Shown here: positions 1 through 55,457 of the stretch, one piece after another
Layout of the letters: every line of letters starts with the position of its first letter
Numbering within the stretch: position 1 is the stretch's first letter
Source of the DNA: a virus
Taxonomy: Duplodnaviria; Caudoviricetes
Length of the DNA: 55,457 nucleotides
Virus record (IMG/VR): IMGVR_UViG_3300033067_001029
Coordinates: 1-55,457 of that record
Direction: 5' to 3' (one strand)
Made by a program: the position numbers and the translations under genes
The notes under the pieces: model-generated
The model's input: only the letters and a program-made list of their open reading frames with translations
Databases searched by the model: none
What the model was told of the DNA's origin: nothing

Positions 1-1710
1 GAGGGCAACTTCGAGGACGTCCTCATCGACGGGGTGTACGGGGACACGAACTCGACCCTCGGGCCCGGGTACGAACTCGTCCGCGTCGTCGGGAAGCCGA
101 CGCAGACCGCGAAGAACTTCAAGATTCGCAACGTCTCCGGGGCCGTCCGCAAGGGGTCCGCGATCAAGCTCGCGGACGATTCCAACGGGCAGCTCACCGG
201 CCTCGTCATGCGGGACTTCCTCATCGAGGGTCTCAACTGCGGGGCGGAGTACGCCGGGCTCTACATCACCGGGGTGGGCGTCAAGGACGTCACGCTCCGG
301 AGCGCGTGGGTCAAGGAGGCGACCCTGCTCTCCCTGACGGGCGTCTCGACCCCGGGCGGTTCCGGCGTCATCACCGCGTCGCACCAGCTTCACCCGTACA
401 CGGGCGTCGGTCAGGTCGCGAACGCCTATCAGGCGGCGGATCAGGTCGTCTTCACGAGCGGGAACAACTCCGGCTCCCGGTTCTTCGTCGACAACACGGT
501 CTCCGGTCAGGCGACCGCGCCGCTTTCCGACTCGACGATCAACGTCTTCTCGACGTACCCCGTCTCCGGGACCGGGCAGAACGCCGAGATTCGCCGAACC
601 CCGGCGGTTGTGTGGGTAGACTCGGCGGCGGTCCTCGACTCCCTGGTGATCCGGGACTGCGGGGCCCGCGACTCGTCGAATGTGAACTATGGGAGCGTGA
701 TCGCGATCGACGGGCAGGTTAAGAGCCTCGTGCATGACGGGCTCGTCGCGGTCCTCGGCAACGGGGCGGAGGCGTTCAAGATCTCCTCCTCGGGCGTGGT
801 GAACTACGGGATGCTCTCCCGGTTCGGGATCACGGACAACGGGGCGGGCAACTCGTACGGCATCACGGTCCGGAACGCCTCGACCCGCTCGTACCTCACG
901 CTCTCCGACAGCCATTTCGCCGGGACCGGGGCCGTGCTGCGGGGCGTGTACGTCCCCGGGCTCCTCGACCTCACGCTGGACGGGGTCCGCTTCGGGGGCA
1001 ACGCCAACGTGCGGCCGATCGAGACGACCTCCGCCGGTCGCCTGAACCTCTACGCGAACAACAACCTCTTCGGCCCGACGCTCCCCACGACGACGATCAC
1101 GACCGGATCCCCGACCGGGACGGTCAATGCGGTCTCCACGGACTTCCTCCTCGGCTCGACGTCCGCGACCCTCAACACCGGGACCGGGACGACGAACATC
1201 ACGGTGCCCGTCTCCTCGAACCCGACCCGCGTCGACGTGACGATCACCGCCGCGAGTTCCCCGAACGGCAACCCCTCGATCTCCCTCGGCGTGACCGGCT
1301 CCGGGTACACCGACATCATCGGCTCGACGTCGATGCAGGGGTTCGTGACCGGCTCCTTCACGGCGGGGACCTCCTCGACGACCACGCTCACGAAGACCGG
1401 GGCCTTTACGGGCGTGGTCCCCGGGCAGACCGTGACGATCACGTCCGCGACCGGGATCACGACCGGGACGTACGTCATCGCGAGCGTGACCAACGCGGAC
1501 AACGTCGTCCTCGCGACGAGCCCCGGGTCTTCCGGGTCCTCGATCGCCTTCACGGTCGACGCCATGACGACCGGGACGTGGTCCTTCCCCGTGACGACCA
1601 GCGGCCGATCCCTCGTCGGGACGCCGATCGTGTTCAAGCAGCAGACGGGCATGACCGGCGGGTCCCTCACCGTCACGGTGAAGGTCTACGGCGGCGCGTC
1701 CGGGCAGTAA
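1..1710 (+). CDS. Tail fibre/spike-like protein, 5'-truncated (beta-helix-like, S/T/G-rich)
   Basis: Frame is open from base 1; repetitive beta-strand pattern and T/S/G-rich C-terminal half; precedes the lysis-like genes. Confidence 0.55.
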   Translation, partial: EGNFEDVLIDGVYGDTNSTLGPGYELVRVVGKPTQTAKNFKIRNVSGAVRKGSAIKLADDSNGQLTGLVMRDFLIEGLNCGAEYAGLYITGVGVKDVTLRSAWVKEATLLSLTGVSTPGGSGVITASHQLHPYTGVGQVANAYQAADQVVFTSGNNSGSRFFVDNTVSGQATAPLSDSTINVFSTYPVSGTGQNAEIRRTPAVVWVDSAAVLDSLVIRDCGARDSSNVNYGSVIAIDGQVKSLVHDGLVAVLGNGAEAFKISSSGVVNYGMLSRFGITDNGAGNSYGITVRNASTRSYLTLSDSHFAGTGAVLRGVYVPGLLDLTLDGVRFGGNANVRPIETTSAGRLNLYANNNLFGPTLPTTTITTGSPTGTVNAVSTDFLLGSTSATLNTGTGTTNITVPVSSNPTRVDVTITAASSPNGNPSISLGVTGSGYTDIIGSTSMQGFVTGSFTAGTSSTTTLTKTGAFTGVVPGQTVTITSATGITTGTYVIASVTNADNVVLATSPGSSGSSIAFTVDAMTTGTWSFPVTTSGRSLVGTPIVFKQQTGMTGGSLTVTVKVYGGASGQ

Positions 1711-1738
1711 GGCGAGGATCCGCCGGAAAGGGACTTCG

Positions 1739-1981
1739 ATGCTGTTCGCGGAAGACCTCGGGCTCTGGCAGATCGTTCGTGACGGCGGCCCGTTCGTCGT
1801 GGCCTTCATCGCCCTCATCATCGGCGTCATCACCTTCTGGCGGATCGTCGGCAAGCCGTCCCTCGACGCGCTTTTGACGATCTCCGCGAACTTCGCCAGG
1901 GCTTCCGACAAGCTCGAACACAACACCAACCGCCTCGAAGCCGTCGCCGCCAAGATGGAGCAGCACCACTGTTCCGAGTAG
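1739..1981 (+). CDS. Small membrane protein (holin/antiholin-like)
   Basis: 80 aa, one hydrophobic segment (FVVAFIALIIGVITFW) followed by a coiled-coil tail. Confidence 0.5.
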   Translation: MLFAEDLGLWQIVRDGGPFVVAFIALIIGVITFWRIVGKPSLDALLTISANFARASDKLEHNTNRLEAVAAKMEQHHCSE

Positions 1982-1991
1982 GAGACCGAAG

Positions 1992-2225
1992 ATGCCGGGA
2001 AAGATCGACGACGTTCTCACCAGTTGGCTCGGGGCCTCGTACCGGACGAGCCTCGCGGGGTGGCTGACGGTTCTCGTGACCGTCATGCTCCTCTTCTCCG
2101 ACGAGCTTGGGCTCAACCCGGCCGTCCAGATGAAGATCAATCAGGCGATCATGCTCCTCACGGGCGGGGGCCTCATCATCGCCCGCGACAACAAGGTCAG
2201 TTCGGAACGCGCCGGGGCGAAGTAG
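1992..2225 (+). CDS. Holin-like protein
   Basis: 77 aa, two hydrophobic segments, charged C-terminus (ARDNKVSSERAGAK); AGGAGA RBS. Confidence 0.6.
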   Translation: MPGKIDDVLTSWLGASYRTSLAGWLTVLVTVMLLFSDELGLNPAVQMKINQAIMLLTGGGLIIARDNKVSSERAGAK

Positions 2226-2255
2226 CGCCGACGCGAGACCGCAAGGAGTCCTGCA

Positions 2256-2924
2256 ATGAAGACGACCGCTTTCGTCCTCTCTTTCGTCGCCCTGTTGCTC
2301 GGCGGGTGCGCGACCTCCGGGGTCGGCCGCGAGGCGTCGCAGGTCGGGGGAGACGTCCTCGACCAGAACCCGAAGCAGGTCAGCAACCGCCAGCAGGGGC
2401 CCGCGACGATCACCAGCGTTCGGTCCCGCTCCGCCGCGAAGACCCCGACCGGGCTCGAAGCCCTGACGGACAACAAGGGGGACGCGATCATCGAGGGGGA
2501 CGGATCGATCACCGTCTCCGGCGCGGCGACGAACCTGATCGAACTCGACCGGTCGGGGTTCTCGCAGGCCGGGACCGGGCCGAGCGGGCACGGCGCGGTG
2601 GTCGACCTCGGGGACGGGCAGTCGATGACGTTCTTCTCGTCGACCGCGACGACGACCCGCCGGACGAAGACGGTCGGCAAGGACGGGACGGTCAGCGAAG
2701 AGACGACGATCACCAGCGACCCAACGTCCCCCACCAAGGCGTACGGGGACTCGGTTCTCTCCCCGCTCCTCTCGTACTACAAGGGGCTCACGGAGGAGAA
2801 GCGGGCCGCGTTCGTCGCGGGCGTGCAGGCCAATAGCGAGCAGACGAAGGCGATCGTCGACAAGCTCGCGGGCCCCGATGCGTGGGCGTTCCTGACCTCC
2901 CTCGTCGCCCCCGTCGTGAAGTGA
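2256..2924 (+). CDS. Lipoprotein (possibly spanin-like)
   Basis: Signal peptide with lipobox LGGC; AAGGAG RBS; follows the holin-like genes. Confidence 0.6.
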   Translation: MKTTAFVLSFVALLLGGCATSGVGREASQVGGDVLDQNPKQVSNRQQGPATITSVRSRSAAKTPTGLEALTDNKGDAIIEGDGSITVSGAATNLIELDRSGFSQAGTGPSGHGAVVDLGDGQSMTFFSSTATTTRRTKTVGKDGTVSEETTITSDPTSPTKAYGDSVLSPLLSYYKGLTEEKRAAFVAGVQANSEQTKAIVDKLAGPDAWAFLTSLVAPVVK

Positions 2925-2951
2925 CCGCCGCACCGCCCACCGGAGCATCCC

Positions 2952-3791
2952 GTGAACGAAGACGTGCCCTCCCAGTCCTCGCCCGGCGCGAGGATCGAGC
3001 CCAAGTCCGTCGCCAAGGTCGTCACCCGCACCTTCTCCCCGTCGTACGAAACATCGATCGGCCTCCAGAACGGGGCGAGGATCGACCCCGTCCCCGCCCC
3101 GTGGGGGGAGAACCACGCGACGACGGTCTTCATGTCGAACTGGTGGCGGGACAACTTCGTCACGCCCGCATCGTGCATCACCTACGACAAGGCGGAGTCC
3201 CTTCGCACGGGCAAGATCTACATCCCCCGGGACAAGCCGTACCGGCTCGTGATGAACTTCGAGGACAGCCGGGACTCGTGGGCGGCGTGGCCGTTCGAGG
3301 AGATGGAGCGGTACCGGGACGAGATCAAGAAGGCGTACCCGCACCTGACGATCTCGGCGTACGTCGCTCAGGCGTACAACCTCCTCTCCGACTCGTCGAA
3401 GTTCGCGGTCTCCCGGATCGAGATGCTCCGGAAGTTCGCGTCCAAGTTCGACGAGATCAGCCCTTCGCTCTACTACCACGAAACGGACGATGTCACGGTC
3501 GACTGGTCGAAGGCCCCGGGGGAGGCCGTGCTTTCGATGCTTCCCCAGTGGCGGGTGATGCGGGTGTGGGAGCGGTCGATCGCCCCCGGCAAGCCCCTCT
3601 CCCCGTGCGTCTGGTGGTTCGTGACCCACCGGGGGTACAAGATCGTCACGCGGGACCAGTTCTGGAAGCTCCAGGTCGGGGCGGCCCGCTCCTCCCCGCA
3701 GGCGAAGTCGGTCATCCTTTGGGGGAACGTCGCGAGCCTCGGCGAGCAGCGCATCTTCGACGCCGGGGCCCGCCCGGTGATCTCCGGCTAG
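2952..3791 (+). CDS. Putative glycoside hydrolase, GH56/hyaluronidase-like TIM barrel
   Basis: LVMNFED, YPHLTISAY, ISPSLY and VILWG occur in the same order as the GH56 motifs (VIDWE, P..WG.Y, LYPSIY, IVIWG). Confidence 0.45.
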   Translation: MNEDVPSQSSPGARIEPKSVAKVVTRTFSPSYETSIGLQNGARIDPVPAPWGENHATTVFMSNWWRDNFVTPASCITYDKAESLRTGKIYIPRDKPYRLVMNFEDSRDSWAAWPFEEMERYRDEIKKAYPHLTISAYVAQAYNLLSDSSKFAVSRIEMLRKFASKFDEISPSLYYHETDDVTVDWSKAPGEAVLSMLPQWRVMRVWERSIAPGKPLSPCVWWFVTHRGYKIVTRDQFWKLQVGAARSSPQAKSVILWGNVASLGEQRIFDAGARPVISG

Positions 3792-3807
3792 TTTCCAGTA
3801 GAAACAA
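3791..3807. repeat. Dispersed palindrome GTTTC-N5-GAAAC, first of 15 copies
   Basis: Copies start at 3791, 10721, 14313, 17781, 23406, 27026, 29804, 31712, 35319, 39063, 40535, 43617, 45772, 50501, 53290. Confidence 0.9.
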
Positions 3808-3844
3808 GACGCGACCGGGACTCCCCCGGACCCGCTTGCCCAGG

Positions 3845-3875
3845 GTCGGCCGCGATTGCGGCCGACTTCCTTTTT
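3845..3875 (+). terminator. Rho-independent terminator
   Basis: GTCGGCCGC-gatt-GCGGCCGAC followed by TTCCTTTTT. Confidence 0.75.
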
Positions 3876-3904
3876 GTCTATAGTGGCCCGACCGGAGGTC
3901 CGTC

Positions 3905-4276
3905 ATGCCGAACCCGATCGCCTGGAAGAGTCCAAAGCGACCGTGTACCGCGAAGGTGTGCGGCCTCGTTGTTCCAAGGGCAATGGTCACGGAGCCCGGC
4001 CGGGACGTCGACGTCGAGGTCACGCCGTTCTGCGGCAAAGAGCCGTGCAGCATGACCGTGGCCGCGACCGAGCGGAGTTCAATCGACCAGCTCTGTCGTC
4101 AGGCGGAGATTGCCGCGTCGATCCAGCACGTCGAGCGCCGGGCGTGCAAAGAGTGCCACGAGGCGTTCTTCCATGAGCTTTCCCGGGACGAGAAGAGGTG
4201 GCTCTACGCGAGCGACCCGAAGCTCGGCCCGGTCATCGGCCTCAACGTTGAGGGGGATTCCGAGGGGGTCATCTGA
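3905..4276 (+). CDS. Hypothetical Cys-rich (Zn-binding) protein
   Basis: Several Cys pairs including CKEC; GGAGGT RBS. Confidence 0.6.
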   Translation: MPNPIAWKSPKRPCTAKVCGLVVPRAMVTEPGRDVDVEVTPFCGKEPCSMTVAATERSSIDQLCRQAEIAASIQHVERRACKECHEAFFHELSRDEKRWLYASDPKLGPVIGLNVEGDSEGVI

Positions 4277-4773
4277 TGCCCGCGACGTTTGCGGGCGAGA
4301 TCGAGAAGATCAAGGCCCGGTACGACCAAGAGAAGTGGAGGATGGGCGTCGCCCGTGGGCTCGCGTTCTGGCGCGAGTTCATCGCCGGGTGGGCGTCCGC
4401 CGCGACCGTCCTCCGGGCCCCGGCGTCCGCGTACGAGATCCCGGACGAGGTTGTCGCCGAGGGTGACCAGTCCGTCTTGTCTTGGGCGTGGTCGCTTGTC
4501 GAGCATGAGACGAACGCCGTCCTTCACGCCGTCGATCTCCGCACGCCGCTCCCGAGCGCCGTGATCGTCTCGCACTTCCGCGTCCTCTCCGGGAGCGGGC
4601 TCATCTTCCCGGACGGATCCGTGTGCTCGTTCGTGCTCCGCTCGATCGAGCGGACCCTTTCGGTCGAGGAGGCCAGGGACAACCGCACGATCGCGGAGTC
4701 GTCGATCGAGATGACGAAGCTCCGTCGGATGCTCTCCGAGAAGGCGGGGAGCCCCGGAAAGAAGAGGCGCTAG
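4276..4773 (+). CDS. Hypothetical protein
   Basis: TGATG stop/start coupling to the previous gene; typical codon usage. Confidence 0.6.
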   Translation: MPATFAGEIEKIKARYDQEKWRMGVARGLAFWREFIAGWASAATVLRAPASAYEIPDEVVAEGDQSVLSWAWSLVEHETNAVLHAVDLRTPLPSAVIVSHFRVLSGSGLIFPDGSVCSFVLRSIERTLSVEEARDNRTIAESSIEMTKLRRMLSEKAGSPGKKRR

Positions 4774-4776
4774 CCG

Positions 4777-5373
4777 ATGGACCCCCGCAAGGCCACTTAC
4801 CCGCTTCAGTGCTTGATCCCGTGCTGGCTTGGCGGGGAGGGGTTCATCTCCGGGTACCCTGTCCTCGCCGTAGTCCTCCGCGAGGCCGGGTCCGTCTCTC
4901 TCGGGCTCCACGCGCTCTTCGACCGGATCCGGAGCGCCCAGCCCAAGGGGGACGCCCAGCCGAGGCTCGTCGCGTTCATGGGGGACGAGCGGTATTTCGA
5001 CGATCAACTCCTCATGCTCGTTCGGATGCGGCTCTGCCTTCCCTGTTACGCCGAATACTGCGGGGAGCGGCCGATGACGGACCGCTTCGGGATCATGCCC
5101 CGGTGGGACCACGCAGCGATCCGCCTTCGCAACACCCGCGTGACCATGTCCGGCGGGCTCTTGTTCCACTCCGTGGTCGTCCCGGCCCCGGACCACCCCG
5201 GGGATCTCATCAGCCTTGGCAGGCAGATCGACCGCGCCGGGTTCAAGGTCTCCCGGTACGTCTCCGAGTCCGGGCGGTCCGACCAGTTTGACGCGAAGAT
5301 CGTCCGGGCCGCCGCCGGGTCCGGGTTCCGCCTCACCCGACCGCTCTCGAAAGAACCACTCCCCATTGCATGA
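4777..5373 (+). CDS. Hypothetical protein
   Basis: Fills the gap before terminase; ATGA overlap with terL. Confidence 0.55.
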   Translation: MDPRKATYPLQCLIPCWLGGEGFISGYPVLAVVLREAGSVSLGLHALFDRIRSAQPKGDAQPRLVAFMGDERYFDDQLLMLVRMRLCLPCYAEYCGERPMTDRFGIMPRWDHAAIRLRNTRVTMSGGLLFHSVVVPAPDHPGDLISLGRQIDRAGFKVSRYVSESGRSDQFDAKIVRAAAGSGFRLTRPLSKEPLPIA

Positions 5374-6833
5374 TCGGCCAGTCGTTTCATTCCCCGAAGG
5401 ACTTGCTCGGTTGCTCCCCGATCTCCCCTTTCGTTGAAGAGACGAAGGACGACGTCGAAGAGAGGGAGCCCCGGGAGTTTCACGTCCGCCCCAACAGCAT
5501 CCCGCAGTACGAGTTCGTCTCGGACCTTGAGACCCCGCTCGTTGCGGCGGTCGGCGGGATCGGCTCCGGGAAGACGACCGGGCTCGGGTTCTTCATCGTC
5601 GTGCAGATGTACGCCGAGATGGGGAGCGGGACGATCGGAGGCATCTTCGCGAACACCTACCGGCAGCTTGAGCAGACGACCCTCCCGGGCCTTTGGGCGG
5701 TCTTCGAGAGCATGGGCTTGGAGGACGGGATTGATTACGTCTACGGGCGCGAGCCCCCGAAGGACTGGGCTGGGTTCCGATCCCGGTTCAAGAAGCACAC
5801 GGGCGTGCTCTCCGTCCGCCAGTGGGGGCAGGCCGTTGTCCGTTCGCTGGAGAACTTCAACTCGATCCGTGGCCTCAACCTCGGCTGGGCCGCGATCGAC
5901 GAACTCCGGGACGCCCGGCACGAGGCTTTCCTCGTCGTCCTGGGCCGCGTCCGGTGCCCGAAGGCCCGCCGACGCCTGATCCGGATCGCGACGAGCCCGT
6001 GCGGGTTCAACTGGATCTATACCGAACTCGTTGAGAACGCCGAGAAGATGCCTCCGGGGGCGGAGCGGCGGGTCGTCTTCATGCCCACGTCGTGCAACCC
6101 CGACCTCCCACCGGAGTACAACGAGACCCTTCGGGCGTCCTTCGGGGGCAAGTACGCCCAGCAGGAACTCGACGGGATGTTCGTCTCGACGACCGTGGGC
6201 GCGGTCTACCACGCCTTCAAGCGGGCGACGATGGTCAACTCTTCGGTCAAGGCCGACCCCGAGCTTCCATTCCTCGTGACGTTCGACTTCAACCGAAACC
6301 CCTACTGCGTCGAGATCGCCCAGGCCCAGCCGAACGCCTTCGGGGTGGAACGGCTCGTGGTTCTCGACGAGGTCGTGATGACCGAGGTCGGCACCGAGGA
6401 CGTCGTGCCCGAGGTTGCGTCGCGGATCAAGTCCCATCTTCCCCCGGACGTGCGGCCGATCGTCGAGGTCTACGGGGACCCGGCGGGCAACCAGAAGCGG
6501 ACCTCGGCGTCGTCGAACCGGTCCGACTACGACATCATCGACATGGAAATGCCCAAGTACGTCGGCCGGTACATCCCGATGTACCGACGCCGGGCGTTCT
6601 CGGTGATGGAGACGGTCAACGCCGTCAACGCGCTCATGCGTCGCGGGGGGTTCGTGATTCACCCCCGGTGCCGGAAGACGATCAAGGACTTCGAGTCGGT
6701 GAAGTGGAAGGAGGGGACCTCCGAGATCGACAAGGAGGACAAGTCCCTCACCCACACGTCCGACGGGGTCCGGTACCTGATCGGAGAGCGGTACCCCATC
6801 CGGATCAGCCGCCCCAGCAAACTCTGGACGTGA
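5370..6833 (+). CDS. terL: Terminase large subunit
   Basis: Walker A GGIGSGKT, Walker B WAAIDE, coupling motif ATSP; nuclease motifs FDFN, YGDPAG, HTSDGVRY. Confidence 0.95.
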   Translation: MIGQSFHSPKDLLGCSPISPFVEETKDDVEEREPREFHVRPNSIPQYEFVSDLETPLVAAVGGIGSGKTTGLGFFIVVQMYAEMGSGTIGGIFANTYRQLEQTTLPGLWAVFESMGLEDGIDYVYGREPPKDWAGFRSRFKKHTGVLSVRQWGQAVVRSLENFNSIRGLNLGWAAIDELRDARHEAFLVVLGRVRCPKARRRLIRIATSPCGFNWIYTELVENAEKMPPGAERRVVFMPTSCNPDLPPEYNETLRASFGGKYAQQELDGMFVSTTVGAVYHAFKRATMVNSSVKADPELPFLVTFDFNRNPYCVEIAQAQPNAFGVERLVVLDEVVMTEVGTEDVVPEVASRIKSHLPPDVRPIVEVYGDPAGNQKRTSASSNRSDYDIIDMEMPKYVGRYIPMYRRRAFSVMETVNAVNALMRRGGFVIHPRCRKTIKDFESVKWKEGTSEIDKEDKSLTHTSDGVRYLIGERYPIRISRPSKLWT

Positions 6834-6836
6834 CGC

Positions 6837-6848
6837 TAGAATGGTCTC
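6837..6848 (+). promoter_or_regulatory. Leaderless -10 element (TAGAAT-N6-ATG)
   Basis: The same TANNNT-N5/6-ATG layout occurs at 10775, 13308, 14982, 25586 and 51763; none has an SD. Confidence 0.65.
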
Positions 6849-8768
6849 ATGCCGACGAAGAACCTCAACGCCCCAATGGCAAGCCCGCCCCGCGCGATCC
6901 CCTTGTCGAGCATGGCGGGGCAGAACAAGTCCGCGACGCCGACCGCCGCCGAGAAGCCCATCGCGCCCGGGGCGTCGGGCAAGAAGCTCTTCGTGATGGA
7001 GAACCTCCGCGAGCGGCGGATGATGTTCGACTTCCTCGAACTCTCGTACAAGGGCGGCCCCCGGTACAAGTACGGGAAGGACCCGAAGGGGCTCAACGTC
7101 CTCATCGAGCATGAGAACGAGCGGATCGACATCCTCGCGGGCGCGGACCGGATCCCCACGGCCGCCGACGTCGTCAACAAGAGCGAGTCCGCGCTCAAGA
7201 GCGACAAGTACAACCGCCGGACCCGGTCGGCGACGTACGTCAACTTCGTAAAGCCGGTCGAGGACAAGATCCACGCCTACGTCTTCTCGGTCCCGCCCTC
7301 CCGCCCGAAGAACGACAAGATCGACGCCCGGCTCCGCCAGATCAAGATCGACCAGAACATCGCCGAGATGCTCGCGGACGGTCTCCGCTTCGAGGAGGCG
7401 TGGATCGGCTTCGACGCGAAGAAGATCGTCCTGCCCGAAGGCCGTACGTCCTTGACGAAGGCGGAGGTCGAGGCCCAGGACCCGGAGTTCGGCGGGAACC
7501 CCTACATCGTCCGCGTTGACCCCAGGAACGTCGTCGACTTCTCCGAGGAGGGCGGGACGATCACCCGCGTGGTGATCGAGGAGCGGGTGAAGACGAAGGC
7601 GTCGATCTCGGAGCCCCCGACGACGACCACCTTCTTCCGGGAGTGGACGGACAAGACCTGGGCCCTGTACCGGCTCGACAAGAACGCCAACGGGGAGGAG
7701 GAGTTGGTCTTCGTGGAGGGGTCTGTCCACGAGTTCGGGTGCTGCCCGTTCACGCGGGTCTGCGTCCCGTTCCCGACCGAGGATATCTGCGATCTCAACC
7801 GCCAGCACTTCAACGTGGGCTCGCTGCTCGACGAGGAGATGTACCAGAACACCTTCTCCCAGCGGGTCATCACGGGCGTCAAGGCGGAGGACGTCAAGAC
7901 GACGGACCGGGGCGCTGGAAACACGATCGTGCTCCCGGACACCGAGTCCCGGGTCACGCTTGTCTCCGGGGACCCCGCCCAGTCCGCCGCGCTCATGGAC
8001 CGGCTCGCCCGGATCCAGCAGTCGATCTTCGAGCTGGTCTCCCTCAACGCCGTCAACCGGAACGTCGCGGAGTCCGCCGAGAAGAAGAAGCGGGACCTTG
8101 AGCCCCTCTACTCGACCCTCAGCAAGATCGCGGAGATCGTCGAGCGTGCCGAGAACTGGCTCCTCATCGCGATGGAGATCTACGCGAAGGACGACGATTC
8201 TCAGCGGACGAAGTACAGCCGCAAGTTCGACATCTACAGCATCGACGACCTCATCTCGCAGATCGCGGAACTCGGCAAGGCGTCCTTCGCTCCCCCCTCC
8301 CTCAAGCGCCGCCTCTCCCTCGCGCTGGCGCAGAAGATCGACCCCTTCGGCCCGCACACCGAGTACGAGGCCGAGGTCGAGAAGATGTTCGACGCCAACC
8401 CGTCGATCGTCGACTCGATGATGAGCCTCAAGCGGGAGGGGTGCCTCACCCCGGCGATGCTCGTCGAGACCCTCGGGGTGCCCCCGAGCCTCGCCGTCGA
8501 GTTGGTCGAGATCATGGATCACCCGGACCCCGAGCCCTCGGACCCCTCGGCCCCGGGCGGACAGTCCGGATCGGAGGTCGGCGAAGATGCGATGCCTGAT
8601 ATGCCGGGCGGTAGCGGCAATGGCCCGAAGGGCGGCGGAGATCCTTCGGGGTCCGGGGCGACCCCCGAGGCCGACGGCGGGGCCAGCGGACCCGCCGAGA
8701 AACCCAACCCCGGAACGGGCAAGGCTGGCCGCGTTCGACGCCGCAAGGCCGGGGGCGGCGGCCAGTAG
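6849..8768 (+). CDS. Portal protein
   Basis: Directly after terL; 639 aa; NFVKPVEDKIHAYVF, HEFGCCPF and AESAEKKK resemble portal motifs; disordered C-terminal tail. Confidence 0.85.
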   Translation: MPTKNLNAPMASPPRAIPLSSMAGQNKSATPTAAEKPIAPGASGKKLFVMENLRERRMMFDFLELSYKGGPRYKYGKDPKGLNVLIEHENERIDILAGADRIPTAADVVNKSESALKSDKYNRRTRSATYVNFVKPVEDKIHAYVFSVPPSRPKNDKIDARLRQIKIDQNIAEMLADGLRFEEAWIGFDAKKIVLPEGRTSLTKAEVEAQDPEFGGNPYIVRVDPRNVVDFSEEGGTITRVVIEERVKTKASISEPPTTTTFFREWTDKTWALYRLDKNANGEEELVFVEGSVHEFGCCPFTRVCVPFPTEDICDLNRQHFNVGSLLDEEMYQNTFSQRVITGVKAEDVKTTDRGAGNTIVLPDTESRVTLVSGDPAQSAALMDRLARIQQSIFELVSLNAVNRNVAESAEKKKRDLEPLYSTLSKIAEIVERAENWLLIAMEIYAKDDDSQRTKYSRKFDIYSIDDLISQIAELGKASFAPPSLKRRLSLALAQKIDPFGPHTEYEAEVEKMFDANPSIVDSMMSLKREGCLTPAMLVETLGVPPSLAVELVEIMDHPDPEPSDPSAPGGQSGSEVGEDAMPDMPGGSGNGPKGGGDPSGSGATPEADGGASGPAEKPNPGTGKAGRVRRRKAGGGGQ

Positions 8769-8830
8769 GGGGCCATCCGGGGTGGTCCGGGAAAGGCTTC
8801 TTCGGGCGGCGGAGGCATCGGAGCGTGTGA

Positions 8831-10720
8831 ATGGCGAAGCGTCCGTCCATCCCGACTCTCGCCGGGGACATCCTTGACCTCCGGGCCCGCCTGATCGCCC
8901 GTGAACAGCGGATCGAGTCCGAGGTCTACGCGATCCTCCAGTCGATGCTCGACGAGTGGGAGCGGGAGGTCCGCCGGATCCTTGGTGGCGGGTACCGTGG
9001 CACGGTCGAGAGCGCCGTCGCGGGCCGCCGGGCCGTCCTGCTCGGGAGTCTCCGAAAGATCACCGAGCGGGAAGTCCAGGCCGTGCTGGGGATCCTCGGC
9101 TCGGAGGTCGCCGGGGTCTACCGGGACAACGTGTACCGGGTCGCCTCCGCCCTCTCCGGGATGCGGGCCGCGTCGATGACGTCGTCCTCCGTGTCCTTCG
9201 CCGCGATCGACACCCCGGCGATCAAGGCGGCGCTTGCGCGCAAGATTCCCGCGATCTCCGAGCTTCGGGCGATCGCCGCGATCCCGGCCCGAGTTGAGAG
9301 CCTCATGCGGAAGGACCTCGCCCGGGCGATCGCGGACGGGTACCGGGTCGACCAACTGGTCTCCCAGTGGAAGAACCGGGTCGGGGCCGGGGCGACGGTC
9401 CCGCAGGTCCGGGCGCTCGCCCGCACGGCCGTCATGACGGCCTCGAACAACGCCCACCTCGACACCTACCGCAAGAACCGGGCCCTTGTGCCCCGCGTGC
9501 GGTGGGAGGCGACCTTCGACCGGAGGACGTGCATGCGGTGCGGGTCGCTCCACGGGAGGGAGTTCACCCTTGCCGACGCCCCGCCGATCCCGGCGCACCT
9601 CAACTGCATCCTCCCGGGGAACCTCGTCTTACGGGCTTCTGTTCTTGCCGCCGCGAAGTCTCTGTATCGAGGCCGCGTCGTTGAAGTACGAACGGAGGGT
9701 GGGTGCCGGATCTCCGTTACCGAGAAGCACCCGGTACTGACTTCTCGTGGATGGATACGCGCGTCGGAGGTCCGCCGAGGAGATGATCTGGTCAACCACC
9801 CCGGGTCCGAGCGGGAATCTTCGGGGGTCGACCCACACGATCACAATGTCCCAACCGCGATCGAGGAGGTATTTCGTTCGCTTGAAGAATCGGTCGGCGT
9901 GGGCTCCGCTCGCGTGCCACTTTCCCCCGAAGACCTCCACGGCGACGCGGACGGGGTCGAGGGAGAAGTCCACGTTGTATGGGCCGACGGCGGCGTTCCG
10001 GGTGTGGGGCACACCTCGGGCCGCGAGCATTTCCGAGACCGCTTCCTCGATCGGGCTGCGATGATCGAGGGAACGGAGCCTCTGCCTTCCGGTCGCGATC
10101 TTGATGCGATGCTCGAACGACTGAGGCTTTCCGCGTACCGCGTTATGGGCGGCCTCGGTGAGTCGGAGTCGCTCGGCCTTGGTCGCCTTCGCCATGCGTG
10201 TGAACATTGCGGCGGACCTGTTTCTCGGAACTACTCCGTTGGCGATCAGTCTGCGTCGGATAACGCCCCTATCGCACCCGAAGAGTTTCGCGATCGACTG
10301 CTCGCTCTCCCCTGCGGCGTATCTCTTGATTGCGTCGTCGACGTCGATCACTCTTCGTACTCGGGGCATGTCTACGACCTCCAGACGGTTTCGGGGACGA
10401 TCAACTGCGGTGGAGTGATTATACACAACTGCCGGTGCGTCCTGCTGCCCGTCTTCGCGGACCCGTCGCTCAACTCGGCCGTCCACGGCATCGGGGCGTA
10501 CCAGTCCCCGACGGGCGGCACCTACTTCCGCAACAAGGACCGCGACTTCGAGAAGTTCCTCCGGTCCCGGACGCCGGACTTCCGGGCGGACTTCTTCCCG
10601 TCGGAACTCAAGCGGAAAGCCTTTGAGTCCGGCCGCCTGTCGCTGGCCGACATGATCTCCCGGGACGGTTCGATCAAGACCGACGCCGAGGTCCTCCGCC
10701 TTCTTCGCCGACGACCGTAG
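8831..10720 (+). CDS. MuF/SPP1 gp7-like head morphogenesis protein, intein-containing
   Basis: RALARTAV, WEATFDRRTCMRC.LHG, and a PAHLN/CRC motif interrupted by the intein. Confidence 0.9.
   Translation: MAKRPSIPTLAGDILDLRARLIAREQRIESEVYAILQSMLDEWEREVRRILGGGYRGTVESAVAGRRAVLLGSLRKITEREVQAVLGILGSEVAGVYRDNVYRVASALSGMRAASMTSSSVSFAAIDTPAIKAALARKIPAISELRAIAAIPARVESLMRKDLARAIADGYRVDQLVSQWKNRVGAGATVPQVRALARTAVMTASNNAHLDTYRKNRALVPRVRWEATFDRRTCMRCGSLHGREFTLADAPPIPAHLNCILPGNLVLRASVLAAAKSLYRGRVVEVRTEGGCRISVTEKHPVLTSRGWIRASEVRRGDDLVNHPGSERESSGVDPHDHNVPTAIEEVFRSLEESVGVGSARVPLSPEDLHGDADGVEGEVHVVWADGGVPGVGHTSGREHFRDRFLDRAAMIEGTEPLPSGRDLDAMLERLRLSAYRVMGGLGESESLGLGRLRHACEHCGGPVSRNYSVGDQSASDNAPIAPEEFRDRLLALPCGVSLDCVVDVDHSSYSGHVYDLQTVSGTINCGGVIIHNCRCVLLPVFADPSLNSAVHGIGAYQSPTGGTYFRNKDRDFEKFLRSRTPDFRADFFPSELKRKAFESGRLSLADMISRDGSIKTDAEVLRLLRRRP
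9629..10369 (-). CDS. Antisense HTH + NUMOD3-like + Vsr/DUF559 endonuclease nested in the intein (246 aa)
   Basis: SPIEEAV...GPYNVDF...VAVEVFGGKWH...RTKYLLDRGWDIVIVW; GGAGGT 7 nt before the ATG; TATAAT at 10423-10418. Confidence 0.85.
   Translation of the reverse strand: MPRVRRVIDVDDAIKRYAAGESEQSIAKLFGCDRGVIRRRLIANGVVPRNRSAAMFTRMAKATKAERLRLTEAAHNAVRGKPQSFEHRIKIATGRQRLRSLDHRSPIEEAVSEMLAARGVPHTRNAAVGPYNVDFSLDPVRVAVEVFGGKWHASGAHADRFFKRTKYLLDRGWDIVIVWVDPRRFPLGPGVVDQIISSADLRRAYPSTRSQYRVLLGNGDPAPTLRSYFNDAASIQRLRGGKNRSP
10377..10423 (-). promoter_or_regulatory. Antisense -10 box and Shine-Dalgarno for the nested endonuclease
   Basis: + strand ATTATA (10418-10423) reads TATAAT on -; ACCTCC (10377-10382) reads GGAGGT; no consensus -35. 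Confidence 0.7.
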
Positions 10721-10786
10721 GTTGTTTCTGCTAGAAACAACGACCGCCCGCGTGACGCCGTGGGCGACCCGTGGTAGGATTGCCGC

Positions 10787-11320
10787 ATGACCACCCTCGA
10801 CTCGACGAAGTCGTCCTCCGCCGCGAACTCGTACGTCTCCACCGTGGACGAGGCGAACGGGTACGCCGCGACGATGAAGGCCCTCGCCGGGCTCGGGGTC
10901 GACACGTCTGGGTGGGATTCCGTCAACGACGCCATCAAGACCGAGGCCCTTGTCCTCGCCGCCCGCTCGATCGACACGATCGAGTACGCCGGGGAGAAGG
11001 TGACCGAGGAGCAGTCGATGGAGTTCCCCCGGGTCTTCATGAAGAAGATCGTCGACGAGGACGAGATCCCGGACGCCGTGAAGATGGCCCAAGTCGCGGA
11101 GGCGTGCGCCCTGCTCTCCGCCTCCGCGACGGACCCGGTCGCCCGGGCGGTCTCCCGGGGGATCACGTCCGAGAGCGCCGGGGGAGTCTCGTTCACGGTC
11201 GGCAAGGGTGCGAAGAACTCCGCCGCCGACCGGGGGGTGTCCCAGCCCGCGTTTGATATTCTCCGCAAGGCCGGACTGATCCGCCCGGCCGCGACCTCGG
11301 TCTACAACGGCCGGGGGTAA
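10787..11320 (+). CDS. DnaT-like head-tail adaptor/completion protein
   Basis: ANSYVS..EA..Y, QSMEFPR and IPDAVKMAQ motifs. Confidence 0.75.
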   Translation: MTTLDSTKSSSAANSYVSTVDEANGYAATMKALAGLGVDTSGWDSVNDAIKTEALVLAARSIDTIEYAGEKVTEEQSMEFPRVFMKKIVDEDEIPDAVKMAQVAEACALLSASATDPVARAVSRGITSESAGGVSFTVGKGAKNSAADRGVSQPAFDILRKAGLIRPAATSVYNGRG

Positions 11321-11347
11321 GTGGATCGTCCAAGGAGTCCGTGAGCC

Positions 11348-12163
11348 ATGCGAAGCCGCCGTCCCATTCTCAACTGCCTCTCCGTTCTCGCGTTCGCGGG
11401 GATGCCCTTCTCCATCCACTTCGACCGCCCGGATCCCCCGGACGGCGGGGGCGGCGGGGGCGGCAACCCCCCGGTGAACCCGGACCTCGAACGCGCCCGG
11501 AAGGAACTGGAGGAGCGGGACAAGCAGATCGCGGAGATGAACGCGAAGATCGCCGAACTCTCCAAGAGCGTCGTCTCGGACGACGAGAAGAAGCAGCTCG
11601 CGGCGCTCAAGAAGGAGAAGGAGGAGGCCGAGAAGAAGCGGCTCGCCGAGCAGGGTGAGCTGCAGAAGCTCCTCGACAAGGCGAACGCCGAACTCGCCGA
11701 CGCCCGCCGGGCTGCGGAGGAGGCGGACAAGCGGGCGAAGAAGCAGGTCGTCGACCTCCGCCTGACGAACCTCTTCGACCGCGAGATCCCGAAGAGCACG
11801 GACATCCCGATCCAGCAGGTGATCGGGGCCCTCGGCCTCCGGGATTACTTTGTCTACAACGAGCAGTCCGACTCGTTCCGGATCGTCGACCCGCTCACGA
11901 AGACCTGCCCCCGGAACGCCAACGGGACGGAGATGACGCCCGAGGAGTTCATCGCCCACAAGATCAACGGCACGGCCTGGATCGCCGCCGTCCGCCCCAA
12001 GGGCGGCTCCGGCTCCGGGAACGCGAACGGGGGCGGGAGCGGCGTGAACGGCGGGTTCACGTCCGACGACGTCGCGAAGATGAGCATCGCGGAGTTCAAC
12101 CAGAAGAAGAAGGACATCTTCGCCGAGGCGGACCGGAACACCCGCCCGTCGATCAGCCGCTGA
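11348..12163 (+). CDS. Capsid scaffolding protein
   Basis: Long charged coiled coil, Gly-rich linker and C-terminal helix; directly before the major capsid gene. Confidence 0.8.
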   Translation: MRSRRPILNCLSVLAFAGMPFSIHFDRPDPPDGGGGGGGNPPVNPDLERARKELEERDKQIAEMNAKIAELSKSVVSDDEKKQLAALKKEKEEAEKKRLAEQGELQKLLDKANAELADARRAAEEADKRAKKQVVDLRLTNLFDREIPKSTDIPIQQVIGALGLRDYFVYNEQSDSFRIVDPLTKTCPRNANGTEMTPEEFIAHKINGTAWIAAVRPKGGSGSGNANGGGSGVNGGFTSDDVAKMSIAEFNQKKKDIFAEADRNTRPSISR

Positions 12164-12179
12164 CCGTCGGCGAGAACCC

Positions 12180-12223
12180 AAGACCCCCGGGCCCCGTGGT
12201 GGGAGGCCCGGGGGTCTTTCGTT
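12180..12223 (+). terminator. Hairpin terminator
   Basis: 14-bp stem AAGACCCCCGGGCC...GGCCCGGGGGTCTT. Confidence 0.7.
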
Positions 12224-12225
12224 GG

Positions 12226-12253
12226 TTGACAGAATCTTGAGCCCGGAGATAAT
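12226..12253 (+). promoter_or_regulatory. Sigma70-like promoter for the major capsid gene
   Basis: TTGACA-N16-GATAAT; same layout at 16407. Confidence 0.75.
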
Positions 12254-12328
12254 CGGGGCGTAACTGGTTGGGCCGGGGGCGTCAGAGTGTTCTGGCGCAC
12301 GGCCCCCGACCCAAACGGAGTTCAAGAC

Positions 12329-13225
12329 ATGCCGAACGCCATCACCGCCTACGACCCGACCATCTGGAGCAAGCAGGGCATCGCCATCCTGCACGAGAAG
12401 ATCGCGATCCCGAAGCTCTGCCGCCTCGACTTCCAGAACGACCTTGCCCAAATGGGTGACGTCGTGAACACCCGGAAGCCCGCGATCATGACCGCTTCCG
12501 ACGTCGACGACGACAACGGGATCAGCGCCCAGACCCTCTCGGCGACGAACGTCGCGGTCACGCTCAACAACCACAAGCACGCGACCTTCAAGATCAAGGA
12601 CCGCGAGGCGTCCCGGTCCGTCGCGAACCTGATGACCGAGTACATGGAGCCCGCGATGCTCGCGGTCGCCAACGTCCTCGACAAGTCCCTCCTCGCCCTC
12701 TACACCGACGCCTCCAAGCTCATCTCCGTCTCGTCCGCCAACAACTGGCTCTCGCAGGTCACGGCGGCCCGGACGCAGCTCAACAAGAACAAGGCCCCCG
12801 ATGGCAACCGCGTCCTGATCCTCTCCGACGACGACGAGGGCGCTCTCGTCGGCATGGACATCCTGACGAAGGCCAACGAGCGGGGCGACCCCAACGGCCT
12901 CCGTGAGGGGTACCTCGGCCGCGTGCGCGGGTTCGAGACGTACCGCTCCTCGAACATCCTCGGTGCCGGTTCGCCCACGACCCGCCACAACCTCGCCATG
13001 CACAAGGACGCGATCGCCCTCGTCACCCGCGTGCTCTCGACGGCGACGGGCCGCACGGCCGGGGCGGAGCAGATGGTCGCCACCGACCCCGACGCGGGCC
13101 TCTCCCTCCGCGTGACGATCTCCTACCAGCACAACGTCTTCTCGACGATGGTGTCGGTCGACCTGCTCTACGGGGTGAAGACCCTCGACTCGAACCTGCT
13201 CGTGCAGCTCAAGTCGACCTTCTGA
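12329..13225 (+). CDS. Major capsid protein (P22 coat-like, HK97 fold)
   Basis: PTIWSK, GDVVNTRKP, L.KNKAP..NR, G.LGRVRGF and DLLYGVKTL motifs; start placed at the ATG after GGAG. Confidence 0.9.
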   Translation: MPNAITAYDPTIWSKQGIAILHEKIAIPKLCRLDFQNDLAQMGDVVNTRKPAIMTASDVDDDNGISAQTLSATNVAVTLNNHKHATFKIKDREASRSVANLMTEYMEPAMLAVANVLDKSLLALYTDASKLISVSSANNWLSQVTAARTQLNKNKAPDGNRVLILSDDDEGALVGMDILTKANERGDPNGLREGYLGRVRGFETYRSSNILGAGSPTTRHNLAMHKDAIALVTRVLSTATGRTAGAEQMVATDPDAGLSLRVTISYQHNVFSTMVSVDLLYGVKTLDSNLLVQLKSTF

Positions 13226-13264
13226 TCCACCAACGACGGCGGTCACGGGCGTGTTGCCCGAATC

Positions 13265-13304
13265 GGACCCGGCGGGAACGGACCTCGCCGGGTCCTTTGT
13301 TTTT
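13265..13304 (+). terminator. Rho-independent terminator after the capsid gene
   Basis: GGACCCGGCG...CGCCGGGTCC followed by TTTGTTTTT. Confidence 0.8.
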
Positions 13305-13319
13305 GGGTACGATGGCGGC

Positions 13320-14126
13320 ATGACCAGCAAGTCCGCCCTCCACCGTGTCGTCTCGCCCGACGGGACCCGCAAGGCCGATATCCCCGGCGAGATCCTCAAG
13401 GAGAAGCTCCGCGAAGGGTGGACGGTCGACCTGTTCCCGGACGACCGGGGCGAGTTGTACGCCGGGATCCCGGACAAGCACAAAGGGAGGTCCGCGATCG
13501 TGATCGCCTCCGGGCCCTCCTCCGGGATCGTGAGCCGGGACGCCGTGGCCGCGCTGATCGAGCGCGAGAACCTCGTCGTATTCGGCGTCAACGACGCCGA
13601 CCGCTCGATGGGCGGACTCCCGGTGCCCAAGCTCAACTACCTCGTCATCCTCGACGACCACTTGTGGGACGACCGCCTCCCGCACCTGCTCCCGCTCCTC
13701 GCCGCGAACCCGGGGAGCCTGCCCATCACGGCCTTCACGATTCAGGAGGACGTGCGGTACATCTATGCCCCGTTCTCGTTCGTCGAGGACCCCAACGAGA
13801 AGGGACCGGCGAACATCCCGTATGTCGTCGGCCGCCTCTTCCACGGCTGGTCTTCCGGGGTTGCCGCGATCCAGATCGCGATGTGGATGGGGTGCCGCAG
13901 GATCTACCTGCTCGGGCACGATCTCCAGGTTGCCCACGGCCGCACGCACGGGTTCGGGGTCCGCGAGGCCGGTGAGAAGAATCGCAACTACCCCCAGCGG
14001 GCGAAGATGTTCGCGGGGTACGAGACGATCGCGTACCATGCCGCGAAGACCGGGGTCGAGATCATCAACCTTTCCCCGTGCTCCGCGATCTCGTTCTTCC
14101 CCGTGATCCCGCTGTTGAAGCCCTGA
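13320..14126 (+). CDS. Maf/MptE-like (sialyltransferase-fold) glycosyltransferase
   Basis: AIVIASGPS, VFGVND, SSGVAAIQIA.WMGCRRIYLLGHD and IINLS motifs. Confidence 0.7.
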   Translation: MTSKSALHRVVSPDGTRKADIPGEILKEKLREGWTVDLFPDDRGELYAGIPDKHKGRSAIVIASGPSSGIVSRDAVAALIERENLVVFGVNDADRSMGGLPVPKLNYLVILDDHLWDDRLPHLLPLLAANPGSLPITAFTIQEDVRYIYAPFSFVEDPNEKGPANIPYVVGRLFHGWSSGVAAIQIAMWMGCRRIYLLGHDLQVAHGRTHGFGVREAGEKNRNYPQRAKMFAGYETIAYHAAKTGVEIINLSPCSAISFFPVIPLLKP

Positions 14127-14143
14127 CCGCCCGGGAGAAACCC

Positions 14144-14974
14144 ATGCCGAAGTCCGTCAAGAGCCGTCCGAAGATCACCATCAAGGCCCCGTCGAAGGTC
14201 TCCGCGAAGAAGACCGCGCCCGAGAAGGCGTCCGCCGAGAAGGCCGAAACCGGGAAGCCCGAGAACCCGAAGGCCCCGAAGATCACCATCAACGGGGCGT
14301 CGGGCCGGTCCGTTGTTTCCGCCAGAAACAAGGCCAAGCCCGCGAAGAAGGCCCCCGAACCCGCCGTCGAAGCGGCCGACCCGCCGCCGATCGAGACCGA
14401 GGCCCCCATGCCCATCCGCCGGACGCGCGTCCGGCGCGAGGACATGCCCGCCGAGCCCGAGCAGAACGAGGACGCCCCCCGCCGCAATACGACCGTCGGA
14501 TTTGTTCCCCGGGCCGCCCGGAGGACCCGGACGGGGTCGACGGAGGAGCGGGCCGGGGCCCACAACCCGGTCGAGTCTGGTTCTCGGTTCGTGCGGATGC
14601 TGAACCGGGACCGCCGCGTCGTGGCCGTGATCTCCAACTTCGTCCCGGAGCGGCTCACCGAGGGGTACGTCTTCATCGAGGGGGAGCCCGTCATCCCCAC
14701 GACGAGCGGCCCGGAGGATTCCTGCCCCGGCATCAAGCGCCCCCGGGCCCGCGATTACACCCACGCTCAGAACGTCTTCGACGCGATTGAGTTGTGGCGC
14801 GACGCCATGCTCGACGACCTTGAGGTCATGTCCCCGGAGTCGCTGCAGGGCCGGAACGGAGACGCCTTGATCCGCCGCCTCACGAGCATCCTGGAGAACC
14901 CCTCCTCGCTCGGGATGGTCTACGGAACGGCCCCGGGGTCCGAGGCGGCGAAGGCGATCGGGTACAAGTCCTGA
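14144..14974 (+). CDS. Hypothetical protein with K/A/P-rich N-terminus
   Basis: GGGAGA RBS; low-complexity basic N-terminal half and globular C-terminal half. Confidence 0.65.
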   Translation: MPKSVKSRPKITIKAPSKVSAKKTAPEKASAEKAETGKPENPKAPKITINGASGRSVVSARNKAKPAKKAPEPAVEAADPPPIETEAPMPIRRTRVRREDMPAEPEQNEDAPRRNTTVGFVPRAARRTRTGSTEERAGAHNPVESGSRFVRMLNRDRRVVAVISNFVPERLTEGYVFIEGEPVIPTTSGPEDSCPGIKRPRARDYTHAQNVFDAIELWRDAMLDDLEVMSPESLQGRNGDALIRRLTSILENPSSLGMVYGTAPGSEAAKAIGYKS

Positions 14975-14993
14975 TCGCCGGTACAATGGTGGC

Positions 14994-15377
14994 ATGAGCC
15001 TGCTCGAATCCCACACCATCAAGTTCCACCGCTTTGTGAAGAGCGGGAAGGACGCGCTCGGAAACTCGGCGTTGACGACCGAGGCCCCGGGGTTCCCCGT
15101 CTCCGCCCGGGGCCTCTTCGAGCAGTCGAGCCGACCGGCCTTCGGGGACGCCGGGGTCGGGTCCGCCCGTGGGGCGGTCGTACGGTCTTCATCGGTGATC
15201 GGCCGCGTCGGTGACTACATCGAGTTCAGGGGGTCGACGTACCTCATCACCGGCTCGACCGACAACCGGCACGTTGTCGGGTACCCGCACTTCCGGTACG
15301 ACGTCACGCTGGAGGAGGTCGGGAACCGGGCGAAGTTCAACGAGAGCGACCCGGACCGGGTTTCGGAGGGCGTCTAA
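14994..15377 (+). CDS. Head closure protein (putative)
   Basis: 127 aa, beta-rich, GDYIEFRGSTYLI; position in the neck cluster. Confidence 0.65.
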   Translation: MSLLESHTIKFHRFVKSGKDALGNSALTTEAPGFPVSARGLFEQSSRPAFGDAGVGSARGAVVRSSSVIGRVGDYIEFRGSTYLITGSTDNRHVVGYPHFRYDVTLEEVGNRAKFNESDPDRVSEGV

Positions 15378-15973
15378 TGCCGGTCCAGTTCCCGCACGGA
15401 GACCCCCGGAAGAATCTCGCGGTGCTGGAGTCGCTGCTCAGGGACGCCGCGTACGAGGCGTGCCAGCAGGCGGGTATGGCGACGGCAGCGCTCGCCAAGA
15501 AGACCCTGACCGACTTTGACGCCGTCGACCGGGGCATCCTCCGGGCGTCGATCAACTCGGTCGCCGAGCGGACCCCGGCGGGCGCTCAGGGCGTCACGTA
15601 CGCCGGGGCCCTCCACGCCCCGTTCGTCGAGTTCGGCCGGGCGGGTGTTCTCCGAGATCCCCGGAGCAACAAGAAGCTCGGCGGGACCGCCGCGTGGCCC
15701 CCGGTCCTTGCGATCCGCGACTGGGTTCGCCGTCAGTGGAAGAAGCTCGCCCCGTCCGGCCGGACGAAGAGCGGGAAGGCCCGGGCCCCGAAGGAGGCCG
15801 ACGTGCGGTCGGTGGCGTACCTCGTCGGCCGCAAGATCTACCGATTCGGCATCGACCCGCGCCCGTACCTCGTGCCCTCGTTCAACCAGATCTCGCCGAT
15901 GTTCCGCCGGATGGTGATCGACGGGCTCAACAAGAGGCTTGCGAGCATCTTCAAGCAGGGAGGCCGCCCGTGA
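15377..15973 (+). CDS. HK97 gp10-like tail completion protein
   Basis: VDRGILRASI, APFVEFG and PRPYLVP motifs. Confidence 0.85.
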   Translation: MPVQFPHGDPRKNLAVLESLLRDAAYEACQQAGMATAALAKKTLTDFDAVDRGILRASINSVAERTPAGAQGVTYAGALHAPFVEFGRAGVLRDPRSNKKLGGTAAWPPVLAIRDWVRRQWKKLAPSGRTKSGKARAPKEADVRSVAYLVGRKIYRFGIDPRPYLVPSFNQISPMFRRMVIDGLNKRLASIFKQGGRP

Positions 15974-16410
15974 CGGCAGACAAGGTCAAGACGTGGCTCA
16001 TCGCCCTCCTCTCCGGGGTCTCCGCCGTGACCTCCCTCTTCGAGGAAGGGGAGGACGCCGTCGTCTCCGGGGGGCAGGACTTTCCGTCCGACGAGGGCGT
16101 GTACGTCCGCGTCCTCTCCTCGGCCCCCACGGAGGCCCGGGGGTTCGAGAGCGTGGACGTCCGGATCGCGGTCATCCGCGACGGCGAGGACGGGTGCTAC
16201 GAGGCGTGCCAAGCCGTCCGGGACGCGATCTCGCTCCCTTCGGGCAGCCTTTCCCGCCCGTCCCTGAGCCCGTCCTCCTCGGGACTCTCCCTCCAGTACG
16301 TCTCGCCCGTGACCGTCCAGTCGGCCCCGGAGGCCGTTGGGCAGGGCACGATGTACGTCGCCGTTCTTTCGGTCAAGGTCATCGGGCGGGGCGTCGACGA
16401 CCCGGATTGA
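15970..16410 (+). CDS. Tail terminator (putative)
   Basis: GTGA overlap with the previous gene; lies between the gp10-like gene and tail tube. Confidence 0.6.
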   Translation: MTADKVKTWLIALLSGVSAVTSLFEEGEDAVVSGGQDFPSDEGVYVRVLSSAPTEARGFESVDVRIAVIRDGEDGCYEACQAVRDAISLPSGSLSRPSLSPSSSGLSLQYVSPVTVQSAPEAVGQGTMYVAVLSVKVIGRGVDDPD

Positions 16411-16434
16411 CAAGGGCTCAGGATCGGAGATAAT
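16407..16434 (+). promoter_or_regulatory. Sigma70-like promoter for the tail tube gene
   Basis: TTGACA-N16-GATAAT, sharing CGGAGATAATC with the capsid promoter. Confidence 0.75.
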
Positions 16435-16485
16435 CCACGGAGAATCGACAACCGCGCCCGCCTGTCCGTCCCTGGAGACTGATCC

Positions 16486-17010
16486 ATGCCCGCCACCCTG
16501 ACCGAAACCAAGGACCCCGATTCCATCCTGCTCGGCATCGGCGTGCTCGCCCTCGCGTCGTACGCCGCCTCCCCCACCGTGTACGCCGACACCGGGTACC
16601 TCAAGGGTGCCGCGTACAAGTACACCCGCGAACTGAAGGAGTTCGAGTCGGCGGGCGTGCTCGTGAAGCGCCTCGTCTTCAAGGACCGCTTTGAGCTGAC
16701 CGCCCAGTACGCCGAGGTCTCGATCTCCAACCTGACCAAGATCTTCCAGCCCCAGGTCGGCGGGACCACGGCGACCAAGATCCTCTTCGGCGGCCAGAAG
16801 ACGATCACCCGGTACTCCGCCCGGTACGAGCACCTCCGGGACGACGGCAAGTACCTCCAGATCGACATGTTCAAGACCGCGCCCTCCGGCGAGTTCACGC
16901 TCGGCTTCGAGGAGGAGAACTTCATCACCTACCCCGTCAACTTCGTCGGCGAGGCCGACACCACGAAGACCTCCGGCCAGCAGCTCGGCAAGATCCAGAT
17001 CGGCAACTGA
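16486..17010 (+). CDS. Major tail tube protein
   Basis: ILLGIG..., GYLKG, beta-rich 174 aa; strongly biased codons; GGAGA RBS. Confidence 0.8.
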   Translation: MPATLTETKDPDSILLGIGVLALASYAASPTVYADTGYLKGAAYKYTRELKEFESAGVLVKRLVFKDRFELTAQYAEVSISNLTKIFQPQVGGTTATKILFGGQKTITRYSARYEHLRDDGKYLQIDMFKTAPSGEFTLGFEEENFITYPVNFVGEADTTKTSGQQLGKIQIGN

Positions 17011-17029
17011 GCCGCCGCGTTCGAGCCCC

Positions 17030-17067
17030 GAGGGCCGGAGGGATTCTTCCTTCCGGCCCTCTCTTTT
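17030..17067 (+). terminator. Hairpin/terminator after the tail tube gene
   Basis: GAGGGCCGGA...TCCGGCCCTC followed by TCTTTT. Confidence 0.6.
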
Positions 17068-17077
17068 GGAGACCGCC

Positions 17078-17551
17078 ATGAGTTCCGTCACCAGTCCGTC
17101 CGACCAGTTCGACAAGCTCCCCCGCCTCAGCGCCGGGGAACTCAAGAAGCGTTTCGCGAAGAACGAGGCCGACCGCCAGACGGTCCGGCTCTCGCTCGCC
17201 GACATCCTCTTCGGGGCCGAGGTCATCGAGAACCTCGACGAGGGTGTCGAGGTCGTGGTGAAGCCCGTCAACTTCAAGGGGCTCGCCCTCTTCGAGAAGG
17301 AGTACGGGGACCTGTCCAAGATCCCCGGGGAGGACGTGCTGCGGCACTCCCCCCGCGAACTCTGCCGGGTCCTCACGATCCTCGTGAACCAGGACCTGCC
17401 CCGGGAGAAGGAGCGGAGCGACGACGAGGTCGGCCGCGTCATCAACGGGGAGAACATGGAGACGATCATCCGGGCGGTGATGAGCGCCGTCCGCCCTACT
17501 CCCGCCTCCGCGACCGGGCTCGCGGGGGCCGCCCTGACTGGGCACGCCTGA
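17078..17551 (+). CDS. Tail assembly chaperone (G-like)
   Basis: Between tail tube and tape measure; overlaps an open -1 frame. Confidence 0.7.
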   Translation: MSSVTSPSDQFDKLPRLSAGELKKRFAKNEADRQTVRLSLADILFGAEVIENLDEGVEVVVKPVNFKGLALFEKEYGDLSKIPGEDVLRHSPRELCRVLTILVNQDLPREKERSDDEVGRVINGENMETIIRAVMSAVRPTPASATGLAGAALTGHA

Positions 17552-17577
17552 TCTACTTCGCCCGGAAGGAACTCGGG

Positions 17578-17781
17578 GTGACCACCCCCGAGGAGTTTGC
17601 GAGGCTGCCGGTCAAGTGGGTCACGGTCCTCCTCGAAGAGAGCGTGATCGTGCAGCGGGAGGCGGAGATCCGGGCGAAGGGCGGGAAGGTCGAGCCCGTC
17701 CCGGAGTACGAGGGAGACGAGCCGATCGACAAGCTCGCAAGGAGGTTCCGGGAGGCCGGGTTCCAGGTCGAGGGCGCGTAG
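17578..17781 (+). CDS. Tail assembly chaperone T-like segment (probable frameshift product)
   Basis: Frame is open upstream and reads DWARLIYFARKELGVTTPEEFARLP. Confidence 0.6.
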   Translation: MTTPEEFARLPVKWVTVLLEESVIVQREAEIRAKGGKVEPVPEYEGDEPIDKLARRFREAGFQVEGA

Positions 17782-17806
17782 TTTCCAGTAGAAACAAGGG
17801 CAAGGC

Positions 17807-20800
17807 ATGTCGACGAACATCGGGACGATCAACGTGGTGTTTCAGGCCGACGTCGCGACGGCTGTCGCCGGGCTCCGGTCCCTCTCGCAGCAGTTGGACG
17901 CCTCGATCGCAAACTCTGTTGCCCGGTCCAACCAGTTCTCCTCCGCCGTGTCGTCGATGTCGAACAACCTCGCCGCCTCGATCGCCAAGACCGCAAGCGG
18001 GGCCCAGGGGTTCTCGAACACGGTGACGTCGTCCTTCGGGCAGATCCCCGCCCGGCTCGGGTCGGTCGTCTCTCAGATCACCCGGAGCGGGAACGCCCTC
18101 AACGGATCGCTCGGGACGATCGCCGGGCAGTTGACCCTCACGGTCGATCAGGCCACGCAGAAGACCCGGAACCTCGCCGGGGCCTTCTCGTTCCTGACCT
18201 CCGCCGTCGCTGCGTTCTCCCTCAAGTCCTTCATCGACGCCGTGGGGACGTACGACCAGCAGCTTGAGGCCGTCCGGGTGCTGACCCGGGAAACGGCGGT
18301 GGAGTTCAAGGCGACCCGCGAGGCCGTGCTTGCTCTCGCTCAGGGATTGCAGGTCTCGGCGGTCGACGTCGCGAAGGGGCTCAACGAGATCGTGCAGGCC
18401 GGGTTCACCGCTTCGGACGGGCTCAAGGTTCTCGAAGCGTCGATCAAGGCGTCGAAGGTCGGGCTGACGTCGACCGCCGTCGCCTCCTCGGCGCTCATCC
18501 AGACCCTGAACGCCTTCGGGATCTCCGCCGGGGACTCGGAGGCCACGGTCGGGAAGCTCGTCCGGGCGGTCGACCTCGGCGTGTTCTCCTTCGAGCGTCT
18601 CGCGACGAACATCGGTCAGGCGGCCCCGCTCGCCGCGACGATCGGGGTTCGGCTCGAAGAACTGCTCGCCCTCTTCACCGCCCTCACCCGCAAGGAGGCC
18701 AACCTCGACGAGGTCACCACGCAGGTCCGGGCGTCCTTCTCCGACCTCCTCGCCCCTTCGGACCGGGCCCGCGCCGCGATGGAGAAGGTGCTCGGGACGA
18801 CGGTCGAGGCGTCGGTCCGCACCCGTGGGTTCACCGAGACCCTCCGGGCGCTGATCTCCTCCGCCGACGGGTCGGCCGCCGCCCTCGCCAATATGTTCCC
18901 GAACATCCGGGCTATGGCCGGTCTCGCGAAGCTCGCCGGGGATGGGTTCGGAGAGTTTACGACGGACATCGCCAAGCTGGAGAACGCCTCGGTGGGCTCG
19001 CTCAACCGGGCTCTCTCGGTGGCGAACAAGTCCTTCGGGAACCTCGTCAACCAGATCAAGGCCACGGCCGCGAACTCCCTCATCGACTACTTCGAGCGGA
19101 ACCGGGCCTCGTTCATCACCTACGCCGAGGCGGTCGATTCGTTCCTCCGCCGAAACCCGGACCTGCTCGCGAACATCGCCAAGGCCGCCGTGACCTTCGC
19201 GGCCCTGGCGACCGCCGTGGGCGTGGCTCGGATCGCCGTCTCTGCGCTCACGCTGGCGATCGGGGCCCTCTCCACCGCCGGGGCCGCGATCCGGTTCATC
19301 TTCTCCGGGCAGGCGATTACCGCGCTGACCGCGTATATCGACCGGTTCGACCTTCTGCTTGCCCGGTTCTCCGCCTTCTCCGGGCTGGCCTCGAAGACCC
19401 CCGCCGTCGTCCAGCAGGCCGTGAACGCCCAGCAGGCCGCCGCCTCCGCGTCCGCCGCGTACGCAAAGGCGACCGCCACGGCCACGGCCGCGTCCAACGC
19501 CGCGATCGCGGCGTCGCAGGGCATGGCGAACGCCCGCAAGGCCGAACTCGCCGCCGAGAACGCGCTCATCCTCTCGAAGCAGCGTCAGGCGGTCGCGGAC
19601 GCCCGGGTCGCCGGGCTCACCTTGGCCGCGTCGAACCGGAACCCGGTCACCGGGCAGTTCAAGTCCGCAAGCCAGTCCGCCGCGAACCTCCTCCCGTCCG
19701 CCGCGAAGGACCTCGCCGCCGCGAACCGCGAGGTCGCGGTATCGACCGCCGCCCTTTCCGCCGCCGAGGCCGCCCGCACGGCCTCCGTCTCCCGGGCGAC
19801 CGTGGCCTCGACCGCCCTCGCCGCCGCCAACGCCGAGGTTGCCACGACGTCCGCCGCCGCCACGGCCGCGACCAGCGCCGAAGCCGCCGCGATGGCACGC
19901 CTGACCGCCGCGACCGGGTCCGCCGCCGGGGCTCAGGCCGCGCTGGCGAGCGCGACCGCCGCCACGGCCACGTCCTCCGGGGCCTCGGTCATTTCCGCCG
20001 TCACGACCCGGATCGGGGTCTTCGGGTCCGCCGCCGCGTCCGCCGCGAAGAACCTCGGGGTGCTCGCCCTCGCGAGTTCGGTCTTCGTCCTCAAGGCCGC
20101 CGCCGTGGCCGCCGCCGCCGGTCTGGTCGGGTTCGGCATCGGGAAGATCGTCGAGAACGTGCTGGAGTTCTTCGGGATCATTGAGGAGCGGTCCGGGCTC
20201 CAGACCGCGTCCGACGCCCTTCTCGACCTTGCGGAGAGCCAGAAGAAGTTCAACGAGGAGGTCAACCGGGCGGAGTTCGCGAAGAAGATCTCCGAGGGGG
20301 AGAAGGCCGCCGCGAACTTCGCTGAGCGGCTCCAGAACCTCGCCGACCTCGCCCGCTCCGCCGCCGCCGGGAACGAGGAGTCGGCCCGGAAGTTCGCCGC
20401 CCTGTCCCGTGAGTTCGAGCGGGACGGGGGGAAGTCGGGCGTCTCCCGGCTCCTCGACCAACTCAAGAAGCAGTACGGGGACCTCTCGGTGGAGGTCCAG
20501 CGGGCGATCGACAAGCAGGTCGAACTGGGGGATCAGGGCGTGCAGGGGCTTGCCCGCGTCGACGCCGCGACCGGGAAGGTCATCGGCACGACGGCGAACC
20601 TGCTGACCGTCCTCACGGCCGCGTTCGGGGAGGTCCGGGCCCGTGAGGTCGTCTCGCAGTTGACCGAGATCGAAACGCAGATGAAGAACGTGCAGGCCGC
20701 GACCGCCGCGTACGCCTCCGCGACGTTCGACCTCCGGAACAAGAACATCTCCCTCGCCGCCGCGATCAAGGAGGCCGCGAAGACGGTCGGCGAGTACACC

Positions 20801-22360
20801 GACAAGATCAAGGAGATCGCGGACGCCCGCGAGAAGGCCGGGCTCACCGGGGACCAGAAGGAAGCCCGGGCGCTGGACGAGGAGCGGCAGAAGCTCTCCG
20901 ACATCAACGCGATTCTGGAGACCCGCGCCCGGCTCATCCGCGAGACGTCGATCAAGACGACGGGCGGCGTGACCCCGGAGGCGAAGGCGGCGATCGACTC
21001 GATCCGCGAGCAGCAGGGGGCCGCGAACAAGGCGATCTCCGAGAACGACGCCGCGTACACCAAGCTCTACGAAGAGGAACTCAAGAAGCGGGTCGACGCC
21101 GCGACCGAGGCGTCGGACCGGATCGCCGAGGCCGAGATCGAGGGGTTGCGTCTCAGCGGCAACGAACTGGAGGCGGACTTCCGGGCCGCCGAGTTGGCCC
21201 AAGGCCGACGCCTTCGTCAGATCGAGGCGGAGCGGGCCGCCCGGGTGAAGGCCGTCCGGGACGCCGTGGGGCTCAGCGACGCCCAGCGTCAGGCCGAGAT
21301 CGAGAAGATCAACAAGCAGGCCGACGAGGAGATCGCCGCGTCCGACCGGGTCTTCAAGGCGAAGCTCGACGCCGCGAACACCGAGGAGTTTGACCGTCAG
21401 AAGAAGACGGAGGAGGGCAAGAAGGCCGAGGCGGAGAAGGAGAAGATTCGGAAGCAGAACGAAGCCTCGAAGGAGGCCGACGAACTCGCGGAGAAGATTC
21501 GAGAGGCGGAGATCAACGGGGAGATCGAGAAGCGGAACGACCTCGTCTCCCAGTACGTCAAGAAGCTCGAAGAGGCCGGGCGGGCGCAGGAGGCCCAGTT
21601 GGTCCGCGAGCGGGAGATGAATCGGTCCGCGACCCAGCGCCTTCAGCTTCTGCAGGACGAGATCAGGGACCGCCTCCGGGCCGGGCAGGGCGCGGCGGGC
21701 GTGGTCGAGGCCGCCCGGGCGGCCCAGTCCAACCTCACCGGATCGAACGACGTCGGGACCTTCCGGGGCGGGGTGCGGGGGAAGCTCGACGAGTTCAACT
21801 CGAAGGCCGAGGCGGAGAAGTTCGTCGACAGCGTGACCCAGGCCCTCAAGGTCGAGTTTGACGCGCTCGAAGCCCAGCGCCGGGACGCGATCAACCGGGG
21901 CGACAAGAAGACCGCCGACGAGATCGCTCAGAAGCAGCGGGAGGTCGTGGTCAAGTACGAAGCCCTGCTCGACGAGATCGCCCGCCGGGAGGCTGAGCTT
22001 CGGACCGCCGCCGCTCAGACGCAGGTGTCGAACTCCGCGACGGCGACCGCCAAGTCGGTCCAGAACCCCCAGCAGCCGGTCCAGCAGGGCGGCGGGGGCA
22101 CGGCTGCCGCCGCCACGGCCCCCGCGCCGACGCCCGCGACGAACGCCCTCCCCGGGGCCGTGAACCGCGTCGCGGACGCGACCACCCGGCTTGTCGCGTC
22201 GATCGAGTCATCCTCGAAGGCGACGATCGCCGCCGCCCAAACGATCTCGGTGAAGCTCGATCAGGCCGTGAAGGTGCTCAACGCCCACACGGCGAAGATC
22301 AACGAGGTCGATCTCCGCGTCCAGCGTCTGCGGATCGTGTCGGTGAACAACCCGGAGTAG
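17807..22360 (+). CDS. Tape measure protein (TP901-like)
   Basis: 1517 aa, Ala-rich and helical; TP901-type core (SAVDVAKGLNEIVQAGF); hydrophobic segments. Confidence 0.93.
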   Translation: MSTNIGTINVVFQADVATAVAGLRSLSQQLDASIANSVARSNQFSSAVSSMSNNLAASIAKTASGAQGFSNTVTSSFGQIPARLGSVVSQITRSGNALNGSLGTIAGQLTLTVDQATQKTRNLAGAFSFLTSAVAAFSLKSFIDAVGTYDQQLEAVRVLTRETAVEFKATREAVLALAQGLQVSAVDVAKGLNEIVQAGFTASDGLKVLEASIKASKVGLTSTAVASSALIQTLNAFGISAGDSEATVGKLVRAVDLGVFSFERLATNIGQAAPLAATIGVRLEELLALFTALTRKEANLDEVTTQVRASFSDLLAPSDRARAAMEKVLGTTVEASVRTRGFTETLRALISSADGSAAALANMFPNIRAMAGLAKLAGDGFGEFTTDIAKLENASVGSLNRALSVANKSFGNLVNQIKATAANSLIDYFERNRASFITYAEAVDSFLRRNPDLLANIAKAAVTFAALATAVGVARIAVSALTLAIGALSTAGAAIRFIFSGQAITALTAYIDRFDLLLARFSAFSGLASKTPAVVQQAVNAQQAAASASAAYAKATATATAASNAAIAASQGMANARKAELAAENALILSKQRQAVADARVAGLTLAASNRNPVTGQFKSASQSAANLLPSAAKDLAAANREVAVSTAALSAAEAARTASVSRATVASTALAAANAEVATTSAAATAATSAEAAAMARLTAATGSAAGAQAALASATAATATSSGASVISAVTTRIGVFGSAAASAAKNLGVLALASSVFVLKAAAVAAAAGLVGFGIGKIVENVLEFFGIIEERSGLQTASDALLDLAESQKKFNEEVNRAEFAKKISEGEKAAANFAERLQNLADLARSAAAGNEESARKFAALSREFERDGGKSGVSRLLDQLKKQYGDLSVEVQRAIDKQVELGDQGVQGLARVDAATGKVIGTTANLLTVLTAAFGEVRAREVVSQLTEIETQMKNVQAATAAYASATFDLRNKNISLAAAIKEAAKTVGEYTDKIKEIADAREKAGLTGDQKEARALDEERQKLSDINAILETRARLIRETSIKTTGGVTPEAKAAIDSIREQQGAANKAISENDAAYTKLYEEELKKRVDAATEASDRIAEAEIEGLRLSGNELEADFRAAELAQGRRLRQIEAERAARVKAVRDAVGLSDAQRQAEIEKINKQADEEIAASDRVFKAKLDAANTEEFDRQKKTEEGKKAEAEKEKIRKQNEASKEADELAEKIREAEINGEIEKRNDLVSQYVKKLEEAGRAQEAQLVREREMNRSATQRLQLLQDEIRDRLRAGQGAAGVVEAARAAQSNLTGSNDVGTFRGGVRGKLDEFNSKAEAEKFVDSVTQALKVEFDALEAQRRDAINRGDKKTADEIAQKQREVVVKYEALLDEIARREAELRTAAAQTQVSNSATATAKSVQNPQQPVQQGGGGTAAAATAPAPTPATNALPGAVNRVADATTRLVASIESSSKATIAAAQTISVKLDQAVKVLNAHTAKINEVDLRVQRLRIVSVNNPE

Positions 22361-22364
22361 TGCG

Positions 22365-22838
22365 ATGGCGGGCGAACTGAAGTTTCTGCGGCGGAGCGGC
22401 GGGACGGGGCTGGTCCTCTCGACGACGTACCTCTCGCTCGACGGGGCGTCCCCGCTCCCGAGCGACTACGGGCAGGACCCCGACCCGGTCCTGACGAGGT
22501 ACCGGGTCCGGTGCCACTACTTCACGTCGATCGACCTCTCCGACCCCAACGCCGCCCGCGAGGCCCGGCGTCTGGTCGTCGACCGGCTCGACTCTCTCAA
22601 GCAGGCGCTCGTGTGGCGGGGCAATCCGATCGTGCGTTCCCTCGGCCGGGGGAAGGCCCGGATGCCGAACATCTACGACAACTTCGGGGACCTCGTGATG
22701 ACGTCCGCGTCCGGGGACTCCCTCCTCCTCGACAACTGCACCCTGTACGAGTCCGGGATCGAGGACGACGCCGCGATGGTCGAGGGCATCGTCCTCCGTC
22801 TCGTCTTCGCGCGTGTCTGCGACGCGATGGCCGTCTAG
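22365..22838 (+). CDS. Putative distal tail protein
   Basis: Directly after the tape measure gene. Confidence 0.5.
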   Translation: MAGELKFLRRSGGTGLVLSTTYLSLDGASPLPSDYGQDPDPVLTRYRVRCHYFTSIDLSDPNAAREARRLVVDRLDSLKQALVWRGNPIVRSLGRGKARMPNIYDNFGDLVMTSASGDSLLLDNCTLYESGIEDDAAMVEGIVLRLVFARVCDAMAV

Positions 22839-22861
22839 GATCGACCCAAGGAGAACCAGCG

Positions 22862-23395
22862 ATGGCTGCCAACTGCGGATACGACGAACCGGCGAGCCCC
22901 GACAAGACGATCGCGACCTTCGAGGTCGGGGGCGTGCAGTACCAGTGCGTGGTGCTCTGCGATTCCGTCTCCGGGAAGGCGACGCCCCTCCCGATCGACG
23001 CGACGTACGGGATCCCGGTCGATGTGAAGCGGACCGCCGCCCACGCCGGCGTGATCGACAAGGTGTCGATTGGCGGGGTCGAGTACGACGTGAAGTCCGT
23101 TTCCGTGAACGCGACCGCCTCCGGGGACGCGGATGTGATCGCCGCCGTCTCCGGGAAGCGGTACCGGGTCCTCTCCGTGAACCTCTGGTCGGACACCGCC
23201 CTCGCGGTGATGTTCAAGGACGGGGTGTCCACGCTCGTCGAGGCAATGACCGTCGCGATCGGCGGCGCGATCCAGATGAACCCGCCCCACGGGTACCTCT
23301 TCCAGTGCGGGGCGACGAACCGGGCCCTCAAGATCAACCTCTCGACCTCCGGCAACGTGCGGGGCGTGGTCCAGTACGTCGAACTCACGGCCTGA
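22862..23395 (+). CDS. Putative virion structural protein
   Basis: AAGGAG RBS; beta-rich C-terminal domain. Confidence 0.6.
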   Translation: MAANCGYDEPASPDKTIATFEVGGVQYQCVVLCDSVSGKATPLPIDATYGIPVDVKRTAAHAGVIDKVSIGGVEYDVKSVSVNATASGDADVIAAVSGKRYRVLSVNLWSDTALAVMFKDGVSTLVEAMTVAIGGAIQMNPPHGYLFQCGATNRALKINLSTSGNVRGVVQYVELTA

Positions 23396-23425
23396 CCCGC
23401 CCGGCTTGTTTCTAGGAGAAACAAC

Positions 23426-25588
23426 GTGGGACTGCTCCTGTTCTTCAACCGGGTCTCGGCGGCGTCCTCCGGGCCCGTGCAGGAGTTGAACGGCGACGAC
23501 TACATCGTCGAGGAGATCGAGCACAACATGAAGCGGGCGTCGACGTGCCGCTTCAAGGTCGCGGCCGACCTCGTGGACTCGGACGCCCTGGCCGACCGCC
23601 GCCCGGTGAAGTTCACGATCGGGTCGACGATCGTCTTCGCGGGCCGGATCCTCCCCGCGACCCGGAGGCTGGACACGACCCGGGACGAGATCGAGTACCT
23701 CGCCTCGGACGTGATGGAGTTCCTCGCGACGAACCCGATCGCGATGGCCAACGAGTGGTACAACCGGTCCCGCGACCAGAACATCTACCCGTACCCCACC
23801 GACTACGGGATCCGGTCGATCATCGAAACGGAGTTGAACTCCATCGTCGGGACCGGAAAGCCCATCGGGGCCCTCGACTGGACGAACGTCCCGGCCGAGA
23901 CGCAGGCGCTGGTGATCTACAACTTTCAGACGAAGGGGAAGACGTGGCTCGGACTCCTCGAATCCATCGCCGCCGAGGTCCCGACGCTGGCGTGGTGGTA
24001 CGACCCGTCGACGACTTCGGGGTCCTCCGTCGAGGGTGGTACGCTCCGGTTCTACGACCTCTCCGTGACGGCGGGCACGACGAACGTCGCGGTCATCGCC
24101 CGCAAGGACGGGGTCTCCGACGCCTACACCCCGAACGTTGAGTCCATCGACCTCTCGATCGACATCTCCCAGTCGTACGACCGGCTCACGATCCACGGTT
24201 GGGGCGACATGCAGGAGCGGCTCGACCCCGCCCGCCCGGGTTGGGCGTACGCCAGCGACGGGCGGTTCACGTCCCACTGGGACCCGGTCATCCTCCGGGA
24301 CTCGTCGACGAGCCCGGGCAAGGTCGAGAAGTTCTCCCCGAACGGTGGTGGGGGGACGTGGTCGGTGTCGCCGGACAACACGGCCTCGCAGCCGTACTAT
24401 CCGACCTCCCAGCGGCAGGTGAACCGGGATGCTTATCGAAAGTACAGCGTCCCGATGGAGATCGTCGACCTGCGGCTCTCCCGGGACGATTCCGTCTCCC
24501 CGCCCCGGTACACGTCCGCCGAGCGGTCGATGTGGGTCTACACCCTCAACTACGGGTGGGACTGCGGGCCCGTCGCGTTCCCGATCGACGGCGGGTACTA
24601 CTCCGGGGCCCTCGTGAACGGGACGAAGTACGTCATGTTCACCAACGGGATCTATGACGACTTCGGGAACGTCCGGCCCGACCCCACGATCTACCCGAAC
24701 TATCCCGACGACCCGCTCCCGAAGGTCGACATCGGGACGCCCGCCCAGTACGAGCGGAACTACTTCACCACGCAGAACCCGATGGTGTTCCGGACCAACT
24801 ACTACTTCGACTCCGTCTCCCCGTCCGCGCCGGACGCCGGGGACTGGGCGAACCTCTCGGGCAACTTCTGCTTCTGCTACTGGGGGCTGGGGTCCGTCCC
24901 GACCCGCACGGACCTCTGGCTCCTCTACACCGGGCGCGAGGAGCTTGCCGTCACGGCGGAGGACCCCTCGCTCGGGTACTCGAAGCACATGGAGTTGTGG
25001 GACCAGCGGTTCTTCCGGTACACGAACCTCGACGGCGACGTCCTCCGGGACGATACGGCCATGCTGCAGAGCTACGCCGACACGCTGTTCGCCTTCATCT
25101 CCCGGAAGCGCGTGTACGGGTCCGTCACGCTTGTTGCCGACCCGACGACGGCGCTGACCGCCCACCCGATGGGCACGATCGTCCGGTTTCGCAACTGGAA
25201 GACGGCGGGCGCGACGTTCGACGTCCCCGCGATCGTCCAGTCCATCAAGCTCTCCTCGCTCCGGGACGAGTGGAAGCTCGTCGTCGGGTTCGACTCCCCG
25301 AACACCTTCCACTCCCTCGACATCACCACGAAGTTCCGCCAGTATTTCGAGTCCAATCAGGTCAACGGCACGGGCGGGGTTCTCGGCAACGGGTCCGCGA
25401 CCGGGTCCGGGGGCGGGGGTTCCGGCGGCGGTGGCGGCGGAGGGGGGAACACCAACGGGGGAGGTAACTCGCCGGGCGGGGACGGCGGGGGCGGTAACTG
25501 GGGCGGCGGGTGGTTCGACTGCTGCGACATCACCGGGTTCGAGCCCGTCAGCGACGGGAGCGGCAGCGGCGGTTCCGTGCCGGTCTAG
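23426..25588 (+). CDS. Tail tip/baseplate hub protein
   Basis: 720 aa; hub-like N-terminus (VFAGRI), aromatic-rich middle, Gly-rich C-terminal linker. Confidence 0.7.
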   Translation: MGLLLFFNRVSAASSGPVQELNGDDYIVEEIEHNMKRASTCRFKVAADLVDSDALADRRPVKFTIGSTIVFAGRILPATRRLDTTRDEIEYLASDVMEFLATNPIAMANEWYNRSRDQNIYPYPTDYGIRSIIETELNSIVGTGKPIGALDWTNVPAETQALVIYNFQTKGKTWLGLLESIAAEVPTLAWWYDPSTTSGSSVEGGTLRFYDLSVTAGTTNVAVIARKDGVSDAYTPNVESIDLSIDISQSYDRLTIHGWGDMQERLDPARPGWAYASDGRFTSHWDPVILRDSSTSPGKVEKFSPNGGGGTWSVSPDNTASQPYYPTSQRQVNRDAYRKYSVPMEIVDLRLSRDDSVSPPRYTSAERSMWVYTLNYGWDCGPVAFPIDGGYYSGALVNGTKYVMFTNGIYDDFGNVRPDPTIYPNYPDDPLPKVDIGTPAQYERNYFTTQNPMVFRTNYYFDSVSPSAPDAGDWANLSGNFCFCYWGLGSVPTRTDLWLLYTGREELAVTAEDPSLGYSKHMELWDQRFFRYTNLDGDVLRDDTAMLQSYADTLFAFISRKRVYGSVTLVADPTTALTAHPMGTIVRFRNWKTAGATFDVPAIVQSIKLSSLRDEWKLVVGFDSPNTFHSLDITTKFRQYFESNQVNGTGGVLGNGSATGSGGGGSGGGGGGGGNTNGGGNSPGGDGGGGNWGGGWFDCCDITGFEPVSDGSGSGGSVPV

Positions 25589-25596
25589 ACTACGGC

Positions 25597-26247
25597 ATGA
25601 CCGCCGAGATCCCGAGAGTGTTCCACCAGTTCTGGATGGGCGGCCCGCTCCCGCCGTGGGCGGAGAAGCTCCGTCGGCGGATGCTCGACCTCAACCCCGG
25701 GTGGGAAAGCCGTGTCTGGACCGACGAGACGTACCACGCCGAGTTCGGGATGGTCAACCGCAAAGAGTTCCTCGACGTGAAGGGGCTCGCGTACAAGTCC
25801 GACGTGGCCCGGTACGAGATCATCGCCCGGTTCGGTGGGGTCTACTGCGACTTCGACGTCATCTGGCTCCGGCCGCTGGAGTCCGTCGTCAACCTCTCGT
25901 TTGACTTCGTGGCCCGGGAGAACCGGACCTCGCTGAACAACGGCATCTTCGGGTGCCGACGCGGGAGCCCGTTTGCGTGGGACCTCGTCGGGGATCTCCC
26001 GGAGGAGTACGCCGCCCAGCGGGACCTCGGGGGCCGCGTGTGGCAGACGGGCGTGGGGTACTTCGGCAAGATCGCGGCGAAGCACGCGCCGCACCTTGTC
26101 CGCCTCCCGCCGACGGTCTTTCACCCGTACAGCGTCAAGGACTTCCGGTCCGCGAGCCTCTTCTCGCACCCCACGGCGGTCGGAATCCACTTCTTCAACA
26201 GCAACGGGTTCGACTCCAAGGTCGAAAGGTGGCTCGATTCGCTGTGA
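25597..26247 (+). CDS. Glycosyltransferase, GT32/DXD sugar-binding family
   Basis: IPRVFHQFWMG and KSDVARYEII.RFGGVYCDFD motifs. Confidence 0.88.
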   Translation: MTAEIPRVFHQFWMGGPLPPWAEKLRRRMLDLNPGWESRVWTDETYHAEFGMVNRKEFLDVKGLAYKSDVARYEIIARFGGVYCDFDVIWLRPLESVVNLSFDFVARENRTSLNNGIFGCRRGSPFAWDLVGDLPEEYAAQRDLGGRVWQTGVGYFGKIAAKHAPHLVRLPPTVFHPYSVKDFRSASLFSHPTAVGIHFFNSNGFDSKVERWLDSL

Positions 26248-26375
26248 ATCTGCACTATTTTGGCCCCCGAAGGCTGATCCGGCCCCACGGACCCCTCGGA
26301 AACGGGAATGACTTTTGACCTATCGCCGTGAGAGCGCGTGGTAAGGGCACGGGGGAAAGTCGAAAGGACAACGAG

Positions 26376-27017
26376 ATGACCCAGCAGAGCCCCCCGATCC
26401 CCCAAGGCATGGAGACCGCGTACACCTTCGAGAGCGGGTCCAACCGGACCCTCCCCATGTACGAGGGCCCGTGCGTCTCGAACTCCGGCGAGATCTCCCC
26501 GCCACTCGACGTGCTGGCGTCCCGGTTCTTCGAGGCCAACAAGATGGAGGCCCCCGCGATGGAACTCGCCCGCATCCGGTCGATCAACCCGGCGGCGGAC
26601 ATCCTCCTCGCGGACTACCGGGCGCTCCGGCTCCGGTTGTTCTTCTCGAACTTGGCGACGGCGCTGCTCAACACGATCGTGTCCCCGGACGGCAAGACCA
26701 ACGCCGCCCGGCTCCTCATGTCGAACGGGGAGCGGGCCCCCGGGGTCTTCTCCGAACTGGCCCGGGTCCTCATGGCCGCCCTGCTCAGCGGCAAGGACGA
26801 GTCGATCGCGGCGGCGCTCCGGGTCTACTTCATGTCCGTCATGCAGCCCAAGATCGTCACGGGGTCGCCGGGCAAGCCCGCGTCGATCTCCCGGGCGTCG
26901 GGCGGGACCGGAGGGTCGACCCCCGGCGGCCTTGGCGGGGACGGGTTCCGCCCGGAGGACATCCCCTACAAGGTCCTCCGCACCCACACCGACGGGAACG
27001 TGCCCCCGGGGGAGTAG
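26376..27017 (+). CDS. Hypothetical protein
   Basis: AAAGGA RBS; typical codon usage. Confidence 0.6.
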   Translation: MTQQSPPIPQGMETAYTFESGSNRTLPMYEGPCVSNSGEISPPLDVLASRFFEANKMEAPAMELARIRSINPAADILLADYRALRLRLFFSNLATALLNTIVSPDGKTNAARLLMSNGERAPGVFSELARVLMAALLSGKDESIAAALRVYFMSVMQPKIVTGSPGKPASISRASGGTGGSTPGGLGGDGFRPEDIPYKVLRTHTDGNVPPGE

Positions 27018-27047
27018 GCCGCCCGTTGTTTCTAGTGGAAACAAGCC

Positions 27048-27542
27048 ATGCCGCACGACACGCCGTCCGACTTTGACCACCTCGACCACGTCACCAACGC
27101 CCTCATCGAGGCGGGGGTTGCCAAGCCGTGCGGGTTCCAGTGCTACCTGGCCGAGTTCTCCGCGAACAAGGCCAGGGTGATGTGGAACATCGACGTGATG
27201 AAGAAGCTCATGGGTGACCTGCCCCCGGAGCGGCTCAAGTCGATCAAGCACGCGATCTCCGTGGCCGAGGTCATCGACATCGTCCACTCCACCCCGGCGG
27301 CGATGCACGTCGACAGGGAGTACGCCCGGTCGATCCCGCCGCACAAGCGGCGTCTGCCCGCGTACATCGTGATCGTCCCGGACGACGTCGGCGCTCCCCG
27401 GGAGGAGGTCGGCAAGGCCATCGTGGTAGACGGGAACCACCGGGTGTACGCCGCGTACCTCGACCACTCCGGGCTCCCGGCGTACATCGTCCCGCCCGAG
27501 ATCGAGGCCGCGTGCCGCATCCCCGTGGGGGTTCCGTCGTGA
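27048..27542 (+). CDS. ParB/Srx-like N-terminal domain protein
   Basis: IVVDGNHRVYAA motif. Confidence 0.65.
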   Translation: MPHDTPSDFDHLDHVTNALIEAGVAKPCGFQCYLAEFSANKARVMWNIDVMKKLMGDLPPERLKSIKHAISVAEVIDIVHSTPAAMHVDREYARSIPPHKRRLPAYIVIVPDDVGAPREEVGKAIVVDGNHRVYAAYLDHSGLPAYIVPPEIEAACRIPVGVPS

Positions 27543-28012
27543 GAAGCTTCGCCCGCAGCACCCACGTCTCCGCCGACCGAACCCGGGTCGAGATCGAGGA
27601 GATCCTCGCCCGGTTCGGCGCGTCCTCCTTCGGGTACATGACCGACGTGAAGAACCGGGTCGCGACGATCGGGTTCGAGGCCAAGGGTCTGCACATCATG
27701 ATGAAGATGGCCCTGCCGGACCGGGATGCGGAGGAGTTCACGATGCGGCCGTCGTCCTCGAAGGCCCGCCCGGTCCACATCGCCGAGAAGGCGTACCAGG
27801 ACGAGGTCCGCCGCCGCTGGCGGTGCCTCTGCCTTCTCGTCAAGGCGAAGATGGTCGCGGTCGCCGACCGCATCACGACGTTCGAGGACGAGTTCATGCC
27901 GTACATCGTCACGGGCAGCGGCGCGACCGTCTCCGAGGTCGTGACCCCGATGCTCAGCAGGCACCTGAACGACGGGTCCAAGTTCCTCCTCTCCTCCGGC
28001 CCGGACCGGTGA
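27539..28012 (+). CDS. Conserved phage hypothetical protein
   Basis: RTRVEIEEIL.RFGA...RRWR.L.LLVKAK...FEDEFMPY; GTGA overlaps at both ends. Confidence 0.7.
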   Translation: MRSFARSTHVSADRTRVEIEEILARFGASSFGYMTDVKNRVATIGFEAKGLHIMMKMALPDRDAEEFTMRPSSSKARPVHIAEKAYQDEVRRRWRCLCLLVKAKMVAVADRITTFEDEFMPYIVTGSGATVSEVVTPMLSRHLNDGSKFLLSSGPDR

Positions 28013-29778
28013 GGGTCGCGCTCGCCCGCCACCCGGAGGCGAAGAAGCGGCGGATGATCGCCGTCCTCGGGTGCGGCCCGGATACGTTCGAGGCGATGAA
28101 CGAAGCGTCGATCCCGTGGACGACGCACTGGCTGGAGCCCGGCGAGGATGCGCTCTTCTCGATCACGTCGACCCCGTTCGTCGTGAGGCTCCCGGGGTAC
28201 AGGGGCGTCGCGGACACCGCGTCGAAGCGGGCGATCCAGCGGTACCTTGTCGAGGCGATCGCCACGACGAAGAAGCGCGCCCTCGTCGAGCCCCCCGCGA
28301 ACCACTACCCGTGGGCGTCCCTGCTCTCTTCCGAGTTCACGCCACGCCGGTACCAGATCGCCGGGATGGAGCGGCTCTGGTCCCGCGTCGTCGGGCCGGG
28401 GTCGATCCTCCGGGGGCAGATCCTCAAGGACGACGTCGGCCTCGGCAAGACCGTGCAGATCGCCGGGGTGATCGCCCGCATGGTCGAGGAGGGCATGGCG
28501 TCGAAGGACGCCCCGGTCGTGGTCGTCTCTTCCCCGTCCGTCGTCGGCCAGTGGTACGACGAACTCCGCCGGTTCGTCCCGTCCCTCGACGCCCCCGGGG
28601 TCGTCTCGCACGTCTCCGGGGACAAGTCCGCTCGCCTCTACAGCCTCCGGCCCGGCGCGGTCGTCTACGCGATGCACCACCAGATGCTGCGGCTCCCGCA
28701 GTACGCCGACGCCGTGCGGGCCGTCTTTGAGCGGTCCTCCGGGGTGGTCCTCGACGAGTCGTCCGCGTTCGCAAACCATGAGTCGATGACCACGGTCATC
28801 GCCCGCCGACTCTGCCGCCTTGCCCCGTTCGTGATCGCCACGAACGCGACGCCGATCGAGAACCGGCTGAGCGACACCTTCGGGCAGATGAGCGTGGTCG
28901 ACGAGCCGGTCCTCGGCTCGTACTCGTGCTTTGGCAGCCGGTACATCGTCCGGGACGAGCGGTACGGGAAGGAGGTCAAGGCCGTCAACCTCGGGGAGTT
29001 CAAGACCCGCATCTCCGGGTCGTGGTTCGGCCGCCGCCACGAGGACGTCGACTCCGAACTCCCCGCCGTCGTCTCCGAGGTCCGGTCCGTTGAACTCGGG
29101 AAGCGGCAGGTCGCCGCGTACAAGGCCACGGTGGGGGAGTTTGTCGCGAACGAGGAGACCGGCGCGATCGCTCTCGCCCGCCTCGCCGCCGTGGAGCGGG
29201 CCGCGCTCTCGTCCGACCCGGAGCTTGAGGACATCAAGGCCGACTCCGCAAAGCTCGATGACCTCGACGAACTCCTCGATGGCGACCTCTCCTCTCAGCG
29301 GGTGCTGGTCTTCTCGAAGTACCGGCGGTCGGTCATCTACGCCGCGAAGCGGCTCGCCCGCCTCCGCCCGTTCGTGATCCACGGGGGCGTCCCGTTCGCG
29401 GAGCGGGACGCGATCCGCCGGAGGTTCTGCACGCCCGGCGGGCTCGGCCGCGTCATCGTCGGGACCGAAGCGATGGCCCGGGGCATGAACCTTCAAGACG
29501 CCTCGGTGGTGGTCAACCTCGACCTCCCGTGGAACCACGCGAAGCTCCGTCAGCGGGTCGGCCGCGTCGCCAGGATCGGCCAGAAGCGGAAGTCCGTCCT
29601 CGTCGTTTCGTACTGCGCCGTACTCCCGCACGCCGCCAGCGTCGACGGGTACTTCATCTCCAAGATCATGCAGAAGCGCGACCTCTCTGATTCGATTTAC
29701 GGGTCGGACTCCGTGAACGAGGTCGACTCCGCCCCGGTCGACGTCGGGGCCGTGCGGGAGTTCCTCCGGTCCCGGTGA
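28009..29778 (+). CDS. SNF2-family helicase
   Basis: DDVGLGKT, VVLDES, ATPIEN, GMNLQ and QRVGRVARIGQ motifs. Confidence 0.92.
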   Translation: MRVALARHPEAKKRRMIAVLGCGPDTFEAMNEASIPWTTHWLEPGEDALFSITSTPFVVRLPGYRGVADTASKRAIQRYLVEAIATTKKRALVEPPANHYPWASLLSSEFTPRRYQIAGMERLWSRVVGPGSILRGQILKDDVGLGKTVQIAGVIARMVEEGMASKDAPVVVVSSPSVVGQWYDELRRFVPSLDAPGVVSHVSGDKSARLYSLRPGAVVYAMHHQMLRLPQYADAVRAVFERSSGVVLDESSAFANHESMTTVIARRLCRLAPFVIATNATPIENRLSDTFGQMSVVDEPVLGSYSCFGSRYIVRDERYGKEVKAVNLGEFKTRISGSWFGRRHEDVDSELPAVVSEVRSVELGKRQVAAYKATVGEFVANEETGAIALARLAAVERAALSSDPELEDIKADSAKLDDLDELLDGDLSSQRVLVFSKYRRSVIYAAKRLARLRPFVIHGGVPFAERDAIRRRFCTPGGLGRVIVGTEAMARGMNLQDASVVVNLDLPWNHAKLRQRVGRVARIGQKRKSVLVVSYCAVLPHAASVDGYFISKIMQKRDLSDSIYGSDSVNEVDSAPVDVGAVREFLRSR

Positions 29779-29830
29779 TGGCGTGGCGGGAACGTCTCCG
29801 GTAGTTTCTACCAGAAACAAGGAGGCCCGC

Positions 29831-30904
29831 GTGACCACCGCCCAAGCCAACGCCAAGTCCGTCGAGTTCGGGGAGATCGACGTCTCCACCGAGGACCCGT
29901 TCTCCGAGATCAAGAAGACAACCGGGTCGTGGAACCCCAACAGCACGCTCCTCCTCTTCGACGCCCGGCACGCCGCGTACCGGGCGATCCACACCAGGGT
30001 CGGGCTCACCGCGCCGAACGGGGACAACACTTGCGGGCTCCACGGGTTCTTGGAGATCGTCTCCCAGGTCTGCGACATCTTCCGGTCGACCCGGTTCCTC
30101 TGCGTGTGGGACGGCGGGGTCGAGGCGAAGAGGAAGCTCCACCCGTTCTATAAGTCCCGGCAGGACAAGCCGTCGACCGCCGAGGAGGTCGCGAAGCAGG
30201 AGGACATCCGCAACGCGATGCGGGTCACGAAGGACGGAACGGCGAACATCGACATGCCGTCGATCCACCACAACGAGTTCGAGGCGGACGACCTGATCGG
30301 GTTCATCTCCCGGATCAGCAAGCCCAAGTGGGTCGAGCGGACGGTCATCGTGTCCGACGACAAGGACTTCTACCAGCTCATCACCCCGGACTGCTTCGTC
30401 TGGCGCGGGATCACCAAGCGGCTCGTCACGCCCGAGGCGTTCGCGGCCGAGTTCCCGTTCCCACCGGACGCTTATGTCGACTACAAGGCGCTCGTGGGTG
30501 AGCCGGAGACCGGGGACAACATCCCCGGGGTCGAGGGGTTCGGGGAGAAGACCGCCGCGAAGTACATCGGGTCGCACGGCACGCTCGACAACGCGATCGC
30601 CTTCGCGAAGAAGGCCGTCTCCCTCCCGAAGCCCAGGGCGGTCGACGTCAACCTCGCGAACTCCGAGGACGACGCCCGGCTCTCCTACCGGCTCTCGATG
30701 ATCGCGCGTTCGGCCGCGCACCTTGCCGCGTGGTCGAGCCCCGCCGTTGCCTCTCGGGTCCACGCCATCGTCAACAACCTTGTCTTCGGTGGGCTCGGGT
30801 ACAAGCAGAAGGAACTCCGCAAGGCCACCCGCATCCTCCGTGGCGAGTACGGGTTTGCCCATGAGACGTGCGCGTCCGTCCTCCCGATGATGGGGTACGA
30901 ATGA
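29831..30904 (+). CDS. 5'-3' exonuclease (PolI N-terminal/T4 RNase H-like)
   Basis: VWDG, EADDLI, VSDDKDFYQL and GDNIPGVEGFGEKTA motifs; GGAGG RBS. Confidence 0.92.
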   Translation: MTTAQANAKSVEFGEIDVSTEDPFSEIKKTTGSWNPNSTLLLFDARHAAYRAIHTRVGLTAPNGDNTCGLHGFLEIVSQVCDIFRSTRFLCVWDGGVEAKRKLHPFYKSRQDKPSTAEEVAKQEDIRNAMRVTKDGTANIDMPSIHHNEFEADDLIGFISRISKPKWVERTVIVSDDKDFYQLITPDCFVWRGITKRLVTPEAFAAEFPFPPDAYVDYKALVGEPETGDNIPGVEGFGEKTAAKYIGSHGTLDNAIAFAKKAVSLPKPRAVDVNLANSEDDARLSYRLSMIARSAAHLAAWSSPAVASRVHAIVNNLVFGGLGYKQKELRKATRILRGEYGFAHETCASVLPMMGYE

Positions 30905-31515
30905 GCCGGTACGACTCTACCTCCGCCCCCGAAAACGCCATCGGGAAGGTCGGGCAGCACAAGTGGCAGTCGTGCGAAGAGCACGCCCGCCGCGTCTACA
31001 CCGACAACCGGGTCGGCGTTGTCTGGAAGATCGGCGCGAAGGCCCGCGAGTACGACTCTCGCGGTATTCGTGCGAGCGGGATGGTCGTCGAGCCCGAGCG
31101 GTACGTCTGCGACAAGTGCGCGAAGTCGTTCAAGACCCCCGACGACCCCGAGATCTACATCGAGTCCGAGAGCCACGAGAACAAGCCCGGGCCCGAGCAA
31201 TGGTTCAAAGAGGGCCCGCGCCCCGGGGGCCCCATCTTCTCCATCGAGGGTGAAAGGATCGCGACGACCCTGATCGTCCTCGGGAAGATCGAGAACAGCA
31301 TCGTCAAGATGTTGTACGAGATCGTCCCCAAGGTCAACCCCGGCGTCCGATCCCCCGGCATGACCGCGTACGTTCGCCGGGTGAAGATCACCATCAAGAA
31401 GTCCTTCGAGACGGCGACCCGGGAGTTCAAGAAGGTCCAGGACGCCTACGTCTTCTGCTCCCGGACTCCGCCGTACGACCCGGTCGCGGGAATGTCCCGG
31501 GAGGGACCACCATGA
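30901..31515 (+). CDS. Hypothetical protein (possible Zn ribbon)
   Basis: ATGA overlap; CEEH and CDKC. Confidence 0.55.
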   Translation: MSRYDSTSAPENAIGKVGQHKWQSCEEHARRVYTDNRVGVVWKIGAKAREYDSRGIRASGMVVEPERYVCDKCAKSFKTPDDPEIYIESESHENKPGPEQWFKEGPRPGGPIFSIEGERIATTLIVLGKIENSIVKMLYEIVPKVNPGVRSPGMTAYVRRVKITIKKSFETATREFKKVQDAYVFCSRTPPYDPVAGMSREGPP

Positions 31516-31712
31516 GCAACAAGGACGCTGCGGCGAAGATCACCGAGGCGATGGAAACGCTCCGCGAGGCGGAGCGGTCGATCGACCACGACCCGCACCG
31601 GAAGAACGAGCGGGTGATCCACCTGCTCCGGTTCATCGGGTCGCGCGTCGCCCGGAGGCTCGACCCCGACCTCCCCGAGCCCGACGTCTACCCTTGGCAG
31701 CGGCCCGCCTAG
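31512..31712 (+). CDS. Small hypothetical protein
   Basis: GGAGG RBS and ATGA overlap. Confidence 0.6.
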   Translation: MSNKDAAAKITEAMETLREAERSIDHDPHRKNERVIHLLRFIGSRVARRLDPDLPEPDVYPWQRPA

Positions 31713-31730
31713 TTTCTGAGAGAAACAAAG

Positions 31731-34700
31731 ATGCCTGAGAAGTTCGCCCACCTGCACCTGCACACCGACCGGTCGATGCTCGATGGTGTGGGGAGGTCGT
31801 CCGAGTACGCCGAGCTTGCCGCCGGGGCCGGGCACGCCGCCCTCGCGATCACCGACCACGGCAACCTCTACGGGCTCCCGGAGCACCGGCGGGCGTGCGG
31901 CAAGGTCGGCATCAAGCCCGTGTACGGGTGCGAACTCTACATCAACGAGGACCGGCTCCGCTCCTCCGGGCAGTCCAAGCAGGAGGCGGAGGGCGTCGAC
32001 CCGACGTTCGCGGACGCCCACCTCGTCGCGCTCTGTCTCGACAACGCCGGGTGGAAGAACCTGCTCAAGATCAACCACGACTCCGTGGTGAATGGGTACT
32101 ACTACCGCCCCCGGACGGACACGGACTTCGTCCTCTCCCACTCCGAGGGGCTCGCGGTTACGACCGCGTGCCTCGGGTCCCAGTTCGGGAGGCTCGCCGC
32201 GTCCGGGGACGTGAAGAGGCTCCGCGAGATCCTCGGCCGGTACAAGGACGCCTTCGGGGACCGGTTCTTTGTCGAGGTCCATCTCAACGAGCTTGAGCTG
32301 CAGCGCCGGGTCAACGCCGTCCTCCTCCGCGAGGCGTCGGCGATGAAGATCACGCCCATCCTCACGTCCGACGTCCACTATGCGTGCGCCGGGGACGCCC
32401 ACCTTCAGGACGAGATGATCGCGATCGCCCGGCACACGCCGGTCAACGACCCCAAGGCGTTCAAGCTCGAAGGCCGCCACCTCTACTACACGTCCGTCGA
32501 GGAGGCCGTCCGGCTGGCGCGGGACCTCAAGACCGGGCTCGACCCGAAGTTCATCCGCCGCGCCGCCGCGAACGCCTTTGAGTTGGCGGACCGCGCCTCG
32601 GCGGACATCTACCCGAAGGGCGGCGGGCTCTCCCCGCCCCGGTACATCGCGGAGAACGGGAAGCCCGTCGCGGATCCGTTCCGCACGCTGGAAGACCTCG
32701 CCGTCGCCGGGTCCGAGGATCGGTTCAAGAAGGTCTTCGACCGTGACCGCCGGTACTACGACCGCCTCCGCTTCGAGTTGGAGACGATCAAGAAGTGCGG
32801 CATGTCCGACTTCTACCTCGTCACCGCCGACGTCACGCGGGAGGCCCGCCGCCGTGGCATCTTCTCGTGGACGCGCGGGTCCGGGTGCGCCTCCCTCGTC
32901 GCCGCGTGCATCGGGATCACGTCGGTGGACCCGATCCGGTTCGGGCTCCTCTTCGAGCGGTTCGTCGATCCGTCCCGCCCGAACGCCCCGGACTTCGATA
33001 TCGATATCGACTCGACCCGCCGCCCCGAGATCATCGACTGGCTGACCCGGAAGTACGGCGGGGAGAGCGGGGAGCGGATCGCCCGCATCTCCGCCCTGTC
33101 GACGTTCGGGCTCAAGGCCGCGATCCGGGACGTCTGCTTCGCGGTCGGCGGGGACTCCAGGGCCGCGTACGCCGTCTCCGACGCCGTGGACGAACTCCCC
33201 GCCTCCGTCGAGGCGTCCCTCGCGGACGCCACCCCGTCGGAGCGCGTCGCCGCGATCGAGAACGCCGAGGCGGAGTTCCGCAAGGTGCTGACGCCGGAGG
33301 TCGCGGACAACTTCTTCGTGAAGAACAAGGGCGTGGCCGTCGACGCCCTTTCGATGGTCGGCCGCGTGAGGGGGAGGACGCAGCACGCCGCCGGGTACGT
33401 CGTCGCCCCGGGGCCGCTCGTGGACTACCTCCCGGTCGACCGGATCGGGTCCGGGGAGAAGGCCGCGATCGTCTCCGCGTGGGGCGAGGGGCTCGCGATG
33501 CAGGACATCGGCGAGACAGGGCTCATGAAGATCGACCTGCTCGGGCTCGAAGCCTGCACGGTCATCTCCCACGCCGCGTCGATGGTGATGGAGCGGGCCG
33601 AGGTCAATATCTTCGACGAGATCGACGGGCTCGGCATGAACTTCTCCGACGAGAAGGTCCGCGCCGAGTACGCGAAGGGCGACGGGGTCGGGCTCCACCA
33701 GTTGGCGACTCAGGACCGGAAACTCGCCGGGATCGTCTCCCGCCTTCGCCCCAAGTCCGTCGCGGAGGTCGCCGCCGCGATCTCCCTCTACCGGCCGGGC
33801 TCGATGGCCCACGTCGACGAGTTCGTCCGGCGGGCGCGGGGGGAGAACCCGGTCCCGAAGGTCCACCCGATCGTCGACGAGGTTCTCCGCGAGACGTACG
33901 GCATCGCGGTGTACCAGGAGCAGGTGATGATCCTGCTCCACCGGCTCGGCCGCGTCCCGCTCCGGAAGGCGTACGAGGTCATCAAGGCGATCTCGAAGAA
34001 GCGGCTCGACAAGATCCAGTCGGCCCGCGAGGAGTTCATCAAGGGGGCGTCCGCTTCCGGGCTTGCCGTTTCGGAGGCGGAGCGCATCTTCGGGGACATC
34101 GAGAACTTCGCGGGGTACGGGTTCAACAAGGCCCACGCGGTCTCCTACGCGATCCTCTCGTGGATCACCGCGTACCTCCGGGCGTACCACCCCACGGAGT
34201 TCTGGTGTTCGCTCCTGAACAGCACGCCGAACGAGGCCCCGGCGAAGCACAAGAAGGACGCCATCCGCAAGGTCGAGGTCGTCATGCGGGCCGCGAAGAA
34301 GTCCGGGCTCACGCTCCTCCCTCCGGACGTGACGTCGTCCTCGTCCGCGTGGGCCGTCGTAGGCCCGTCGAAGCTCCTTGCCCCGCTCTCGATCATCCCC
34401 GGCGTTGGGGACGCCGCCGCCGAGATGATCGCCGAGGCGGCCGGGTCGTCGAAGTGGGGGACGCTCTCGAAGTTTCTGGCATGGGCGGAGAAGAACAAGA
34501 AGGCCGCGAACAGCCGGGTCGTGTGCGCCCTAGCGAACGGCGGGGCGTTCCGGTCCCTCGGGGTCTGCCTGACGAAGGCCCACGACGTCGCGAAGGTCTA
34601 CCAGTCCGCGCCGTCCGGGAGTCGGCTCAAACACGTTGAGGCCGCCGCCCGCGCCGGGAGCCTGCTCAAGACGAAGCGGGACCCGGAGATCGAAATGTCG

Positions 34701-35099
34701 ATCGAGCGGTCCGCGATCGGGTTCAACTTCTGGCACTCCCCGTGGTCCGTCAACGGGAGGTCGGAGAAGATCGCCCGGCTCCGCGAACTCCACAAGATCC
34801 CGGACGCCGGGGACCGGGTCTCTTTCGGGAAGCGGTACCCGTTCCTGCTGTCCGCGATCCGGAAGCACGTCGACAAGAAGGGGAACGAGATGGCGTTCCT
34901 GTCCCTTGAAAGCCCGGAGGGGGACCCGGTGAAGGGGCTCTGCTTCTCCTCGGTCTGGAAGTCGATCGGGGACCGCCCGCTCGTCGGCCGCGTCTACCTC
35001 ATCTCCGGAAAGTACGGGAACGACCGGACGGACTTCATCGTCGAGAAGAGCGGGACGTCCTTCTCCCCGTTCCGGTCGATCGATGCCATGCACGCCTAG
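31731..35099 (+). CDS. dnaE: DNA polymerase III alpha subunit
   Basis: PHP motifs HLHLHT..S.LDG and TDHG; RGSG, PDFDID, KIDLLGL, YGFNKAHA; C-terminal OB fold. Confidence 0.97.
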   Translation: MPEKFAHLHLHTDRSMLDGVGRSSEYAELAAGAGHAALAITDHGNLYGLPEHRRACGKVGIKPVYGCELYINEDRLRSSGQSKQEAEGVDPTFADAHLVALCLDNAGWKNLLKINHDSVVNGYYYRPRTDTDFVLSHSEGLAVTTACLGSQFGRLAASGDVKRLREILGRYKDAFGDRFFVEVHLNELELQRRVNAVLLREASAMKITPILTSDVHYACAGDAHLQDEMIAIARHTPVNDPKAFKLEGRHLYYTSVEEAVRLARDLKTGLDPKFIRRAAANAFELADRASADIYPKGGGLSPPRYIAENGKPVADPFRTLEDLAVAGSEDRFKKVFDRDRRYYDRLRFELETIKKCGMSDFYLVTADVTREARRRGIFSWTRGSGCASLVAACIGITSVDPIRFGLLFERFVDPSRPNAPDFDIDIDSTRRPEIIDWLTRKYGGESGERIARISALSTFGLKAAIRDVCFAVGGDSRAAYAVSDAVDELPASVEASLADATPSERVAAIENAEAEFRKVLTPEVADNFFVKNKGVAVDALSMVGRVRGRTQHAAGYVVAPGPLVDYLPVDRIGSGEKAAIVSAWGEGLAMQDIGETGLMKIDLLGLEACTVISHAASMVMERAEVNIFDEIDGLGMNFSDEKVRAEYAKGDGVGLHQLATQDRKLAGIVSRLRPKSVAEVAAAISLYRPGSMAHVDEFVRRARGENPVPKVHPIVDEVLRETYGIAVYQEQVMILLHRLGRVPLRKAYEVIKAISKKRLDKIQSAREEFIKGASASGLAVSEAERIFGDIENFAGYGFNKAHAVSYAILSWITAYLRAYHPTEFWCSLLNSTPNEAPAKHKKDAIRKVEVVMRAAKKSGLTLLPPDVTSSSSAWAVVGPSKLLAPLSIIPGVGDAAAEMIAEAAGSSKWGTLSKFLAWAEKNKKAANSRVVCALANGGAFRSLGVCLTKAHDVAKVYQSAPSGSRLKHVEAAARAGSLLKTKRDPEIEMSIERSAIGFNFWHSPWSVNGRSEKIARLRELHKIPDAGDRVSFGKRYPFLLSAIRKHVDKKGNEMAFLSLESPEGDPVKGLCFSSVWKSIGDRPLVGRVYLISGKYGNDRTDFIVEKSGTSFSPFRSIDAMHA

Positions 35100-35105
35100 C
35101 CGCGC

Positions 35106-35118
35106 GGGAACGTGAAGC
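35106..35118 (+). promoter_or_regulatory. GGGAACGT-N5-start motif (putative phage-specific leaderless promoter)
   Basis: Same spacing at 37636, 45329 and 48593; N6 at 52424; GGTAACGT variant at 55162. Confidence 0.7.
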
Positions 35119-35748
35119 GTGGCCAAGAACGACATTACCTTTCGCTGTCCGAAGTGCCGCGATCGCGGGCATATCCCAACCCACGGGGGAGTGGTCCGGT
35201 GCGACTGCCTCCGCATGGAGATCAACAAGCGGGCCTTCATCGCCGCCGGAATCCCGGCGGCCGTGGCGTCCCTCCCTATCGAGGAGATCGCCGCGTCGGT
35301 CCCGCCGATGATGGGGAAGTTTCTGACGGAAACAAGGCGCGGGGACGTGTGGGTCATCGCGCCCCGGACCTCCCCGATGCTGGAGTTCGTGCTTGCCTAC
35401 GCCCTCTCGCTCCGGGCCGACCAGTTCTGCTCCGGGATCTCCCTGTCGAAGACGATCGACTCGCGGTTCGACCGAGAGGCGAAGGGCGTCGTCGACGCGA
35501 TGGTGTCGTCCTCTTCGACGCTCATATTCCGGATCGACGACGTCGGCGATCACATGAAGATTCAGAGTGTCATGGAGGAGGTCGTCGGGGTCCGGAGCGC
35601 GAACAAGGCGTCGACGATCTACGTCTCCGATGTGTCTATCGTGAAGCACACGGGCAGGTACGGCATCCACGTCTGCCGCTTCTTCTCCGAGTTCAACAAG
35701 TCCGCGTCGCTCAAGTCCGGCTTGACGGTCCGCCACCGACCCTTCTGA
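35119..35748 (+). CDS. DnaC/IstB-like helicase loader, degenerate ATPase
   Basis: CPKC..CDC Zn site and Walker B-like IDDVG; no GKT; precedes DnaB. Confidence 0.5.
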   Translation: MAKNDITFRCPKCRDRGHIPTHGGVVRCDCLRMEINKRAFIAAGIPAAVASLPIEEIAASVPPMMGKFLTETRRGDVWVIAPRTSPMLEFVLAYALSLRADQFCSGISLSKTIDSRFDREAKGVVDAMVSSSSTLIFRIDDVGDHMKIQSVMEEVVGVRSANKASTIYVSDVSIVKHTGRYGIHVCRFFSEFNKSASLKSGLTVRHRPF

Positions 35749-35758
35749 GGAGCCCCGC

Positions 35759-37213
35759 GTGTCCGAGTATTCGATCGACGACGTCAAGAAGGCCGAGCTG
35801 GTCGTCCTCTCCGGGCTGATCGCCAACCCCGCACGCTTCTCCGAGGTCGAGGCGATCGACCCGAAGACGTTCACGACGCCGGAGGTTCGGGTCGCGATGG
35901 TCGCCGCCCAGGAGTACCGCAAGAAGTCCTCCCGGGCGAGCGGGGTCCGGTACCCGCCCCCGGAGGCCCTGCTTCACCTTGCCGAGAAGATGCTCTCGAA
36001 GCCGACGAAGGACAAGGCCAAGGACCGGCGGAACCACGGGGTGCTGGAGTCCGTCCGCCGGACCTTCGCGGACGTCGGGTCGTGGCCCGACCCCGGCGAG
36101 CACGAGTTCCTCGACCGGCTCGCGTTTATCAAGGCCGCGTCCGCCGACGTCCTCATCCGGCGGGAGATGCTCGACGCCGTCGAGATGCTCCGGAAGGGCG
36201 TCGACCACGACCGGATCTCCGATGTTCTCTCCCGCGCCGCCTCCCACGCCAAGGCGTCCTCGTCGACGATCGCGGAGGGCGAGATCGCGGCGGACGCACG
36301 GTCGGCGCTGGCCGACTACCACGCCGCCAAGAACAAGCCGACCGGCATCTACATCCCGACGCCGTGGCCCCGGCTCAACCGGGTCGTCGGCGGAGGGGTC
36401 TACGGGAGGCTCTGGCTCGATTGCGCGTACGCGAAGCAGGGGAAGACTCAGACCGCGAAGGACCTCGTGTACCACGCCGCGATCGGTCAGGTCTACGACA
36501 AGGAGACGAACCCGGGCGGGATCCCCGAGGGGCTCGACTGCGTCGTCGTCACGTCCGAGCAGAACCGGGCGGACGTCCGGAACATGATCCTGACCCGGCA
36601 CACGCACAAGTTCGTCCCGATGGGCGCGGACTACAAGGGGTTCACGTCCGGGCGGCTGACGGAGGAGCACGAGCGGGCGTACGAGGCCGCCGCTGCGGAT
36701 CTGGAGTCGAACAAGGCGTACGGCAAGATCAGGTACATCCAGGCCCCGAACCGGACGACGACGCGGGAGATCTCGTCGATGATCGCGAAGTATTCGCGGG
36801 AGCGGCCGATCGACGTCCTCATGGTCGACCACACCATGCTGTTTGCCCCGACCAACCGCCAGTACGACCGCGTCTCGGAGCTTTCCGCGTTTCTGCAGGA
36901 GTTGAAGGACCTCACGATCAACTACAACCGGGGCCGTGGCCTTTGGACGATCGCCTGCCACCAGATCAAGCGCGAGGGGTACGAGGCGGCGCTCACGCGG
37001 GGGTACTACGAGCCCTCGGACGCGGGTGGTTCGTCGGAGGCGGAGCGGTCGTGCGACGTCATGCTCTGGACGTTCTTCAACCAAGAACTCGACGAGCGGA
37101 ACGAGATCCGGATGGGCGTCGCGATCGACCGGTACGGGGAAGCGGACAAGATGGGATGGCTCGCGGCCAAGTGCTTCTACTCCGCCGCGATCCTTCCACT
37201 GGAGGACTCGTGA
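35759..37213 (+). CDS. dnaB: DnaB-like replicative helicase
   Basis: TPWPRLN, AYAKQGKT, TSEQ, LMVDH, CHQIKR and ERSCD motifs. Confidence 0.88.
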   Translation: MSEYSIDDVKKAELVVLSGLIANPARFSEVEAIDPKTFTTPEVRVAMVAAQEYRKKSSRASGVRYPPPEALLHLAEKMLSKPTKDKAKDRRNHGVLESVRRTFADVGSWPDPGEHEFLDRLAFIKAASADVLIRREMLDAVEMLRKGVDHDRISDVLSRAASHAKASSSTIAEGEIAADARSALADYHAAKNKPTGIYIPTPWPRLNRVVGGGVYGRLWLDCAYAKQGKTQTAKDLVYHAAIGQVYDKETNPGGIPEGLDCVVVTSEQNRADVRNMILTRHTHKFVPMGADYKGFTSGRLTEEHERAYEAAAADLESNKAYGKIRYIQAPNRTTTREISSMIAKYSRERPIDVLMVDHTMLFAPTNRQYDRVSELSAFLQELKDLTINYNRGRGLWTIACHQIKREGYEAALTRGYYEPSDAGGSSEAERSCDVMLWTFFNQELDERNEIRMGVAIDRYGEADKMGWLAAKCFYSAAILPLEDS

Positions 37214-37215
37214 AG

Positions 37216-37635
37216 ATGCCGACGAAGAAGCTGTACCGGCAGACGCACGGCGGGCCCGAGTGCGGGGTGCTGGTGGTCGACGACGAAGACGCGGACCTCC
37301 TCCACCAGAAGTGGAGGCTGCACGCCGAGGGGTACGCCTGCATCGGTCGCGGGCGTCCGGGAAACCCGACGATCTACATCCACCGCATCATCGCCGAGCG
37401 GTTCATCGGGCCGATCCCGCCGGGCCCGGTGATCGACCACGTCAACCACAACCGGCTCGACAACCGGAGGTCCAACCTCCGGGTCGTCTCGAACGAAGAG
37501 AACCTACGCCGGAACCGGAAGCCGTCCGACTTCAAGACCTGCGCCGCGTGCCAAATGAGGTCCCGGAAGGTCGCCGAGTGCCCGCTCTGCCTGATCCCGC
37601 TCTGCCCGGTCTGCGCCGCCGATCATTCGTGCTAG
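37216..37635 (+). CDS. HNH endonuclease with C-terminal Cys cluster
   Basis: YIHRII...IDHVNHNRLDNRRSNLR.V...EN. Confidence 0.9.
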   Translation: MPTKKLYRQTHGGPECGVLVVDDEDADLLHQKWRLHAEGYACIGRGRPGNPTIYIHRIIAERFIGPIPPGPVIDHVNHNRLDNRRSNLRVVSNEENLRRNRKPSDFKTCAACQMRSRKVAECPLCLIPLCPVCAADHSC

Positions 37636-37648
37636 GGGAACGTCCCGC

Positions 37649-39025
37649 GTGAGTGAACTTCGCCTCATCGCCGAGCGGATCAAGAAGAAGGTCGGGGTGC
37701 GGGACGTCGCCTCTCGCTTCGGGTTCGATTACGGGTCCGGGTCCGACCGCGACCGGTACGCCTGCCCGATCTGCCAAGAGTCGTCCTCCTCGAAGAAGAC
37801 CGTCTCGGTGTTTGAGGGGGACGACGGGCATGAGCACTGGCACTGCTTCTCGTGCGATACCGGCGGGGACTGCATCTCGTGGCTTGCCGCCCGGCTTGAC
37901 TGCCAGCCGTACCAGTCCATCCAGAAGCTCGCGACGATCCTCGGCGTCGAGGTCTCCGGCGATGTCGTTCTCGGGTTCCTGACGGACTCCCTTCGGCGGG
38001 AAGACGTCAGCCGCATCGTGAACTCCCGCGCCACGCTCCGGGCCGTCCGCGCCGAGTGGTGGCGGTGGCGGAACGCCCACCCGTCCGCGTCCGTGGACGA
38101 TCTCGCGGCCCGGCTCCCGGTCGTCGAGTCGGCGGAGGTTCGGTCGTACTACGGCGGGCGTCTCGACCTCGCGCCCCGGGTGCGGGAGATCCTCGGCCGC
38201 CCGACCGCCAAGATTCCGGCCGTGGGTCAAAGCCCGCTCTCTCGGGAGTTCGCGACGGTGTTCTCCCGGTACGTCGACCGGCTCGCAGGCCCGGAGTGCG
38301 TCGAGGTTCTCCCGGACCGCATCGTCGACGTCCCCGAGTACGTCCGCGATCGCGGGTGGGACTCCGTCGACCCATTCGAGGTCGGGTACTGCCCCGTTGG
38401 CGAGCCCGCCACGGACGACATGCGGGAGTTCGCGAGGCACGGGCTCGTCTACCCGAACCGGAAGACCGGGTCGCACCCGATGGACGGTCGCGTGGTCTTC
38501 CCGATCCGGAGCATCGGCGGGCGGATCGTCGCCTTCGCGGGGCGGACCGTCGTCGACTCCCCGGCGAAGTACCTCAACACAAAAGAGACGGGCGAGTTCA
38601 AGAAGGGCATGACCCTCTTCGGCCTCTACGAGAACCTCCGCGAGATCCTTGCCGCCCGAAAGGTGATCGTCGTTGAGGGGTACGCCGACGTCCTCGCAAT
38701 GAGGCGGCGCGGGTCCCGGCTCGCGGTCGCCGCGATGGGCACGGCGCTGACCCCGCACCACGCCGAGATCCTCTCCCGGGTGGCCCGTGAGGTCGTGCTG
38801 CTCCTCGACGGGGACAAGGCGGGGCGGGACGCCGCGACCCGGGCGGTCGACGTTCTCAGGTCGACCCGGTACACCCTCTCTGTCGCCACCCTCCCCCGGG
38901 GGAAGGATCCGGACGATTGCCGGGCCTCGGAGATCCGGGCCGCCCTTGCCGCCCGCAGGCCGGAGGGGGTCCCGGGGCGGGGCCCGGGGGCGGACTGGCT
39001 CCTCCGCCTCCTGGCCCGGTCGTAG
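37649..39025 (+). CDS. dnaG: DnaG-type primase
   Basis: Zn finger CPIC..HCFSC; RVVFPI and KYLN; TOPRIM VEGYAD and LDGD.AG; KDPD. Confidence 0.95.
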   Translation: MSELRLIAERIKKKVGVRDVASRFGFDYGSGSDRDRYACPICQESSSSKKTVSVFEGDDGHEHWHCFSCDTGGDCISWLAARLDCQPYQSIQKLATILGVEVSGDVVLGFLTDSLRREDVSRIVNSRATLRAVRAEWWRWRNAHPSASVDDLAARLPVVESAEVRSYYGGRLDLAPRVREILGRPTAKIPAVGQSPLSREFATVFSRYVDRLAGPECVEVLPDRIVDVPEYVRDRGWDSVDPFEVGYCPVGEPATDDMREFARHGLVYPNRKTGSHPMDGRVVFPIRSIGGRIVAFAGRTVVDSPAKYLNTKETGEFKKGMTLFGLYENLREILAARKVIVVEGYADVLAMRRRGSRLAVAAMGTALTPHHAEILSRVAREVVLLLDGDKAGRDAATRAVDVLRSTRYTLSVATLPRGKDPDDCRASEIRAALAARRPEGVPGRGPGADWLLRLLARS

Positions 39026-39095
39026 GCCAAGGAAACGGTACGGACGGGCCCCTAACGGGCCCTTGTTTCTACCGGAAACAAGCCCCCGGGCGGGA

Positions 39096-39202
39096 TATTC
39101 CGGGAAATATCGCCCCCCACGATAGGAAACAGTAGACACCGGCCGATTCTTGACGTATCCTATCGGTGCCGGGAGAGCCCCGGCTCAGGAGACCGCCGAT
39201 GA
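39096..39202 (+). repeat. 107-bp exact direct repeat (promoter-hairpin-RBS cassette), copy 1
   Basis: Identical to 43649-43755; contains TAGACA-N17-TATCCT, a CCGGG hairpin, AGGAGA and the ATG. Confidence 0.95.
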
Positions 39203-40500
39203 CGAAGATGACCTCGCCCGCCCGCGTGTCCGCCCCCGCCAAGATCACCCCCGGTGCGCGCCCGGCACCCAAGCCCGCCGCCCCGGCCGTCTCCGGCCCG
39301 GTCGCGAAGCTCCTCGACCTCCGCCGGTGGGCGGAGACCCGGGTGGTCGGCCGTACGGCCGAGATCGAACTCGTGACCCTCGCCCTCGCCGCCCGCGTGA
39401 ACGTCCTCCTCCTCGGGGTGCCCGGGACCGCGAAGACGATGCTCGTCGAGACCCTCTCCTCCGGGTTCTGCCCCACGCCGACGGACTTCTTCGACGTCCT
39501 GATGACGAAGTTCACGAAGCCCGCCGAGGTCTTCGGGCCGACCGACGTGGTCGCGCTCCGGGACGAGGCCACGCTGCGGACTGCCACGGCGGGGTACCTC
39601 CCGGAGGCCCGGGTCGGGTTCCTCGACGAGATCTTCAAGGCGAGCAGCGCCATCCTCAACGCCCTTCTTCGGCTCGCGAACGAGCGGACCTACCGGAACG
39701 GGGCCGAGTGGGTCCGGTGCCCGACCCGGATGCTGGTCGGTGCGTCGAACGAGATGCCGGAGGACCCCACGCTCCTCGCCGCCTTCTACGACCGCTTTCC
39801 CCTCAAGTCGATCGTGAACCCCCTCGAAGACCAAGCCTTCTCCGACATGATCCGGCTCGTCTCGAAGCCCGCCCCCAAGTCGGCCGCGCCGGTCTCCCTC
39901 ACGGAGAAGGACTTCGCGGAACTCGACCGGGTGGTCGACGCCGTCGAGATCCCCGCGTCGATCGTCGACGCCCTCGCGACCCTCCGGGGCGTCCTCCGGG
40001 CGAAGGGGATCCGCCCATCTGACCGCCGGTGGGCTCAGTCCGTCCGGATCCTCAAGGCCGCCGCCGCCCTCACGGGCCGCACCACGGTTGCCCGCAAGGA
40101 CCTCCGGTCGATCGAGTCGGTGCTCTGGTCGACCCCGGAGGAGATCGGGCGGGTGAAGGCGGAGATCGACGGGCAGATGAACCCGATCGACCGGGTCCTC
40201 CGGGAGTCCGCCGACCGCATCTTCGGGTCCCGCCGGGCGATCCTCGACGCCGCCGGTCCCGCCGGGGACATGGTCGCCGCGACCTCCGCCGCGACGACCG
40301 CCCTCGCCGTCATCAAGGCCCAGGACGCCCACTTCGACGTGATCGAGGAGAACATGATCGAGACGCAAGAGGACCGGGAGAAGTTCGAGATCGTCCGCTC
40401 CGCGTGCCAGTCCCTCCGGGACGCGATCGCGGAGGTCTGCAAGGGCAAGTCCGGGTCCCTTTCCGCCCTCCGGGAGGCGGAGGCCCCGGTGATCGGCTGA
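39199..40500 (+). CDS. MoxR/RavA-like AAA+ ATPase
   Basis: GVPGTAKT, FLDEIFKA, ILNALL, GASNE.P and YDRF motifs. Confidence 0.92.
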   Translation: MTKMTSPARVSAPAKITPGARPAPKPAAPAVSGPVAKLLDLRRWAETRVVGRTAEIELVTLALAARVNVLLLGVPGTAKTMLVETLSSGFCPTPTDFFDVLMTKFTKPAEVFGPTDVVALRDEATLRTATAGYLPEARVGFLDEIFKASSAILNALLRLANERTYRNGAEWVRCPTRMLVGASNEMPEDPTLLAAFYDRFPLKSIVNPLEDQAFSDMIRLVSKPAPKSAAPVSLTEKDFAELDRVVDAVEIPASIVDALATLRGVLRAKGIRPSDRRWAQSVRILKAAAALTGRTTVARKDLRSIESVLWSTPEEIGRVKAEIDGQMNPIDRVLRESADRIFGSRRAILDAAGPAGDMVAATSAATTALAVIKAQDAHFDVIEENMIETQEDREKFEIVRSACQSLRDAIAEVCKGKSGSLSALREAEAPVIG

Positions 40501-40552
40501 ACCACCGCCCCGGGCGGGGAGACCCGCCCGGGTCGTTTCCGGCAGAAACAAT

Positions 40553-40634
40553 CCGATTGGATACGCTAGACTTGCGGGGACTGGTAGCGTATCCTATCGG
40601 TACCGGGGACCCCCGGACAAGGAGACCGCCGATG
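40553..40634 (+). promoter_or_regulatory. Diverged third copy of the promoter cassette
   Basis: TAGACT-N17-TATCCT, inverted arms, hairpin, AGGAGACCGCCGATG. Confidence 0.85.
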
Positions 40635-42170
40635 ACCGCGCACGACCTCACGCACTTCACCCCGCTCGCACACCAGCAAGCCCAGCGATACCACCGTCTC
40701 GACGAGATCATGTACAGCCGGGTCGCGGACGCCGCCCCGGTCCTCCCGGAGTCAATCGGGCGGATCGCCCGGTCTATGGGCACGGGCAAGTCCGAGGCGA
40801 TGACGTACTCGTTCGACACGTTCGCCGCGACCTTCAAGCCGAGCCCGGCACCGTCCGGGATGGGCTCACCGCTCGCCCGGGAGGTGTCGGAGCGGGTGAT
40901 GAAGCACGAGCGGTTCCCCGAACTCCGGGCGTCCACGGTTGGCGACGAGGTCGCCTCCGGGCTCGCGACGGTCTCCCTCACGACCGCCGTCGCGGAGATC
41001 CTCCCCGCCGAACTCAAGCGCAAGGCCGAGGAGGAGCGGAAGGCCCGGGACAAGGCGACCGACGCCGAGACGTACGCCGAGGAGTTGGCGGAGGACTCCG
41101 AGTCGACCGCCCAGGAGGTCGCCGACGCCCGCGAGAAGGCCCGTCAGGCTCGGGAGTCGGCCAAGCGGGCCGCCGCCGTCCTCGCGGTCGAGATCCGGGA
41201 CTCCGGGGGGAAGATCGCGACGGCGGTCTCGAAGGCGATGGGGGCCGCGATCGAGGAGGCCGGGGCCGCCAAGTCCGCCGGGAACGCCTTCGGGGTCGGC
41301 ACGTTCGACCCGACCGAGTCGATGGACATCGCCGCCCGCCTCCAGTTGGCGAAGCTCGTCCAGAAGTCCGGGCCCGCCTTCAAGGAACTCCTCAAGATCA
41401 TCGGCGCGGTTCTTCAGGACCGCGCCGAGAAGGCCGCAAAGAAGTTCGCCGCCGACGCCGGGGACGTCGCGGAGGTCGGCCATGGGTCCGACGTCGGCCG
41501 GATGCTCGACGAGGAGGTCGCCGCCCTCACGGACAAGTCCGACGCCCTCGCTCTCGCTCGGTTCGCCGACGACGCGATGATGCAGGTCGAGGTCGAGACC
41601 CGCGAGAGCGCCGTGAAGGGGGACGTCATCATCCTCCTCGACGAGTCCGGCTCGATGAGCTGCGAGGCGTCGCCCGGGGTCACGCGGGAGGCCGAGGCGA
41701 AGGGCATCACGATCGCGATTGCCCACGCGATGCTCCGGGAGCGCCGCTCGGTCCGGGTCCTCTTCTTCCAGTCGACCGTGACGCACCGGGTCGACCTCTC
41801 CCCGGCGGACATCACGGCGCGGCGGAACGGGATGCCGGTCGCCACCGCGAAGCTCGCGGAGATCGCCTCGCGGGGGATCGGGGGCGGGACGGAGTTCGAC
41901 GCCCCGCTCACCGAAGCGATGGACGTCCTCGCCTCCGGCAAGATGAAGGGCGCGGACGTGATGATGATTACCGACGGGGTGTCCCACGTCTCCCAGCGGG
42001 TGTCGGACCGCGTGAACGAGATCCGGAAGTCGCACGGGGTGACCTTCTACGGGATGGCGGTCGGCAAGGAAGCCCGGGGGTGCGTCCCGGTCTTCGAGAA
42101 GTTCGCCGACCGGGTGTTCTCCGGCGACTCGATCCTCGCGGGCGCGAAGGAACTCGTCGAGATCCTCTAG
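40632..42170 (+). CDS. VWA-domain (ViaA-like) protein
   Basis: MIDAS motif DESGSM, GGGTEF and MITDG; follows the MoxR gene. Confidence 0.9.
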   Translation: MTAHDLTHFTPLAHQQAQRYHRLDEIMYSRVADAAPVLPESIGRIARSMGTGKSEAMTYSFDTFAATFKPSPAPSGMGSPLAREVSERVMKHERFPELRASTVGDEVASGLATVSLTTAVAEILPAELKRKAEEERKARDKATDAETYAEELAEDSESTAQEVADAREKARQARESAKRAAAVLAVEIRDSGGKIATAVSKAMGAAIEEAGAAKSAGNAFGVGTFDPTESMDIAARLQLAKLVQKSGPAFKELLKIIGAVLQDRAEKAAKKFAADAGDVAEVGHGSDVGRMLDEEVAALTDKSDALALARFADDAMMQVEVETRESAVKGDVIILLDESGSMSCEASPGVTREAEAKGITIAIAHAMLRERRSVRVLFFQSTVTHRVDLSPADITARRNGMPVATAKLAEIASRGIGGGTEFDAPLTEAMDVLASGKMKGADVMMITDGVSHVSQRVSDRVNEIRKSHGVTFYGMAVGKEARGCVPVFEKFADRVFSGDSILAGAKELVEIL

Positions 42171-42235
42171 GGCAACGACCCGCCGGGGAGGAGACTCCCC
42201 GGCGGGGATTCGGGGGTGGGGAAGGAGACCAGCCG

Positions 42236-42409
42236 ATGAGAACCCGTGCCGCCAAGTCCCCCGTCGATTCGCTACTATCCGTCACGCTGGCGTTGCTCAG
42301 CCTCTTGTGCATCGCCGCGTTCATCGTCTCGCCGTGGGTCCTCGCCGATGCGGTGGGGATCGTCGCCTTCGGCGTGTTCTGCCTCTCGACGATCCCCGCC
42401 GCAAGGTGA
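42236..42409 (+). CDS. Small protein with two transmembrane segments
   Basis: AAGGAG RBS; 57 aa, strongly hydrophobic. Confidence 0.6.
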   Translation: MRTRAAKSPVDSLLSVTLALLSLLCIAAFIVSPWVLADAVGIVAFGVFCLSTIPAAR

Positions 42410-42414
42410 ACCCC

Positions 42415-42687
42415 ATGACCGACCGCAAGCCGAAGAAGAAGGTGTCCGCCGCGACCGCCGCCAAGATCTCGAAGGCCCTCCGGGGCCGGGTGTTCTCCGA
42501 CGAGCACCGGCAGCGGATCTCGGAGGCGCTCCGGGGCAACCGGCTCGCGGCCGGGCACCGGGTCACCCGGAAGCAGATCGCGAACCTCAACAAGAACCGG
42601 AGGGGCCGGAAGATCAACCCGGAAAGCCTCAAGAACCTCCGCCAGTTCAACGCCAAGAAGGGCAAGCCCGATGCCGATCCCGAATGA
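42415..42687 (+). CDS. NUMOD3-repeat basic DNA-binding protein
   Basis: S.ATAAKISKALRG and SDEHRQRISEALRG repeats. Confidence 0.65.
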   Translation: MTDRKPKKKVSAATAAKISKALRGRVFSDEHRQRISEALRGNRLAAGHRVTRKQIANLNKNRRGRKINPESLKNLRQFNAKKGKPDADPE

Positions 42688-42985
42688 GAAGTTCAACCCC
42701 GGCGTGGTCTCCAACTCCGCCGAGGTCCGTCAGGTGATCGAGTGGATCGGGGGCCGCCCGGTCCCCACGCTCGCCGAGTTGTACGCGACCGGGGAGTACC
42801 GCCCCGCCCGCACGGCGTTGCCGCCTCCGGCCCGGAGCGCTCCGCCGACGACCCCTCCGCTCCCATCCCCGCCGACCGCTCCGCGCCCTCAGCCCGCCGC
42901 GCCCGCACCGATGAAGGTGGTCGCGGGCCGGGTCCTCATCCGGGTCCCGTCCAAGATCATCCCAAAGACCGCCCTGAAGAAGTGA
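42671..42985 (+). CDS. Pro-rich hypothetical protein
   Basis: Fills the gap before the sigma gene; Pro-rich linker. Confidence 0.5.
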   Translation: MPIPNEKFNPGVVSNSAEVRQVIEWIGGRPVPTLAELYATGEYRPARTALPPPARSAPPTTPPLPSPPTAPRPQPAAPAPMKVVAGRVLIRVPSKIIPKTALKK

Positions 42986-42997
42986 AAGGAGACCGCC

Positions 42998-43612
42998 GTG
43001 ACCGCCGAGTCCGTATTCATCAAGTCCAAAGGCGTCGTGACCTCTCGGCATGCCCGCGAGGTTCCCTTCGAGGTCCGCACGAAGAAGAACCCCCGCCCCG
43101 AAACGCTGGAGCCGGAGGACGTGGCGCGCCACGCGCTCCGGTGCCGGGGGCACCTGAGTACGATCGCACGCCGTTGGGGGTACGAGGGGGACGCGATCGA
43201 CGCCGCCATCGACCTCGCGTCCCGCGTGATCGAGACCGGGTCGTACCGCCGGTACGACCCGACCAAGTCGTCCATAGACTCGTGGCTCGCGGGCGCGGCG
43301 ATGAACTACTTCCGCAAGGCGGGCGAGGTCCGCGCCCGCCGCGAGCGGATCCTCCGGGAGAACTTCGTCCCGTCCTCGGCCCCGCCCCGCCCGGTGTTGT
43401 TCGCCGAGGAGAAGTCCGGGAGCCCCGAGGACGTTGCCCGGTTCCGCCGCCGCCTGACCCCTTCCGAGGCGGACGTCTTCGACCTCTCCGTCCGGGTGGG
43501 CCCCCGGGCCCCGGAGATCGCCCGGGCGCTCGGTTGGGCGGTCGAGGAGGTCCGGGGGTGCCTCCGCCGGATCCGGGACGCCGCCGGGTTCGTCGGTTTA
43601 GGGGCCTGGTAG
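42998..43612 (+). CDS. ECF-like sigma-70 factor
   Basis: Region 2 YDPTKSSIDSWL...AMN; region 4 LTPSEADVF...EIARALG; AAGGAG RBS. Confidence 0.75.
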   Translation: MTAESVFIKSKGVVTSRHAREVPFEVRTKKNPRPETLEPEDVARHALRCRGHLSTIARRWGYEGDAIDAAIDLASRVIETGSYRRYDPTKSSIDSWLAGAAMNYFRKAGEVRARRERILRENFVPSSAPPRPVLFAEEKSGSPEDVARFRRRLTPSEADVFDLSVRVGPRAPEIARALGWAVEEVRGCLRRIRDAAGFVGLGAW

Positions 43613-43648
43613 GGGCTTGTTTCTACGGGAAACAAGGGGGTACGCGAT

Positions 43649-43755
43649 TATTCCGGGAAATATCGCCCCCCACGATAGGAAACAGTAGACACCGGCCGAT
43701 TCTTGACGTATCCTATCGGTGCCGGGAGAGCCCCGGCTCAGGAGACCGCCGATGA
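43649..43755 (+). repeat. 107-bp exact direct repeat, copy 2
   Basis: Identical to 39096-39202. Confidence 0.95.
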
Positions 43756-44033
43756 AGACCGCCGCCCGCCCCGTTCCCGCCGCCCGCATCGAGAAGTCCG
43801 AAGACGTGGTCGAGAAGTACGGGGTCAAGTGCCGCCGGGTCGGGTATACGGCTTTCGACGAGAGCGGGGCCGAGATTCGGTTCGCGTGGGCCGAGCAGTC
43901 CCGATTCAATCAGGACGAGTGGAGCGCCTACAAGTGGCACGACGTGGTCGGTAGGGTCTACATCTCCTCCCGGGCCTTCCCGACCCAGGAGGAGGCGGAG
44001 GCCGACGCCCTTCGGTACGCCAAGAACGGTTGA
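43752..44033 (+). CDS. Small hypothetical protein (probably early)
   Basis: Starts at the ATG of the repeated cassette. Confidence 0.7.
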   Translation: MKTAARPVPAARIEKSEDVVEKYGVKCRRVGYTAFDESGAEIRFAWAEQSRFNQDEWSAYKWHDVVGRVYISSRAFPTQEEAEADALRYAKNG

Positions 44034-44153
44034 CCAAACGCCCCCCGGCGGGAACGCCCGGGGGCGGATTCGGTGGGAGCCCCGCGTGTTGCGGGGCGAG
44101 TCGGACCAGGGCCCGCCCGGCGAGTTGAGAAGGGCCCGCATCGGAGACCGCAG

Positions 44154-45242
44154 ATGTCGAAGAAGAACGCCAAGTCCTCGAAGAAGACCGCGAAGAAGTC
44201 CCACGGGATCAAGGTCGTTGACGGAGACGAGTCCAACGCCCTCGACCCCCAGACCTCCTCGGAGACGACCGCCCCGGCGGAGACCGGCGAGGCCGCGTCC
44301 GCCGAGGGCGGGGTGGAGTTCGAGACGGCTCAGGACTACATGAGCGCCGAGTACCCGGTCGACAAGCTCAAGCTCAACGAGCTGCGGACGCCGACGGAGG
44401 AGGCGGTGAACGAGATGGCGAAGTCCATCCAGCGGGTCGGCCTCCAGAACGCGATCGTCGTCGACGCCAACGGGGAGGTCATCTCCGGCAACACCCGCGT
44501 GCTGGCCTTCCGCAAGCTCGGCCGGGCGACGATCCCCGCCCGCTTCGCGGTCGACGCGAAGGGGAACCCCATCACGAAGGAGGACGCCGCCGCGACCGTC
44601 GCGGGCCTCGCGGAGAACCTCGCCCGGACGCAGATGACGCCGGTCGACCTCGGCCGGGCCGCCCTCGACGCGCTCAAGCGGGGCGTGGCGGGTTCCGAGA
44701 AGGAACTCGCCAACAAGATCGGCGTCTCGACCCCGATCATCTCGAAGGCCGTCGCGATCGCGAACAAGGCCGCCGGTCCGGTCGCGGACTCGATCGCCTC
44801 CGGCGAACTCTCCCTCGACGCGGGCGTCGCGATCGTCTCCCGGTGCGCCTCGCACGACGACCAGCGGGTTGCCCTGGAGATGATCCGGGACGCCGTGAAG
44901 GGGAAGGGCAAGACCGGGAAGATCACGGTCGAGGACGTCGACGCCTCGGTCCCCCGCAAGTCGAAGGACGAGAAGACCGGCCGGGCCCGCTCCGGCCGCC
45001 CGGTCGAGAAGGCCCCGCTCCCGGCCGAGGCGACGAACGCCGAGGCGAGCGGAATCCGCGCGATGCTCCGGAAGACCTCCGACGGCGGGATGATGATCTG
45101 CCTCGACATCGAGATCCCGGTCGACGTGAAGTCCTTCGCCCGGTACGACCTCGAAGCGGCGGTTCAGCGGGCCCTCAAGAAGATGGACGACGGGACGGTC
45201 CGCAAGGAGCTTGAGGTCGCCAAGGAGCGGCTCAAGATCTGA
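44154..45242 (+). CDS. ParB/Spo0J-like protein with HTH
   Basis: SIQRVGLQNAIVV, ISGNTR, ENLAR and HTH ELANKIGVS..IISK. Confidence 0.85.
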   Translation: MSKKNAKSSKKTAKKSHGIKVVDGDESNALDPQTSSETTAPAETGEAASAEGGVEFETAQDYMSAEYPVDKLKLNELRTPTEEAVNEMAKSIQRVGLQNAIVVDANGEVISGNTRVLAFRKLGRATIPARFAVDAKGNPITKEDAAATVAGLAENLARTQMTPVDLGRAALDALKRGVAGSEKELANKIGVSTPIISKAVAIANKAAGPVADSIASGELSLDAGVAIVSRCASHDDQRVALEMIRDAVKGKGKTGKITVEDVDASVPRKSKDEKTGRARSGRPVEKAPLPAEATNAEASGIRAMLRKTSDGGMMICLDIEIPVDVKSFARYDLEAAVQRALKKMDDGTVRKELEVAKERLKI

Positions 45243-45287
45243 CCGGCCGGGTTCGACTTCATCGGCGCGTCGGTCGCGCCGTCTCCG

Positions 45288-45317
45288 CCCCGGGCGCGTC
45301 GCCCGGGGTTTTTCTTT
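45288..45317 (+). terminator. Rho-independent terminator
   Basis: CCCCGGGCG-cgt-CGCCCGGGG followed by TTTTTCTTT. Confidence 0.85.
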
Positions 45318-45341
45318 GGGCGGCTCGCGGGAACGTCCGGC

Positions 45342-45674
45342 ATGACCAGCACCGAGGCCAACAAGATTCTGGGCGCGATCGAGGAGACCGGTCGGTCGAT
45401 CCAGAAGCTCAGGACCGCGATCGAGGTATCCAGGTCCCGCGTCTCCGGTCTTCTCGACGAGGTCCGGGAGATGGGGGTCAAGCTCCCGAAGAAGCCCGCC
45501 GAGATCACCCCGTCGTACGTCTATGCGTGCGTCAGCGAGATCCGGAAGGAGTCCGAGCGGAGGCAGAAGGCCGTCGAGGCCGTCGTGGGGGACATCTCCC
45601 TCGCGATCAAGGAGGCGGACCGCAAGATCGAAGAGGCGGACGCTGCGGCGGACTCCGCGAGGGAGGACGGATGA
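45342..45674 (+). CDS. Coiled-coil protein (possible middle piece of SbcC)
   Basis: Heptad pattern; ATGA overlap with the SbcC C-terminal fragment. Confidence 0.6.
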   Translation: MTSTEANKILGAIEETGRSIQKLRTAIEVSRSRVSGLLDEVREMGVKLPKKPAEITPSYVYACVSEIRKESERRQKAVEAVVGDISLAIKEADRKIEEADAAADSAREDG

Positions 45675-46309
45675 GCAACCCCTCCGTCGAGGCAGCCAAG
45701 GCCCGCATCGCCGGGTACCACGGGCGTCTCGGCCTGCTCCGGAAGCAGGCCGTCGCCTCCCGGGATGCCGCTGTTTCTGCTAGAAACAAGGCCCGCACGA
45801 CCCAATGGGCGCACGACCTCCTGACGAAGCTTGCGGACCGGAAGCGGGAGGAGGTCCGGGTCCGCGTGGAGCGGATTGTCAACGCCGCGCTCCGGGCGGT
45901 CTTCGGCCCGTCGATCTCGTTCCGGTTCGAGGTCACGACCCTCCGGGGCGTGGTGGCGATCCGGCCCGAGGTCGGATTCTCCGTCCGGGGCGGCCCGGTC
46001 AACTTCGTCGGGGTGGATCAGGTGGCGGGCGGGGTGGTCGACGTCGTCTCCTTCGCCATGCGGGTCGCCGTACTGCTCTCCCGCCGCCCGATGCTGCGGC
46101 CGGTCCTCATCGCCGACGAGCCCCTCAAGCACCTTTCCGACGAGTACCTCCCCGCCGCCGCCGAGATGCTCCGACGCCTCGCGGACGAGTGCGGGCTCCA
46201 GATGCTTATCGTGTCGCATGAGCCTGACGTATCGCTCCGCGCCCACCGGGTGTTCCGCGTCACCCGTCCGGCGGGCGTGTCGGCCGTTGCCGTCGAGGAC
46301 CAGCCGTGA
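45671..46309 (+). CDS. SbcC/Rad50 C-terminal half
   Basis: Signature VAGG..DVVSFAMR, Walker B LIADEP, H-loop IVSH; no Walker A. Confidence 0.85.
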   Translation: MSNPSVEAAKARIAGYHGRLGLLRKQAVASRDAAVSARNKARTTQWAHDLLTKLADRKREEVRVRVERIVNAALRAVFGPSISFRFEVTTLRGVVAIRPEVGFSVRGGPVNFVGVDQVAGGVVDVVSFAMRVAVLLSRRPMLRPVLIADEPLKHLSDEYLPAAAEMLRRLADECGLQMLIVSHEPDVSLRAHRVFRVTRPAGVSAVAVEDQP

Positions 46310-46797
46310 GCAAAGACGCCCCCGATATCGACTGGTCGAAGTTCTACTCGGCGATCTCGAAGATGACGGTCCGCATCCCCATCCCGGGCGACGGGGAGGT
46401 CGTCGCGCCGGTGGTGCTGGAGCAACTCCTCGCGGTCGTGCAGCGCCGTCGCCAGAAGGTCGACGAACACGCCCGCCGGATCCTGATGATTCTCGGGAAC
46501 CTCCGGGCCCGCCTCTCCGTGGCCGACCACGACCTCCGGGTCGCCCGGACCGTGTACGCTTCCGACGCCCAGGTCAGTGCCCAAGCCCGGTCCGAGCGCC
46601 AGAAGGCCGCAATCATCGAGTCGCTGGTGATCCGCGAGCATGAGCGGATCTCGAACCTCAAGGCGAAGATTGCCCAGTACGACACGGCGCTCTCCGCCCT
46701 CAAGATGACGGTCGAAACGTTCGACCGTGCCAAGGAAACCCTCAACGCGATGCACCGTGGAGCGATCGCCGAGATGTCCGGTCGAGGGAACGTCTAG
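46306..46797 (+). CDS. Coiled-coil protein (UvsY-like mediator candidate)
   Basis: Helical 163 aa protein next to SSB and RecA. Confidence 0.45.
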   Translation: MSKDAPDIDWSKFYSAISKMTVRIPIPGDGEVVAPVVLEQLLAVVQRRRQKVDEHARRILMILGNLRARLSVADHDLRVARTVYASDAQVSAQARSERQKAAIIESLVIREHERISNLKAKIAQYDTALSALKMTVETFDRAKETLNAMHRGAIAEMSGRGNV

Positions 46798-46816
46798 CAT
46801 CCACAAGGAGTCCATT

Positions 46817-47923
46817 ATGCCCCCGAAGGTCCAGCCCAAGCCCGCCCCCGCGCCCGCCCCCAAGCCCGGCCCGAAGCCCCCGGCCAAGATCTCGCCGCCC
46901 GCCAAGGTGTCGCCGAAGGCCAAGCCCGCCGAGGATCAGGAGGAGTCCGCGGCCGCCCCGTCCCGCTCCTCCTCCGGGTCGACGAAGGCCCGGAACGCCC
47001 GGACGTACGACTTCGGTGACGAGTCGGTGAAGGGCGGGTACAACGACCGGCCGGAGTCCTTCAAGGGCAAGGCCGGGATCACCTACATCCTCCGCATCGT
47101 GACGACGCCCGTCGCGTACTTCGGGGCCCACATCGAGAACTCCTCCGACCCGAGCAAGTCCTTCTTCATGACGTCGCGTGCCGACTTCGACACCTGCGCC
47201 GCCGCGTACGAGGGCGATGACCGCGAGGCGGTGGCCCGCGCCGCCGAGCAGTGCCCGCTTTGGGAGCGCCAGTTCAAGATCAAGCAGAAGTTCGTCTGCG
47301 GGATCTACGTCGTCGGCAAGGAGGACTCTCGCGGCCGGTTCGAGAAGGTCGGGCAGTTCTTCCCGTGGTCCTTCGGCCCCGAGCGGTACCAGTCCCTCAC
47401 CAACGTCGCTCGCAGCCTGCCCTCGAAGCCGGATGGGAGCCGCGTCTCGATCCACGCCGTGGAACTCCGGGCGTCGTGCAAGGACGACCGCTTCCAGAAG
47501 TTCGACATCGTCCCGGTGACGTCGAAGAACGACATGAAGATGACGTGGGCCGATGTGTGGGACGAGGTCAAGGGGTACTTCGAGGGCGACGACCGCAAGT
47601 CCGTCTGCGACAAGATCGAGCAGTTCCTTGAGCCCGACTCCAAGCGGGACATGATCGCGTCGATCGACCGTGCCCAGGGCGCGTCGCAGAACGCGGTCGA
47701 GGAGCCGGACGACCCCCCGGCCCGCCGGTCCGCTCCCAAGTCCTCCCCCAAGTCCACCCCGGCGAAGGCCGCGAGCCGGTCCGGATCCGCCGAGGAGGAC
47801 TCCGAGCCCGAGTCGGCGCTGGACGACGCCCTGAGCGACGTGGAGGGGGACGGGTCCGGGGAAGAAGCCTCGGACGACACCGGCGAGTCGTCCGGCGACG
47901 ATGACCTTGACGACGTCGAGTGA
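46817..47923 (+). CDS. Single-stranded DNA-binding protein (gp32-like)
   Basis: Very acidic C-terminal tail (SSGDDDLDDVE); strong RBS; lies in the recombination cluster. Confidence 0.65.
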   Translation: MPPKVQPKPAPAPAPKPGPKPPAKISPPAKVSPKAKPAEDQEESAAAPSRSSSGSTKARNARTYDFGDESVKGGYNDRPESFKGKAGITYILRIVTTPVAYFGAHIENSSDPSKSFFMTSRADFDTCAAAYEGDDREAVARAAEQCPLWERQFKIKQKFVCGIYVVGKEDSRGRFEKVGQFFPWSFGPERYQSLTNVARSLPSKPDGSRVSIHAVELRASCKDDRFQKFDIVPVTSKNDMKMTWADVWDEVKGYFEGDDRKSVCDKIEQFLEPDSKRDMIASIDRAQGASQNAVEEPDDPPARRSAPKSSPKSTPAKAASRSGSAEEDSEPESALDDALSDVEGDGSGEEASDDTGESSGDDDLDDVE

Positions 47924-47940
47924 TCGACGAGGGCAGAGAC

Positions 47941-47971
47941 CCGGCCGGGTGAGAGCCCGGCCGGTTTCTTT
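47941..47971 (+). terminator. Rho-independent terminator
   Basis: CCGGCCGGG...CCCGGCCGG followed by TTTCTTT. Confidence 0.75.
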
Positions 47972-48586
47972 ATGGACACCAAGATCCACCCAGGGACGAC
48001 GATCGTCGTCGGGCTTGACCTCTCGCTTTCCGCGACGGGCGTCGTGGTGGTCAAGATCGGGAAGGACCGCCACAAGCTCATCCGGTCCGCCGTCTGCTCC
48101 GCCCCGGAGCCCGGGGGCGTAGACGACAAGGGGCTCCGCCTCTCCGAGTTGGCGGACTCCGTGGTTTCCCAGGTTGGCCTGTTCCCGGACGAGCATTACC
48201 TCTTCTTCGCGGAGGGGTACTCGTTCGGGAGCCCGTTCGCCGCGAGGCGGATCGGGGAGACGCACGGGGCGGTGATCTCCCGCGTCTACCAGCAGTTCCG
48301 GGCCCCGGTCCGGTACGTCACGCCCGCGAGCGCGAAGATGATCGCGTGCCCGAACCACCCCGGGTGGTCGAAGGACAAGTGGGCCGCCGCGAAGAAGCCC
48401 GGGAAGTGGAAGCGGTCGATGCCCTCCAAGGAGGACGTCATGCGCGGGGTCTTCGACCGGTTCAAGATCTCGCTCGCCACGGACGCCGAGGCTGACGCCT
48501 TTTGCGTCGCGATCGGCGGGCTCCTCCGGTACTCCAAGTTTGACGCGACCTCCCGAAAGATCGTCGACGCCCGAACCTTCGAGTAG
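47972..48586 (+). CDS. RuvC-like Holliday junction resolvase
   Basis: VGLDLSLSATG, FAEGY and DAEADA motifs. Confidence 0.85.
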   Translation: MDTKIHPGTTIVVGLDLSLSATGVVVVKIGKDRHKLIRSAVCSAPEPGGVDDKGLRLSELADSVVSQVGLFPDEHYLFFAEGYSFGSPFAARRIGETHGAVISRVYQQFRAPVRYVTPASAKMIACPNHPGWSKDKWAAAKKPGKWKRSMPSKEDVMRGVFDRFKISLATDAEADAFCVAIGGLLRYSKFDATSRKIVDARTFE

Positions 48587-48605
48587 CGCGGTGGGAACGT
48601 CCTGC

Positions 48606-49793
48606 ATGAAACCCAAGGACAAGAAGGCCCCACGGAAGTCGGCCGCCCCCGTCGTCGGTCTCGCCGCCGCGCTGACCGCCCTCCGCGACAAGCTCCCCGG
48701 CCGCGTCATGTTCGTCCCCCCGGCCTCCCGGGTGATCCCGATGCGGCACCGGGCGCTGGGGGCTCTCCTCGCGGGCCCGGAGAACCCCGGCCTGCCCTGC
48801 GGGAAGTTCATCGAGATCCTCGGGGAGGCCCACTCGGGGAAGACGACGCTGGCCTTCGCGATGGCCGACGCCGTCATCAACCAGCCCCCCGGGTCCCGGC
48901 ACGAGATCCGGGACCCGTCCGGCAAGGTGATCGAGGTCGACGCCCCGCGCCGGGTTCTCTATCTCGACTTCGAGCACTCGCTCAACATGAAGTACCTCCG
49001 GGACGGGATCCGCAACGCCGTCCTTGCGGACGTCGACGAGGGCGGAGTCGTCGCGAACGCCGACGCCGCGAACCTTTGGGTCCACCAGCCCGCCACGCTG
49101 GAGGAGGGTGCCGAGATCGCCGTCCAACTCATCGGGTCCGGCGAGTTCGGCATGATCGTGATCGACTCGATCCCCGCCATGCTCCCCAAGGAGGAGGCGG
49201 AGAAGACGATGGAGGAATCGACGGTCGGGAAGCACGCCGCCGCGATGGGGAAGTTCTTCCGCCGCACGACGGGCCTGACGTCCCGGTTCAACGTCGTGGT
49301 CGTCCTCATCAACCAGTGGAGGGACAAGATCGGGGTCGTCTTCGGGGACCCGCGCCGTTCCCCCGGCGGGAAGGCGATGACCTACTACGACTCCCTCAAG
49401 ATCGACGTCTCCGGCCCGAAGAACTCCCCGTGGTTCCCGCAGGGCGGGAAGATGGCGAACATCAAGGTCATGAAGAACAAGGTCACGGGGAAGCTCGGGA
49501 CCGTCTCGTATCACCTGGGGGCCGGGTGGGGGATCTCCCCGGAGGTCGAGTTGACGGAGATGATGCAGGCCGCCGGGCTCCTGAACTCGACGGGCCCGAA
49601 CCGGCCGGTGGTCGTCTTCCCCAACTCGCCGAACCGGAGGCAGTTCGAGTCCCGCGATGCGTGGCTCCGGCACCTCCGGAACGGGTCCGACCGCCAGTGG
49701 CAGAGCCTGACGAACCAGTGCGTGAAGAAGGGCGTCTCGGTCATCGAGAAGCCGTCGCGATCGGCCTCCTCCTTCGATGCGGATGGTGACTGA
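48606..49793 (+). CDS. recA: RecA/UvsX recombinase
   Basis: GEAHSGKTT, YLDFEH, IVIDSI, INQWR and SPGGKA motifs. Confidence 0.93.
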   Translation: MKPKDKKAPRKSAAPVVGLAAALTALRDKLPGRVMFVPPASRVIPMRHRALGALLAGPENPGLPCGKFIEILGEAHSGKTTLAFAMADAVINQPPGSRHEIRDPSGKVIEVDAPRRVLYLDFEHSLNMKYLRDGIRNAVLADVDEGGVVANADAANLWVHQPATLEEGAEIAVQLIGSGEFGMIVIDSIPAMLPKEEAEKTMEESTVGKHAAAMGKFFRRTTGLTSRFNVVVVLINQWRDKIGVVFGDPRRSPGGKAMTYYDSLKIDVSGPKNSPWFPQGGKMANIKVMKNKVTGKLGTVSYHLGAGWGISPEVELTEMMQAAGLLNSTGPNRPVVVFPNSPNRRQFESRDAWLRHLRNGSDRQWQSLTNQCVKKGVSVIEKPSRSASSFDADGD

Positions 49794-50809
49794 TGACGAA
49801 CCGGCCCGCGAAGATCTCCTCGGTGTCCCTCGACGACGTCCTGTCGTGGCGCGGCGCGAGGCTCGACCTCTCCCCGGGGCTCAACGTCGTCGTCGGCCCT
49901 TCCGACTCGGGCAAGACGAACGTGTACCGCGCCGTTAGGGCCGTCGTTGAGAACGCCCCCGCCGACCGGTTCGTCCGGATCGGGTCGACGGCGGGGTCCG
50001 CGACGATCACGTTCGACGACGGGGCGTCGGTGTCGCTGGGCAAGGGGAAGGGCAAGGACTCCGCGAACACCTACACGGTCGGCACGGCCGACCCGTCCGG
50101 GGGGACGCGGGAGCGTGTGTTCCAGAAGGTCGGCGCGGACTGCCCGGCGGAGGTCGCCTCGGTCCTCCGGCTCGGGCCCGTCGACCTCTCCGGGGCGGAG
50201 GCGGACATCCACTTCGCGTCCCAGCGCGGCCCCGCGTTCGGCGTGGACGTCCGCCCCGGGGATCTCGCCCGGATCATCGGTTCGGTCTGCGGGCTCGACG
50301 CCGTCTATTCCGCCCTCTCGGAAGCGGAGCGGTCCCGGAAGTCCGCCTCGATCGAGGACGCCCGGGCCGACGCCGCGTTCAGGCTCCAGCGGGCGAAGTA
50401 CCGGGCCGCCGATTCCGTGCTGAGCGCCGATCAGGCCAAGTCGTACGCCGACCTGCTGACCGAACTCAGCGCCCGCCACGACGAGACGACCAGGGCCGCT
50501 TTGTTTCTAGAAGAAACAGCGGGGGAACTCACGTCGTACGTCGACGGGCTCGCCGTGCGGACGTCCGCCCTTGAAGAGGCGACCCGCTCGTATGACGAGG
50601 CGGTCGTGCTTCGCCAGTCGTTCCTCGACGGGCGGCGGGCGGTGGATCGGCTCGCGGAGATCTCCGACGAACTCTCGGCGGCCTCTCTGGACATCGAGGA
50701 GGCCGAGGAGTGCCTCATCGCCAAGGTGAAGTCGCTCGCGGACCTCGAAGCGAAGGCCCATCAACTCACGAAGACGAAGTGCCCGCTCTGCGGGAGGAGT
50801 GGACGATGA
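49793..50809 (+). CDS. SbcC/Rad50 N-terminal half ending at the Zn hook
   Basis: GLNVVVGPSDSGKT, Q-loop FASQ, coiled coil, C-terminal CPLCG. Confidence 0.85.
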   Translation: MTNRPAKISSVSLDDVLSWRGARLDLSPGLNVVVGPSDSGKTNVYRAVRAVVENAPADRFVRIGSTAGSATITFDDGASVSLGKGKGKDSANTYTVGTADPSGGTRERVFQKVGADCPAEVASVLRLGPVDLSGAEADIHFASQRGPAFGVDVRPGDLARIIGSVCGLDAVYSALSEAERSRKSASIEDARADAAFRLQRAKYRAADSVLSADQAKSYADLLTELSARHDETTRAALFLEETAGELTSYVDGLAVRTSALEEATRSYDEAVVLRQSFLDGRRAVDRLAEISDELSAASLDIEEAEECLIAKVKSLADLEAKAHQLTKTKCPLCGRSGR

Positions 50810-51777
50810 GTCTCAAGAGCGTGTCCTTGCTCGCGTTCGGGGACCTCCACTATTCGTTCGAGCCCCCGGCCTCCCGGAAGCCCTCGTACCGGAAGGAACT
50901 CGACGACATGCTCGACGAGATCCGGGGTCTGGTGAAGCGGCTCGGGATCGGCGTCGTCCTGTCGGCCGGGGACCACTTCCACCGCAAGGGGCGGACGTCC
51001 CACGCCGAGGTCCGGGCGCTGTTGGCGAAGTATTGGGCGCTGAGCGGGGCGGCCGGTTTGTTCTTCTCGATCGCCGGGAACCACGACATGATCGGCCACA
51101 ACGCCGAGTCCGCGTCGGAGACCCAGCCGCTCGGCGTGCTTGCCGAGTCGAACGTCGTGAGCCTCCTCGGTGGGGACCCGGAGATCGTTGACGGGCCGGT
51201 TGCCATCTACGGGATCCCGTACCAGCACAACCTCACGCCGCACGCCGCCGCGTGCCTCCTCACCAAGAACCACCGGGCCCGGTTCGCCGCCGTCGTCATG
51301 CACGCCGACGTGCTCACGGACGCGGTCGCCCGCGCGTACGTCTCCGCGATCGAGTCCGCCTTGGGGATCCCGGTCGCGGTTCTCAACGGGCATATCCACG
51401 AGCCGATGCGGGTCATCGAGTGCGGGTCCTCTGTTTACGTCGGGCTCGGGTCCATCGCGCGGACGTCGATCGCGGAGCGGGGCGTCACCCCGTCCGTCGC
51501 GGTCGTGAGCTTCTCGGCGAAGGCCGGGATCCGGGTCAAGGACATCCCGCTCGCCTCCGCCCTTCCGGTTGCGGACGCCTTCGAGATTGACGCCGCGAGC
51601 GGGGAGCCGGTCAACGCCGACCTCGACAAGTTCGTCGAGCTTGTCGGGGGCGACAACGATGCGGCGGTGATGGACGTCCGCGCCGAGGCCCGCGAGCTTG
51701 GCGCTTCGCTCTCGATCCCGGAGCCCGGGATCGAGGAGGCGATCCGGCTGCTCGACGGGAAGTATGATTCGGCATGA
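50806..51777 (+). CDS. SbcD/Mre11 metallophosphoesterase nuclease
   Basis: GDLH, AGDHFH, GNHD and GHIH motifs. Confidence 0.9.
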   Translation: MSLKSVSLLAFGDLHYSFEPPASRKPSYRKELDDMLDEIRGLVKRLGIGVVLSAGDHFHRKGRTSHAEVRALLAKYWALSGAAGLFFSIAGNHDMIGHNAESASETQPLGVLAESNVVSLLGGDPEIVDGPVAIYGIPYQHNLTPHAAACLLTKNHRARFAAVVMHADVLTDAVARAYVSAIESALGIPVAVLNGHIHEPMRVIECGSSVYVGLGSIARTSIAERGVTPSVAVVSFSAKAGIRVKDIPLASALPVADAFEIDAASGEPVNADLDKFVELVGGDNDAAVMDVRAEARELGASLSIPEPGIEEAIRLLDGKYDSA

Positions 51778-52544
51778 CCCCTCCGAAGCGCCGTGCCGTG
51801 AACGCCCCGAAGACCGTCTCGCCGAAGAAGGCGGAGCCGAAGCCGACCCGCCGCCCGTACCAGAACCCCGCCGACCGGGTGTGCGTGAAGATGGGGCTCG
51901 CCCGCGTCGTCGGCCCCCGCGTGGAGTACGACTGGCCGATGATCGACGAGTTGTGGCTCGTCGACCCGGACAATACCATCCTCGGGTTCTGCAAGAAGTA
52001 CGACATCACGTACGCCCAGGCCCACAAGCGGCTCACGATGAGCGTGACCCGCAAGAAGGCGATCCAGGCCGTCTCCCGCAACGGGTACATGCTCGCCGTC
52101 GTGCGCGGGCTCCTCGCGTCGCACCACCGGGCGGCGCACGAGGACGCCGAGCGGTTCTCGAAGACAATCTCCGAGTTGACGGTGTTCTCCCACTCCGCCG
52201 CCGCGTTCGCCCGGGCCCGGATGATGAAGATGGGGCCCGGCGGGGAGGAGATGGTCAACGTCGACGCGAAGTCCTCCGACGTGGCGTACTACGCGAGGAT
52301 CGCCAGGGACGCGAGCGAGACCCTCCGGAACCTCCTCGAACTCAAGGTCAACGTCGATGGGACGGAGGAGCAGCGGCAGGAGATCGAGGGCATCACGATC
52401 GACGAGCCGAAGCGACCCAACGCGGGAACGTCCGGGCATGATGAAGAAGCCCAGCACGGTCAGCCCGAAGCGCCCGCCCAACCCACCGGCCCCGACGCCC
52501 AAGCCATCGTCGTCCGCCCCGATCCCGGAGTTCGTCCGGACTGA
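51774..52544 (+). CDS. Hypothetical helical protein (terminase small subunit candidate)
   Basis: HTH-like segment then helices; TATGAT-N5-ATG; function is inferred only. Confidence 0.45.
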   Translation: MTPPKRRAVNAPKTVSPKKAEPKPTRRPYQNPADRVCVKMGLARVVGPRVEYDWPMIDELWLVDPDNTILGFCKKYDITYAQAHKRLTMSVTRKKAIQAVSRNGYMLAVVRGLLASHHRAAHEDAERFSKTISELTVFSHSAAAFARARMMKMGPGGEEMVNVDAKSSDVAYYARIARDASETLRNLLELKVNVDGTEEQRQEIEGITIDEPKRPNAGTSGHDEEAQHGQPEAPAQPTGPDAQAIVVRPDPGVRPD

Positions 52545-53280
52545 GTACGACCACGCGATCGCGTCGTACCCGCTCGTCCGCATGCTCAAGAGCGTGCTCG
52601 TCTCCGTTCCCCCGGGCCCCGGGGAAGCCCCGATCGACGTCCGCGTCTCGACGAACAACCTCCACGCCGTGATTGTCGGGCAGCCGTTTACGATCCCGGA
52701 GGGCGTCGACCGCGATGGGTTCATCTTCCCGTACCCCGAGTGCGAGCCGAGGCCGTCCCGGTTCCTCGCGGAGACGATGACGTGGCAGAAGACGGAGAAC
52801 GCCGAAGCGTACTCGGTCGGGACCGGGTACAAGGTCTCCGAGGACGATGTGCGTGGGTCGCTCAAGCAGTGGGTGACGTGGCTGGCGAACTTCGAGAACA
52901 GTTCCCCGACCCTCCGGTTCGAGGTCTTCGAGGGAGGCCGGGACGTCGCCTTCATCGGGTTCAACCGGCAGGCGCTGCTCGACGTGCTGTGCCAGATCCC
53001 GGACGAGGGGATCGTGCTGGCGGTCCCGCTTATCGGCGGCGTTGGTCCGTGGCGGTACGCGAGCGGGGAGTCCGCCGTGTCGACCGGGTCCGAGGGGTCG
53101 TCCGCGCTCCTGACGGTTCGCTCGCCGCGCGGGGCGATCGACGCGAACTGGAGGATGGGCGTGTGCAACTCCGACCGAGGCCAGAAGCAGGCCGCCGAGA
53201 AGGTCGTCGCCGAGATCGGGTGGGTCCGCCGCGTGCTTTCGCACATCCGGAAGGTTGCGGCGGATGCGGTGCGGGGGTAG
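52438..53280 (+). CDS. Hypothetical protein
   Basis: ATG follows the GGGAACGT motif; typical codon usage. Confidence 0.65.
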   Translation: MMKKPSTVSPKRPPNPPAPTPKPSSSAPIPEFVRTEYDHAIASYPLVRMLKSVLVSVPPGPGEAPIDVRVSTNNLHAVIVGQPFTIPEGVDRDGFIFPYPECEPRPSRFLAETMTWQKTENAEAYSVGTGYKVSEDDVRGSLKQWVTWLANFENSSPTLRFEVFEGGRDVAFIGFNRQALLDVLCQIPDEGIVLAVPLIGGVGPWRYASGESAVSTGSEGSSALLTVRSPRGAIDANWRMGVCNSDRGQKQAAEKVVAEIGWVRRVLSHIRKVAADAVRG

Positions 53281-53322
53281 ACTACGGCTGTTGTTTCCGG
53301 TAGAAACAACGGGAGACCGCGC

Positions 53323-53931
53323 ATGCCCCCCACCAAGTCCGCCGCGAAGACCTCGCCGAAGTCGAAGGCCCCCAAGCCCGCGAAGCCCATTCTCCCGGAT
53401 CCGCCCCCGGAGGGGTCCGTCCACCAGATCGATCCGTCGCTTCTCGGCATGGCGGTCCGCCTCTCGGAGATCGCCCCCGACCCCGCGAACGAGCGCTCGC
53501 ACTCGCGGCAGAACCTCGACGCGATCCGGGCGAGCCTCACGAGGTACGGGCAGCGGGAGCCCCTCGTCGTGAACCGGAGGACCGGACTGATCGAGGCCGG
53601 GCACGGGCGGTACGTCGTCATGCAGGAGTTGGGCTGGCAGTATGCGGCGGTCGTCCTCGTCGAGGACGACGCGAAGGCCGCGAGCGGGTACCGCGTCGCC
53701 GCGAACCGGACCGCCGAGCTTGCCGAGTGGGATGACGCCCGGCTTCTCGCGACCCTGACGGAGCTTGGGGGTGACGCGATCCATTCGGGGTTCACCGAGG
53801 CGGAGATCAGGAAGATCGAGAAGTCGCTCGCGCCCCCGGAGCCGGACCAGGGCCGGGCGGTTAAGCCGACCTTCGGTGCTAAGATCACCTGCCCGAAGTG
53901 CAAGCACGAGTGGACGGAGAAGCGCTCGTGA
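53323..53931 (+). CDS. ParB-N domain protein with C-terminal Zn ribbon
   Basis: YGQREPLVV, IEAGHGR, ANRTAELAEWD and CPKCKHEW motifs. Confidence 0.85.
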   Translation: MPPTKSAAKTSPKSKAPKPAKPILPDPPPEGSVHQIDPSLLGMAVRLSEIAPDPANERSHSRQNLDAIRASLTRYGQREPLVVNRRTGLIEAGHGRYVVMQELGWQYAAVVLVEDDAKAASGYRVAANRTAELAEWDDARLLATLTELGGDAIHSGFTEAEIRKIEKSLAPPEPDQGRAVKPTFGAKITCPKCKHEWTEKRS

Positions 53932-55166
53932 AGAAGCACGCAAAGAACCAGACCATGTCCGTCGTCATGTGGCCGATCGGGCGGGTGAAGCCGTACGACA
54001 AGAACCCCAGGATCAACGACGGGTCCGTGGATTCCGTGGCGAGGTCGATTGAGCAGTACGGGTTCCGCCAGCCGATTGTGGTCGACAAGAACGGCGTCAT
54101 CATCGTTGGCCACACCCGGCTCAAGGCCGCGAAGAAGCTCGGGATGGCCGAGGTTCCGGTCCACGTTGCGTCCGACCTCTCGGAGACCAAGGCGAGGTCG
54201 CTTCGGATTGCGGACAACAAGACGCACGAACTCGCCGAGTGGGACGTCGACATGCTGAGCGATGAGGTTCGGGCGCTTGCGGCCCTTCCGGACTTCCGCG
54301 ACTTCGAACTCGGCATGGACCTTGCGGATATCGAGTCCGCGATGAACCCCCACGGGCGGGATGGGCTTGTGGACCCCGACGACACCCCCGCGCCCCTCAA
54401 GACCGCGAAGACCAAGCGTGGGGACGTTTGGCTGCTGGGGAACCACCGCTTGATGTGCGGAAGCAGCACCGACATCGCCGACGTCAAGAAGCTCATGAAC
54501 GGGGAGAAGGCGGTCCTGGTCTCCACCGATCCCCCGTACCTCGTGGACTACACGGGCGACCGCCCCGCCGACCGCGGCAAGGACTGGTCGGCCCAGTACA
54601 AGGAGGTCGAGATCACCGACGCCGCCGGGTTCTTCCGGTCGTTGTTCTCCAACGTGCTTGAGGTGATCGCCCCCAAGGCGGCGATCTACTGCTGGCACGC
54701 CCACAAGCGGGTTGGGGAGATTCAGGCGGTCTGGAAGGACCTCGGCATCCTGGACCACCAGCAGATCGTGTGGGTGAAGCCGACCCCGGTCTTCGGCCGC
54801 GCCTACTGGCACTTCCGGCACGAGCCGTGCATGATGGGCTGGGTGCAGGGTTCTCAGCCCGAGCACGACAGCGACCACAGCCACAACTCGGTTTGGGAGG
54901 TCGACTGGGAGGGCAAGGCCCGCATCGTCGGCAACGAGCACCCCACCCAGAAGCCGGTCGAGATCTTCGCCAGGCCGATGCGGAAGCACACCAGGCCCGG
55001 CGACGTCTGCTTCGAGCCCTTCAGCGGCAGCGGGTCGCAGCTCATCGCGGCCGAGCAGCTGGGGCGGCGGTGCTTCGCGATGGAGCTGGAGCCGACGTTC
55101 GTGGAGGTCGCCGTGCGGCGGTGGGAGGCGTTCACGGGGAAGAAGGCGGAGCGGGTCCCACGGTAA
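53928..55166 (+). CDS. ParB-N domain fused to N4/N6 DNA methyltransferase
   Basis: GFRQPIVV..GHTR; TDPPY, HPTQKP and EPFSGSGS motifs. Confidence 0.93.
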   Translation: MKKHAKNQTMSVVMWPIGRVKPYDKNPRINDGSVDSVARSIEQYGFRQPIVVDKNGVIIVGHTRLKAAKKLGMAEVPVHVASDLSETKARSLRIADNKTHELAEWDVDMLSDEVRALAALPDFRDFELGMDLADIESAMNPHGRDGLVDPDDTPAPLKTAKTKRGDVWLLGNHRLMCGSSTDIADVKKLMNGEKAVLVSTDPPYLVDYTGDRPADRGKDWSAQYKEVEITDAAGFFRSLFSNVLEVIAPKAAIYCWHAHKRVGEIQAVWKDLGILDHQQIVWVKPTPVFGRAYWHFRHEPCMMGWVQGSQPEHDSDHSHNSVWEVDWEGKARIVGNEHPTQKPVEIFARPMRKHTRPGDVCFEPFSGSGSQLIAAEQLGRRCFAMELEPTFVEVAVRRWEAFTGKKAERVPR

Positions 55167-55174
55167 CGTCCGGC

Positions 55175-55457
55175 ATGAAGAACGATCACGCCGACACTCC
55201 GTCCTACGGTCGAGGCCGACACTCCTCCGGGTTCGTCGCGACCGGAAGGTGCAATCCTGACGGTTCGATCTTCCGGCCCGCTTCCGGACCGTACTGCTTC
55301 TGGATCTTCTCGGCCTATACGCCCGAGTACGCCGACGTCGTCCACGCCCACCTCCTCCCGTCGCTCCGGGCTCGGCTCGGGGAGATGAACTTCGTCCGGT
55401 ACGCCGTCCACCCGATGCCCTCTCGCGGATCGTGGGCGGCGAACTGCGGGTCGAAGG
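55175..55457 (+). CDS. Putative glycosyltransferase, 3'-truncated
   Basis: Not in the ORF track; translates to ...IFSAYTPEY...LLPSL...GSWAANCGSK, resembling N-termini of phage nucleotide-sugar transferases. Confidence 0.45.
   Translation, partial: MKNDHADTPSYGRGRHSSGFVATGRCNPDGSIFRPASGPYCFWIFSAYTPEYADVVHAHLLPSLRARLGEMNFVRYAVHPMPSRGSWAANCGSK

Follow-up and report, generated by a model that had tools for sequence, protein, structure and literature searches.

Dispersed parS-like palindromes in a phage genome, their arm-switched counterparts in a collinear relative, and a candidate ParB-family binding protein

The window analyzed here, a stretch of 55,457 nucleotides that spans an entire 55-kb virus record and has its genes all on one strand, contains 15 evenly dispersed copies of one palindrome (Table 1), and a collinear relative, G001, carries the same element with both arms switched. 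Judging from their sequence and setting, these sites are on balance probably parS-type loading or operator sites for an orphan ParB/Noc/KorB-like protein encoded at 44154-45242. We infer from two genomes that this ParB, rather than another phage protein, would be the binder of the motif. The tally of 15 sites is a genome-wide figure for the 81% of the genome present in the record.

Table 1. Palindromic sites, promoters and the candidate binding protein in the window
Feature	Position	Strand	Sequence	Context
Site 1	3791..3805		taGTTTCCAGTAGAAACaa	intergenic; TAG stop of gene 2952-3791 overlaps first G; G001 site at syntenic junction
Site 2	10724..10738			intergenic, 3 nt past stop of 8831-10720
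Site 3	14315..14329			in CDS 14144-14974, reads V-S-A-R-N-K; A-type site in homologous G001 codons (ISPRNK)
Site 4	17781..17795			TAG stop overlaps; 11 nt upstream of tape-measure start 17807; G001 site precedes its tape-measure gene
Site 5	23408..23422			3 nt upstream of GTG start 23426; centre AGGAG can act as ribosome-binding site
Site 6	27028..27042			5 nt upstream of start 27048
Site 7	29804..29818			12 nt upstream of 5'-3' exonuclease gene at 29831; syntenic G001 site
Site 8	31712..31726			TAG stop overlaps; 4 nt upstream of DnaE-like polymerase gene at 31731; syntenic G001 site
Site 9	35319..35333			in CDS 35191-35748, reads (K)FLTET; A-type site in homologous G001 codons (VFLHEI)
Site 10	39065..39079			past primase gene; GC hairpin directly upstream; sigma-70-like promoter 54 nt downstream
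Site 11	40535..40549			17 nt upstream of third promoter copy; follows GC hairpin seen by eye
Site 12	43619..43633			6 nt past sigma-like gene; upstream of promoter of operon with ParB-like gene
Site 13	45773..45787			in CDS 45671-46309 (VSARNK); no site at homologous G001 codons
Site 14	50503..50517			in CDS 49793-50809; gene without G001 homologue
Site 15	53293..53307			15 nt upstream of start 53323; syntenic G001 site
Promoter, sigma-70-like	39133..39161	+	TAGACA-N17-TATCCT	downstream of site 10; motif half-site AGGAAACA abuts -35
Promoter, third copy	40567..40595	+	TAGACT-N17-TATCCT	downstream of site 11
Promoter, identical copy	43686..43714	+		downstream of site 12; drives 43752-44033 and ParB-like gene
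Orphan ParB/Noc/KorB-like protein, 362 aa	44154..45242	+		alternative GTG start 44073; candidate binder

The motif GTTTCY-N3-RGAAAC, written as pattern GTTTCYNNNRGAAAC, was matched exactly 15 times in the window. The chance expectation was 0.01 (mean of 100 dinucleotide shuffles), and none of the 100 shuffles reached 15, so that the 15 dispersed parS-like palindromes of the preliminary description were borne out. A search of the window for GTTTC-N5-GAAAC with one mismatch allowed yielded no further site (15 found versus 1.2 expected). Each site is laid out as two inverted 7-bp half-sites, (T)GTTTCY, around one central base pair and measures 17-19 bp, with an extra central base. Conservation was limited to a 19-bp block from position -2 to +16, and no other conserved position was present within -40 to +60 of the sites. 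Within the core the left arm is conserved equally with the right one, and the preceding flank base is more variable than the following one. Directly after the core stands A in 15 of 15 copies, followed by a second A in 14 of 15; directly before it, T occurs in nine copies, A in five and C in one. This agrees with the earlier observation of a nearly invariant right arm. Three of the five A residues before the core belong to a TAG stop codon overlapping the first G of the motif.

Placement of the sites was far from random. Eleven are intergenic and thus fall in the approximately 5% of the sequence left non-coding (binomial P = 3e-12; our own GC3-based gene calls, by which 95.3% of the window is coding, with 58 gene junctions), and the other four lie within CDSs, as had been described before. 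The mean spacing was 3.54 kb, in accord with the earlier estimate of about 3.5 kb. Spacing in the window was under-dispersed (CV 0.40), with P = 3.5e-4 against uniform placement and P = 2e-4 against a random pick among the 58 gene junctions. The sites of G001 are likewise evenly spaced (CV 0.56, P = 1e-3).

G001, the sole relative in the DNA-level comparison, is a complete genome of 89 kb that is collinear with the window; its G+C content is 63.7% versus 67.7% in the window, and 48 of the 59 window proteins have a counterpart in it. GTTTC-N5-GAAAC does not occur in complete G001, which harbors 31 exact ATTTC-N5-GAAAT (A-type) sites without any one-mismatch variant; the A-type sequence does not occur in the window. 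The motif scan of a relative, as proposed in the preliminary description, therefore recovered the element in a form with switched arms on both sides (31 versus 0). Many of the A-type sites occupy the same gene junctions as window sites. Of 10 window junction sites, 5 preceded a gene whose homologue in G001 also has a site upstream, against 2.7 expected (P = 0.08 in a strict test), and three further junctions matched by eye once extra G001 genes were allowed for. Two in-CDS sites are situated at aligned codons in both phages (VSARNK/ISPRNK and FLTET/FLHEI), where the arm switch alters the protein from V to I and from T to I, respectively; the FLxET peptide of site 9 is retained in three more homologues. 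From these shared junctions and codons we deduced that the element was conserved and that both arms changed together, G to A in one and C to T in the other. The difference between G-type and A-type falls on half-site base 1, which is also the base, G versus A, that is reported to distinguish parS from the Noc site (PMC7383237).

All sites stand in transcribed, sense-strand context, as would be expected if the element acted in mRNA, where a small, AU-rich hairpin between cistrons would be bound by a protein or RNase and would affect the neighbouring genes through translation, processing or stability. Of the 11 intergenic window sites, six end 3-15 nt upstream of a start codon and three overlap the preceding stop codon. 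Such positions are compatible with an mRNA-level role and count against the ParB reading. The same applies to the centre of the G001 site, which is asymmetric and oriented alike relative to transcription in 26 of 31 copies (P = 1.9e-4), a bias not predicted by a symmetric dimer. Furthermore, the arm switch of G to A with C to T preserves base pairing. The hairpins are weak, however, ranging from -3.2 to -5.2 kcal/mol (mean -4.5) in the window and from -1.5 to -3.4 kcal/mol (mean -2.7) in G001. The arm sequence is identical in all copies, with no copy-to-copy covariation; positions 6 and 10 do not co-vary in the window (C.A in 5 of 15 sites, C-G in 0 of 15) and are complementary in just 19 of the 31 G001 sites. 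Rfam gave no match for the motif element. An action in mRNA would leave both the even genome-wide spacing and the close match to double-stranded DNA sites of ParB unexplained, and strong promoters and terminators exist apart from the motif. On this evidence an mRNA element appears quite improbable.

Three sites are located upstream of promoters, and the gene at 42998-43612, which encodes an ECF-like sigma factor of the phage, adjoins site 12. The RGAAAC right arm resembles ECF -35 elements, which would fit a promoter element for this sigma factor. We consider that assignment hardly credible: no second conserved block was seen at any fixed distance, the two arms are conserved equally, start codons follow within 3-15 nt of six sites, and the distance from motif to promoter in the window is either 17 or 54 nt. 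Identity of the sites as intrinsic terminators or sigma-type promoters was rejected, a scan having placed 1 of 15 (site 10) after a terminator-like hairpin and the second conserved block being absent.

The N-terminus of the candidate binder is basic and disordered; the protein further comprises the N-terminal domain of ParB, an HTH and a C-terminal domain that is conserved. It matched PHROG 4715 (3.6e-18), and its phmmer and profile matches (HMMER) to Spo0J (1vz0), Noc (7nfu) and ParB (4umk) span the HTH. Foldseek on the model of the protein retrieved Noc (3.5e-8), ParB-CTP and KorB, with E values of 1e-7 to 1e-8 over approximately 208 columns, as well as the DBD-DNA complexes 6s6h and 6y93. 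Noc was the best match in both sequence and fold. Pfam ParB_N scored 19.5 bits on the window protein alone, below the cut-off of 26.3; 11 homologues were collected, and PF02195 is precomputed on 11 of the 12 family members. Thus, the protein has a ParB-type N-terminal domain and a ParB-homologous HTH, and the HTH-bearing ParB previously called at this locus was confirmed. The ParB box GERR is changed to GNTR, with G112, N113, T114 and R115 invariant, and ENLxR is kept (E154, N155, R158). Because GNTR stands in place of GERR, use of CTP by this protein is uncertain.

The homologue encoded by G001 is 65% identical to the window protein. Co-variation of HTH and motif, suggested earlier as a check, was not seen in its simplest form, since the residue aligned to ParB Arg173/Noc Gln173, the reader of base 1, is Thr in both phages; their predicted recognition helices do differ (GVSTPIISKAV versus GVSTSILNRSV). 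The known base-1 rule therefore cannot explain the arm switch, and the helix differences (S/K versus N/R) are only a candidate explanation for it. That the base-1 residue does not co-vary with the motif would be expected if the sites were operators of another phage-encoded dimeric DNA-binding protein, the ParB-like protein working elsewhere, for instance together with the ParB_N-methylase or some other enzyme. Any of the 48 proteins common to the window and G001, many of them without family assignment, could be the binder, and the DNA-level comparison comprises two genomes; both points weigh against the ParB reading. Some ParB-like proteins of phages are described as activating enzymes and not as serving partition (PMC13229309), and TGTTT...AAACA-type palindromes are also bound by non-ParB HTH proteins, an example being the operator TGTTTAGCTAAACA of the small HTH protein KorA (PMC11790492). 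The enzyme-activator ParBs, however, are described as having no obvious DNA-binding domain (PMC13229309), whereas the 44154-45242 protein has one. Moreover, the only further HTH-type proteins among the scanned part of the window proteins were a NUMOD3 protein and the ECF-like sigma factor, and the half-sites and their spacing closely match known ParB-family sites. A different phage protein as the binder is thus rather unlikely.

The window arms are those of chromosomal parS, and the difference in G+C content indicates that the hosts of the two phages may differ. The sites might accordingly bind a host protein, either the host ParB or another host regulator, and differ between the phages since the hosts differ. 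To our knowledge, however, chromosomal parS is shared almost universally, and a switch from G to A between hosts would not be expected of it. In addition, canonical parS was absent from the window even with up to 2 mismatches, and the centre of the window sites is 1 bp longer than that of chromosomal parS. Binding of a host protein is very improbable in the light of these differences.

A role of the sites in partition or segregation, as had originally been considered, is unlikely, because neither ParA (PF13614, PF01656; controls matched in 14/14 genomes) nor a tyrosine integrase (PF00589) was found in the window or even in complete G001. The profile searches also substantiated the initial remark that no ParA or integrase was seen in the window. 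LG[KR]GL, described as the ParA-binding motif of ParB (PMC12704722), is absent from the N-terminus of the 44154-45242 protein. ParABS systems have 16-bp parS sites clustered near the origin, and the phage sites are instead dispersed evenly.

In the reading that we prefer, a phage-encoded dimer, most likely the 44154-45242 protein, would recognize the palindromes as double-stranded DNA, load there, and then spread or slide in the manner of ParB, Noc, KorB and VirB. With one site per approximately 3.5 kb, such spreading would cover the whole genome. The system would serve to control or protect the genome as a whole, for instance by transcription control or counter-silencing, by shielding, or by organising it for replication and packaging; plasmid partition would not be its task. 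More speculative, and in our view somewhat doubtful, is the idea that a lytic-type lineage turned a ParA-less ParB/Noc-like clamp into a genome coat that loads every ~3 kb and co-evolves fast, leaving sister phages with mutually exclusive sites. Such a coat could act against host silencing (AT-binding nucleoid proteins being one example), protect the DNA from defences of the host, or serve to organise replication and packaging. If this were true, G-type versus A-type would constitute a private address code for each phage, and the switch would be a viral replay of the change from parS to NBS specificity via different recognition residues.

Several known systems share features with the phage sites. 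The annotated box A2-A3 pair of P1 parS (ATTTCAAGGTGAAAT; ATTTCAA-G-GTGAAAT) consists of two inverted 7-bp halves and shares the 5-N5-5 layout; 14 of its 15 bases agree with the G001 consensus ATTTCATGGTGAAAT. The P1 arrangement of inverted heptamers NTTTCAN around one central base pair recurs in both phages, with halves GTTTCY in the window and ATTTCA in G001. The 5-nt centre, initially regarded as a departure from parS, is exactly the geometry of this box-A pair. hhalign aligned P1 ParB with the phage protein over the HTH stretch only and with a low probability (2.4%, E 0.02). In P1 a single clustered parS is accompanied by box B, an IHF site and ParA and serves plasmid-prophage partition, whereas the window and G001 have 15-31 dispersed sites, no box-B-like flank and no ParA.

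Noc of Firmicutes resembles the phage protein in being an orphan ParB paralogue without ParA that has many sites genome-wide, and its NBS is reported to differ from parS by the G-to-A change at half-site base 1 (PMC7383237). Unlike the phage protein, however, Noc is cellular and acts as a membrane tether of DNA, its NBS is 16 bp long without the extra central base, and it reads A1 with Gln where the phage proteins have Thr. KorB of plasmid RK2, a structure of which is among the Foldseek matches of the 44154-45242 protein, is described as a ParB-family CTP clamp with 12 binding sites (OB operators) that silences promoters over long range from distal sites (PMC11790492). It differs from the phage case in that it also acts with IncC (ParA) in plasmid partition and depends on KorA as clamp lock; no KorA equivalent was identified in the phage. 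SopB sites of phage N15 are dispersed. Four of them, IR1-4, are described in the N15 genome (PMC7205306), but N15, unlike the window, has SopA and is a plasmid prophage. VirB of Shigella is a ParB-like CTP-dependent clamp that is loaded at parS-like palindromes (virS) and is described as working at the level of transcription, by anti-silencing, and not in partition (PMC10770331). In contrast to the phage case, it has few sites, belongs to a bacterial plasmid and has a known antagonist, H-NS.

Among phage systems, L5 stoperators had been offered in the preliminary description as a parallel. They are likewise dispersed protein-binding sites in a phage genome, but they are asymmetric, oriented and bound by a temperate-phage repressor (PMC4351075), so that the parallel does not hold. 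An L5-type identity was rejected, the window sites being palindromic, no tyrosine integrase having been found and the G001 orientation bias residing in the centre only. The 17-bp repeat of Cluster O mycobacteriophages (Corndog), TGTTCGG-N3-CCGAACA, is a 7-3-7 palindrome with TGTT...AACA ends; 34 invariant copies were obtained upon re-counting, many are intergenic, the phage is not obviously temperate, and it also encodes a ParB-like protein, gp90 (PMC4351075). In layout (7-3-7 with invariant arms) and copy behaviour (tens of copies along the genome of a phage not obviously temperate) the sites described here are of this type. The Cluster O repeats differ in arm sequence, and by our count their copies crowd toward one genome end; hhalign detected no similarity between gp90 and the ParB-like family of the 44154-45242 protein. 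For Cluster O, no relative with switched arms is described, and the repeats have gone without an explanation since 2015 (PMC4351075). Orphan ParB-fold proteins are described as common in phages and mostly without a known role (PMC12704722). Here, a palindrome dispersed over a phage genome is connected with half-sites of ParB type, with an HTH protein of the ParB/Noc-like kind and with a natural genome pair in which each site is switched by one base pair. If the link holds, ParB-type clamps would act on whole viral genomes without ParA, and the two phages would provide a second, independent natural example of reprogrammed ParB-family DNA specificity and possibly orthogonal ParB/site pairs for DNA labelling.

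The window holds 15 occurrences of GTTTCYNNNRGAAAC, compared with 0.01 in shuffles, and the set of 15 dispersed parS-like palindromes in a preliminary description was thereby confirmed and strengthened. Permitting one mismatch in the arms yielded no further sites in the window; thus, the palindrome set is sharply bounded. The consensus was TTGTTTCY-N3-RGAAACAA, with high information content solely at positions -2 to +16 and no conservation outside this stretch in the tested region from -40 to +60. Eleven of the 15 sites were intergenic, although non-coding DNA makes up 4.7% of the genome (P = 3e-12). Three overlapped the TAG stop codon of the preceding gene, and six ended 3-15 nt ahead of the following start codon. 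Sites were spaced more regularly than a random choice among the 58 gene junctions would give (CV 0.40, P = 2e-4). Outside the palindromes, the pentamers GTTTC and GAAAC were rarer than expected under a first-order model (41 versus ~98 in total), a deficit that codon usage could cause.

The ParB-like protein encoded at 44154-45242 has 11 homologues (58-81% identity), only one of which was reached as DNA. This relative, G001, is a complete virus record of 88,798 bp (63.7% G+C) that is collinear with the window and contains homologues of 48 of the 59 window proteins. A motif scan of relatives had been proposed as a check; when it was run on G001, a different palindrome was found in place of that of the window. 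GTTTC-N5-GAAAC (G-type) was absent from G001 up to one mismatch, whereas ATTTC-N5-GAAAT (A-type) occurred at 31 exact sites with no one-mismatch variants; A-type sites were absent from the window. According to the gene calls made for G001, 27 of its 31 sites were intergenic (P = 1.5e-15). Four overlapped a TAA stop codon, the counterpart of TAG in the window, many lay 6-18 nt ahead of start codons, and spacing was again even (CV 0.56, P = 1e-3). The same homologous gene followed the site in both phages at five of 10 window junction sites versus 2.7 expected (P = 0.08 in a strict test), and three further junction sites corresponded by eye after allowing for extra G001 genes.

Two sites inside coding sequences were shared. 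The site at 14315 (VSARNK) aligned with ISPRNK in G001 and that at 35319 (KFLTET) with VFLHEI, the arm switch costing V-to-I and T-to-I changes in the proteins. Because these sites were kept at the same codons despite the amino acid changes, the element is selected as a nucleotide sequence. Judged from protein sequences alone, FLxET is retained by three other homologues of the protein carrying the site at 35319, which fits a G-type site there. From these comparisons, all copies appear to follow one trans-acting reader, whose specificity would differ between the window phage and G001.

The centre of the G001 sites was conserved and asymmetric, with ATTTCACCAYGAAAT on the sense strand, and 26 of 31 sites had the same orientation relative to transcription (P = 1.9e-4). 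None of the proposed explanations accounts for this bias. Three close pairs of G001 sites were seen at 23086/23122, 41603/41744, and 53808/53963 (reverse-complement sense coordinates), 36, 141, and 155 bp apart.

The closeness of sites to start codons would also suit a role at the mRNA level. However, the site hairpins were weak (means of -4.5 kcal/mol in the window and -2.7 kcal/mol in G001), and no co-variation was seen between copies. Positions 6 and 10 were not kept paired: they were C.A in five of 15 window sites, and just 19 of the 31 G001 sites had complementary bases there. Moreover, an mRNA role leaves the even spacing unexplained, and in a genome that is 95% coding, tight packing alone explains why a 19-bp AT-rich site falls in the gaps between genes. 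A mini-ORF (ATG-AAA-TAA within G001 sites) was rejected since ACG stood at that place in seven sites.

Some sites were associated with promoters. In the window, three copies of TAGACA-N17-TATCCT follow sites (see the table), and the motif half-site AGGAAACA abuts the -35 element of two of them. In G001, three sites lie exactly 12 nt upstream of TGGACA-N16-TATCAT. This position upstream of promoters in both genomes suggests that some sites may act as operators; no promoter was found near 12 of the 15 window sites. Three G001 promoter regions carry an extra inverted half-site upstream of the full site (GAAAT-N7-ATTTC...GAAAT). Two window promoters are contained in a 110-bp direct repeat (99% identical) that comprises, besides the sigma-70-like promoter and the leader, some 13 initial codons; as a result, the MoxR ATPase and the product of 43752-44033 start with the same peptide; a third promoter copy is diverged. 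The strongest promoters and terminators of the window bore no relation to the palindromes. The capsid gene and the tail gene behind these promoters, both followed by strong hairpin terminators, form self-contained high-expression cassettes independent of the palindromes.

The product of 42998-43612 resembles ECF sigma factors. Its language-model features (Atlas) scored 0.98 against sigma-70/ECF clusters, and nearly all PDB matches listed for its AlphaFold model (pLDDT 77) were sigma factors, the majority of them ECF (best E 3e-4); a Pfam search returned nothing. The palindrome as promoter of this sigma factor was rejected because the motif has no second conserved block.

Features of the window and their positions (sites are the palindromes, numbered from the left)
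Feature	Position	Strand	Remarks
Terminase	5370-6833	+	
Portal, Mu-F-like head protein, P22-type capsid protein, 1,517-aa tape-measure gene, other tail genes	8831-10720 (Mu-F-like head protein)	+	structural genes, left to right
SNF2 helicase, 5'-3' exonuclease		+	
DnaE-like polymerase, DnaB-like helicase, primase, MoxR ATPase	39199-40500 (MoxR ATPase)	+	
HNH nuclease		+	
VWA protein, RecA, SbcCD-like pair		+	
RuvC-like resolvase		+	
ECF-like sigma factor	42998-43612	+	just upstream of site 12; 35% identical in G001
ParB_N-N6/N4 methylase fusion	53910-55166	+	second ParB N-terminal domain; 73.5% identical in G001
TAGACA-N17-TATCCT, three copies			54, 17, and 54 nt downstream of sites 10 (39065), 11 (40535), and 12 (43619)
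110-bp direct repeat	39096-39205, 43649-43758		
Third, diverged promoter copy	40554-40607		
Strongest promoters, TTGACA-N16-GATAAT	12226-12253, 16407-16434		two identical; 11/12 consensus matches; one ahead of the capsid gene, the other ahead of one of the tail genes
Strong hairpin terminators	13265-13295, 17030-17061, 3843-3868		
Genes with upstream site in window and G001	3983-4276, 53323-53931		also tape-measure gene, DnaE, exonuclease

The arms of the window palindrome had been described as those of chromosomal parS around a centre one base longer, and both points were correct. The longer centre does not set the sites apart from ParB sites: parS of P1, as annotated in its record, has two central box-A sites for ParB with the sequence ATTTCAA-G-GTGAAAT, i.e. 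inverted heptamers around one base, which is the same layout. The G001 consensus ATTTCATGGTGAAAT departs from this pair at a single position out of 15. It is half-site base 1 that is G in the window and A in G001; parS and the Noc binding site differ at two bases, of which this is one, and it is read by Arg173 in ParB and Gln173 in Noc (PMC7383237).

The ParB-like protein matched PHROG 4715, 'ParB-like partition protein' (3.6e-18), and could be aligned to Spo0J, Noc, and ParB over a stretch that starts in the N-terminal domain and includes the HTH (E 4e-4 with the single sequence, 5e-7 with a profile). Its AlphaFold model had a mean pLDDT of 65; the core (residues 61-270) was mostly at 66-89 per 10-residue block with a dip at about 141-160. 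The best PDB matches were Noc, CTP-bound ParB, and KorB over ~208 columns, together with the DBD-DNA complexes 6s6h and 6y93. The family has an invariant GNTR in place of GERR and retains ENLxR. The protein belongs to a distinct subfamily with 29 representative clusters (E <= 1e-30, full-length matches including a conserved C-terminal domain), among which the recognition helices vary widely; P1 ParB matched the family profile weakly and in the HTH only. The gene lies in an operon downstream of site 12 and a sigma-70-like promoter, an arrangement also found in G001.

At the position of Arg173/Gln173, the window and G001 proteins both have Thr, which weakens the link between the protein and the palindromes, as do the asymmetric, oriented centres of the G001 sites and the closeness of sites to start codons. 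The recognition helices read GVSTPIISKAV (window) and GVSTSILNRSV (G001), and differences outside the Arg173/Gln173 position are a candidate explanation of the arm switch. No ParA-binding motif was visible in the protein sequence. ParA (PF13614, PF01656) and tyrosine integrase were absent from the window, as noted earlier, and also from the complete G001, with positive controls. The protein is thus an orphan ParB as the term is used in the available part of PMC12704722.

The window itself, a complete IMG/VR virus record (55,457 bp, linear, 67.7% G+C, estimated completeness 81%), carries 59 genes, all on the + strand by GC3-based gene calling; searches for tRNAs and Rfam families returned none. 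Fusions of a ParB N-terminal domain to a DNA methylase, such as that at 53910-55166, are of a type reported to be typical of phages. The Mu-F-like head protein has 629 aa versus 357 aa in G001, and its residues 269-533 gave an intein-splicing match (E 3.7e-8, just below the Pfam cut-off), so the extra length is probably an intein insertion. The separate genes 45671-46309 and 49793-50809 weakly matched, in Pfam, the C-terminal and N-terminal parts, respectively, of an SMC_N/Rad50-type ATPase head; with the metallophosphatase gene 50779-51777, which adjoins the latter, they may represent SbcD together with an SbcC that has been split or has diverged. The first 2.9 kb of the window lack a G001 homologue. 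Conversely, ~26 kb of the G001 record, from about 62.6 to 88.8 kb, including genes for a PAS-domain protein, an NAD epimerase, and an FkbM-type methyltransferase, have no window counterpart.

Named phages are distant, the nearest DnaE proteins being 28-29% identical (Streptomyces phages). A DnaE protein search of IMG/VR yielded no relative, and megablast of 17 kb of the window against phages gave no match. Scanning IMG/VR with the G-type 19-mer and the A-type 17-mer gave, apart from G001, just single chance matches in AT-rich contigs. The ParB-like family alignment detected no locus in metagenome and genome collections. With a narrower alignment, IMG/VR gave no match, and a single MAG gave a match of only 30 residues, which was discarded. 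A capsid-based search recovered one distant relative (capsid 53% identical, 48% G+C), whose 17 kb lack a dispersed palindrome but cover the structural module only and are uninformative either way. Among the public runs X1-X4, X1 (labelled activated sludge metagenome) contained contigs matching window 26900-46000 in pieces of up to ~1.1 kb; metagenome runs with riverine and anaerobic digester labels accounted for smaller shares of the sampled words. The X1 contigs differ from the window by few bases, showing that a close variant of the phage is present in that run. There, the sites at 31712 and 35319 were intact with one and three neighbouring bases changed, and around the site at 29804, the seven listed of eight substitutions and one inserted base all fell outside it; this variant is too close to be informative.

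Judged from the sequence comparisons, the palindromes are very probably parS-type protein-binding sites with a phage-encoded reader, and the orphan ParB-like protein is, with moderate confidence, the most likely reader. To this extent the earlier interpretation is supported; its suggestion of segregation is not, a partition role being unlikely. Genome-wide loading of the ParB-like protein for control, protection, or organisation would be the best-fitting mechanism.

In the abstract openings of the papers listed by a search on phage ParB, parS, and CTP, no phage was described that combines an orphan HTH-ParB with evenly dispersed parS-like sites. Among phage elements, the nearest parallel is a 17-bp repeat in Cluster O mycobacteriophages that is still unexplained, given as TGTTCGG-N3-CCGAACA in 34 copies in the available text of PMC4351075; our recount also gave 34. 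It shares the 7-3-7 layout and TGTT...AACA ends with the window palindromes but, unlike them, crowds at one genome end. The ParB-like gp90 (Corndog) did not match the family profile and has no detectable kinship with the window family. In function, the best analogues come from the ParB family itself, where some members employ dispersed sites in tasks other than partition. As far as the accessible portions of the sources describe them, Noc has NBS sites genome-wide (PMC7383237), KorB is a CTP clamp that, with 12 sites on RK2, exerts long-range promoter silencing (PMC11790492), and VirB loads at parS-like sites and counters silencing (PMC10770331).

What the first reader, a model, noticed from the sequence alone, without database searches (positions are those of the whole stretch)
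9605..10429. Intein whose homing endonuclease is encoded on the antisense strand
Seen: a 275-aa intein splits the MuF HxNCRC motif and has intact splicing blocks, but its central region shows no LAGLIDADG or HNH motif. The opposite strand, in codon register and entirely within the intein, encodes 246 aa (10369-9629) with an HTH, a NUMOD3-like segment (RGKPQSFEHRIKIA) and a Vsr/DUF559 PD-(D/E)XK domain (SPIE..YNVDF..VEVFGGKWH..GWDIVIVW). It is the only credible minus-strand gene in the window. Known: intein endonucleases are normally in-frame domains, and Vsr-like EDxHD enzymes can act as homing endonucleases. Inference: this is a double-coded mobile element in which the sense frame splices and the antisense frame mobilises, so the nuclease can be expressed independently of the late MuF gene.
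Basis: partly seen in the sequence, partly recalled or inferred. Interest (0 to 1): 0.97.

Follow-up and report, generated by a model that had tools for sequence, protein, structure and literature searches.

The report
Intein with antisense homing-endonuclease gene
A phage head-assembly gene carries a self-splicing protein insert whose middle is really a nuclease gene read from the opposite DNA strand; the finding is real, but this arrangement was already reported for related phages in a 2025 preprint.

Summary
Window 8831-10720 (+) is a MuF minor-capsid gene with a 275-aa intein (9605-10429). Its reverse strand, in codon register, encodes a 246-aa protein (10369-9629).

That protein is a real gene of an HTH + Vsr/EDxHD-like homing-endonuclease family:
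- It has 27 called homologs.
- It folds confidently (pLDDT 83), and its best PDB matches are I-Bth0305I and Vsr.
- tblastn finds it in 129 phage records.
- In all 27 embedded loci I opened, it is intact, antisense and in register inside a MuF intein. This includes phages of 35-52% GC, where chance openness is 1e-3 to 2e-9.

In eight Jersey-like MuF genes, substitutions in the intein centre fall on sense position 1, which is antisense position 3 (121/22/50). In the exteins they fall on sense position 3 (138/87/469). The sense centre has no confident fold (pLDDT 25-40).

Among Jersey-like phages the element is present or precisely absent, and it is more conserved than its host gene.

The architecture is not new. 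Gosselin, Arsenault and Gogarten (bioRxiv 2025) describe anti-sense VSR-like endonucleases in actinobacteriophage minor-capsid inteins.

Expression, cleavage and splicing remain untested. For this high-GC window, antisense openness alone is not significant (P about 0.5).

The parts
8831..10720 (+). MuF-like minor capsid (head morphogenesis) precursor gene, 629 aa including the intein
   Evidence: Pfam Phage_Mu_F 48.2 bits (cut-off 29.6). TIGR01641 51.8 bits (cut-off 39.65). It lies between the portal gene (6849-8765) and the head-tail adaptor gene (10787-11317).
8831..9604 (+). N-extein (aa 1-258), ending ...PAHLN
   Evidence: GC3 is 0.93, typical of this genome.
9605..10429 (+). Intein, 275 aa: C1, block B TEKH, block F GHVYDL, terminal HN, followed by C+1
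   Evidence: Intein_splicing 36.9 bits, cut-off 35.8. Sense GC3 drops to 0.65 exactly within these bounds.
9605..9808 (+). N-terminal splicing (Hint) part, intein aa 1-68. It is overlapped on the other strand by the endonuclease C-terminus.
   Evidence: In this part the sense frame is the more conserved one in 10 of 11 comparisons with the window. AF2 pLDDT is 50-81.
9809..10315 (+). Sense read-through of the centre (intein aa 69-237): an open frame with no confident fold, the shadow of the antisense gene
   Evidence: AF2: residues 117-238 are all below pLDDT 50, with block means of 25-44 from residue 121 on. GC1 0.775 > GC3 0.645. Antisense identity exceeds sense identity in 11 of 11 comparisons.
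10316..10429 (+). C-terminal splicing part (blocks F, G), intein aa 238-275
10430..10720 (+). C-extein, beginning CRCVLLP
   Evidence: GC3 0.92.
9629..10369 (-). Antisense homing-endonuclease gene, 246 aa + TAA. The stop is the reverse complement of sense Leu codon TTA at 9629-9631.
10367..10369 (-). Start codon ATG, the reverse complement of the His codon CAT of intein block F (GHVYDL)
   Evidence: The same start context, (L/F)E(V/I)(V/I)(D/N/H)M, is printed for 22 of the 27 embedded loci. The other five print other or ambiguous starts: L001, L009, L012, L029, L030.
10378..10382 (-). Shine-Dalgarno-like GGAGG, 8 nt before the ATG, the reverse complement of the block F Asp-Leu-Gln codons
   Evidence: GAGG or AAGG stands at the same place in L001-L004.
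10235..10342 (-). Helix-turn-helix DNA-binding region of the endonuclease (aa 10-45)
   Evidence: Weak Pfam HTH hits. AF2 helices with pLDDT 93-94. Profile match to 2lvs at 7.8e-6.
9710..10057 (-). Vsr/EDxHD-like nuclease domain (aa ~105-220), with D134 (9968-9970), E145 (9935-9937) and H152 (9914-9916)
   Evidence: Foldseek 3r3p 7.5e-5 and 1cw0 2.8e-4. Profile 3hrl 5.4e-7 and 3r3p 3.3e-5 with residue alignment. N132 and D134 are invariant and E145 is >=90% conserved in 28 sequences.

Best explanation
The window's MuF head-morphogenesis gene carries a mobile intein built from two genes on opposite strands of the same DNA.

Sense strand: the late MuF mRNA is translated through the whole 275-aa insert. 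Its two ends (aa 1-68 and 238-275) form the Hint splicing domain. The 169-aa middle is only an open, unstructured loop. The intein then excises itself and restores the HLN-CRC motif of MuF.

Antisense strand, in codon register: a 246-aa protein is translated from an ATG that is the reverse complement of the block F histidine codon, 8 nt after a GGAGG. It has an N-terminal helix-turn-helix, a helical linker with the motif AAHxAVRGK, and a Vsr/EDxHD-type nuclease domain with D134, E145 and H152.

Proposed mechanism: in a cell co-infected by a relative that lacks the intein, this nuclease cuts near the empty CACCTCAAC|TGCCGGTGC site. Recombinational repair then copies the intein and nuclease in.

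Shown here: the anatomy, the family, the predicted fold, purifying selection on the antisense frame in relatives, recoding that keeps both frames open, and precise presence/absence with horizontal transfer among Jersey-like phages.

Inferred: transcription of the antisense strand, cleavage, target site and splicing.
For: 1. Family. 27 called homologs at 36-91% identity. N132 and D134 are invariant; E145 and R164 are >=90% conserved. 1,850 cluster representatives match at E<=1e-30.

2. Fold. AF2 mean pLDDT 83.2, with 132 of 246 residues >=90. All 4 PDB matches at E<=0.001 are I-Bth0305I (3r3p, two chains) or Vsr (1cw0, 1vsr). The profile matches 3hrl at 5.4e-7 and 3r3p at 3.3e-5. YNVDF...VAVEVFGGKWH aligns on WNVAF...LAIEVNGVYWA of the crystal construct, which carries D196A and H213A.

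3. Conserved architecture. tblastn finds 129 phage records, 108 with >=80% coverage. In 19 of 20 GenBank loci opened, the match lies inside a MuF or head gene, on the strand opposite to it. With 7 IMG/VR or metagenome loci and the window, 27 of 27 embedded copies are intact and in register. Chance openness is 1e-3 to 2e-9 in the 35-55% GC cases.

4. Selection.
- Eight Jersey/Kaguna genes: exteins 138/87/469 substitutions at sense positions 1/2/3, against 121/22/50 in the intein centre (chi2 p 4.5e-31). Single-base codon changes in the centre: 114 nonsynonymous-sense/synonymous-antisense against 24 of the reverse kind.
- Five further pairs aligned on the sense protein show the same direction in 5 of 5.
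- Window against 11 others: antisense identity exceeds sense identity in the centre in 11 of 11. The sense frame is the more conserved in the Hint-N overlap in 10 of 11.

5. Free-standing control. The homolog in Acinetobacter phage P1068 uses TTA/CTA/TCA 12 times in 39 Leu/Ser codons. Six embedded genes checked use none (P 2e-4 to 1e-10).

6. Sense centre. AF2 gives pLDDT 25-40.

7. Mobility. 386 records hold the Jersey MuF gene. 58 cover >=80% of it, and in the spread listing most others cover ~55% in two pieces. wksl3 has a precise empty site. The intein is 95% identical against 83% for the whole gene between BPS11Q3 and Snoke.

8. In the window itself. GC3 falls from 0.93 to 0.65 exactly within the intein, and antisense GC3 is 0.775.
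Against: - All Pfam and NCBIfam nuclease hits of the window's protein are below curated cut-offs.
- In this high-GC window an open antisense frame is expected by chance (P 0.53).
- No DNA of close relatives was obtainable, so selection was not measured in the window's own lineage. The 36 of 233 read differences that were shown are uninformative: in run X4, 5 synonymous against 8 nonsynonymous in the antisense frame, and 6 against 7 in the sense frame.
- No sigma-70-like promoter was found on either strand in 9300-10900, and none on the endonuclease strand upstream of the gene in BPS11Q3.
- Jersey-like members have Ala where the window has H152, the presumed general base. Family members may therefore differ in chemistry or activity.
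- The two AF2 runs used unequal alignments (28 against 8 sequences).
- The alignment was built on the antisense proteins and leans that way. One search, built on sense proteins, counters this.
Confidence: 0.8

Rival explanations
1. The architecture is as described, but in this particular phage the antisense gene is a silent or decaying relic. The intein is now inherited vertically, and the frame stays open only because stop-forming codons are rare at 67% GC.
For: P(open by chance) is 0.53 for the window. No promoter was found. The shown subset of differences to close relatives has no synonymous excess in the antisense frame. The preprint reports that some VSR-like intein groups look vertically inherited.
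Against: D134, E145 and H152 are intact. The called relatives at 57-91% identity (P0004-P0008) are all of near-full length, 241-300 aa. The fold is confident. The window against 11 distant relatives keeps the antisense frame better conserved in the centre, 11 of 11. In one other metagenome run, contigs nearly identical to the window's exteins go with an intein piece that differs at 25 of 457 bases, which suggests allele turnover.
Confidence: 0.1
2. The antisense protein is real and selected, but its job is not homing. It might be a DNA-binding regulator, a repair-type nickase, or a nuclease used against competing phages or host defences.
For: Cleavage has never been tested for this subfamily. 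Jersey-like members lack the His aligned with the general base. There are weak partial matches to nuclease domains of defence proteins: NCBIfam ProA at 1.9e-5 and PADLOC PDC-S37 at 3.7e-3.
Against: - The gene sits inside an intein, in register, in 27 of 27 embedded loci, and travels with it to at least three MuF sites.
- The element shows precise presence/absence and is more conserved than its host gene.
- The nearest solved relative is a proven homing endonuclease.
- The free-standing copy sits directly beside an intein-less MuF gene.
- The defence matches cover only the shared nuclease fold.
Confidence: 0.08
3. The sense-frame centre is the functional domain (a new in-frame endonuclease or linker), and the antisense ORF is a compositional shadow.
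For: PHROG 15127 matches the sense insert at aa 16-231 (1e-23). The sense motif HGD..GEV.VV is conserved.
Against: Substitutions in the centre fall on sense position 1, not 3. The sense centre has pLDDT 25-40 and no Pfam domain. The antisense protein folds and matches known nucleases. A free-standing homolog exists with 12 or more stops in every opposite-strand frame. The conserved sense motif is the mirror of the nuclease active site YNVDF...VAVEV.
Confidence: 0.02

Closest known systems
Inteins with anti-sense VSR-like homing endonucleases in actinobacteriophage minor capsid proteins (Gosselin, Arsenault & Gogarten, bioRxiv 10.1101/2025.01.02.630785, version of 2025-10-20; I read the abstract, sections 8 and 15, and passages)
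   Same: A full (not split) intein, a VSR-like nuclease encoded on the opposite strand, and a minor capsid/MuF host gene. The predicted nuclease matches 3R3P and 1CW0, and the sense middle has no recognisable fold. Gordonia phages appear among my hits.
   Different: - The window's host is unknown.
- The preprint surveys PhagesDB actinophages only. Its main text contains none of the words 'Salmonella', 'synonymous', 'ribosom' or 'promoter'.
[quoted passage not shown] Here the ORF starts inside block F and its last ~60 codons overlap blocks A-B.
Fractured genes: split inteins with a free-standing Vsr-like endonuclease gene between the halves (Dassa et al. 2009, PMC2677866; passages read)
   Same: A Vsr-like homing endonuclease sits in the middle of an intein, mainly in phages. 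There is an invariant Glu at the position of Vsr Phe62, which corresponds to E145 here.
   Different: There, all three coding regions are on the same strand and the intein is split by stops. Here the nuclease is antisense and the intein stays one continuous reading frame. The host genes there are DNA-metabolism enzymes, not MuF.
I-Bth0305I, prototype of the EDxHD homing endonucleases (Taylor et al. 2011, PMC3239194; passages read; PDB 3R3P)
   Same: It is the best structural match. The WNVDF...AIEV..G..WH core aligns with YNVDF...AVEV.GG.WH. It also has an N-terminal DNA-binding part plus a C-terminal nuclease.
   Different: I-Bth0305I is encoded in a group I intron of recA, on the sense strand. 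Sequence identity is 17-18% over ~100 columns. Here the N-terminal region is HTH repeats, not a NUMOD match.
Anti-sense LAGLIDADG endonucleases in inteins (Gorbalenya 1998; Gogarten et al. 2002; known to me only as cited in the preprint)
   Same: The endonuclease is encoded on the strand opposite the intein.
   Different: The nuclease family and the host genes differ (dnaX, a SpoVR-like gene, terminase). I did not read the original papers.
Canonical inteins with in-frame LAGLIDADG or HNH domains
   Same: A Hint splicing domain interrupted between blocks B and F by the mobility module, inserted at a conserved motif of an essential gene.
   Different: The nuclease is not part of the intein polypeptide, so it is not made by translating the host gene.

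Membership tests
Intein (Hint splicing domain, class 1) | N-terminal Cys/Ser; block B TxxH; block F; C-terminal His-Asn; Cys/Ser/Thr at +1 | tested here: met
   C1, T39-E-K-H42, GHVYDL, H274-N275 and C+1 are present. Pfam Intein_splicing scores 36.9 bits against a cut-off of 35.8.
Intein (Hint splicing domain, class 1) | Insertion in frame, with intein-less alleles collinear with the spliced product | tested here: inconclusive
   Shown for the homologous Jersey-like intein: wksl3 reads PPAHPN|CRSS against BPS11Q3 PPAHPN|[intein]|CRST. No intein-less allele of the window's own MuF was found.
Intein (Hint splicing domain, class 1) | Protein splicing activity | not testable with these tools
   Inferred only, from intact catalytic residues and from the need for a functional MuF.
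Vsr-like / EDxHD homing endonucleases | Vsr-type nuclease fold | tested here: met
   Foldseek: 3r3p E 7.5e-5 (TM 0.65 on the target), 1cw0 2.8e-4. Profile: 3r3p 3.3e-5, 1cw0 5.7e-3.
Vsr-like / EDxHD homing endonucleases | Catalytic Asp (Vsr D51), Glu at the Vsr F62 position, His general base (Vsr H69) | tested here: met
   In the window, D134, E145 and H152 align with the mutated D196A, the E and the mutated H213A of the 3r3p construct. D134 is invariant and E145 is >=90% conserved. The His is Ala in Jersey-like members.
Vsr-like / EDxHD homing endonucleases | Second Asp of the EDxHD motif (Vsr D97) | tested here: inconclusive
   D170 in LLDRGW is a candidate, but it is Asn in several members. 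No residue-level alignment reached it.
Vsr-like / EDxHD homing endonucleases | Site-specific cleavage of the element-less allele | not testable with these tools
   No assay was possible. The candidate site is CACCTCAAC|TGCCGGTGC.
Pfam DUF559 (PF04480) / MTES_1575 (PF18741) / Vsr (PF03852) | Score at or above the curated gathering cut-off | tested here: not met
   18.8 against 20.6, 29.8 against 38.2, and 16.5 against 27. Several homologs carry precomputed PF18741 or PF04480 hits.
NUMOD3 DNA-binding motif | Match to the Pfam NUMOD3 model | tested here: not met
   No NUMOD family appears at E<=1. The motif AAHxAVRGK is conserved but unassigned.
Fractured gene arrangement (Dassa 2009) | Intein split into two ORFs, with the endonuclease on the same strand between them | tested here: not met
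   There is a single uninterrupted 629-aa ORF, and the nuclease is on the opposite strand.
Non-canonical intein with anti-sense VSR-like HEN (Gosselin et al. 2025) | Full intein, VSR-like nuclease ORF on the antisense strand of the intein, minor capsid host gene | tested here: met
Non-canonical intein with anti-sense VSR-like HEN (Gosselin et al. 2025) | Actinobacteriophage host | not tested
   The window is an IMG/VR virus record of 67.7% GC with no host named. Relatives occur in phages of Proteobacteria and Campylobacterota as well as Actinobacteria.
MuF / SPP1 gp7 minor capsid protein | Pfam Phage_Mu_F or TIGR01641 above the cut-off; position after the portal gene | tested here: met

The most novel reading that the evidence does not exclude
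This is one ancient, cross-phylum mobile module in which splicing and mobility cannot be separated.
- The nuclease's start codon and ribosome-binding site are hard-wired as the reverse complement of the intein's conserved block F (H-V-Y-D/N-L-E/Q).
- About 50 codons are structured in both proteins.
- The nuclease gene is recoded to avoid TTA/CTA/TCA.
- The module has moved between at least three sites in MuF and between phages of Actinobacteria, Gamma-proteobacteria and Campylobacterota.
- It went unannotated in all 19 embedded GenBank loci that I opened.

If the nuclease is expressed early from its own antisense promoter, it would also be an intein endonuclease whose timing is uncoupled from its late host gene.
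Probability: 0.5. Interest if true: 0.6.

Novelty: new member of a known kind. Interest (0 to 1): 0.45.

Why it matters
It is a clean natural case of two functional proteins encoded on opposite strands of the same codons. It supports the 'splicing first, nuclease invades later' view of intein origins.

The practical point is annotation. None of the 19 embedded GenBank loci I opened lists the nuclease gene, although it is under purifying selection and present in at least 129 phage records. These include well-used Salmonella, E. coli and Pseudomonas phages.

The arrangement offers a neat experimental handle. Sense-synonymous changes to TTA, CTA or TCA create stops only in the nuclease, so mobility and splicing can be separated without touching MuF.

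For the window itself the result is a further example, not a new kind.

Tried and rejected
- DNA search of the intein against phages (blastn): no match, so protein-level searches were needed.
- Genome-contig scan with P0001: 190 pattern hits, none confirmed.
- Viral contigs and metagenome-contig scans: only distant relatives (32-43% identity). A codon-level selection test in the window's own lineage was therefore impossible.
- The search for homologous proteins with the sense intein: 4 distant hits, none from the contigs of the close antisense homologs.
- Sequencing runs: no RNA holder listed.
- Read laying on 4 runs: contigs only. Only 40 of 233 differences were shown, of which 36 lie in the intein. 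Classified, they show no clear preference for either frame. I treat this as uninformative because the shown subset is selected by support. No contig joined across the intein.
- Promoter scans: nothing in the window or in BPS11Q3 upstream of the nuclease gene. One promoter-like site in Aaphi23 (1556-1583) lies about 29 nt before the ATG, but the count does not exceed the shuffles. It is a lead only.
- Rfam on 9000-11000 at E<=1: nothing, so a group I intron or other known RNA was rejected.
- PADLOC: only marginal partial hits, so a defence-system reading was rejected.
- Pfam and PHROG on the possible second minus-strand gene 1053-1685 and its neighbours: no hits, unresolved.
- Literature searches: searches found nothing on antisense intein endonucleases. 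Searches found the 2025 preprint. One search, with passages of PMC6776784 and PMC8425127, shows that the Jersey/Kaguna intein is known but the passages seen do not mention the antisense gene. The preprint's supplements (lists of phages and clusters) were closed and may name relatives that I treat as unreported.
Full report
WHAT IS THERE

The window is a 55,457-base IMG/VR virus record of 67.7% GC. Nearly all its genes are on the + strand:
- terminase large subunit 5292-6830
- portal 6849-8765
- the gene in question 8831-10720
- head-tail adaptor 10787-11317
- major head protein 12287-13222
- tape measure 17792-22357
- DNA polymerase 31713-35096

Gene 8831-10720 is a MuF/SPP1-gp7 minor capsid gene. 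Pfam Phage_Mu_F scores 48.2 bits against a cut-off of 29.6, and TIGR01641 scores 51.8 against 39.65. Between AHLN and CRC it holds a 275-aa insert, 9605-10429, that starts with Cys and ends with His-Asn before Cys. It scores above Pfam's cut-off for the intein splicing domain, 36.9 against 35.8. No LAGLIDADG, HNH or NUMOD model matches at E<=1.

The reverse strand from 10369 to 9629 gives 246 residues and a stop. Its codons are in register with the sense codons, so sense position 1 is antisense position 3.

IS THE ANTISENSE FRAME MORE THAN CHANCE?

Not by openness. At this GC content the minus strand is open for 1335 codons here. From the rarity of TTA, CTA and TCA in the exteins (1 of 384 codons), 246 open codons have a chance of about 0.53.

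What is beyond chance is the protein itself.
- Pfam gives three related nuclease families on the same stretch, aa ~106-180: MTES_1575 at E 6.4e-7, DUF559 at 1.5e-3 and Vsr at 7.8e-3. All are below the curated cut-offs.
- The protein collection holds 27 called homologs at 36-91% identity, mostly on ~1-kb contigs. Some carry PF18741 or PF04480, and some are named very-short-patch-repair endonuclease by their source.
- In the 28-sequence alignment, S22, R49, E108, N132 and D134 are invariant. E145, R164 and the AAHxAVRG motif are at least 90% conserved.
- A profile of that alignment finds 1,850 cluster representatives at E<=1e-30 among 1.84 billion.

FOLD

With that alignment, AlphaFold gives mean pLDDT 83.2, with 132 of 246 residues at 90 or more. 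Only the last 22 residues are low.

Of 601 Foldseek matches in the PDB, four have E<=0.001:
- two chains of the I-Bth0305I homing endonuclease catalytic domain (3r3p, 7.5e-5 and 1.7e-4)
- two Vsr entries (1cw0, 1vsr)

The family profile against PDB sequences gives:
- a DUF559-type 'endonuclease-like protein', 3hrl, at 5.4e-7
- a tandem-HTH protein, 2lvs, at 7.8e-6 on the N-terminal part
- 3r3p at 3.3e-5
- 1cw0 at 5.7e-3

In the printed alignment, YNVDF...VAVEVFGGKWH lies on WNVAF...LAIEVNGVYWA. The paper on I-Bth0305I says the crystal construct carries D196A and H213A. The window's D134, E145 and H152 therefore sit at the catalytic Asp, the family's Glu and the general-base His.

The sense intein was folded with 8 sequences. 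It reaches only mean pLDDT 44.9. Residues 117-238 are all below 50, with block means of 25-44 from residue 121 on. The two ends reach 50-81. The alignments were of unequal depth, so this comparison is supportive rather than decisive.

THE SAME ARCHITECTURE ELSEWHERE

tblastn of the 246-aa protein against 50,697 phage records finds 129 records, 108 of them covering at least 80% of the query, all below 60% identity. By organism: Salmonella 64, Gordonia 15, Pseudomonas 15, Klebsiella 8, Escherichia 6, Vibrio 4, Acinetobacter 3, Haemophilus 2, Aggregatibacter 2, Edwardsiella 2 and 7 more.

I opened 20 of these records.
- In 19 the match lies inside a gene annotated as head morphogenesis, MuF, minor capsid or hypothetical protein, on the strand opposite to it.
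- In none of the 19 is a CDS annotated in the nuclease frame. vB_StyS-sam has a short ORF on that strand, but in another frame.

Seven distinct IMG/VR and metagenome loci show the same arrangement.

Counting the window, 27 of 27 embedded copies have both frames open and the nuclease in codon register. The chance of an open antisense frame is 0.17-0.53 in five high-GC cases. It falls to 1e-3 to 2e-9 in the phages of 35-55% GC.

In the printed start contexts, 22 of the 27 nuclease ORFs begin with M after (L/F)E(V/I)(V/I)(D/N/H). This is the reverse complement of the intein's block F, H-V/I-Y/F-D/N-L-E/Q. In the window the ATG is the complement of the His codon CAT, and a GGAGG stands 8 nt upstream. 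GAGG or AAGG stands at the same place in four other loci.

The intein is not always at the same codon. Phage KMB36 has it about 20 residues upstream in MuF (…SRTSTT|C…N|CRARD). One IMG/VR contig has it two codons downstream (NCR|C) in a portal-MuF fusion.

WHICH FRAME IS UNDER SELECTION?

Eight Jersey/Kaguna MuF genes of equal length allow a direct count. Minimum substitutions at sense positions 1/2/3:

| Region | Position 1 | Position 2 | Position 3 |
|---|---|---|---|
| Two exteins | 138 | 87 | 469 |
| C-terminal splicing part | 5 | 1 | 18 |
| N-terminal splicing part (overlaps the nuclease C-terminus) | 23 | 14 | 37 |
| Intein centre | 121 | 22 | 50 |

Centre against exteins gives chi-square p 4.5e-31.

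Among single-base codon differences in the centre:
- 114 are nonsynonymous in the sense frame but synonymous in the antisense frame
- 24 are the reverse
- 26 change both
- 6 change neither

Five further pairs from other lineages were aligned on the sense protein, which favours the sense frame. They give the same direction in 5 of 5. In the centre, position 1 exceeds position 3 and antisense identity exceeds sense identity. In the exteins the opposite holds.

For the window itself against 11 distant relatives, in an alignment built on the antisense proteins:
- The centre is 21-45% identical in the antisense frame and 15-28% in the sense frame. Antisense is higher in 11 of 11.
- In the overlap with the N-terminal splicing part, the sense frame is the more conserved in 10 of 11.

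Within the window, GC at sense position 3 is 0.93 and 0.92 in the exteins. It drops to 0.65 exactly across the intein, where position 1 (antisense position 3) is 0.775. This marks a compositionally foreign element whose centre reads as a gene on the other strand.

A CONTROL FROM A FREE-STANDING COPY

In Acinetobacter phage P1068 the homolog is an annotated, free-standing 297-aa gene. It converges on, and overlaps by 7 bases, the end of a short intein-less MuF gene that still has the …MCKCR… motif.
- It uses TTA, CTA or TCA for 12 of its 39 Leu/Ser codons, and its opposite strand has 12 or more stops in each frame.
- Six embedded nuclease genes from phages of 35-52% GC use none of these codons. 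In their own exteins these codons make up 21-42% of Leu/Ser codons, giving P of none between 2e-4 and 1e-10.

The embedded genes are thus recoded so that MuF stays readable.

MOBILITY

A megablast of the BPS11Q3 MuF gene finds 386 phage records. 58 cover at least 80% of the gene. In the spread listing, most others cover about 55% in two pieces spanning ~1,040 bases, which is the length without the intein. The classical phages Jersey, SETP3, SE2 and wksl3 are among them.

wksl3 reads …PPAHPN|CRSS…, collinear with the spliced product. The 60-base bin around the site is the most divergent between the two alleles: 0.78 against 0.93 overall.

Between Salmonella phage BPS11Q3 and E. coli phage Snoke the intein is 95.2% identical and the whole gene 82.7%. 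By arithmetic this puts the exteins near 73%. The Snoke announcement also notes a nearly identical intein in LSPA1 and its absence in K1ind2 (passages).

These are the marks of a homing element. They are shown for the Jersey-like branch, not for the window's own lineage. For that lineage I obtained no close DNA except short contigs. In one run, both exteins are nearly identical to the window (1 difference in 358 bases and 3 in 279), while an intein piece differs at 25 of 457 bases.

WHAT IS KNOWN

- Dassa et al. 2009 described 'fractured genes': split inteins with a Vsr-like endonuclease gene between the halves, all on one strand.
- Taylor et al. 2011 showed that I-Bth0305I, of that family, is a homing endonuclease with a Vsr fold.
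- Gosselin, Arsenault and Gogarten (bioRxiv 2025; abstract, sections 8 and 15, and passages read) survey PhagesDB. They report full inteins with LAGLIDADG or VSR-like endonucleases on the anti-sense strand. They state that minor-capsid inteins were exclusively non-canonical. They match the VSR-like one to 3R3P and 1CW0 and find no fold in the sense middle.
- They cite Gorbalenya 1998 and Gogarten 2002 for earlier anti-sense LAGLIDADG cases. I did not read those papers.

The kind of element is therefore already described, and the window is a further member.

The following are not in the preprint's main text as far as my word searches show (supplements closed):
- occurrence outside actinophages
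- codon-level evidence of selection
- the start signals built into block F
- the recoding control

VERDICT

Transcription of the antisense strand, cleavage, target site and splicing are inferred.

The weaknesses are:
- sub-threshold family hits for the window's protein
- no promoter found
- no RNA data
- no selection test in the window's own lineage
- loss of the aligned His in Jersey-like members

I rate it a new member of a known kind, of moderate interest.

Noticed in passing
window 1053-1685 (-): This stop-to-stop frame of 211 aa has gene-like codon composition (GC1 0.63 > GC2 0.45, GC3 0.97). The overlapping + frame 1-1707 has 0.55/0.53/0.95. There is no Pfam or PHROG hit for either frame.
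   Followed up: partly
L028 (Acinetobacter phage P1068) 1633-2526 (+), beside MuF 2520-3296 (-): A free-standing, annotated homolog of the nuclease converges on and overlaps by 7 bases the end of a short, intein-less MuF gene that keeps the CKCR motif. It is a possible picture of the state before the nuclease entered an intein.
   Followed up: partly
L012 (E. coli phage vB-Eco-KMB36) MuF 805-2775 (-); L009 (IMG/VR contig) 2818-6378 (-): The same intein-plus-antisense-nuclease module sits at other MuF codons. In KMB36 it lies about 20 residues upstream (SRTSTT|C...N|CRARD). In L009, a portal-MuF fusion, it lies two codons downstream (NCR|C).
   Followed up: partly
L030 (Rhodococcus phage REQ3) minor head protein 1312-3090 (-): The intein here appears to begin with Ala (…HPN|AVLEGSTF…) instead of Cys. 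Its antisense ORF is short (about 181 aa) and lacks the N-terminal HTH region.
   Followed up: no
window 9258-9615, 9770-10226, 10442-10720 against run X2: Contigs of another metagenome run are nearly identical to both exteins (1 difference in 358 bases and 3 in 279) but differ at 25 of 457 bases inside the intein. This suggests a different intein allele in an almost identical phage.
   Followed up: no
L005, L007, L008, L022, L023, L033 and others: The nuclease carries a variable number of N-terminal HTH repeats, and its length runs from 181 to 394 aa. The intein grows with it, from 269 to 416 aa. The sense translation of these extra repeats looks like low-complexity filler.
   Followed up: no
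L031 (phage Aaphi23) 1556-1583 (+): A sigma-70-like site (CTTACA, 16 nt, TATAAT, with TG; 10 of 12) lies on the nuclease strand about 29 nt before the nuclease ATG, inside the intein's C-terminal coding part. The number of sites in the region does not exceed the shuffles, so this is a lead only.
   Followed up: no
GenBank records MT677934.1 and MZ560703.1: Two Salmonella phage records label this intein-bearing MuF gene 'NAD+--asparagine ADP-ribosyltransferase'. Other records call it a structural, tail or hypothetical protein. The annotation of this gene is inconsistent, and vB_StyS-sam lists two short ORFs inside it.
   Followed up: no

Follow-up and report, generated by a model that had tools for sequence, protein, structure and literature searches.

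Related systems

Inteins and homing endonucleases are a textbook case of two selfish functions joining forces. Full inteins with an anti-sense VSR-like endonuclease were described in actinobacteriophage minor capsid proteins by Gosselin, Arsenault and Gogarten (bioRxiv 10.1101/2025.01.02.630785), in a text that presents a survey of PhagesDB only and calls the antisense architecture rare. Like those cases, the locus described here has a minor capsid (MuF) gene that contains a contiguous intein. It lies in a 55,457-nt stretch of viral DNA, which was analysed as a whole and is called the window below. In contrast to the PhagesDB-only survey, we find the same nuclease-in-MuF arrangement by tblastn in 129 GenBank phage records (including Salmonella, 64; Pseudomonas, 15; and Klebsiella, 8) and also in 384 IMG/VR stretches. 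The tblastn matches include the Gordonia phages Vivi2, Affeca, Angelicage, and Keitabear; the preprint names Affeca and Keitabear in an intein cluster discussed under the endonuclease VII-like class, and its VSR-like cases presumably overlap with our matches. In contrast to the preprint's description, the antisense ORF of the window begins inside block F of the intein and finishes inside block A. The terms 'promoter', 'start codon', and 'ribosom' are absent from the main text of the preprint. The antisense architecture is already known from this 2025 work, and expression signals embedded in it were not found described in the literature searched.

Dassa et al. 2009 (PMC2677866) described split inteins whose two halves flank a free-standing gene for a Vsr-like or GIY-YIG endonuclease. 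As in these fractured genes, a nuclease of the same superfamily separates the N-terminal from the C-terminal part of the intein, the element appears to have its own gene control regions, and the nuclease and intein coding regions overlap (by 6–69 bp at 15 loci in that study). The host gene there is broken in two and the intein trans-splices, whereas here the host frame is continuous and antisense to the nuclease. The controls presented in that paper, hairpins and a late-promoter-like TATAAATA, are in an untranslated leader and not in the codons of splicing blocks.

The prototype EDxHD homing endonuclease, I-Bth0305I, is encoded in a group I intron of recA in Bacillus phage 0305phi8-36 (Taylor et al. 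2011, PMC3239194; 3R3P), and its EDxHD composite motif includes D196, H213, and D222. This enzyme is the best structural match of our nuclease model as well as a profile match, with 17–18% identity over the aligned core. Both proteins are bipartite, a DNA-binding part at the N-terminus being followed by a Vsr-like catalytic domain at the C-terminus. I-Bth0305I is, however, described as intron-encoded, sense-oriented, and binding DNA through NUMOD repeats, whereas a helix-turn-helix is predicted here. Anti-sense LAGLIDADG endonuclease ORFs have been reported in the inteins of Synechocystis DnaX and a Chloroflexus SpoVR-like protein (Gorbalenya 1998; Gogarten et al. 2002, cited in 10.1101/2025.01.02.630785). 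They share with the present locus an endonuclease on the strand opposite the intein; the nuclease family differs.

A nuclease of the same family also adjoins the same target gene in Acinetobacter phage P1068 (30.9% identity over residues 4–181). That phage has no intein, and its MuF is intact with a C-K-C motif. The P1068 nuclease is annotated as a convergent gene whose 3' end overlaps the 3' end of MuF by 7 nt.

The MuF gene and its intein

The plus strand of the window carries, at 8831–10720, a MuF head-morphogenesis gene that is split by a 275-aa class-1 intein at 9605–10429. Its parts are as follows.

8831..10720, plus strand: MuF-like head-morphogenesis precursor ORF, 629 aa, reading uninterrupted through the intein (ORF list and translation)
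8831..9604, plus strand: N-extein, ending ...A-H-L-N at the placed junction; GC3 0.93
9605..10429, plus strand: class-1 intein, 275 aa, Cys1 to V-I-I-H-N, then Cys+1 (conserved blocks, AF2, Foldseek)
9719..9730, plus strand: block B, T-E-K-H, intein residues 39–42 (T39, H42), counted on the translation
10367..10384, plus strand: block F core, H-V-Y-D-L-Q, codons CAT GTC TAC GAC CTC CAG
10415..10429, plus strand: block G, V-I-I-H-N, with the C-terminal splice junction, read from the sequence
10430..10720, plus strand: C-extein, beginning C-R-C and including the stop codon; GC3 0.92

The precursor matches Phage_Mu_F (Pfam) at residues 160–259 (E 2e-12), PHROG head and packaging families, and Pfam Intein_splicing (E 3.7e-8), the last at 33.8 bits, slightly below the cut-off of 35.8. 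The intein is a class-1 intein with a HINT splicing domain. Both class-1 nucleophiles are present, Cys1 at 9605–9607 and the Cys after Asn275 at 10430–10432. In an alignment of 48 inteins, H42 of block B is invariant and T39 is nearly so. Among 126 unique block F–G segments, obtained from a comparison set of 183 related loci, the block G Asn is invariant and followed by Cys in 126/126, and the penultimate residue is His in 45, Ser in 61, and Lys in 19; the window has His (I-I-H-N). The block F consensus of these segments is G-H-V-Y-[DN]-L-[QE]. The AF2 model of the intein is of high confidence at residues 1–65 and 240–275 (pLDDT >90 at 1–60 and 240–275). Its best Foldseek matches are the intein splicing domains of Mtu RecA, VMA, and GyrA (E 5.6e-4 to 1.7e-3, prob 0.97–1.0), with 2imz at E 5.6e-4 and prob 1.0. 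The insertion site is the MuF motif H-x-N/C-R-C (the slash marks the junction), where the intein-free MuF of P1068 reads ...P-M-C-K-C.... The intact essential head gene and the conserved blocks suggest that the MuF precursor undergoes protein splicing.

The antisense nuclease gene

Entirely within the intein, the minus strand holds a second long reading frame.

9629..10369, minus strand: predicted homing-endonuclease ORF, antisense to MuF and in codon register with it, 246 aa followed by a TAA stop (translation; Pfam, AF2, Foldseek)
10241..10342, minus strand: predicted helix-turn-helix DNA-binding region, residues ~10–43 (AF2 helices 10–18, 23–30, 34–43)
9827..10054, minus strand: predicted Vsr/EDxHD-like catalytic core, residues ~106–181 (Pfam, AF2, Foldseek, profile search, homolog conservation)

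Pfam scores of the nuclease are all below the curated cut-offs: MTES_1575 (PF18741) reaches 29.8 of 38.2 bits (E 6.4e-7), DUF559 (PF04480) 18.8 of 20.6, and Vsr (PF03852) 16.5 of 27. Precomputed PF18741 or PF04480 matches exist on several of its 27 homologs, which are 36–91% identical to it; the 91% identical homolog is full-length. The AF2 model (pLDDT 83.2) matches 3r3p, that is I-Bth0305I, at E 7.5e-5 with a TM score to the target of 0.65, and the Vsr structures 1cw0 and 1vsr at 2.8e-4 and 9.9e-4, with prob 1.0 for each. A profile search likewise returns 3hrl (5e-7), 3r3p (3e-5), and 1cw0. The N-terminal region has weak Pfam matches to HTH_23, HTH_58, and HTH_38, and the nuclease matches PHROG_664, a DNA binding protein, at E 4.6e-5. 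Within 28 homologs E108, N132, and D134 are invariant, E145 is conserved in at least 90%, and H152 is invariant in the 10 closest. The window nuclease retains all five residues that are invariant in the family (S22, R49, E108, N132, and D134). As modelled, the protein has a Vsr-like nuclease fold, and the model and matches identify it as a helix-turn-helix plus EDxHD/Vsr-like homing endonuclease, for which site-specific cleavage is predicted.

Two reading frames across the family

The same DNA is open on both strands throughout the family. The codon-aligned antisense frame is open across the whole nuclease match in 182 of 183 loci, including phages of 36–46% GC, while the remaining two antisense frames are open in none of the 183 and contain 7–24 stops on average. 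The nuclease is nested in an intein in 182 of 183 loci as well. The single locus that departs in both respects is P1068, with its free-standing nuclease adjoining an intact MuF. Only the nuclease codons TTA, CTA, and TCA would stop the MuF frame, and thus MuF is translatable straight through. Codon-position entropy in the 48 aligned inteins is plus-frame-like at residues 1–55 and 244–275 and minus-frame-like at 61–248. In the nuclease, third codon positions are the most variable over residues 8–195, which is a mark of purifying selection on the minus frame.

These data bear on the possibility that the window nuclease is a relic, neither expressed nor active, and that the intein lasts as a splicing element only. 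Such a fate would agree with the text of the preprint (10.1101/2025.01.02.630785), in which most VSR-like cases look vertically inherited, and with the position of the window nuclease as a singleton at 50% identity among the loci compared. However, its ORF is intact, its model is confident and the five invariant residues are kept, the 91% identical homolog found elsewhere is full-length, and the minus frame carries the selection mark noted above, so that we consider a relic highly improbable.

Clustering at 70% nuclease identity gives 115 clusters, with the ATG in 102 and a strong promoter motif in 65; at 50% identity there are 31 clusters, with the ATG in 27 and a strong promoter motif in 14. 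The family sequences are related, and therefore these counts are not independent events. The nearest known relatives of the capsid are those of actinophages, at ~30% identity.

Start codon and ribosome binding site in block F

Two nuclease signals coincide with block F codons.

10367..10369, minus strand: nuclease ATG start, reverse complement of the block F His codon CAT (direct reading)
10377..10382, minus strand: Shine-Dalgarno sequence GGAGGT, 7 nt ahead of the ATG, reverse complement of (G)AC CTC C(AG) (direct reading)

The initial annotation had read block F on the minus strand as GGAGGT-N7-ATG, and this reading is correct: GGAGGT at 10382–10377 precedes the ATG at 10369–10367, which opens the 246-aa ORF. 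Gene callers elsewhere begin close nuclease homologs at M-P-R or M-P-S. The motif occurs once in the 55,457-nt window, at this place, and at least once in 23 of 100 shuffles. In the codon usage of the window, approximated from ORFs that are 120 aa or longer and have a GC3 of 0.85 or higher, His is CAC 258 times and CAT 26 times, Asp is GAC in 956 of 1065 cases, and Leu is CTC in 814 of 1405. Since GAC and CTC are the preferred codons, the Shine-Dalgarno sequence follows from D-L-Q and is by itself no sign of codon selection.

Codon choice at these sites is strongly non-random across the family. The His before V-Y-D/N-L is CAT in 93 and CAC in 2 of the 95 segments that have His here, and among segments of at least 60% GC, 29 of 30 use CAT. 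The background for His in the same ORFs is 736 CAT and 896 CAC (~45% CAT), and matched His controls give 22 CAT and 69 CAC in block B, and 17 CAT and 28 CAC at the penultimate position. Where the block F His is absent, an in-frame CAT lies 2–6 codons upstream in most cases; overall, an in-frame CAT exists in 111 of the 126 segments. CTC encodes the block F Leu in 92 segments (vs 1677 of 6506 background Leu codons) and in 25 of 28 segments of phages below 50% GC. A Shine-Dalgarno core 4–14 nt before the ATG is found in 77% of segments vs 19% after synonymous recoding. These counts strongly support the reading that block F codons double as the start codon and ribosome binding site of the nuclease across the family.

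It could be argued that the motifs arise incidentally from the amino-acid sequence, together with the lower G+C of an intein of foreign origin, and that antisense signals are under no selection. GC3 is ~0.63 in the intein vs 0.92 in the exteins, hence A/T-ending codons are commoner in the intein; its His codons are CAT 4 and CAC 9, and its Ile codons ATC 6, ATT 1, and ATA 2. The window Shine-Dalgarno sequence is given by preferred codons, as noted, and single-motif counts alone are not significant (32/100 shuffles for the hexamer discussed below and 23/100 here). The family tells against a by-product origin, with CAT in 93/95 vs 24–45% in the matched His controls and CTC in 25/28 low-GC segments. 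In the promoter region, ATA usage at block G, the recoding null with its four positional and strand controls, and the spelling of identical hexamers by differing amino acids and registers (see next section) weigh in the same direction. This account is already disfavoured and in our judgement very unlikely.

A putative promoter in block G

10418..10423, minus strand: putative -10 hexamer TATAAT, reverse complement of the Ile-Ile codons ATT ATA (direct reading; recoding test)

As first proposed, the block G codons ATT ATA (I-I of V-I-I-H-N) give a perfect TATAAT, 48 nt before the ATG, in a window in which Ile is indeed nearly always ATC (ATC 887, ATT 36, ATA 14). The -35 position, which falls in the extein, is non-consensus as had been noted, with a 1/6 match to TTGACA by eye. 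Transcription from this putative -10 would start near 10411. Across both strands of the 55,457-nt window this is the single TATAAT, and 32 of 100 shuffles contain at least one. None of 500 synonymous recodings reaches the window -10 score, and the fraction of 300 recodings that reaches the observed TGn+hexamer score is 0.003. A TGn extension was not found ahead of the window hexamer, where the bases read GTG. The best -35/-10 pairing is 6/12, with no TTGACA-like hexamer 16–18 nt upstream. An independent consensus scanner gave no sigma-70 site in 9000–11500. A look-up of RNA runs listed none that contains this stretch.

Promoter scoring across the family covered the 111 of 126 segments with an in-frame CAT, with one -10 matrix applied alike to observed and null sequences. 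The mean -10 score is 7.3 bits vs 4.1 after synonymous recoding. Enrichment at p<=0.05 is seen in 49 of 111 loci (44%) and in 12 of 16 at GC of at least 0.64, vs 1% for the sense strand, 4% for the C-extein, 2% for the intein interior, and 2% for the N-extein. Of the 111 segments, 54 have TATAAT as their best hexamer and 16 have TACAAT. A perfect TTGACA-16-18-TATAAT occurs in 18 segments, at least 11/12 matches in 31, and a perfect TGnTATAAT in 17; two of the family promoter motifs were confirmed by the independent scanner. Among Ile codons at position -3 of block G, 43 of 66 are ATA, compared with 5 of 58 at the control position -8. The same hexamers arise from different amino acids and registers; TTGACA, for example, lies opposite L-S-S-N in some segments and I-V-K-N in others. 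A promoter of 10/12 or better and an extended -10 of 7/8 or better are both lacking in 39 of 111 members, and in 19 of the 42 with penultimate His. As a codon control, inteins without the antisense ORF were represented by one unrelated intein.

For the family, this statistical enrichment supports the promoter reading. For the window, which has a perfect -10 only, the promoter is plausible but unproven and presupposes that TATAAT is recognized. The initial annotation held that synonymous codons were selected to express the nested gene. This is upheld for the start codon and ribosome binding site (CAT 93/95, CTC 92) and, family-wide, for the promoter (49/111 vs 1–4% in controls); for the window promoter we only infer it.

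The nuclease gene may be real, with its ATG and Shine-Dalgarno sequence in block F, while its transcript begins elsewhere and the window TATAAT is fortuitous. Its source could be, for example, a promoter located farther upstream on the minus strand, within the C-extein or the adjoining gene, or a type of promoter peculiar to the phage or its host. The lack of a -35, a TGn, or a scanner site in the window agrees with such an origin, as do the 39 of 111 members without a strong intein promoter motif. The window hexamer is, moreover, placed unlike that of its nearest relatives: it is on block G codons -3 and -2, the commonest family register being -4 and -3, and in the three closest loci compared (L024, L025, and L051; 42–50% nuclease identity) the best hexamer is at another site, 29 nt before the ATG. 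The phage is of 67.8% GC and has no other TATAAT, and thus its usual promoters would not be of TATAAT form. Against a start elsewhere are the failure of all 500 recodings to match the window -10 score, the restriction of the family enrichment to the minus strand and the block F–G stretch, and the lack of an upstream minus-strand gene able to give read-through. In addition, a cassette that depended on the extein would be lost at each homing event. On balance, we find a start elsewhere unlikely.

It is a general idea that slow translation at rare codons helps folding or splicing. If the rare A/T-ending codons acted on the sense strand in this way, their clustering at block G (ATA in 43/66) would be expected. 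However, the antisense strand spells not any rare codon but TATAAT, TTGACA, and TGn at 16–18 nt spacing, CAT and CTC at block F are not rare in many of these phages, and the sense-strand -10 control is at the null level. A sense-strand role is, on these grounds, hardly credible.

A probable composite two-strand element

The intein is, in our view, probably a composite mobile element made up of a splicing domain and an antisense nuclease gene with its own start codon, ribosome binding site, and -10 in splicing-block codons. The central loop of the class-1 HINT domain holds a complete gene for the helix-turn-helix plus EDxHD/Vsr-like homing endonuclease on the opposite strand. The nuclease would be read in the codon-aligned antisense frame, and MuF would be translated through it and then freed by protein splicing. 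All nuclease expression signals would be within the intein, in codons of the C-terminal splicing motifs: the ATG from a His held at CAT before V-Y-D-L, the Shine-Dalgarno sequence from (G)AC CTC C, and the -10 from ATT ATA. The ORF closes at the first TTA in block A. As it lies within the intein borders, the cassette would travel along at every homing event and require nothing of the extein. RNA polymerase is expected to start near 10411, and the nuclease, once produced, to cleave intein-less MuF genes at H-x-N/C-R-C, and the MuF precursor is expected to splice.

A further proposal, which we hold tentatively and rate at somewhat less than an even chance, is that the splicing motifs have themselves been remodelled to suit the antisense gene. 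A host-type promoter, a Shine-Dalgarno sequence, and an ATG would be packed into ~23 C-terminal codons to give an autonomous two-strand cassette. Two architectures are envisaged. One would place the -35 in block G and the -10 in the stretch that separates blocks F and G; the other would have an extended -10 in block G. Residues would be chosen for the DNA signal they encode rather than for splicing chemistry: the His ahead of V-Y-D-L would be there to provide the ATG, and the canonical penultimate His would be swapped for Ser or Lys where their codons spell TTGACA. If this holds, an early-type consensus promoter set against a late head gene would amount to built-in timing: the nuclease would be made early, and late convergent transcription would shut it off and/or damp MuF.

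The composite element bears on the route by which a free-standing nuclease gene is incorporated into an intein. The MuF intein family may represent a stable intermediate in which both partners share DNA on opposite strands and, as the nuclease expression signals are encoded in the catalytic splicing blocks, nothing outside the intein would be needed. It would account for the odd block F and block G residues in MuF-site inteins, and it predicts antisense transcription inside a late structural gene. It also offers a clean natural case in which two protein codes and regulatory motifs overlie one another, amenable to synonymous mutation. The family carries a warning for annotation as well. Of 17 GenBank records inspected, 16 leave the nuclease unannotated within a 'head morphogenesis' gene; among them are common phages of Salmonella, E. 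coli, Klebsiella, and Pseudomonas, which are being considered for therapeutic use.

The 3' end of the nuclease gene

9629..9631, minus strand: nuclease TAA stop, reverse complement of the intein Leu9 codon TTA (direct reading)

A rare TTA at 9629 had been noted as the source of the TAA stop. TTA is indeed rare in the window (3 of 1405 Leu codons), but the stop does not stand out as a selected feature, being simply whichever TTA, CTA, or TCA comes first in the N-terminal codons of the intein. Across 123 segments of the family it derives from TCA in 43, TTA in 41, and CTA in 39, and its position varies: among the 64 segments with a located N-junction, it is at intein residues 2–24 in 60 and 3 codons upstream in 4. 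The overlap of the nuclease C-terminus with block B, also noted, is likewise not supported as a selected feature, as the tail opposite blocks A–B evolves by the intein frame. The last 22 residues of the nuclease are predicted to be disordered in the AF2 model.

A nuclease gene nested in the MuF intein

The viral contig (55,457 nt, 67.8% G+C) encodes a MuF precursor that is interrupted by a class-1 intein. Inside the intein lies an inverted, codon-aligned EDxHD/Vsr-like nuclease gene, whose ORF starts within block F and finishes within block A. The elements are as follows:

8831-10720, plus strand: MuF precursor ORF, 629 aa, with a Phage_Mu_F domain at residues 160-259 (E 2e-12)
9605-10429, plus strand: intein, precursor Cys259 to Asn533, 275 aa
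10369-10367 (ATG) to 9631-9629 (TAA), minus strand: nuclease ORF, 246 aa

The insertion splits a MuF motif between H-x-N and C-R-C. The Intein_splicing match in the MuF ORF is slightly below the cut-off (E 3.7e-8, 33.8 bits), and the splicing features present are Cys1, T-E-K-H in block B, ...G-H-V-Y-D-L-Q... in block F, V-I-I-H-N in block G, and Cys+1. An AlphaFold2 model with 48 aligned family inteins as input is confident at residues 1-65 and 240-275, and its best Foldseek matches are intein splicing domains. In composition the intein stands apart from the MuF exteins (56-64% vs 68-71% G+C; GC3 of about 0.63 vs about 0.92). The lower GC3 is consistent with a foreign origin, and from its composition the intein-nuclease unit looks like a recent acquisition from a lower-GC source. 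Because GC3 is low here, A/T-ending codons within the intein are less surprising.

The nested ORF is a helix-turn-helix plus EDxHD/Vsr-like homing endonuclease, with cleavage activity predicted. That the antisense nuclease is a real gene, as the initial annotation proposed, is borne out by an intact frame, by homologs, and by Vsr-like model and profile matches. There are 27 homologs at 36-91% identity (91% for the homolog P0003), three of which carry the source name very-short-patch-repair endonuclease. The AlphaFold2 model (pLDDT 83.2) finds its best PDB matches in the catalytic domain of the homing endonuclease I-Bth0305I (3r3p, E 7.5e-5) and in E. coli Vsr (1cw0, 1vsr), and a family profile search matches 3hrl, 3r3p, and 1cw0. 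Pfam matches to MTES_1575 (E 6.4e-7), DUF559, and Vsr are below threshold, and there are weak HTH matches.

Many homologs in the nuclease alignment (A1) are 283-310 aa long because of a second N-terminal helix-turn-helix repeat; the window protein has a single one. At the loci of the long homologs, the block F ATG is found 46-117 codons upstream of where window residue 1 aligns.

A minus-strand ORF of 1335 aa (9629-13636) shares its end with the nuclease stop. We rejected it as the gene, given that homologs and gene callers begin at the block F ATG; it is an open antisense frame typical of a 68% G+C contig. The window has many shadow ORFs of this kind that reach 200 aa or more.

The plus-frame stretch opposite the nuclease catalytic core (9842-9994, intein residues ~80-130) is predicted at pLDDT 82-90 with one helix and two strands, and the remaining linker of the intein model (residues 130-223) has pLDDT <50. 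The stretch may be a genuine small domain in the precursor. Alternatively, mirrored conservation in the alignment may have produced it artefactually, its consensus E-D-F-H-G-D-G being the antisense of A-V-E-I-F.

Breadth of the nested arrangement

A tblastn search with the nuclease against 50,697 phage records matches 129, and the genera among them include Salmonella (64), Gordonia (15), Pseudomonas (15), Klebsiella (8), Escherichia (6), and Vibrio (4). Among the matches listed, every one falls under a head-morphogenesis, MuF, minor-capsid, or hypothetical gene. In 16 of 17 records inspected the match is antisense within an annotated MuF-type CDS, the exception being Acinetobacter phage P1068. 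With a 10-sequence nuclease alignment as query, relatives were gathered from 384 IMG/VR stretches (80 used) and from 97 stretches of a metagenome collection (80 used). An IMG/VR search with the single window protein gave only 5 loci, at identity of 43% or less, and no relative was found among the genome contigs searched.

The resulting 183 loci include the window, and some of them are shared between collections. In 182 of them no stop interrupts the codon-aligned antisense frame anywhere in the nuclease match, and the other two antisense frames are open in none (mean 7-24 stops). It is always the aligned frame because there only TTA, CTA, and TCA on one strand yield stops on the other. The open frame also holds for phages of 36-49% G+C, where some 230 open codons are not a composition effect. 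The nested nuclease-in-intein, as read from these sequences, is thus a large family and not a peculiarity of a high-GC genome.

In nearly all GenBank records with the nested arrangement (among L001-L023) the nuclease gene is without annotation. In vB_StyS-sam only fragments of it are called, as the hypothetical proteins ORF42 and ORF43; in E. coli phage Snoke the intein is annotated and the nuclease is not; and in several Salmonella records the host gene goes under the name 'NAD+--asparagine ADP-ribosyltransferase'.

Start codon and Shine-Dalgarno sequence in block F

The block F codons CAT GTC TAC GAC CTC CAG read on the minus strand as GGAGGT (10382-10377), 7 nt, and ATG, just as the initial annotation had it. 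GGAGGT-N7-ATG occurs once in the window, at the nuclease start, and at least once in 23 of 100 shuffles. By an approximate codon table of the contig, CAT encodes 26 of 284 His. GAC and CTC are preferred codons, and the window Shine-Dalgarno (SD) sequence is what D-L-Q gives, so for the window alone it weakens the argument that its codons were selected. It is the family that supports such selection.

The block F-G stretch is recognisable in 176 loci, corresponding to 131 unique DNA segments, of which 126 passed the motif score. His occupies the position immediately before V-Y-[DN]-L in 95 of the 126. This His is encoded by CAT 93 times and by CAC twice, compared with 736 CAT and 896 CAC for His elsewhere in the same ORFs, and at 60% G+C or more it is CAT in 29 of 30 segments. 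The control positions behave differently, with 22 CAT and 69 CAC for the catalytic block B His and 17 CAT and 28 CAC for the penultimate His of block G. Where the block F His is absent (31 segments, 2 of them mis-anchored), an in-frame CAT mostly lies 2-6 codons upstream, as in x-F-H-G-[FYP]-V-Y-D-L; six other such segments have CAC or CAA there (antisense GTG or TTG). In total, an antisense ATG lies in frame within seven codons in 111 of 126 segments.

The SD sequence follows the same pattern. Leu of V-Y-D-L is CTC (antisense GAG(G)) in 92 segments against a background of 1677/6506, and below 50% G+C in 25 of 28 loci. In a Helicobacter prophage, an exception to CTC, TCC TTA gives TAAGGAG and the SD is rebuilt otherwise. 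In 77% of segments an SD core precedes the ATG by 4-14 nt, vs 19% under synonymous recoding, and nearby Gly, Val, Tyr, Asn, and Cys codons vary freely.

Canonical block F is not known to have a conserved His before V-Y-D. Gordonia phage Vivi2 (control locus L184, NC_031239.1) has a second intein at 1195-1935 (Intein_splicing, 46.9 bits) in a 798-aa ORF, with a canonical-looking block F-G, E-D-V-Y-D-I-E-V-E-R-T-H-N-F...V-S-N followed by T. In this unrelated intein, a single control (n=1), block F reads E-D-V-Y-D-I-E without His, all three antisense frames are closed (6 stops each), and no antisense ATG, SD, or hexamer was found; the comparison with an intein lacking the antisense ORF, which the initial annotation had proposed, thus finds the signals absent there. 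We conclude from the codon counts that the block F His is probably present, at least in large part, to supply the nuclease ATG. The start codon and SD reading is very strongly supported in silico.

Promoter signals in the family

Promoter signals were scored in the 111 unique segments with a block F ATG, on the antisense strand from the junction to 21 nt before the ATG. An approximate -10 frequency matrix was applied alike to observed and null sequences. TATAAT scores best in 54 segments and TACAAT in 16, and the mean score is 7.3 bits vs 4.1 in synonymous recodings (500 per locus). Scores at p<=0.05 are found at 49 of 111 loci, including 12 of 16 at G+C of at least 0.64, and the excess is specific to position and strand.

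Loci with a -10 score at p<=0.05, by stretch
Target stretch, antisense strand: 44%
Same stretch, sense strand: 1%
C-extein: 4%
Intein interior: 2%
N-extein: 2%

There are two hexamer architectures in the last ~23 codons of the intein (among L024-L183). In type A (53 segments) the hexamer precedes the ATG by 18-32 nt, mostly 26-29 nt, and is formed by codons like TCA TTA TAC of S-L-Y; the -35 TTGACA is spelled in block G by L-S-S-N (TTG TCA AGT AAT) or I-V-K-N (ATT GTC AAG AAT). In type B (57 segments) the hexamer is in block G itself, 38-55 nt, mostly 45-48 nt, before the ATG, often with TGn upstream supplied by a CA-ending codon for Thr, Ser, or Ala (I-I-T-H-N = ATT ATA ACA CAY AAY). A perfect 12/12 TTGACA-16-18-TATAAT is present in 18 of 111 segments and a match of at least 11/12 in 31; perfect TGnTATAAT occurs in 17. 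The mean full-promoter match is 8.1 vs 5.2 under the null, and an independent scanner also reports the 12/12 sites at the related loci L095 (1263-1291) and L079 (1251-1279). Codon choice shows the same bias: block G Ile is ATA at position -3 in 43 of 66 segments (5 of 58 at control position -8) and ATT at position -4 in 44 of 66.

The architecture tracks the penultimate residue. A -35 in block G together with a -10 in S-L-Y accompanies Ser or Lys, and an extended -10 in block G accompanies His, which suggests that the DNA signal may have helped displace the canonical penultimate His.

Promoter type by penultimate residue of the intein (segments)
His: full promoter (>=10 of 12), 1; extended -10 (>=7 of 8), 22; total 42
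Ser: full promoter (>=10 of 12), 29; extended -10 (>=7 of 8), 9; total 54
Lys: full promoter (>=10 of 12), 10; extended -10 (>=7 of 8), 1; total 14

Segment counts are tempered by single-linkage clustering on nuclease identity, although relatedness remains in the cluster counts: at 70% identity, 102 of 115 clusters have the ATG and 65 a strong promoter motif, and at 50% identity 27 and 14 of 31. For the family, the promoter reading is statistically supported in silico.

The promoter question in the window

In the window, ATT ATA (10418-10423) does read as a minus-strand TATAAT 48 nt before the ATG. It is the only TATAAT on either strand, and at least one occurs in 32 of 100 shuffles; neither this motif nor GGAGGT-N7-ATG is significant by its single-motif count. 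ATT and ATA account for 36 and 14 of 937 Ile codons in the contig (approximate table), and none of 500 synonymous recodings with the ORF's own codon usage reached the observed -10 score. The site is type-B-like, formed by codons -3 and -2 and so one off the commonest register, and is preceded by GTG, not TGn. Its -35, placed in the extein and called non-consensus by the initial annotation, matches TTGACA at 1 of 6 positions by eye, and a consensus scanner reports no promoter-like site at all at 9000-11500. The predicted 5' leader has an MFE of -16.2 kcal/mol (z-score 0.44), with no regulatory hairpin seen.

In the closest relatives with DNA compared (42-50% nuclease identity), the best hexamer is at the type-A position, which the window lacks because T-I-N-C-G-G replaces L-Y-I-C-N-G. 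The position of the window hexamer can be read as a promoter relocated under selection to keep one, or as an accident. The best known relatives of the capsid are in actinophages (~30% identity). Housekeeping promoters in actinobacteria depend chiefly on a TAnnnT -10, an arrangement that would suit the -10-only site of the window. The window TATAAT is thus a plausible but unproven promoter.

The main rival explanation keeps the gene and its start and places the transcription start elsewhere. The missing -35 and the placement of the window hexamer, different from that in the nearest relatives, speak for this rival, and the position- and strand-specific enrichment in the family speaks against it; we consider it unlikely.

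Constraint on the two strands and the stop codon

Nucleotide entropy was calculated per codon position for the 48 aligned inteins after back-translation. Variation is highest at the third position of the MuF frame for intein residues 1-55 and 244-275, and at the third of the nuclease frame for residues 61-248; the splicing domain therefore governs the two ends, and the nuclease the middle. The last ~45 nuclease residues, opposite blocks A-B, drift as the intein permits, and the C-terminal 22 are predicted to be disordered.

The nuclease stop is supplied by TCA in 43, TTA in 41, and CTA in 39 of 123 segments. It lies at intein residues 2-24 in 60 of 64 segments with a placed N-junction, and 3 codons upstream in the other 4. 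The TTA at 9629, which supplies the TAA stop, is indeed rare in the contig (3 of 1405 Leu codons, approximate table). Since codon and position both vary in the family, it is not a selected feature but merely the first permitted stop. Selection of synonymous codons for antisense expression, the central proposal of the initial annotation, is supported in silico by the family bias in ATG, SD, and promoter; the SD and stop of the window show no sign of it.

No terminator is predicted on the minus strand past the nuclease stop. On the plus strand, a terminator-like hairpin with a T-rich run (9623-9635) sits precisely on the nuclease stop and block A of the intein; with two such hairpins found and 1.2 expected, it does not exceed chance.

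Proposed mechanism

A strong position- and strand-specific codon bias creates the ATG, SD, and promoter hexamers. We think it likely that the element is a composite intein with embedded antisense expression signals. Host RNA polymerase would initiate a few nt downstream of the hexamer (near 10411 in the window), and ribosomes would initiate at the block F ATG. The nuclease would cut MuF alleles without the intein, and repair would copy the intein along with the self-contained cassette. Translation of MuF would run through the antisense of the nuclease gene, and the resulting precursor would splice.

Known systems and origin

The element is a member of a recently described kind, and its architecture is already known. 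Gosselin, Arsenault, and Gogarten (bioRxiv 10.1101/2025.01.02.630785) describe full inteins in the minor capsid genes of actinophages that contain anti-sense VSR-like nucleases, and treat the architecture as rare; Dassa et al. 2009 (PMC2677866) describe a split version of the arrangement, and Taylor et al. 2011 (PMC3239194) the nuclease family. The fractured genes of that split version have a regulatory hairpin in the leader; in contrast, the window leader is without significant structure. In a literature search of incomplete coverage, we found no published description of promoter or RBS signals inside intein splicing blocks. What is new here is the embedded expression cassette, its two architectures, and the breadth beyond actinophages.

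The only one of the 183 loci without an open antisense frame is that of Acinetobacter phage P1068 (L019, OQ689089.1; 1633-3296). Its nuclease homolog is a free-standing, annotated CDS of 297 aa, convergent on an intact, intein-free MuF that keeps ...P-M-C-K-C..., and the 3' ends of the two genes overlap by 7 nt. This looks like the free-standing stage before intein invasion and fits a published proposal for the origin, namely that an intein is invaded by a free-standing nuclease.

In the Mu-like prophage of Methylococcus capsulatus, the protein F intein has no endonuclease sequence that could be recognized, according to Ward et al. 2004 (PMC517821); the opposite strand of that intein may merit re-reading.
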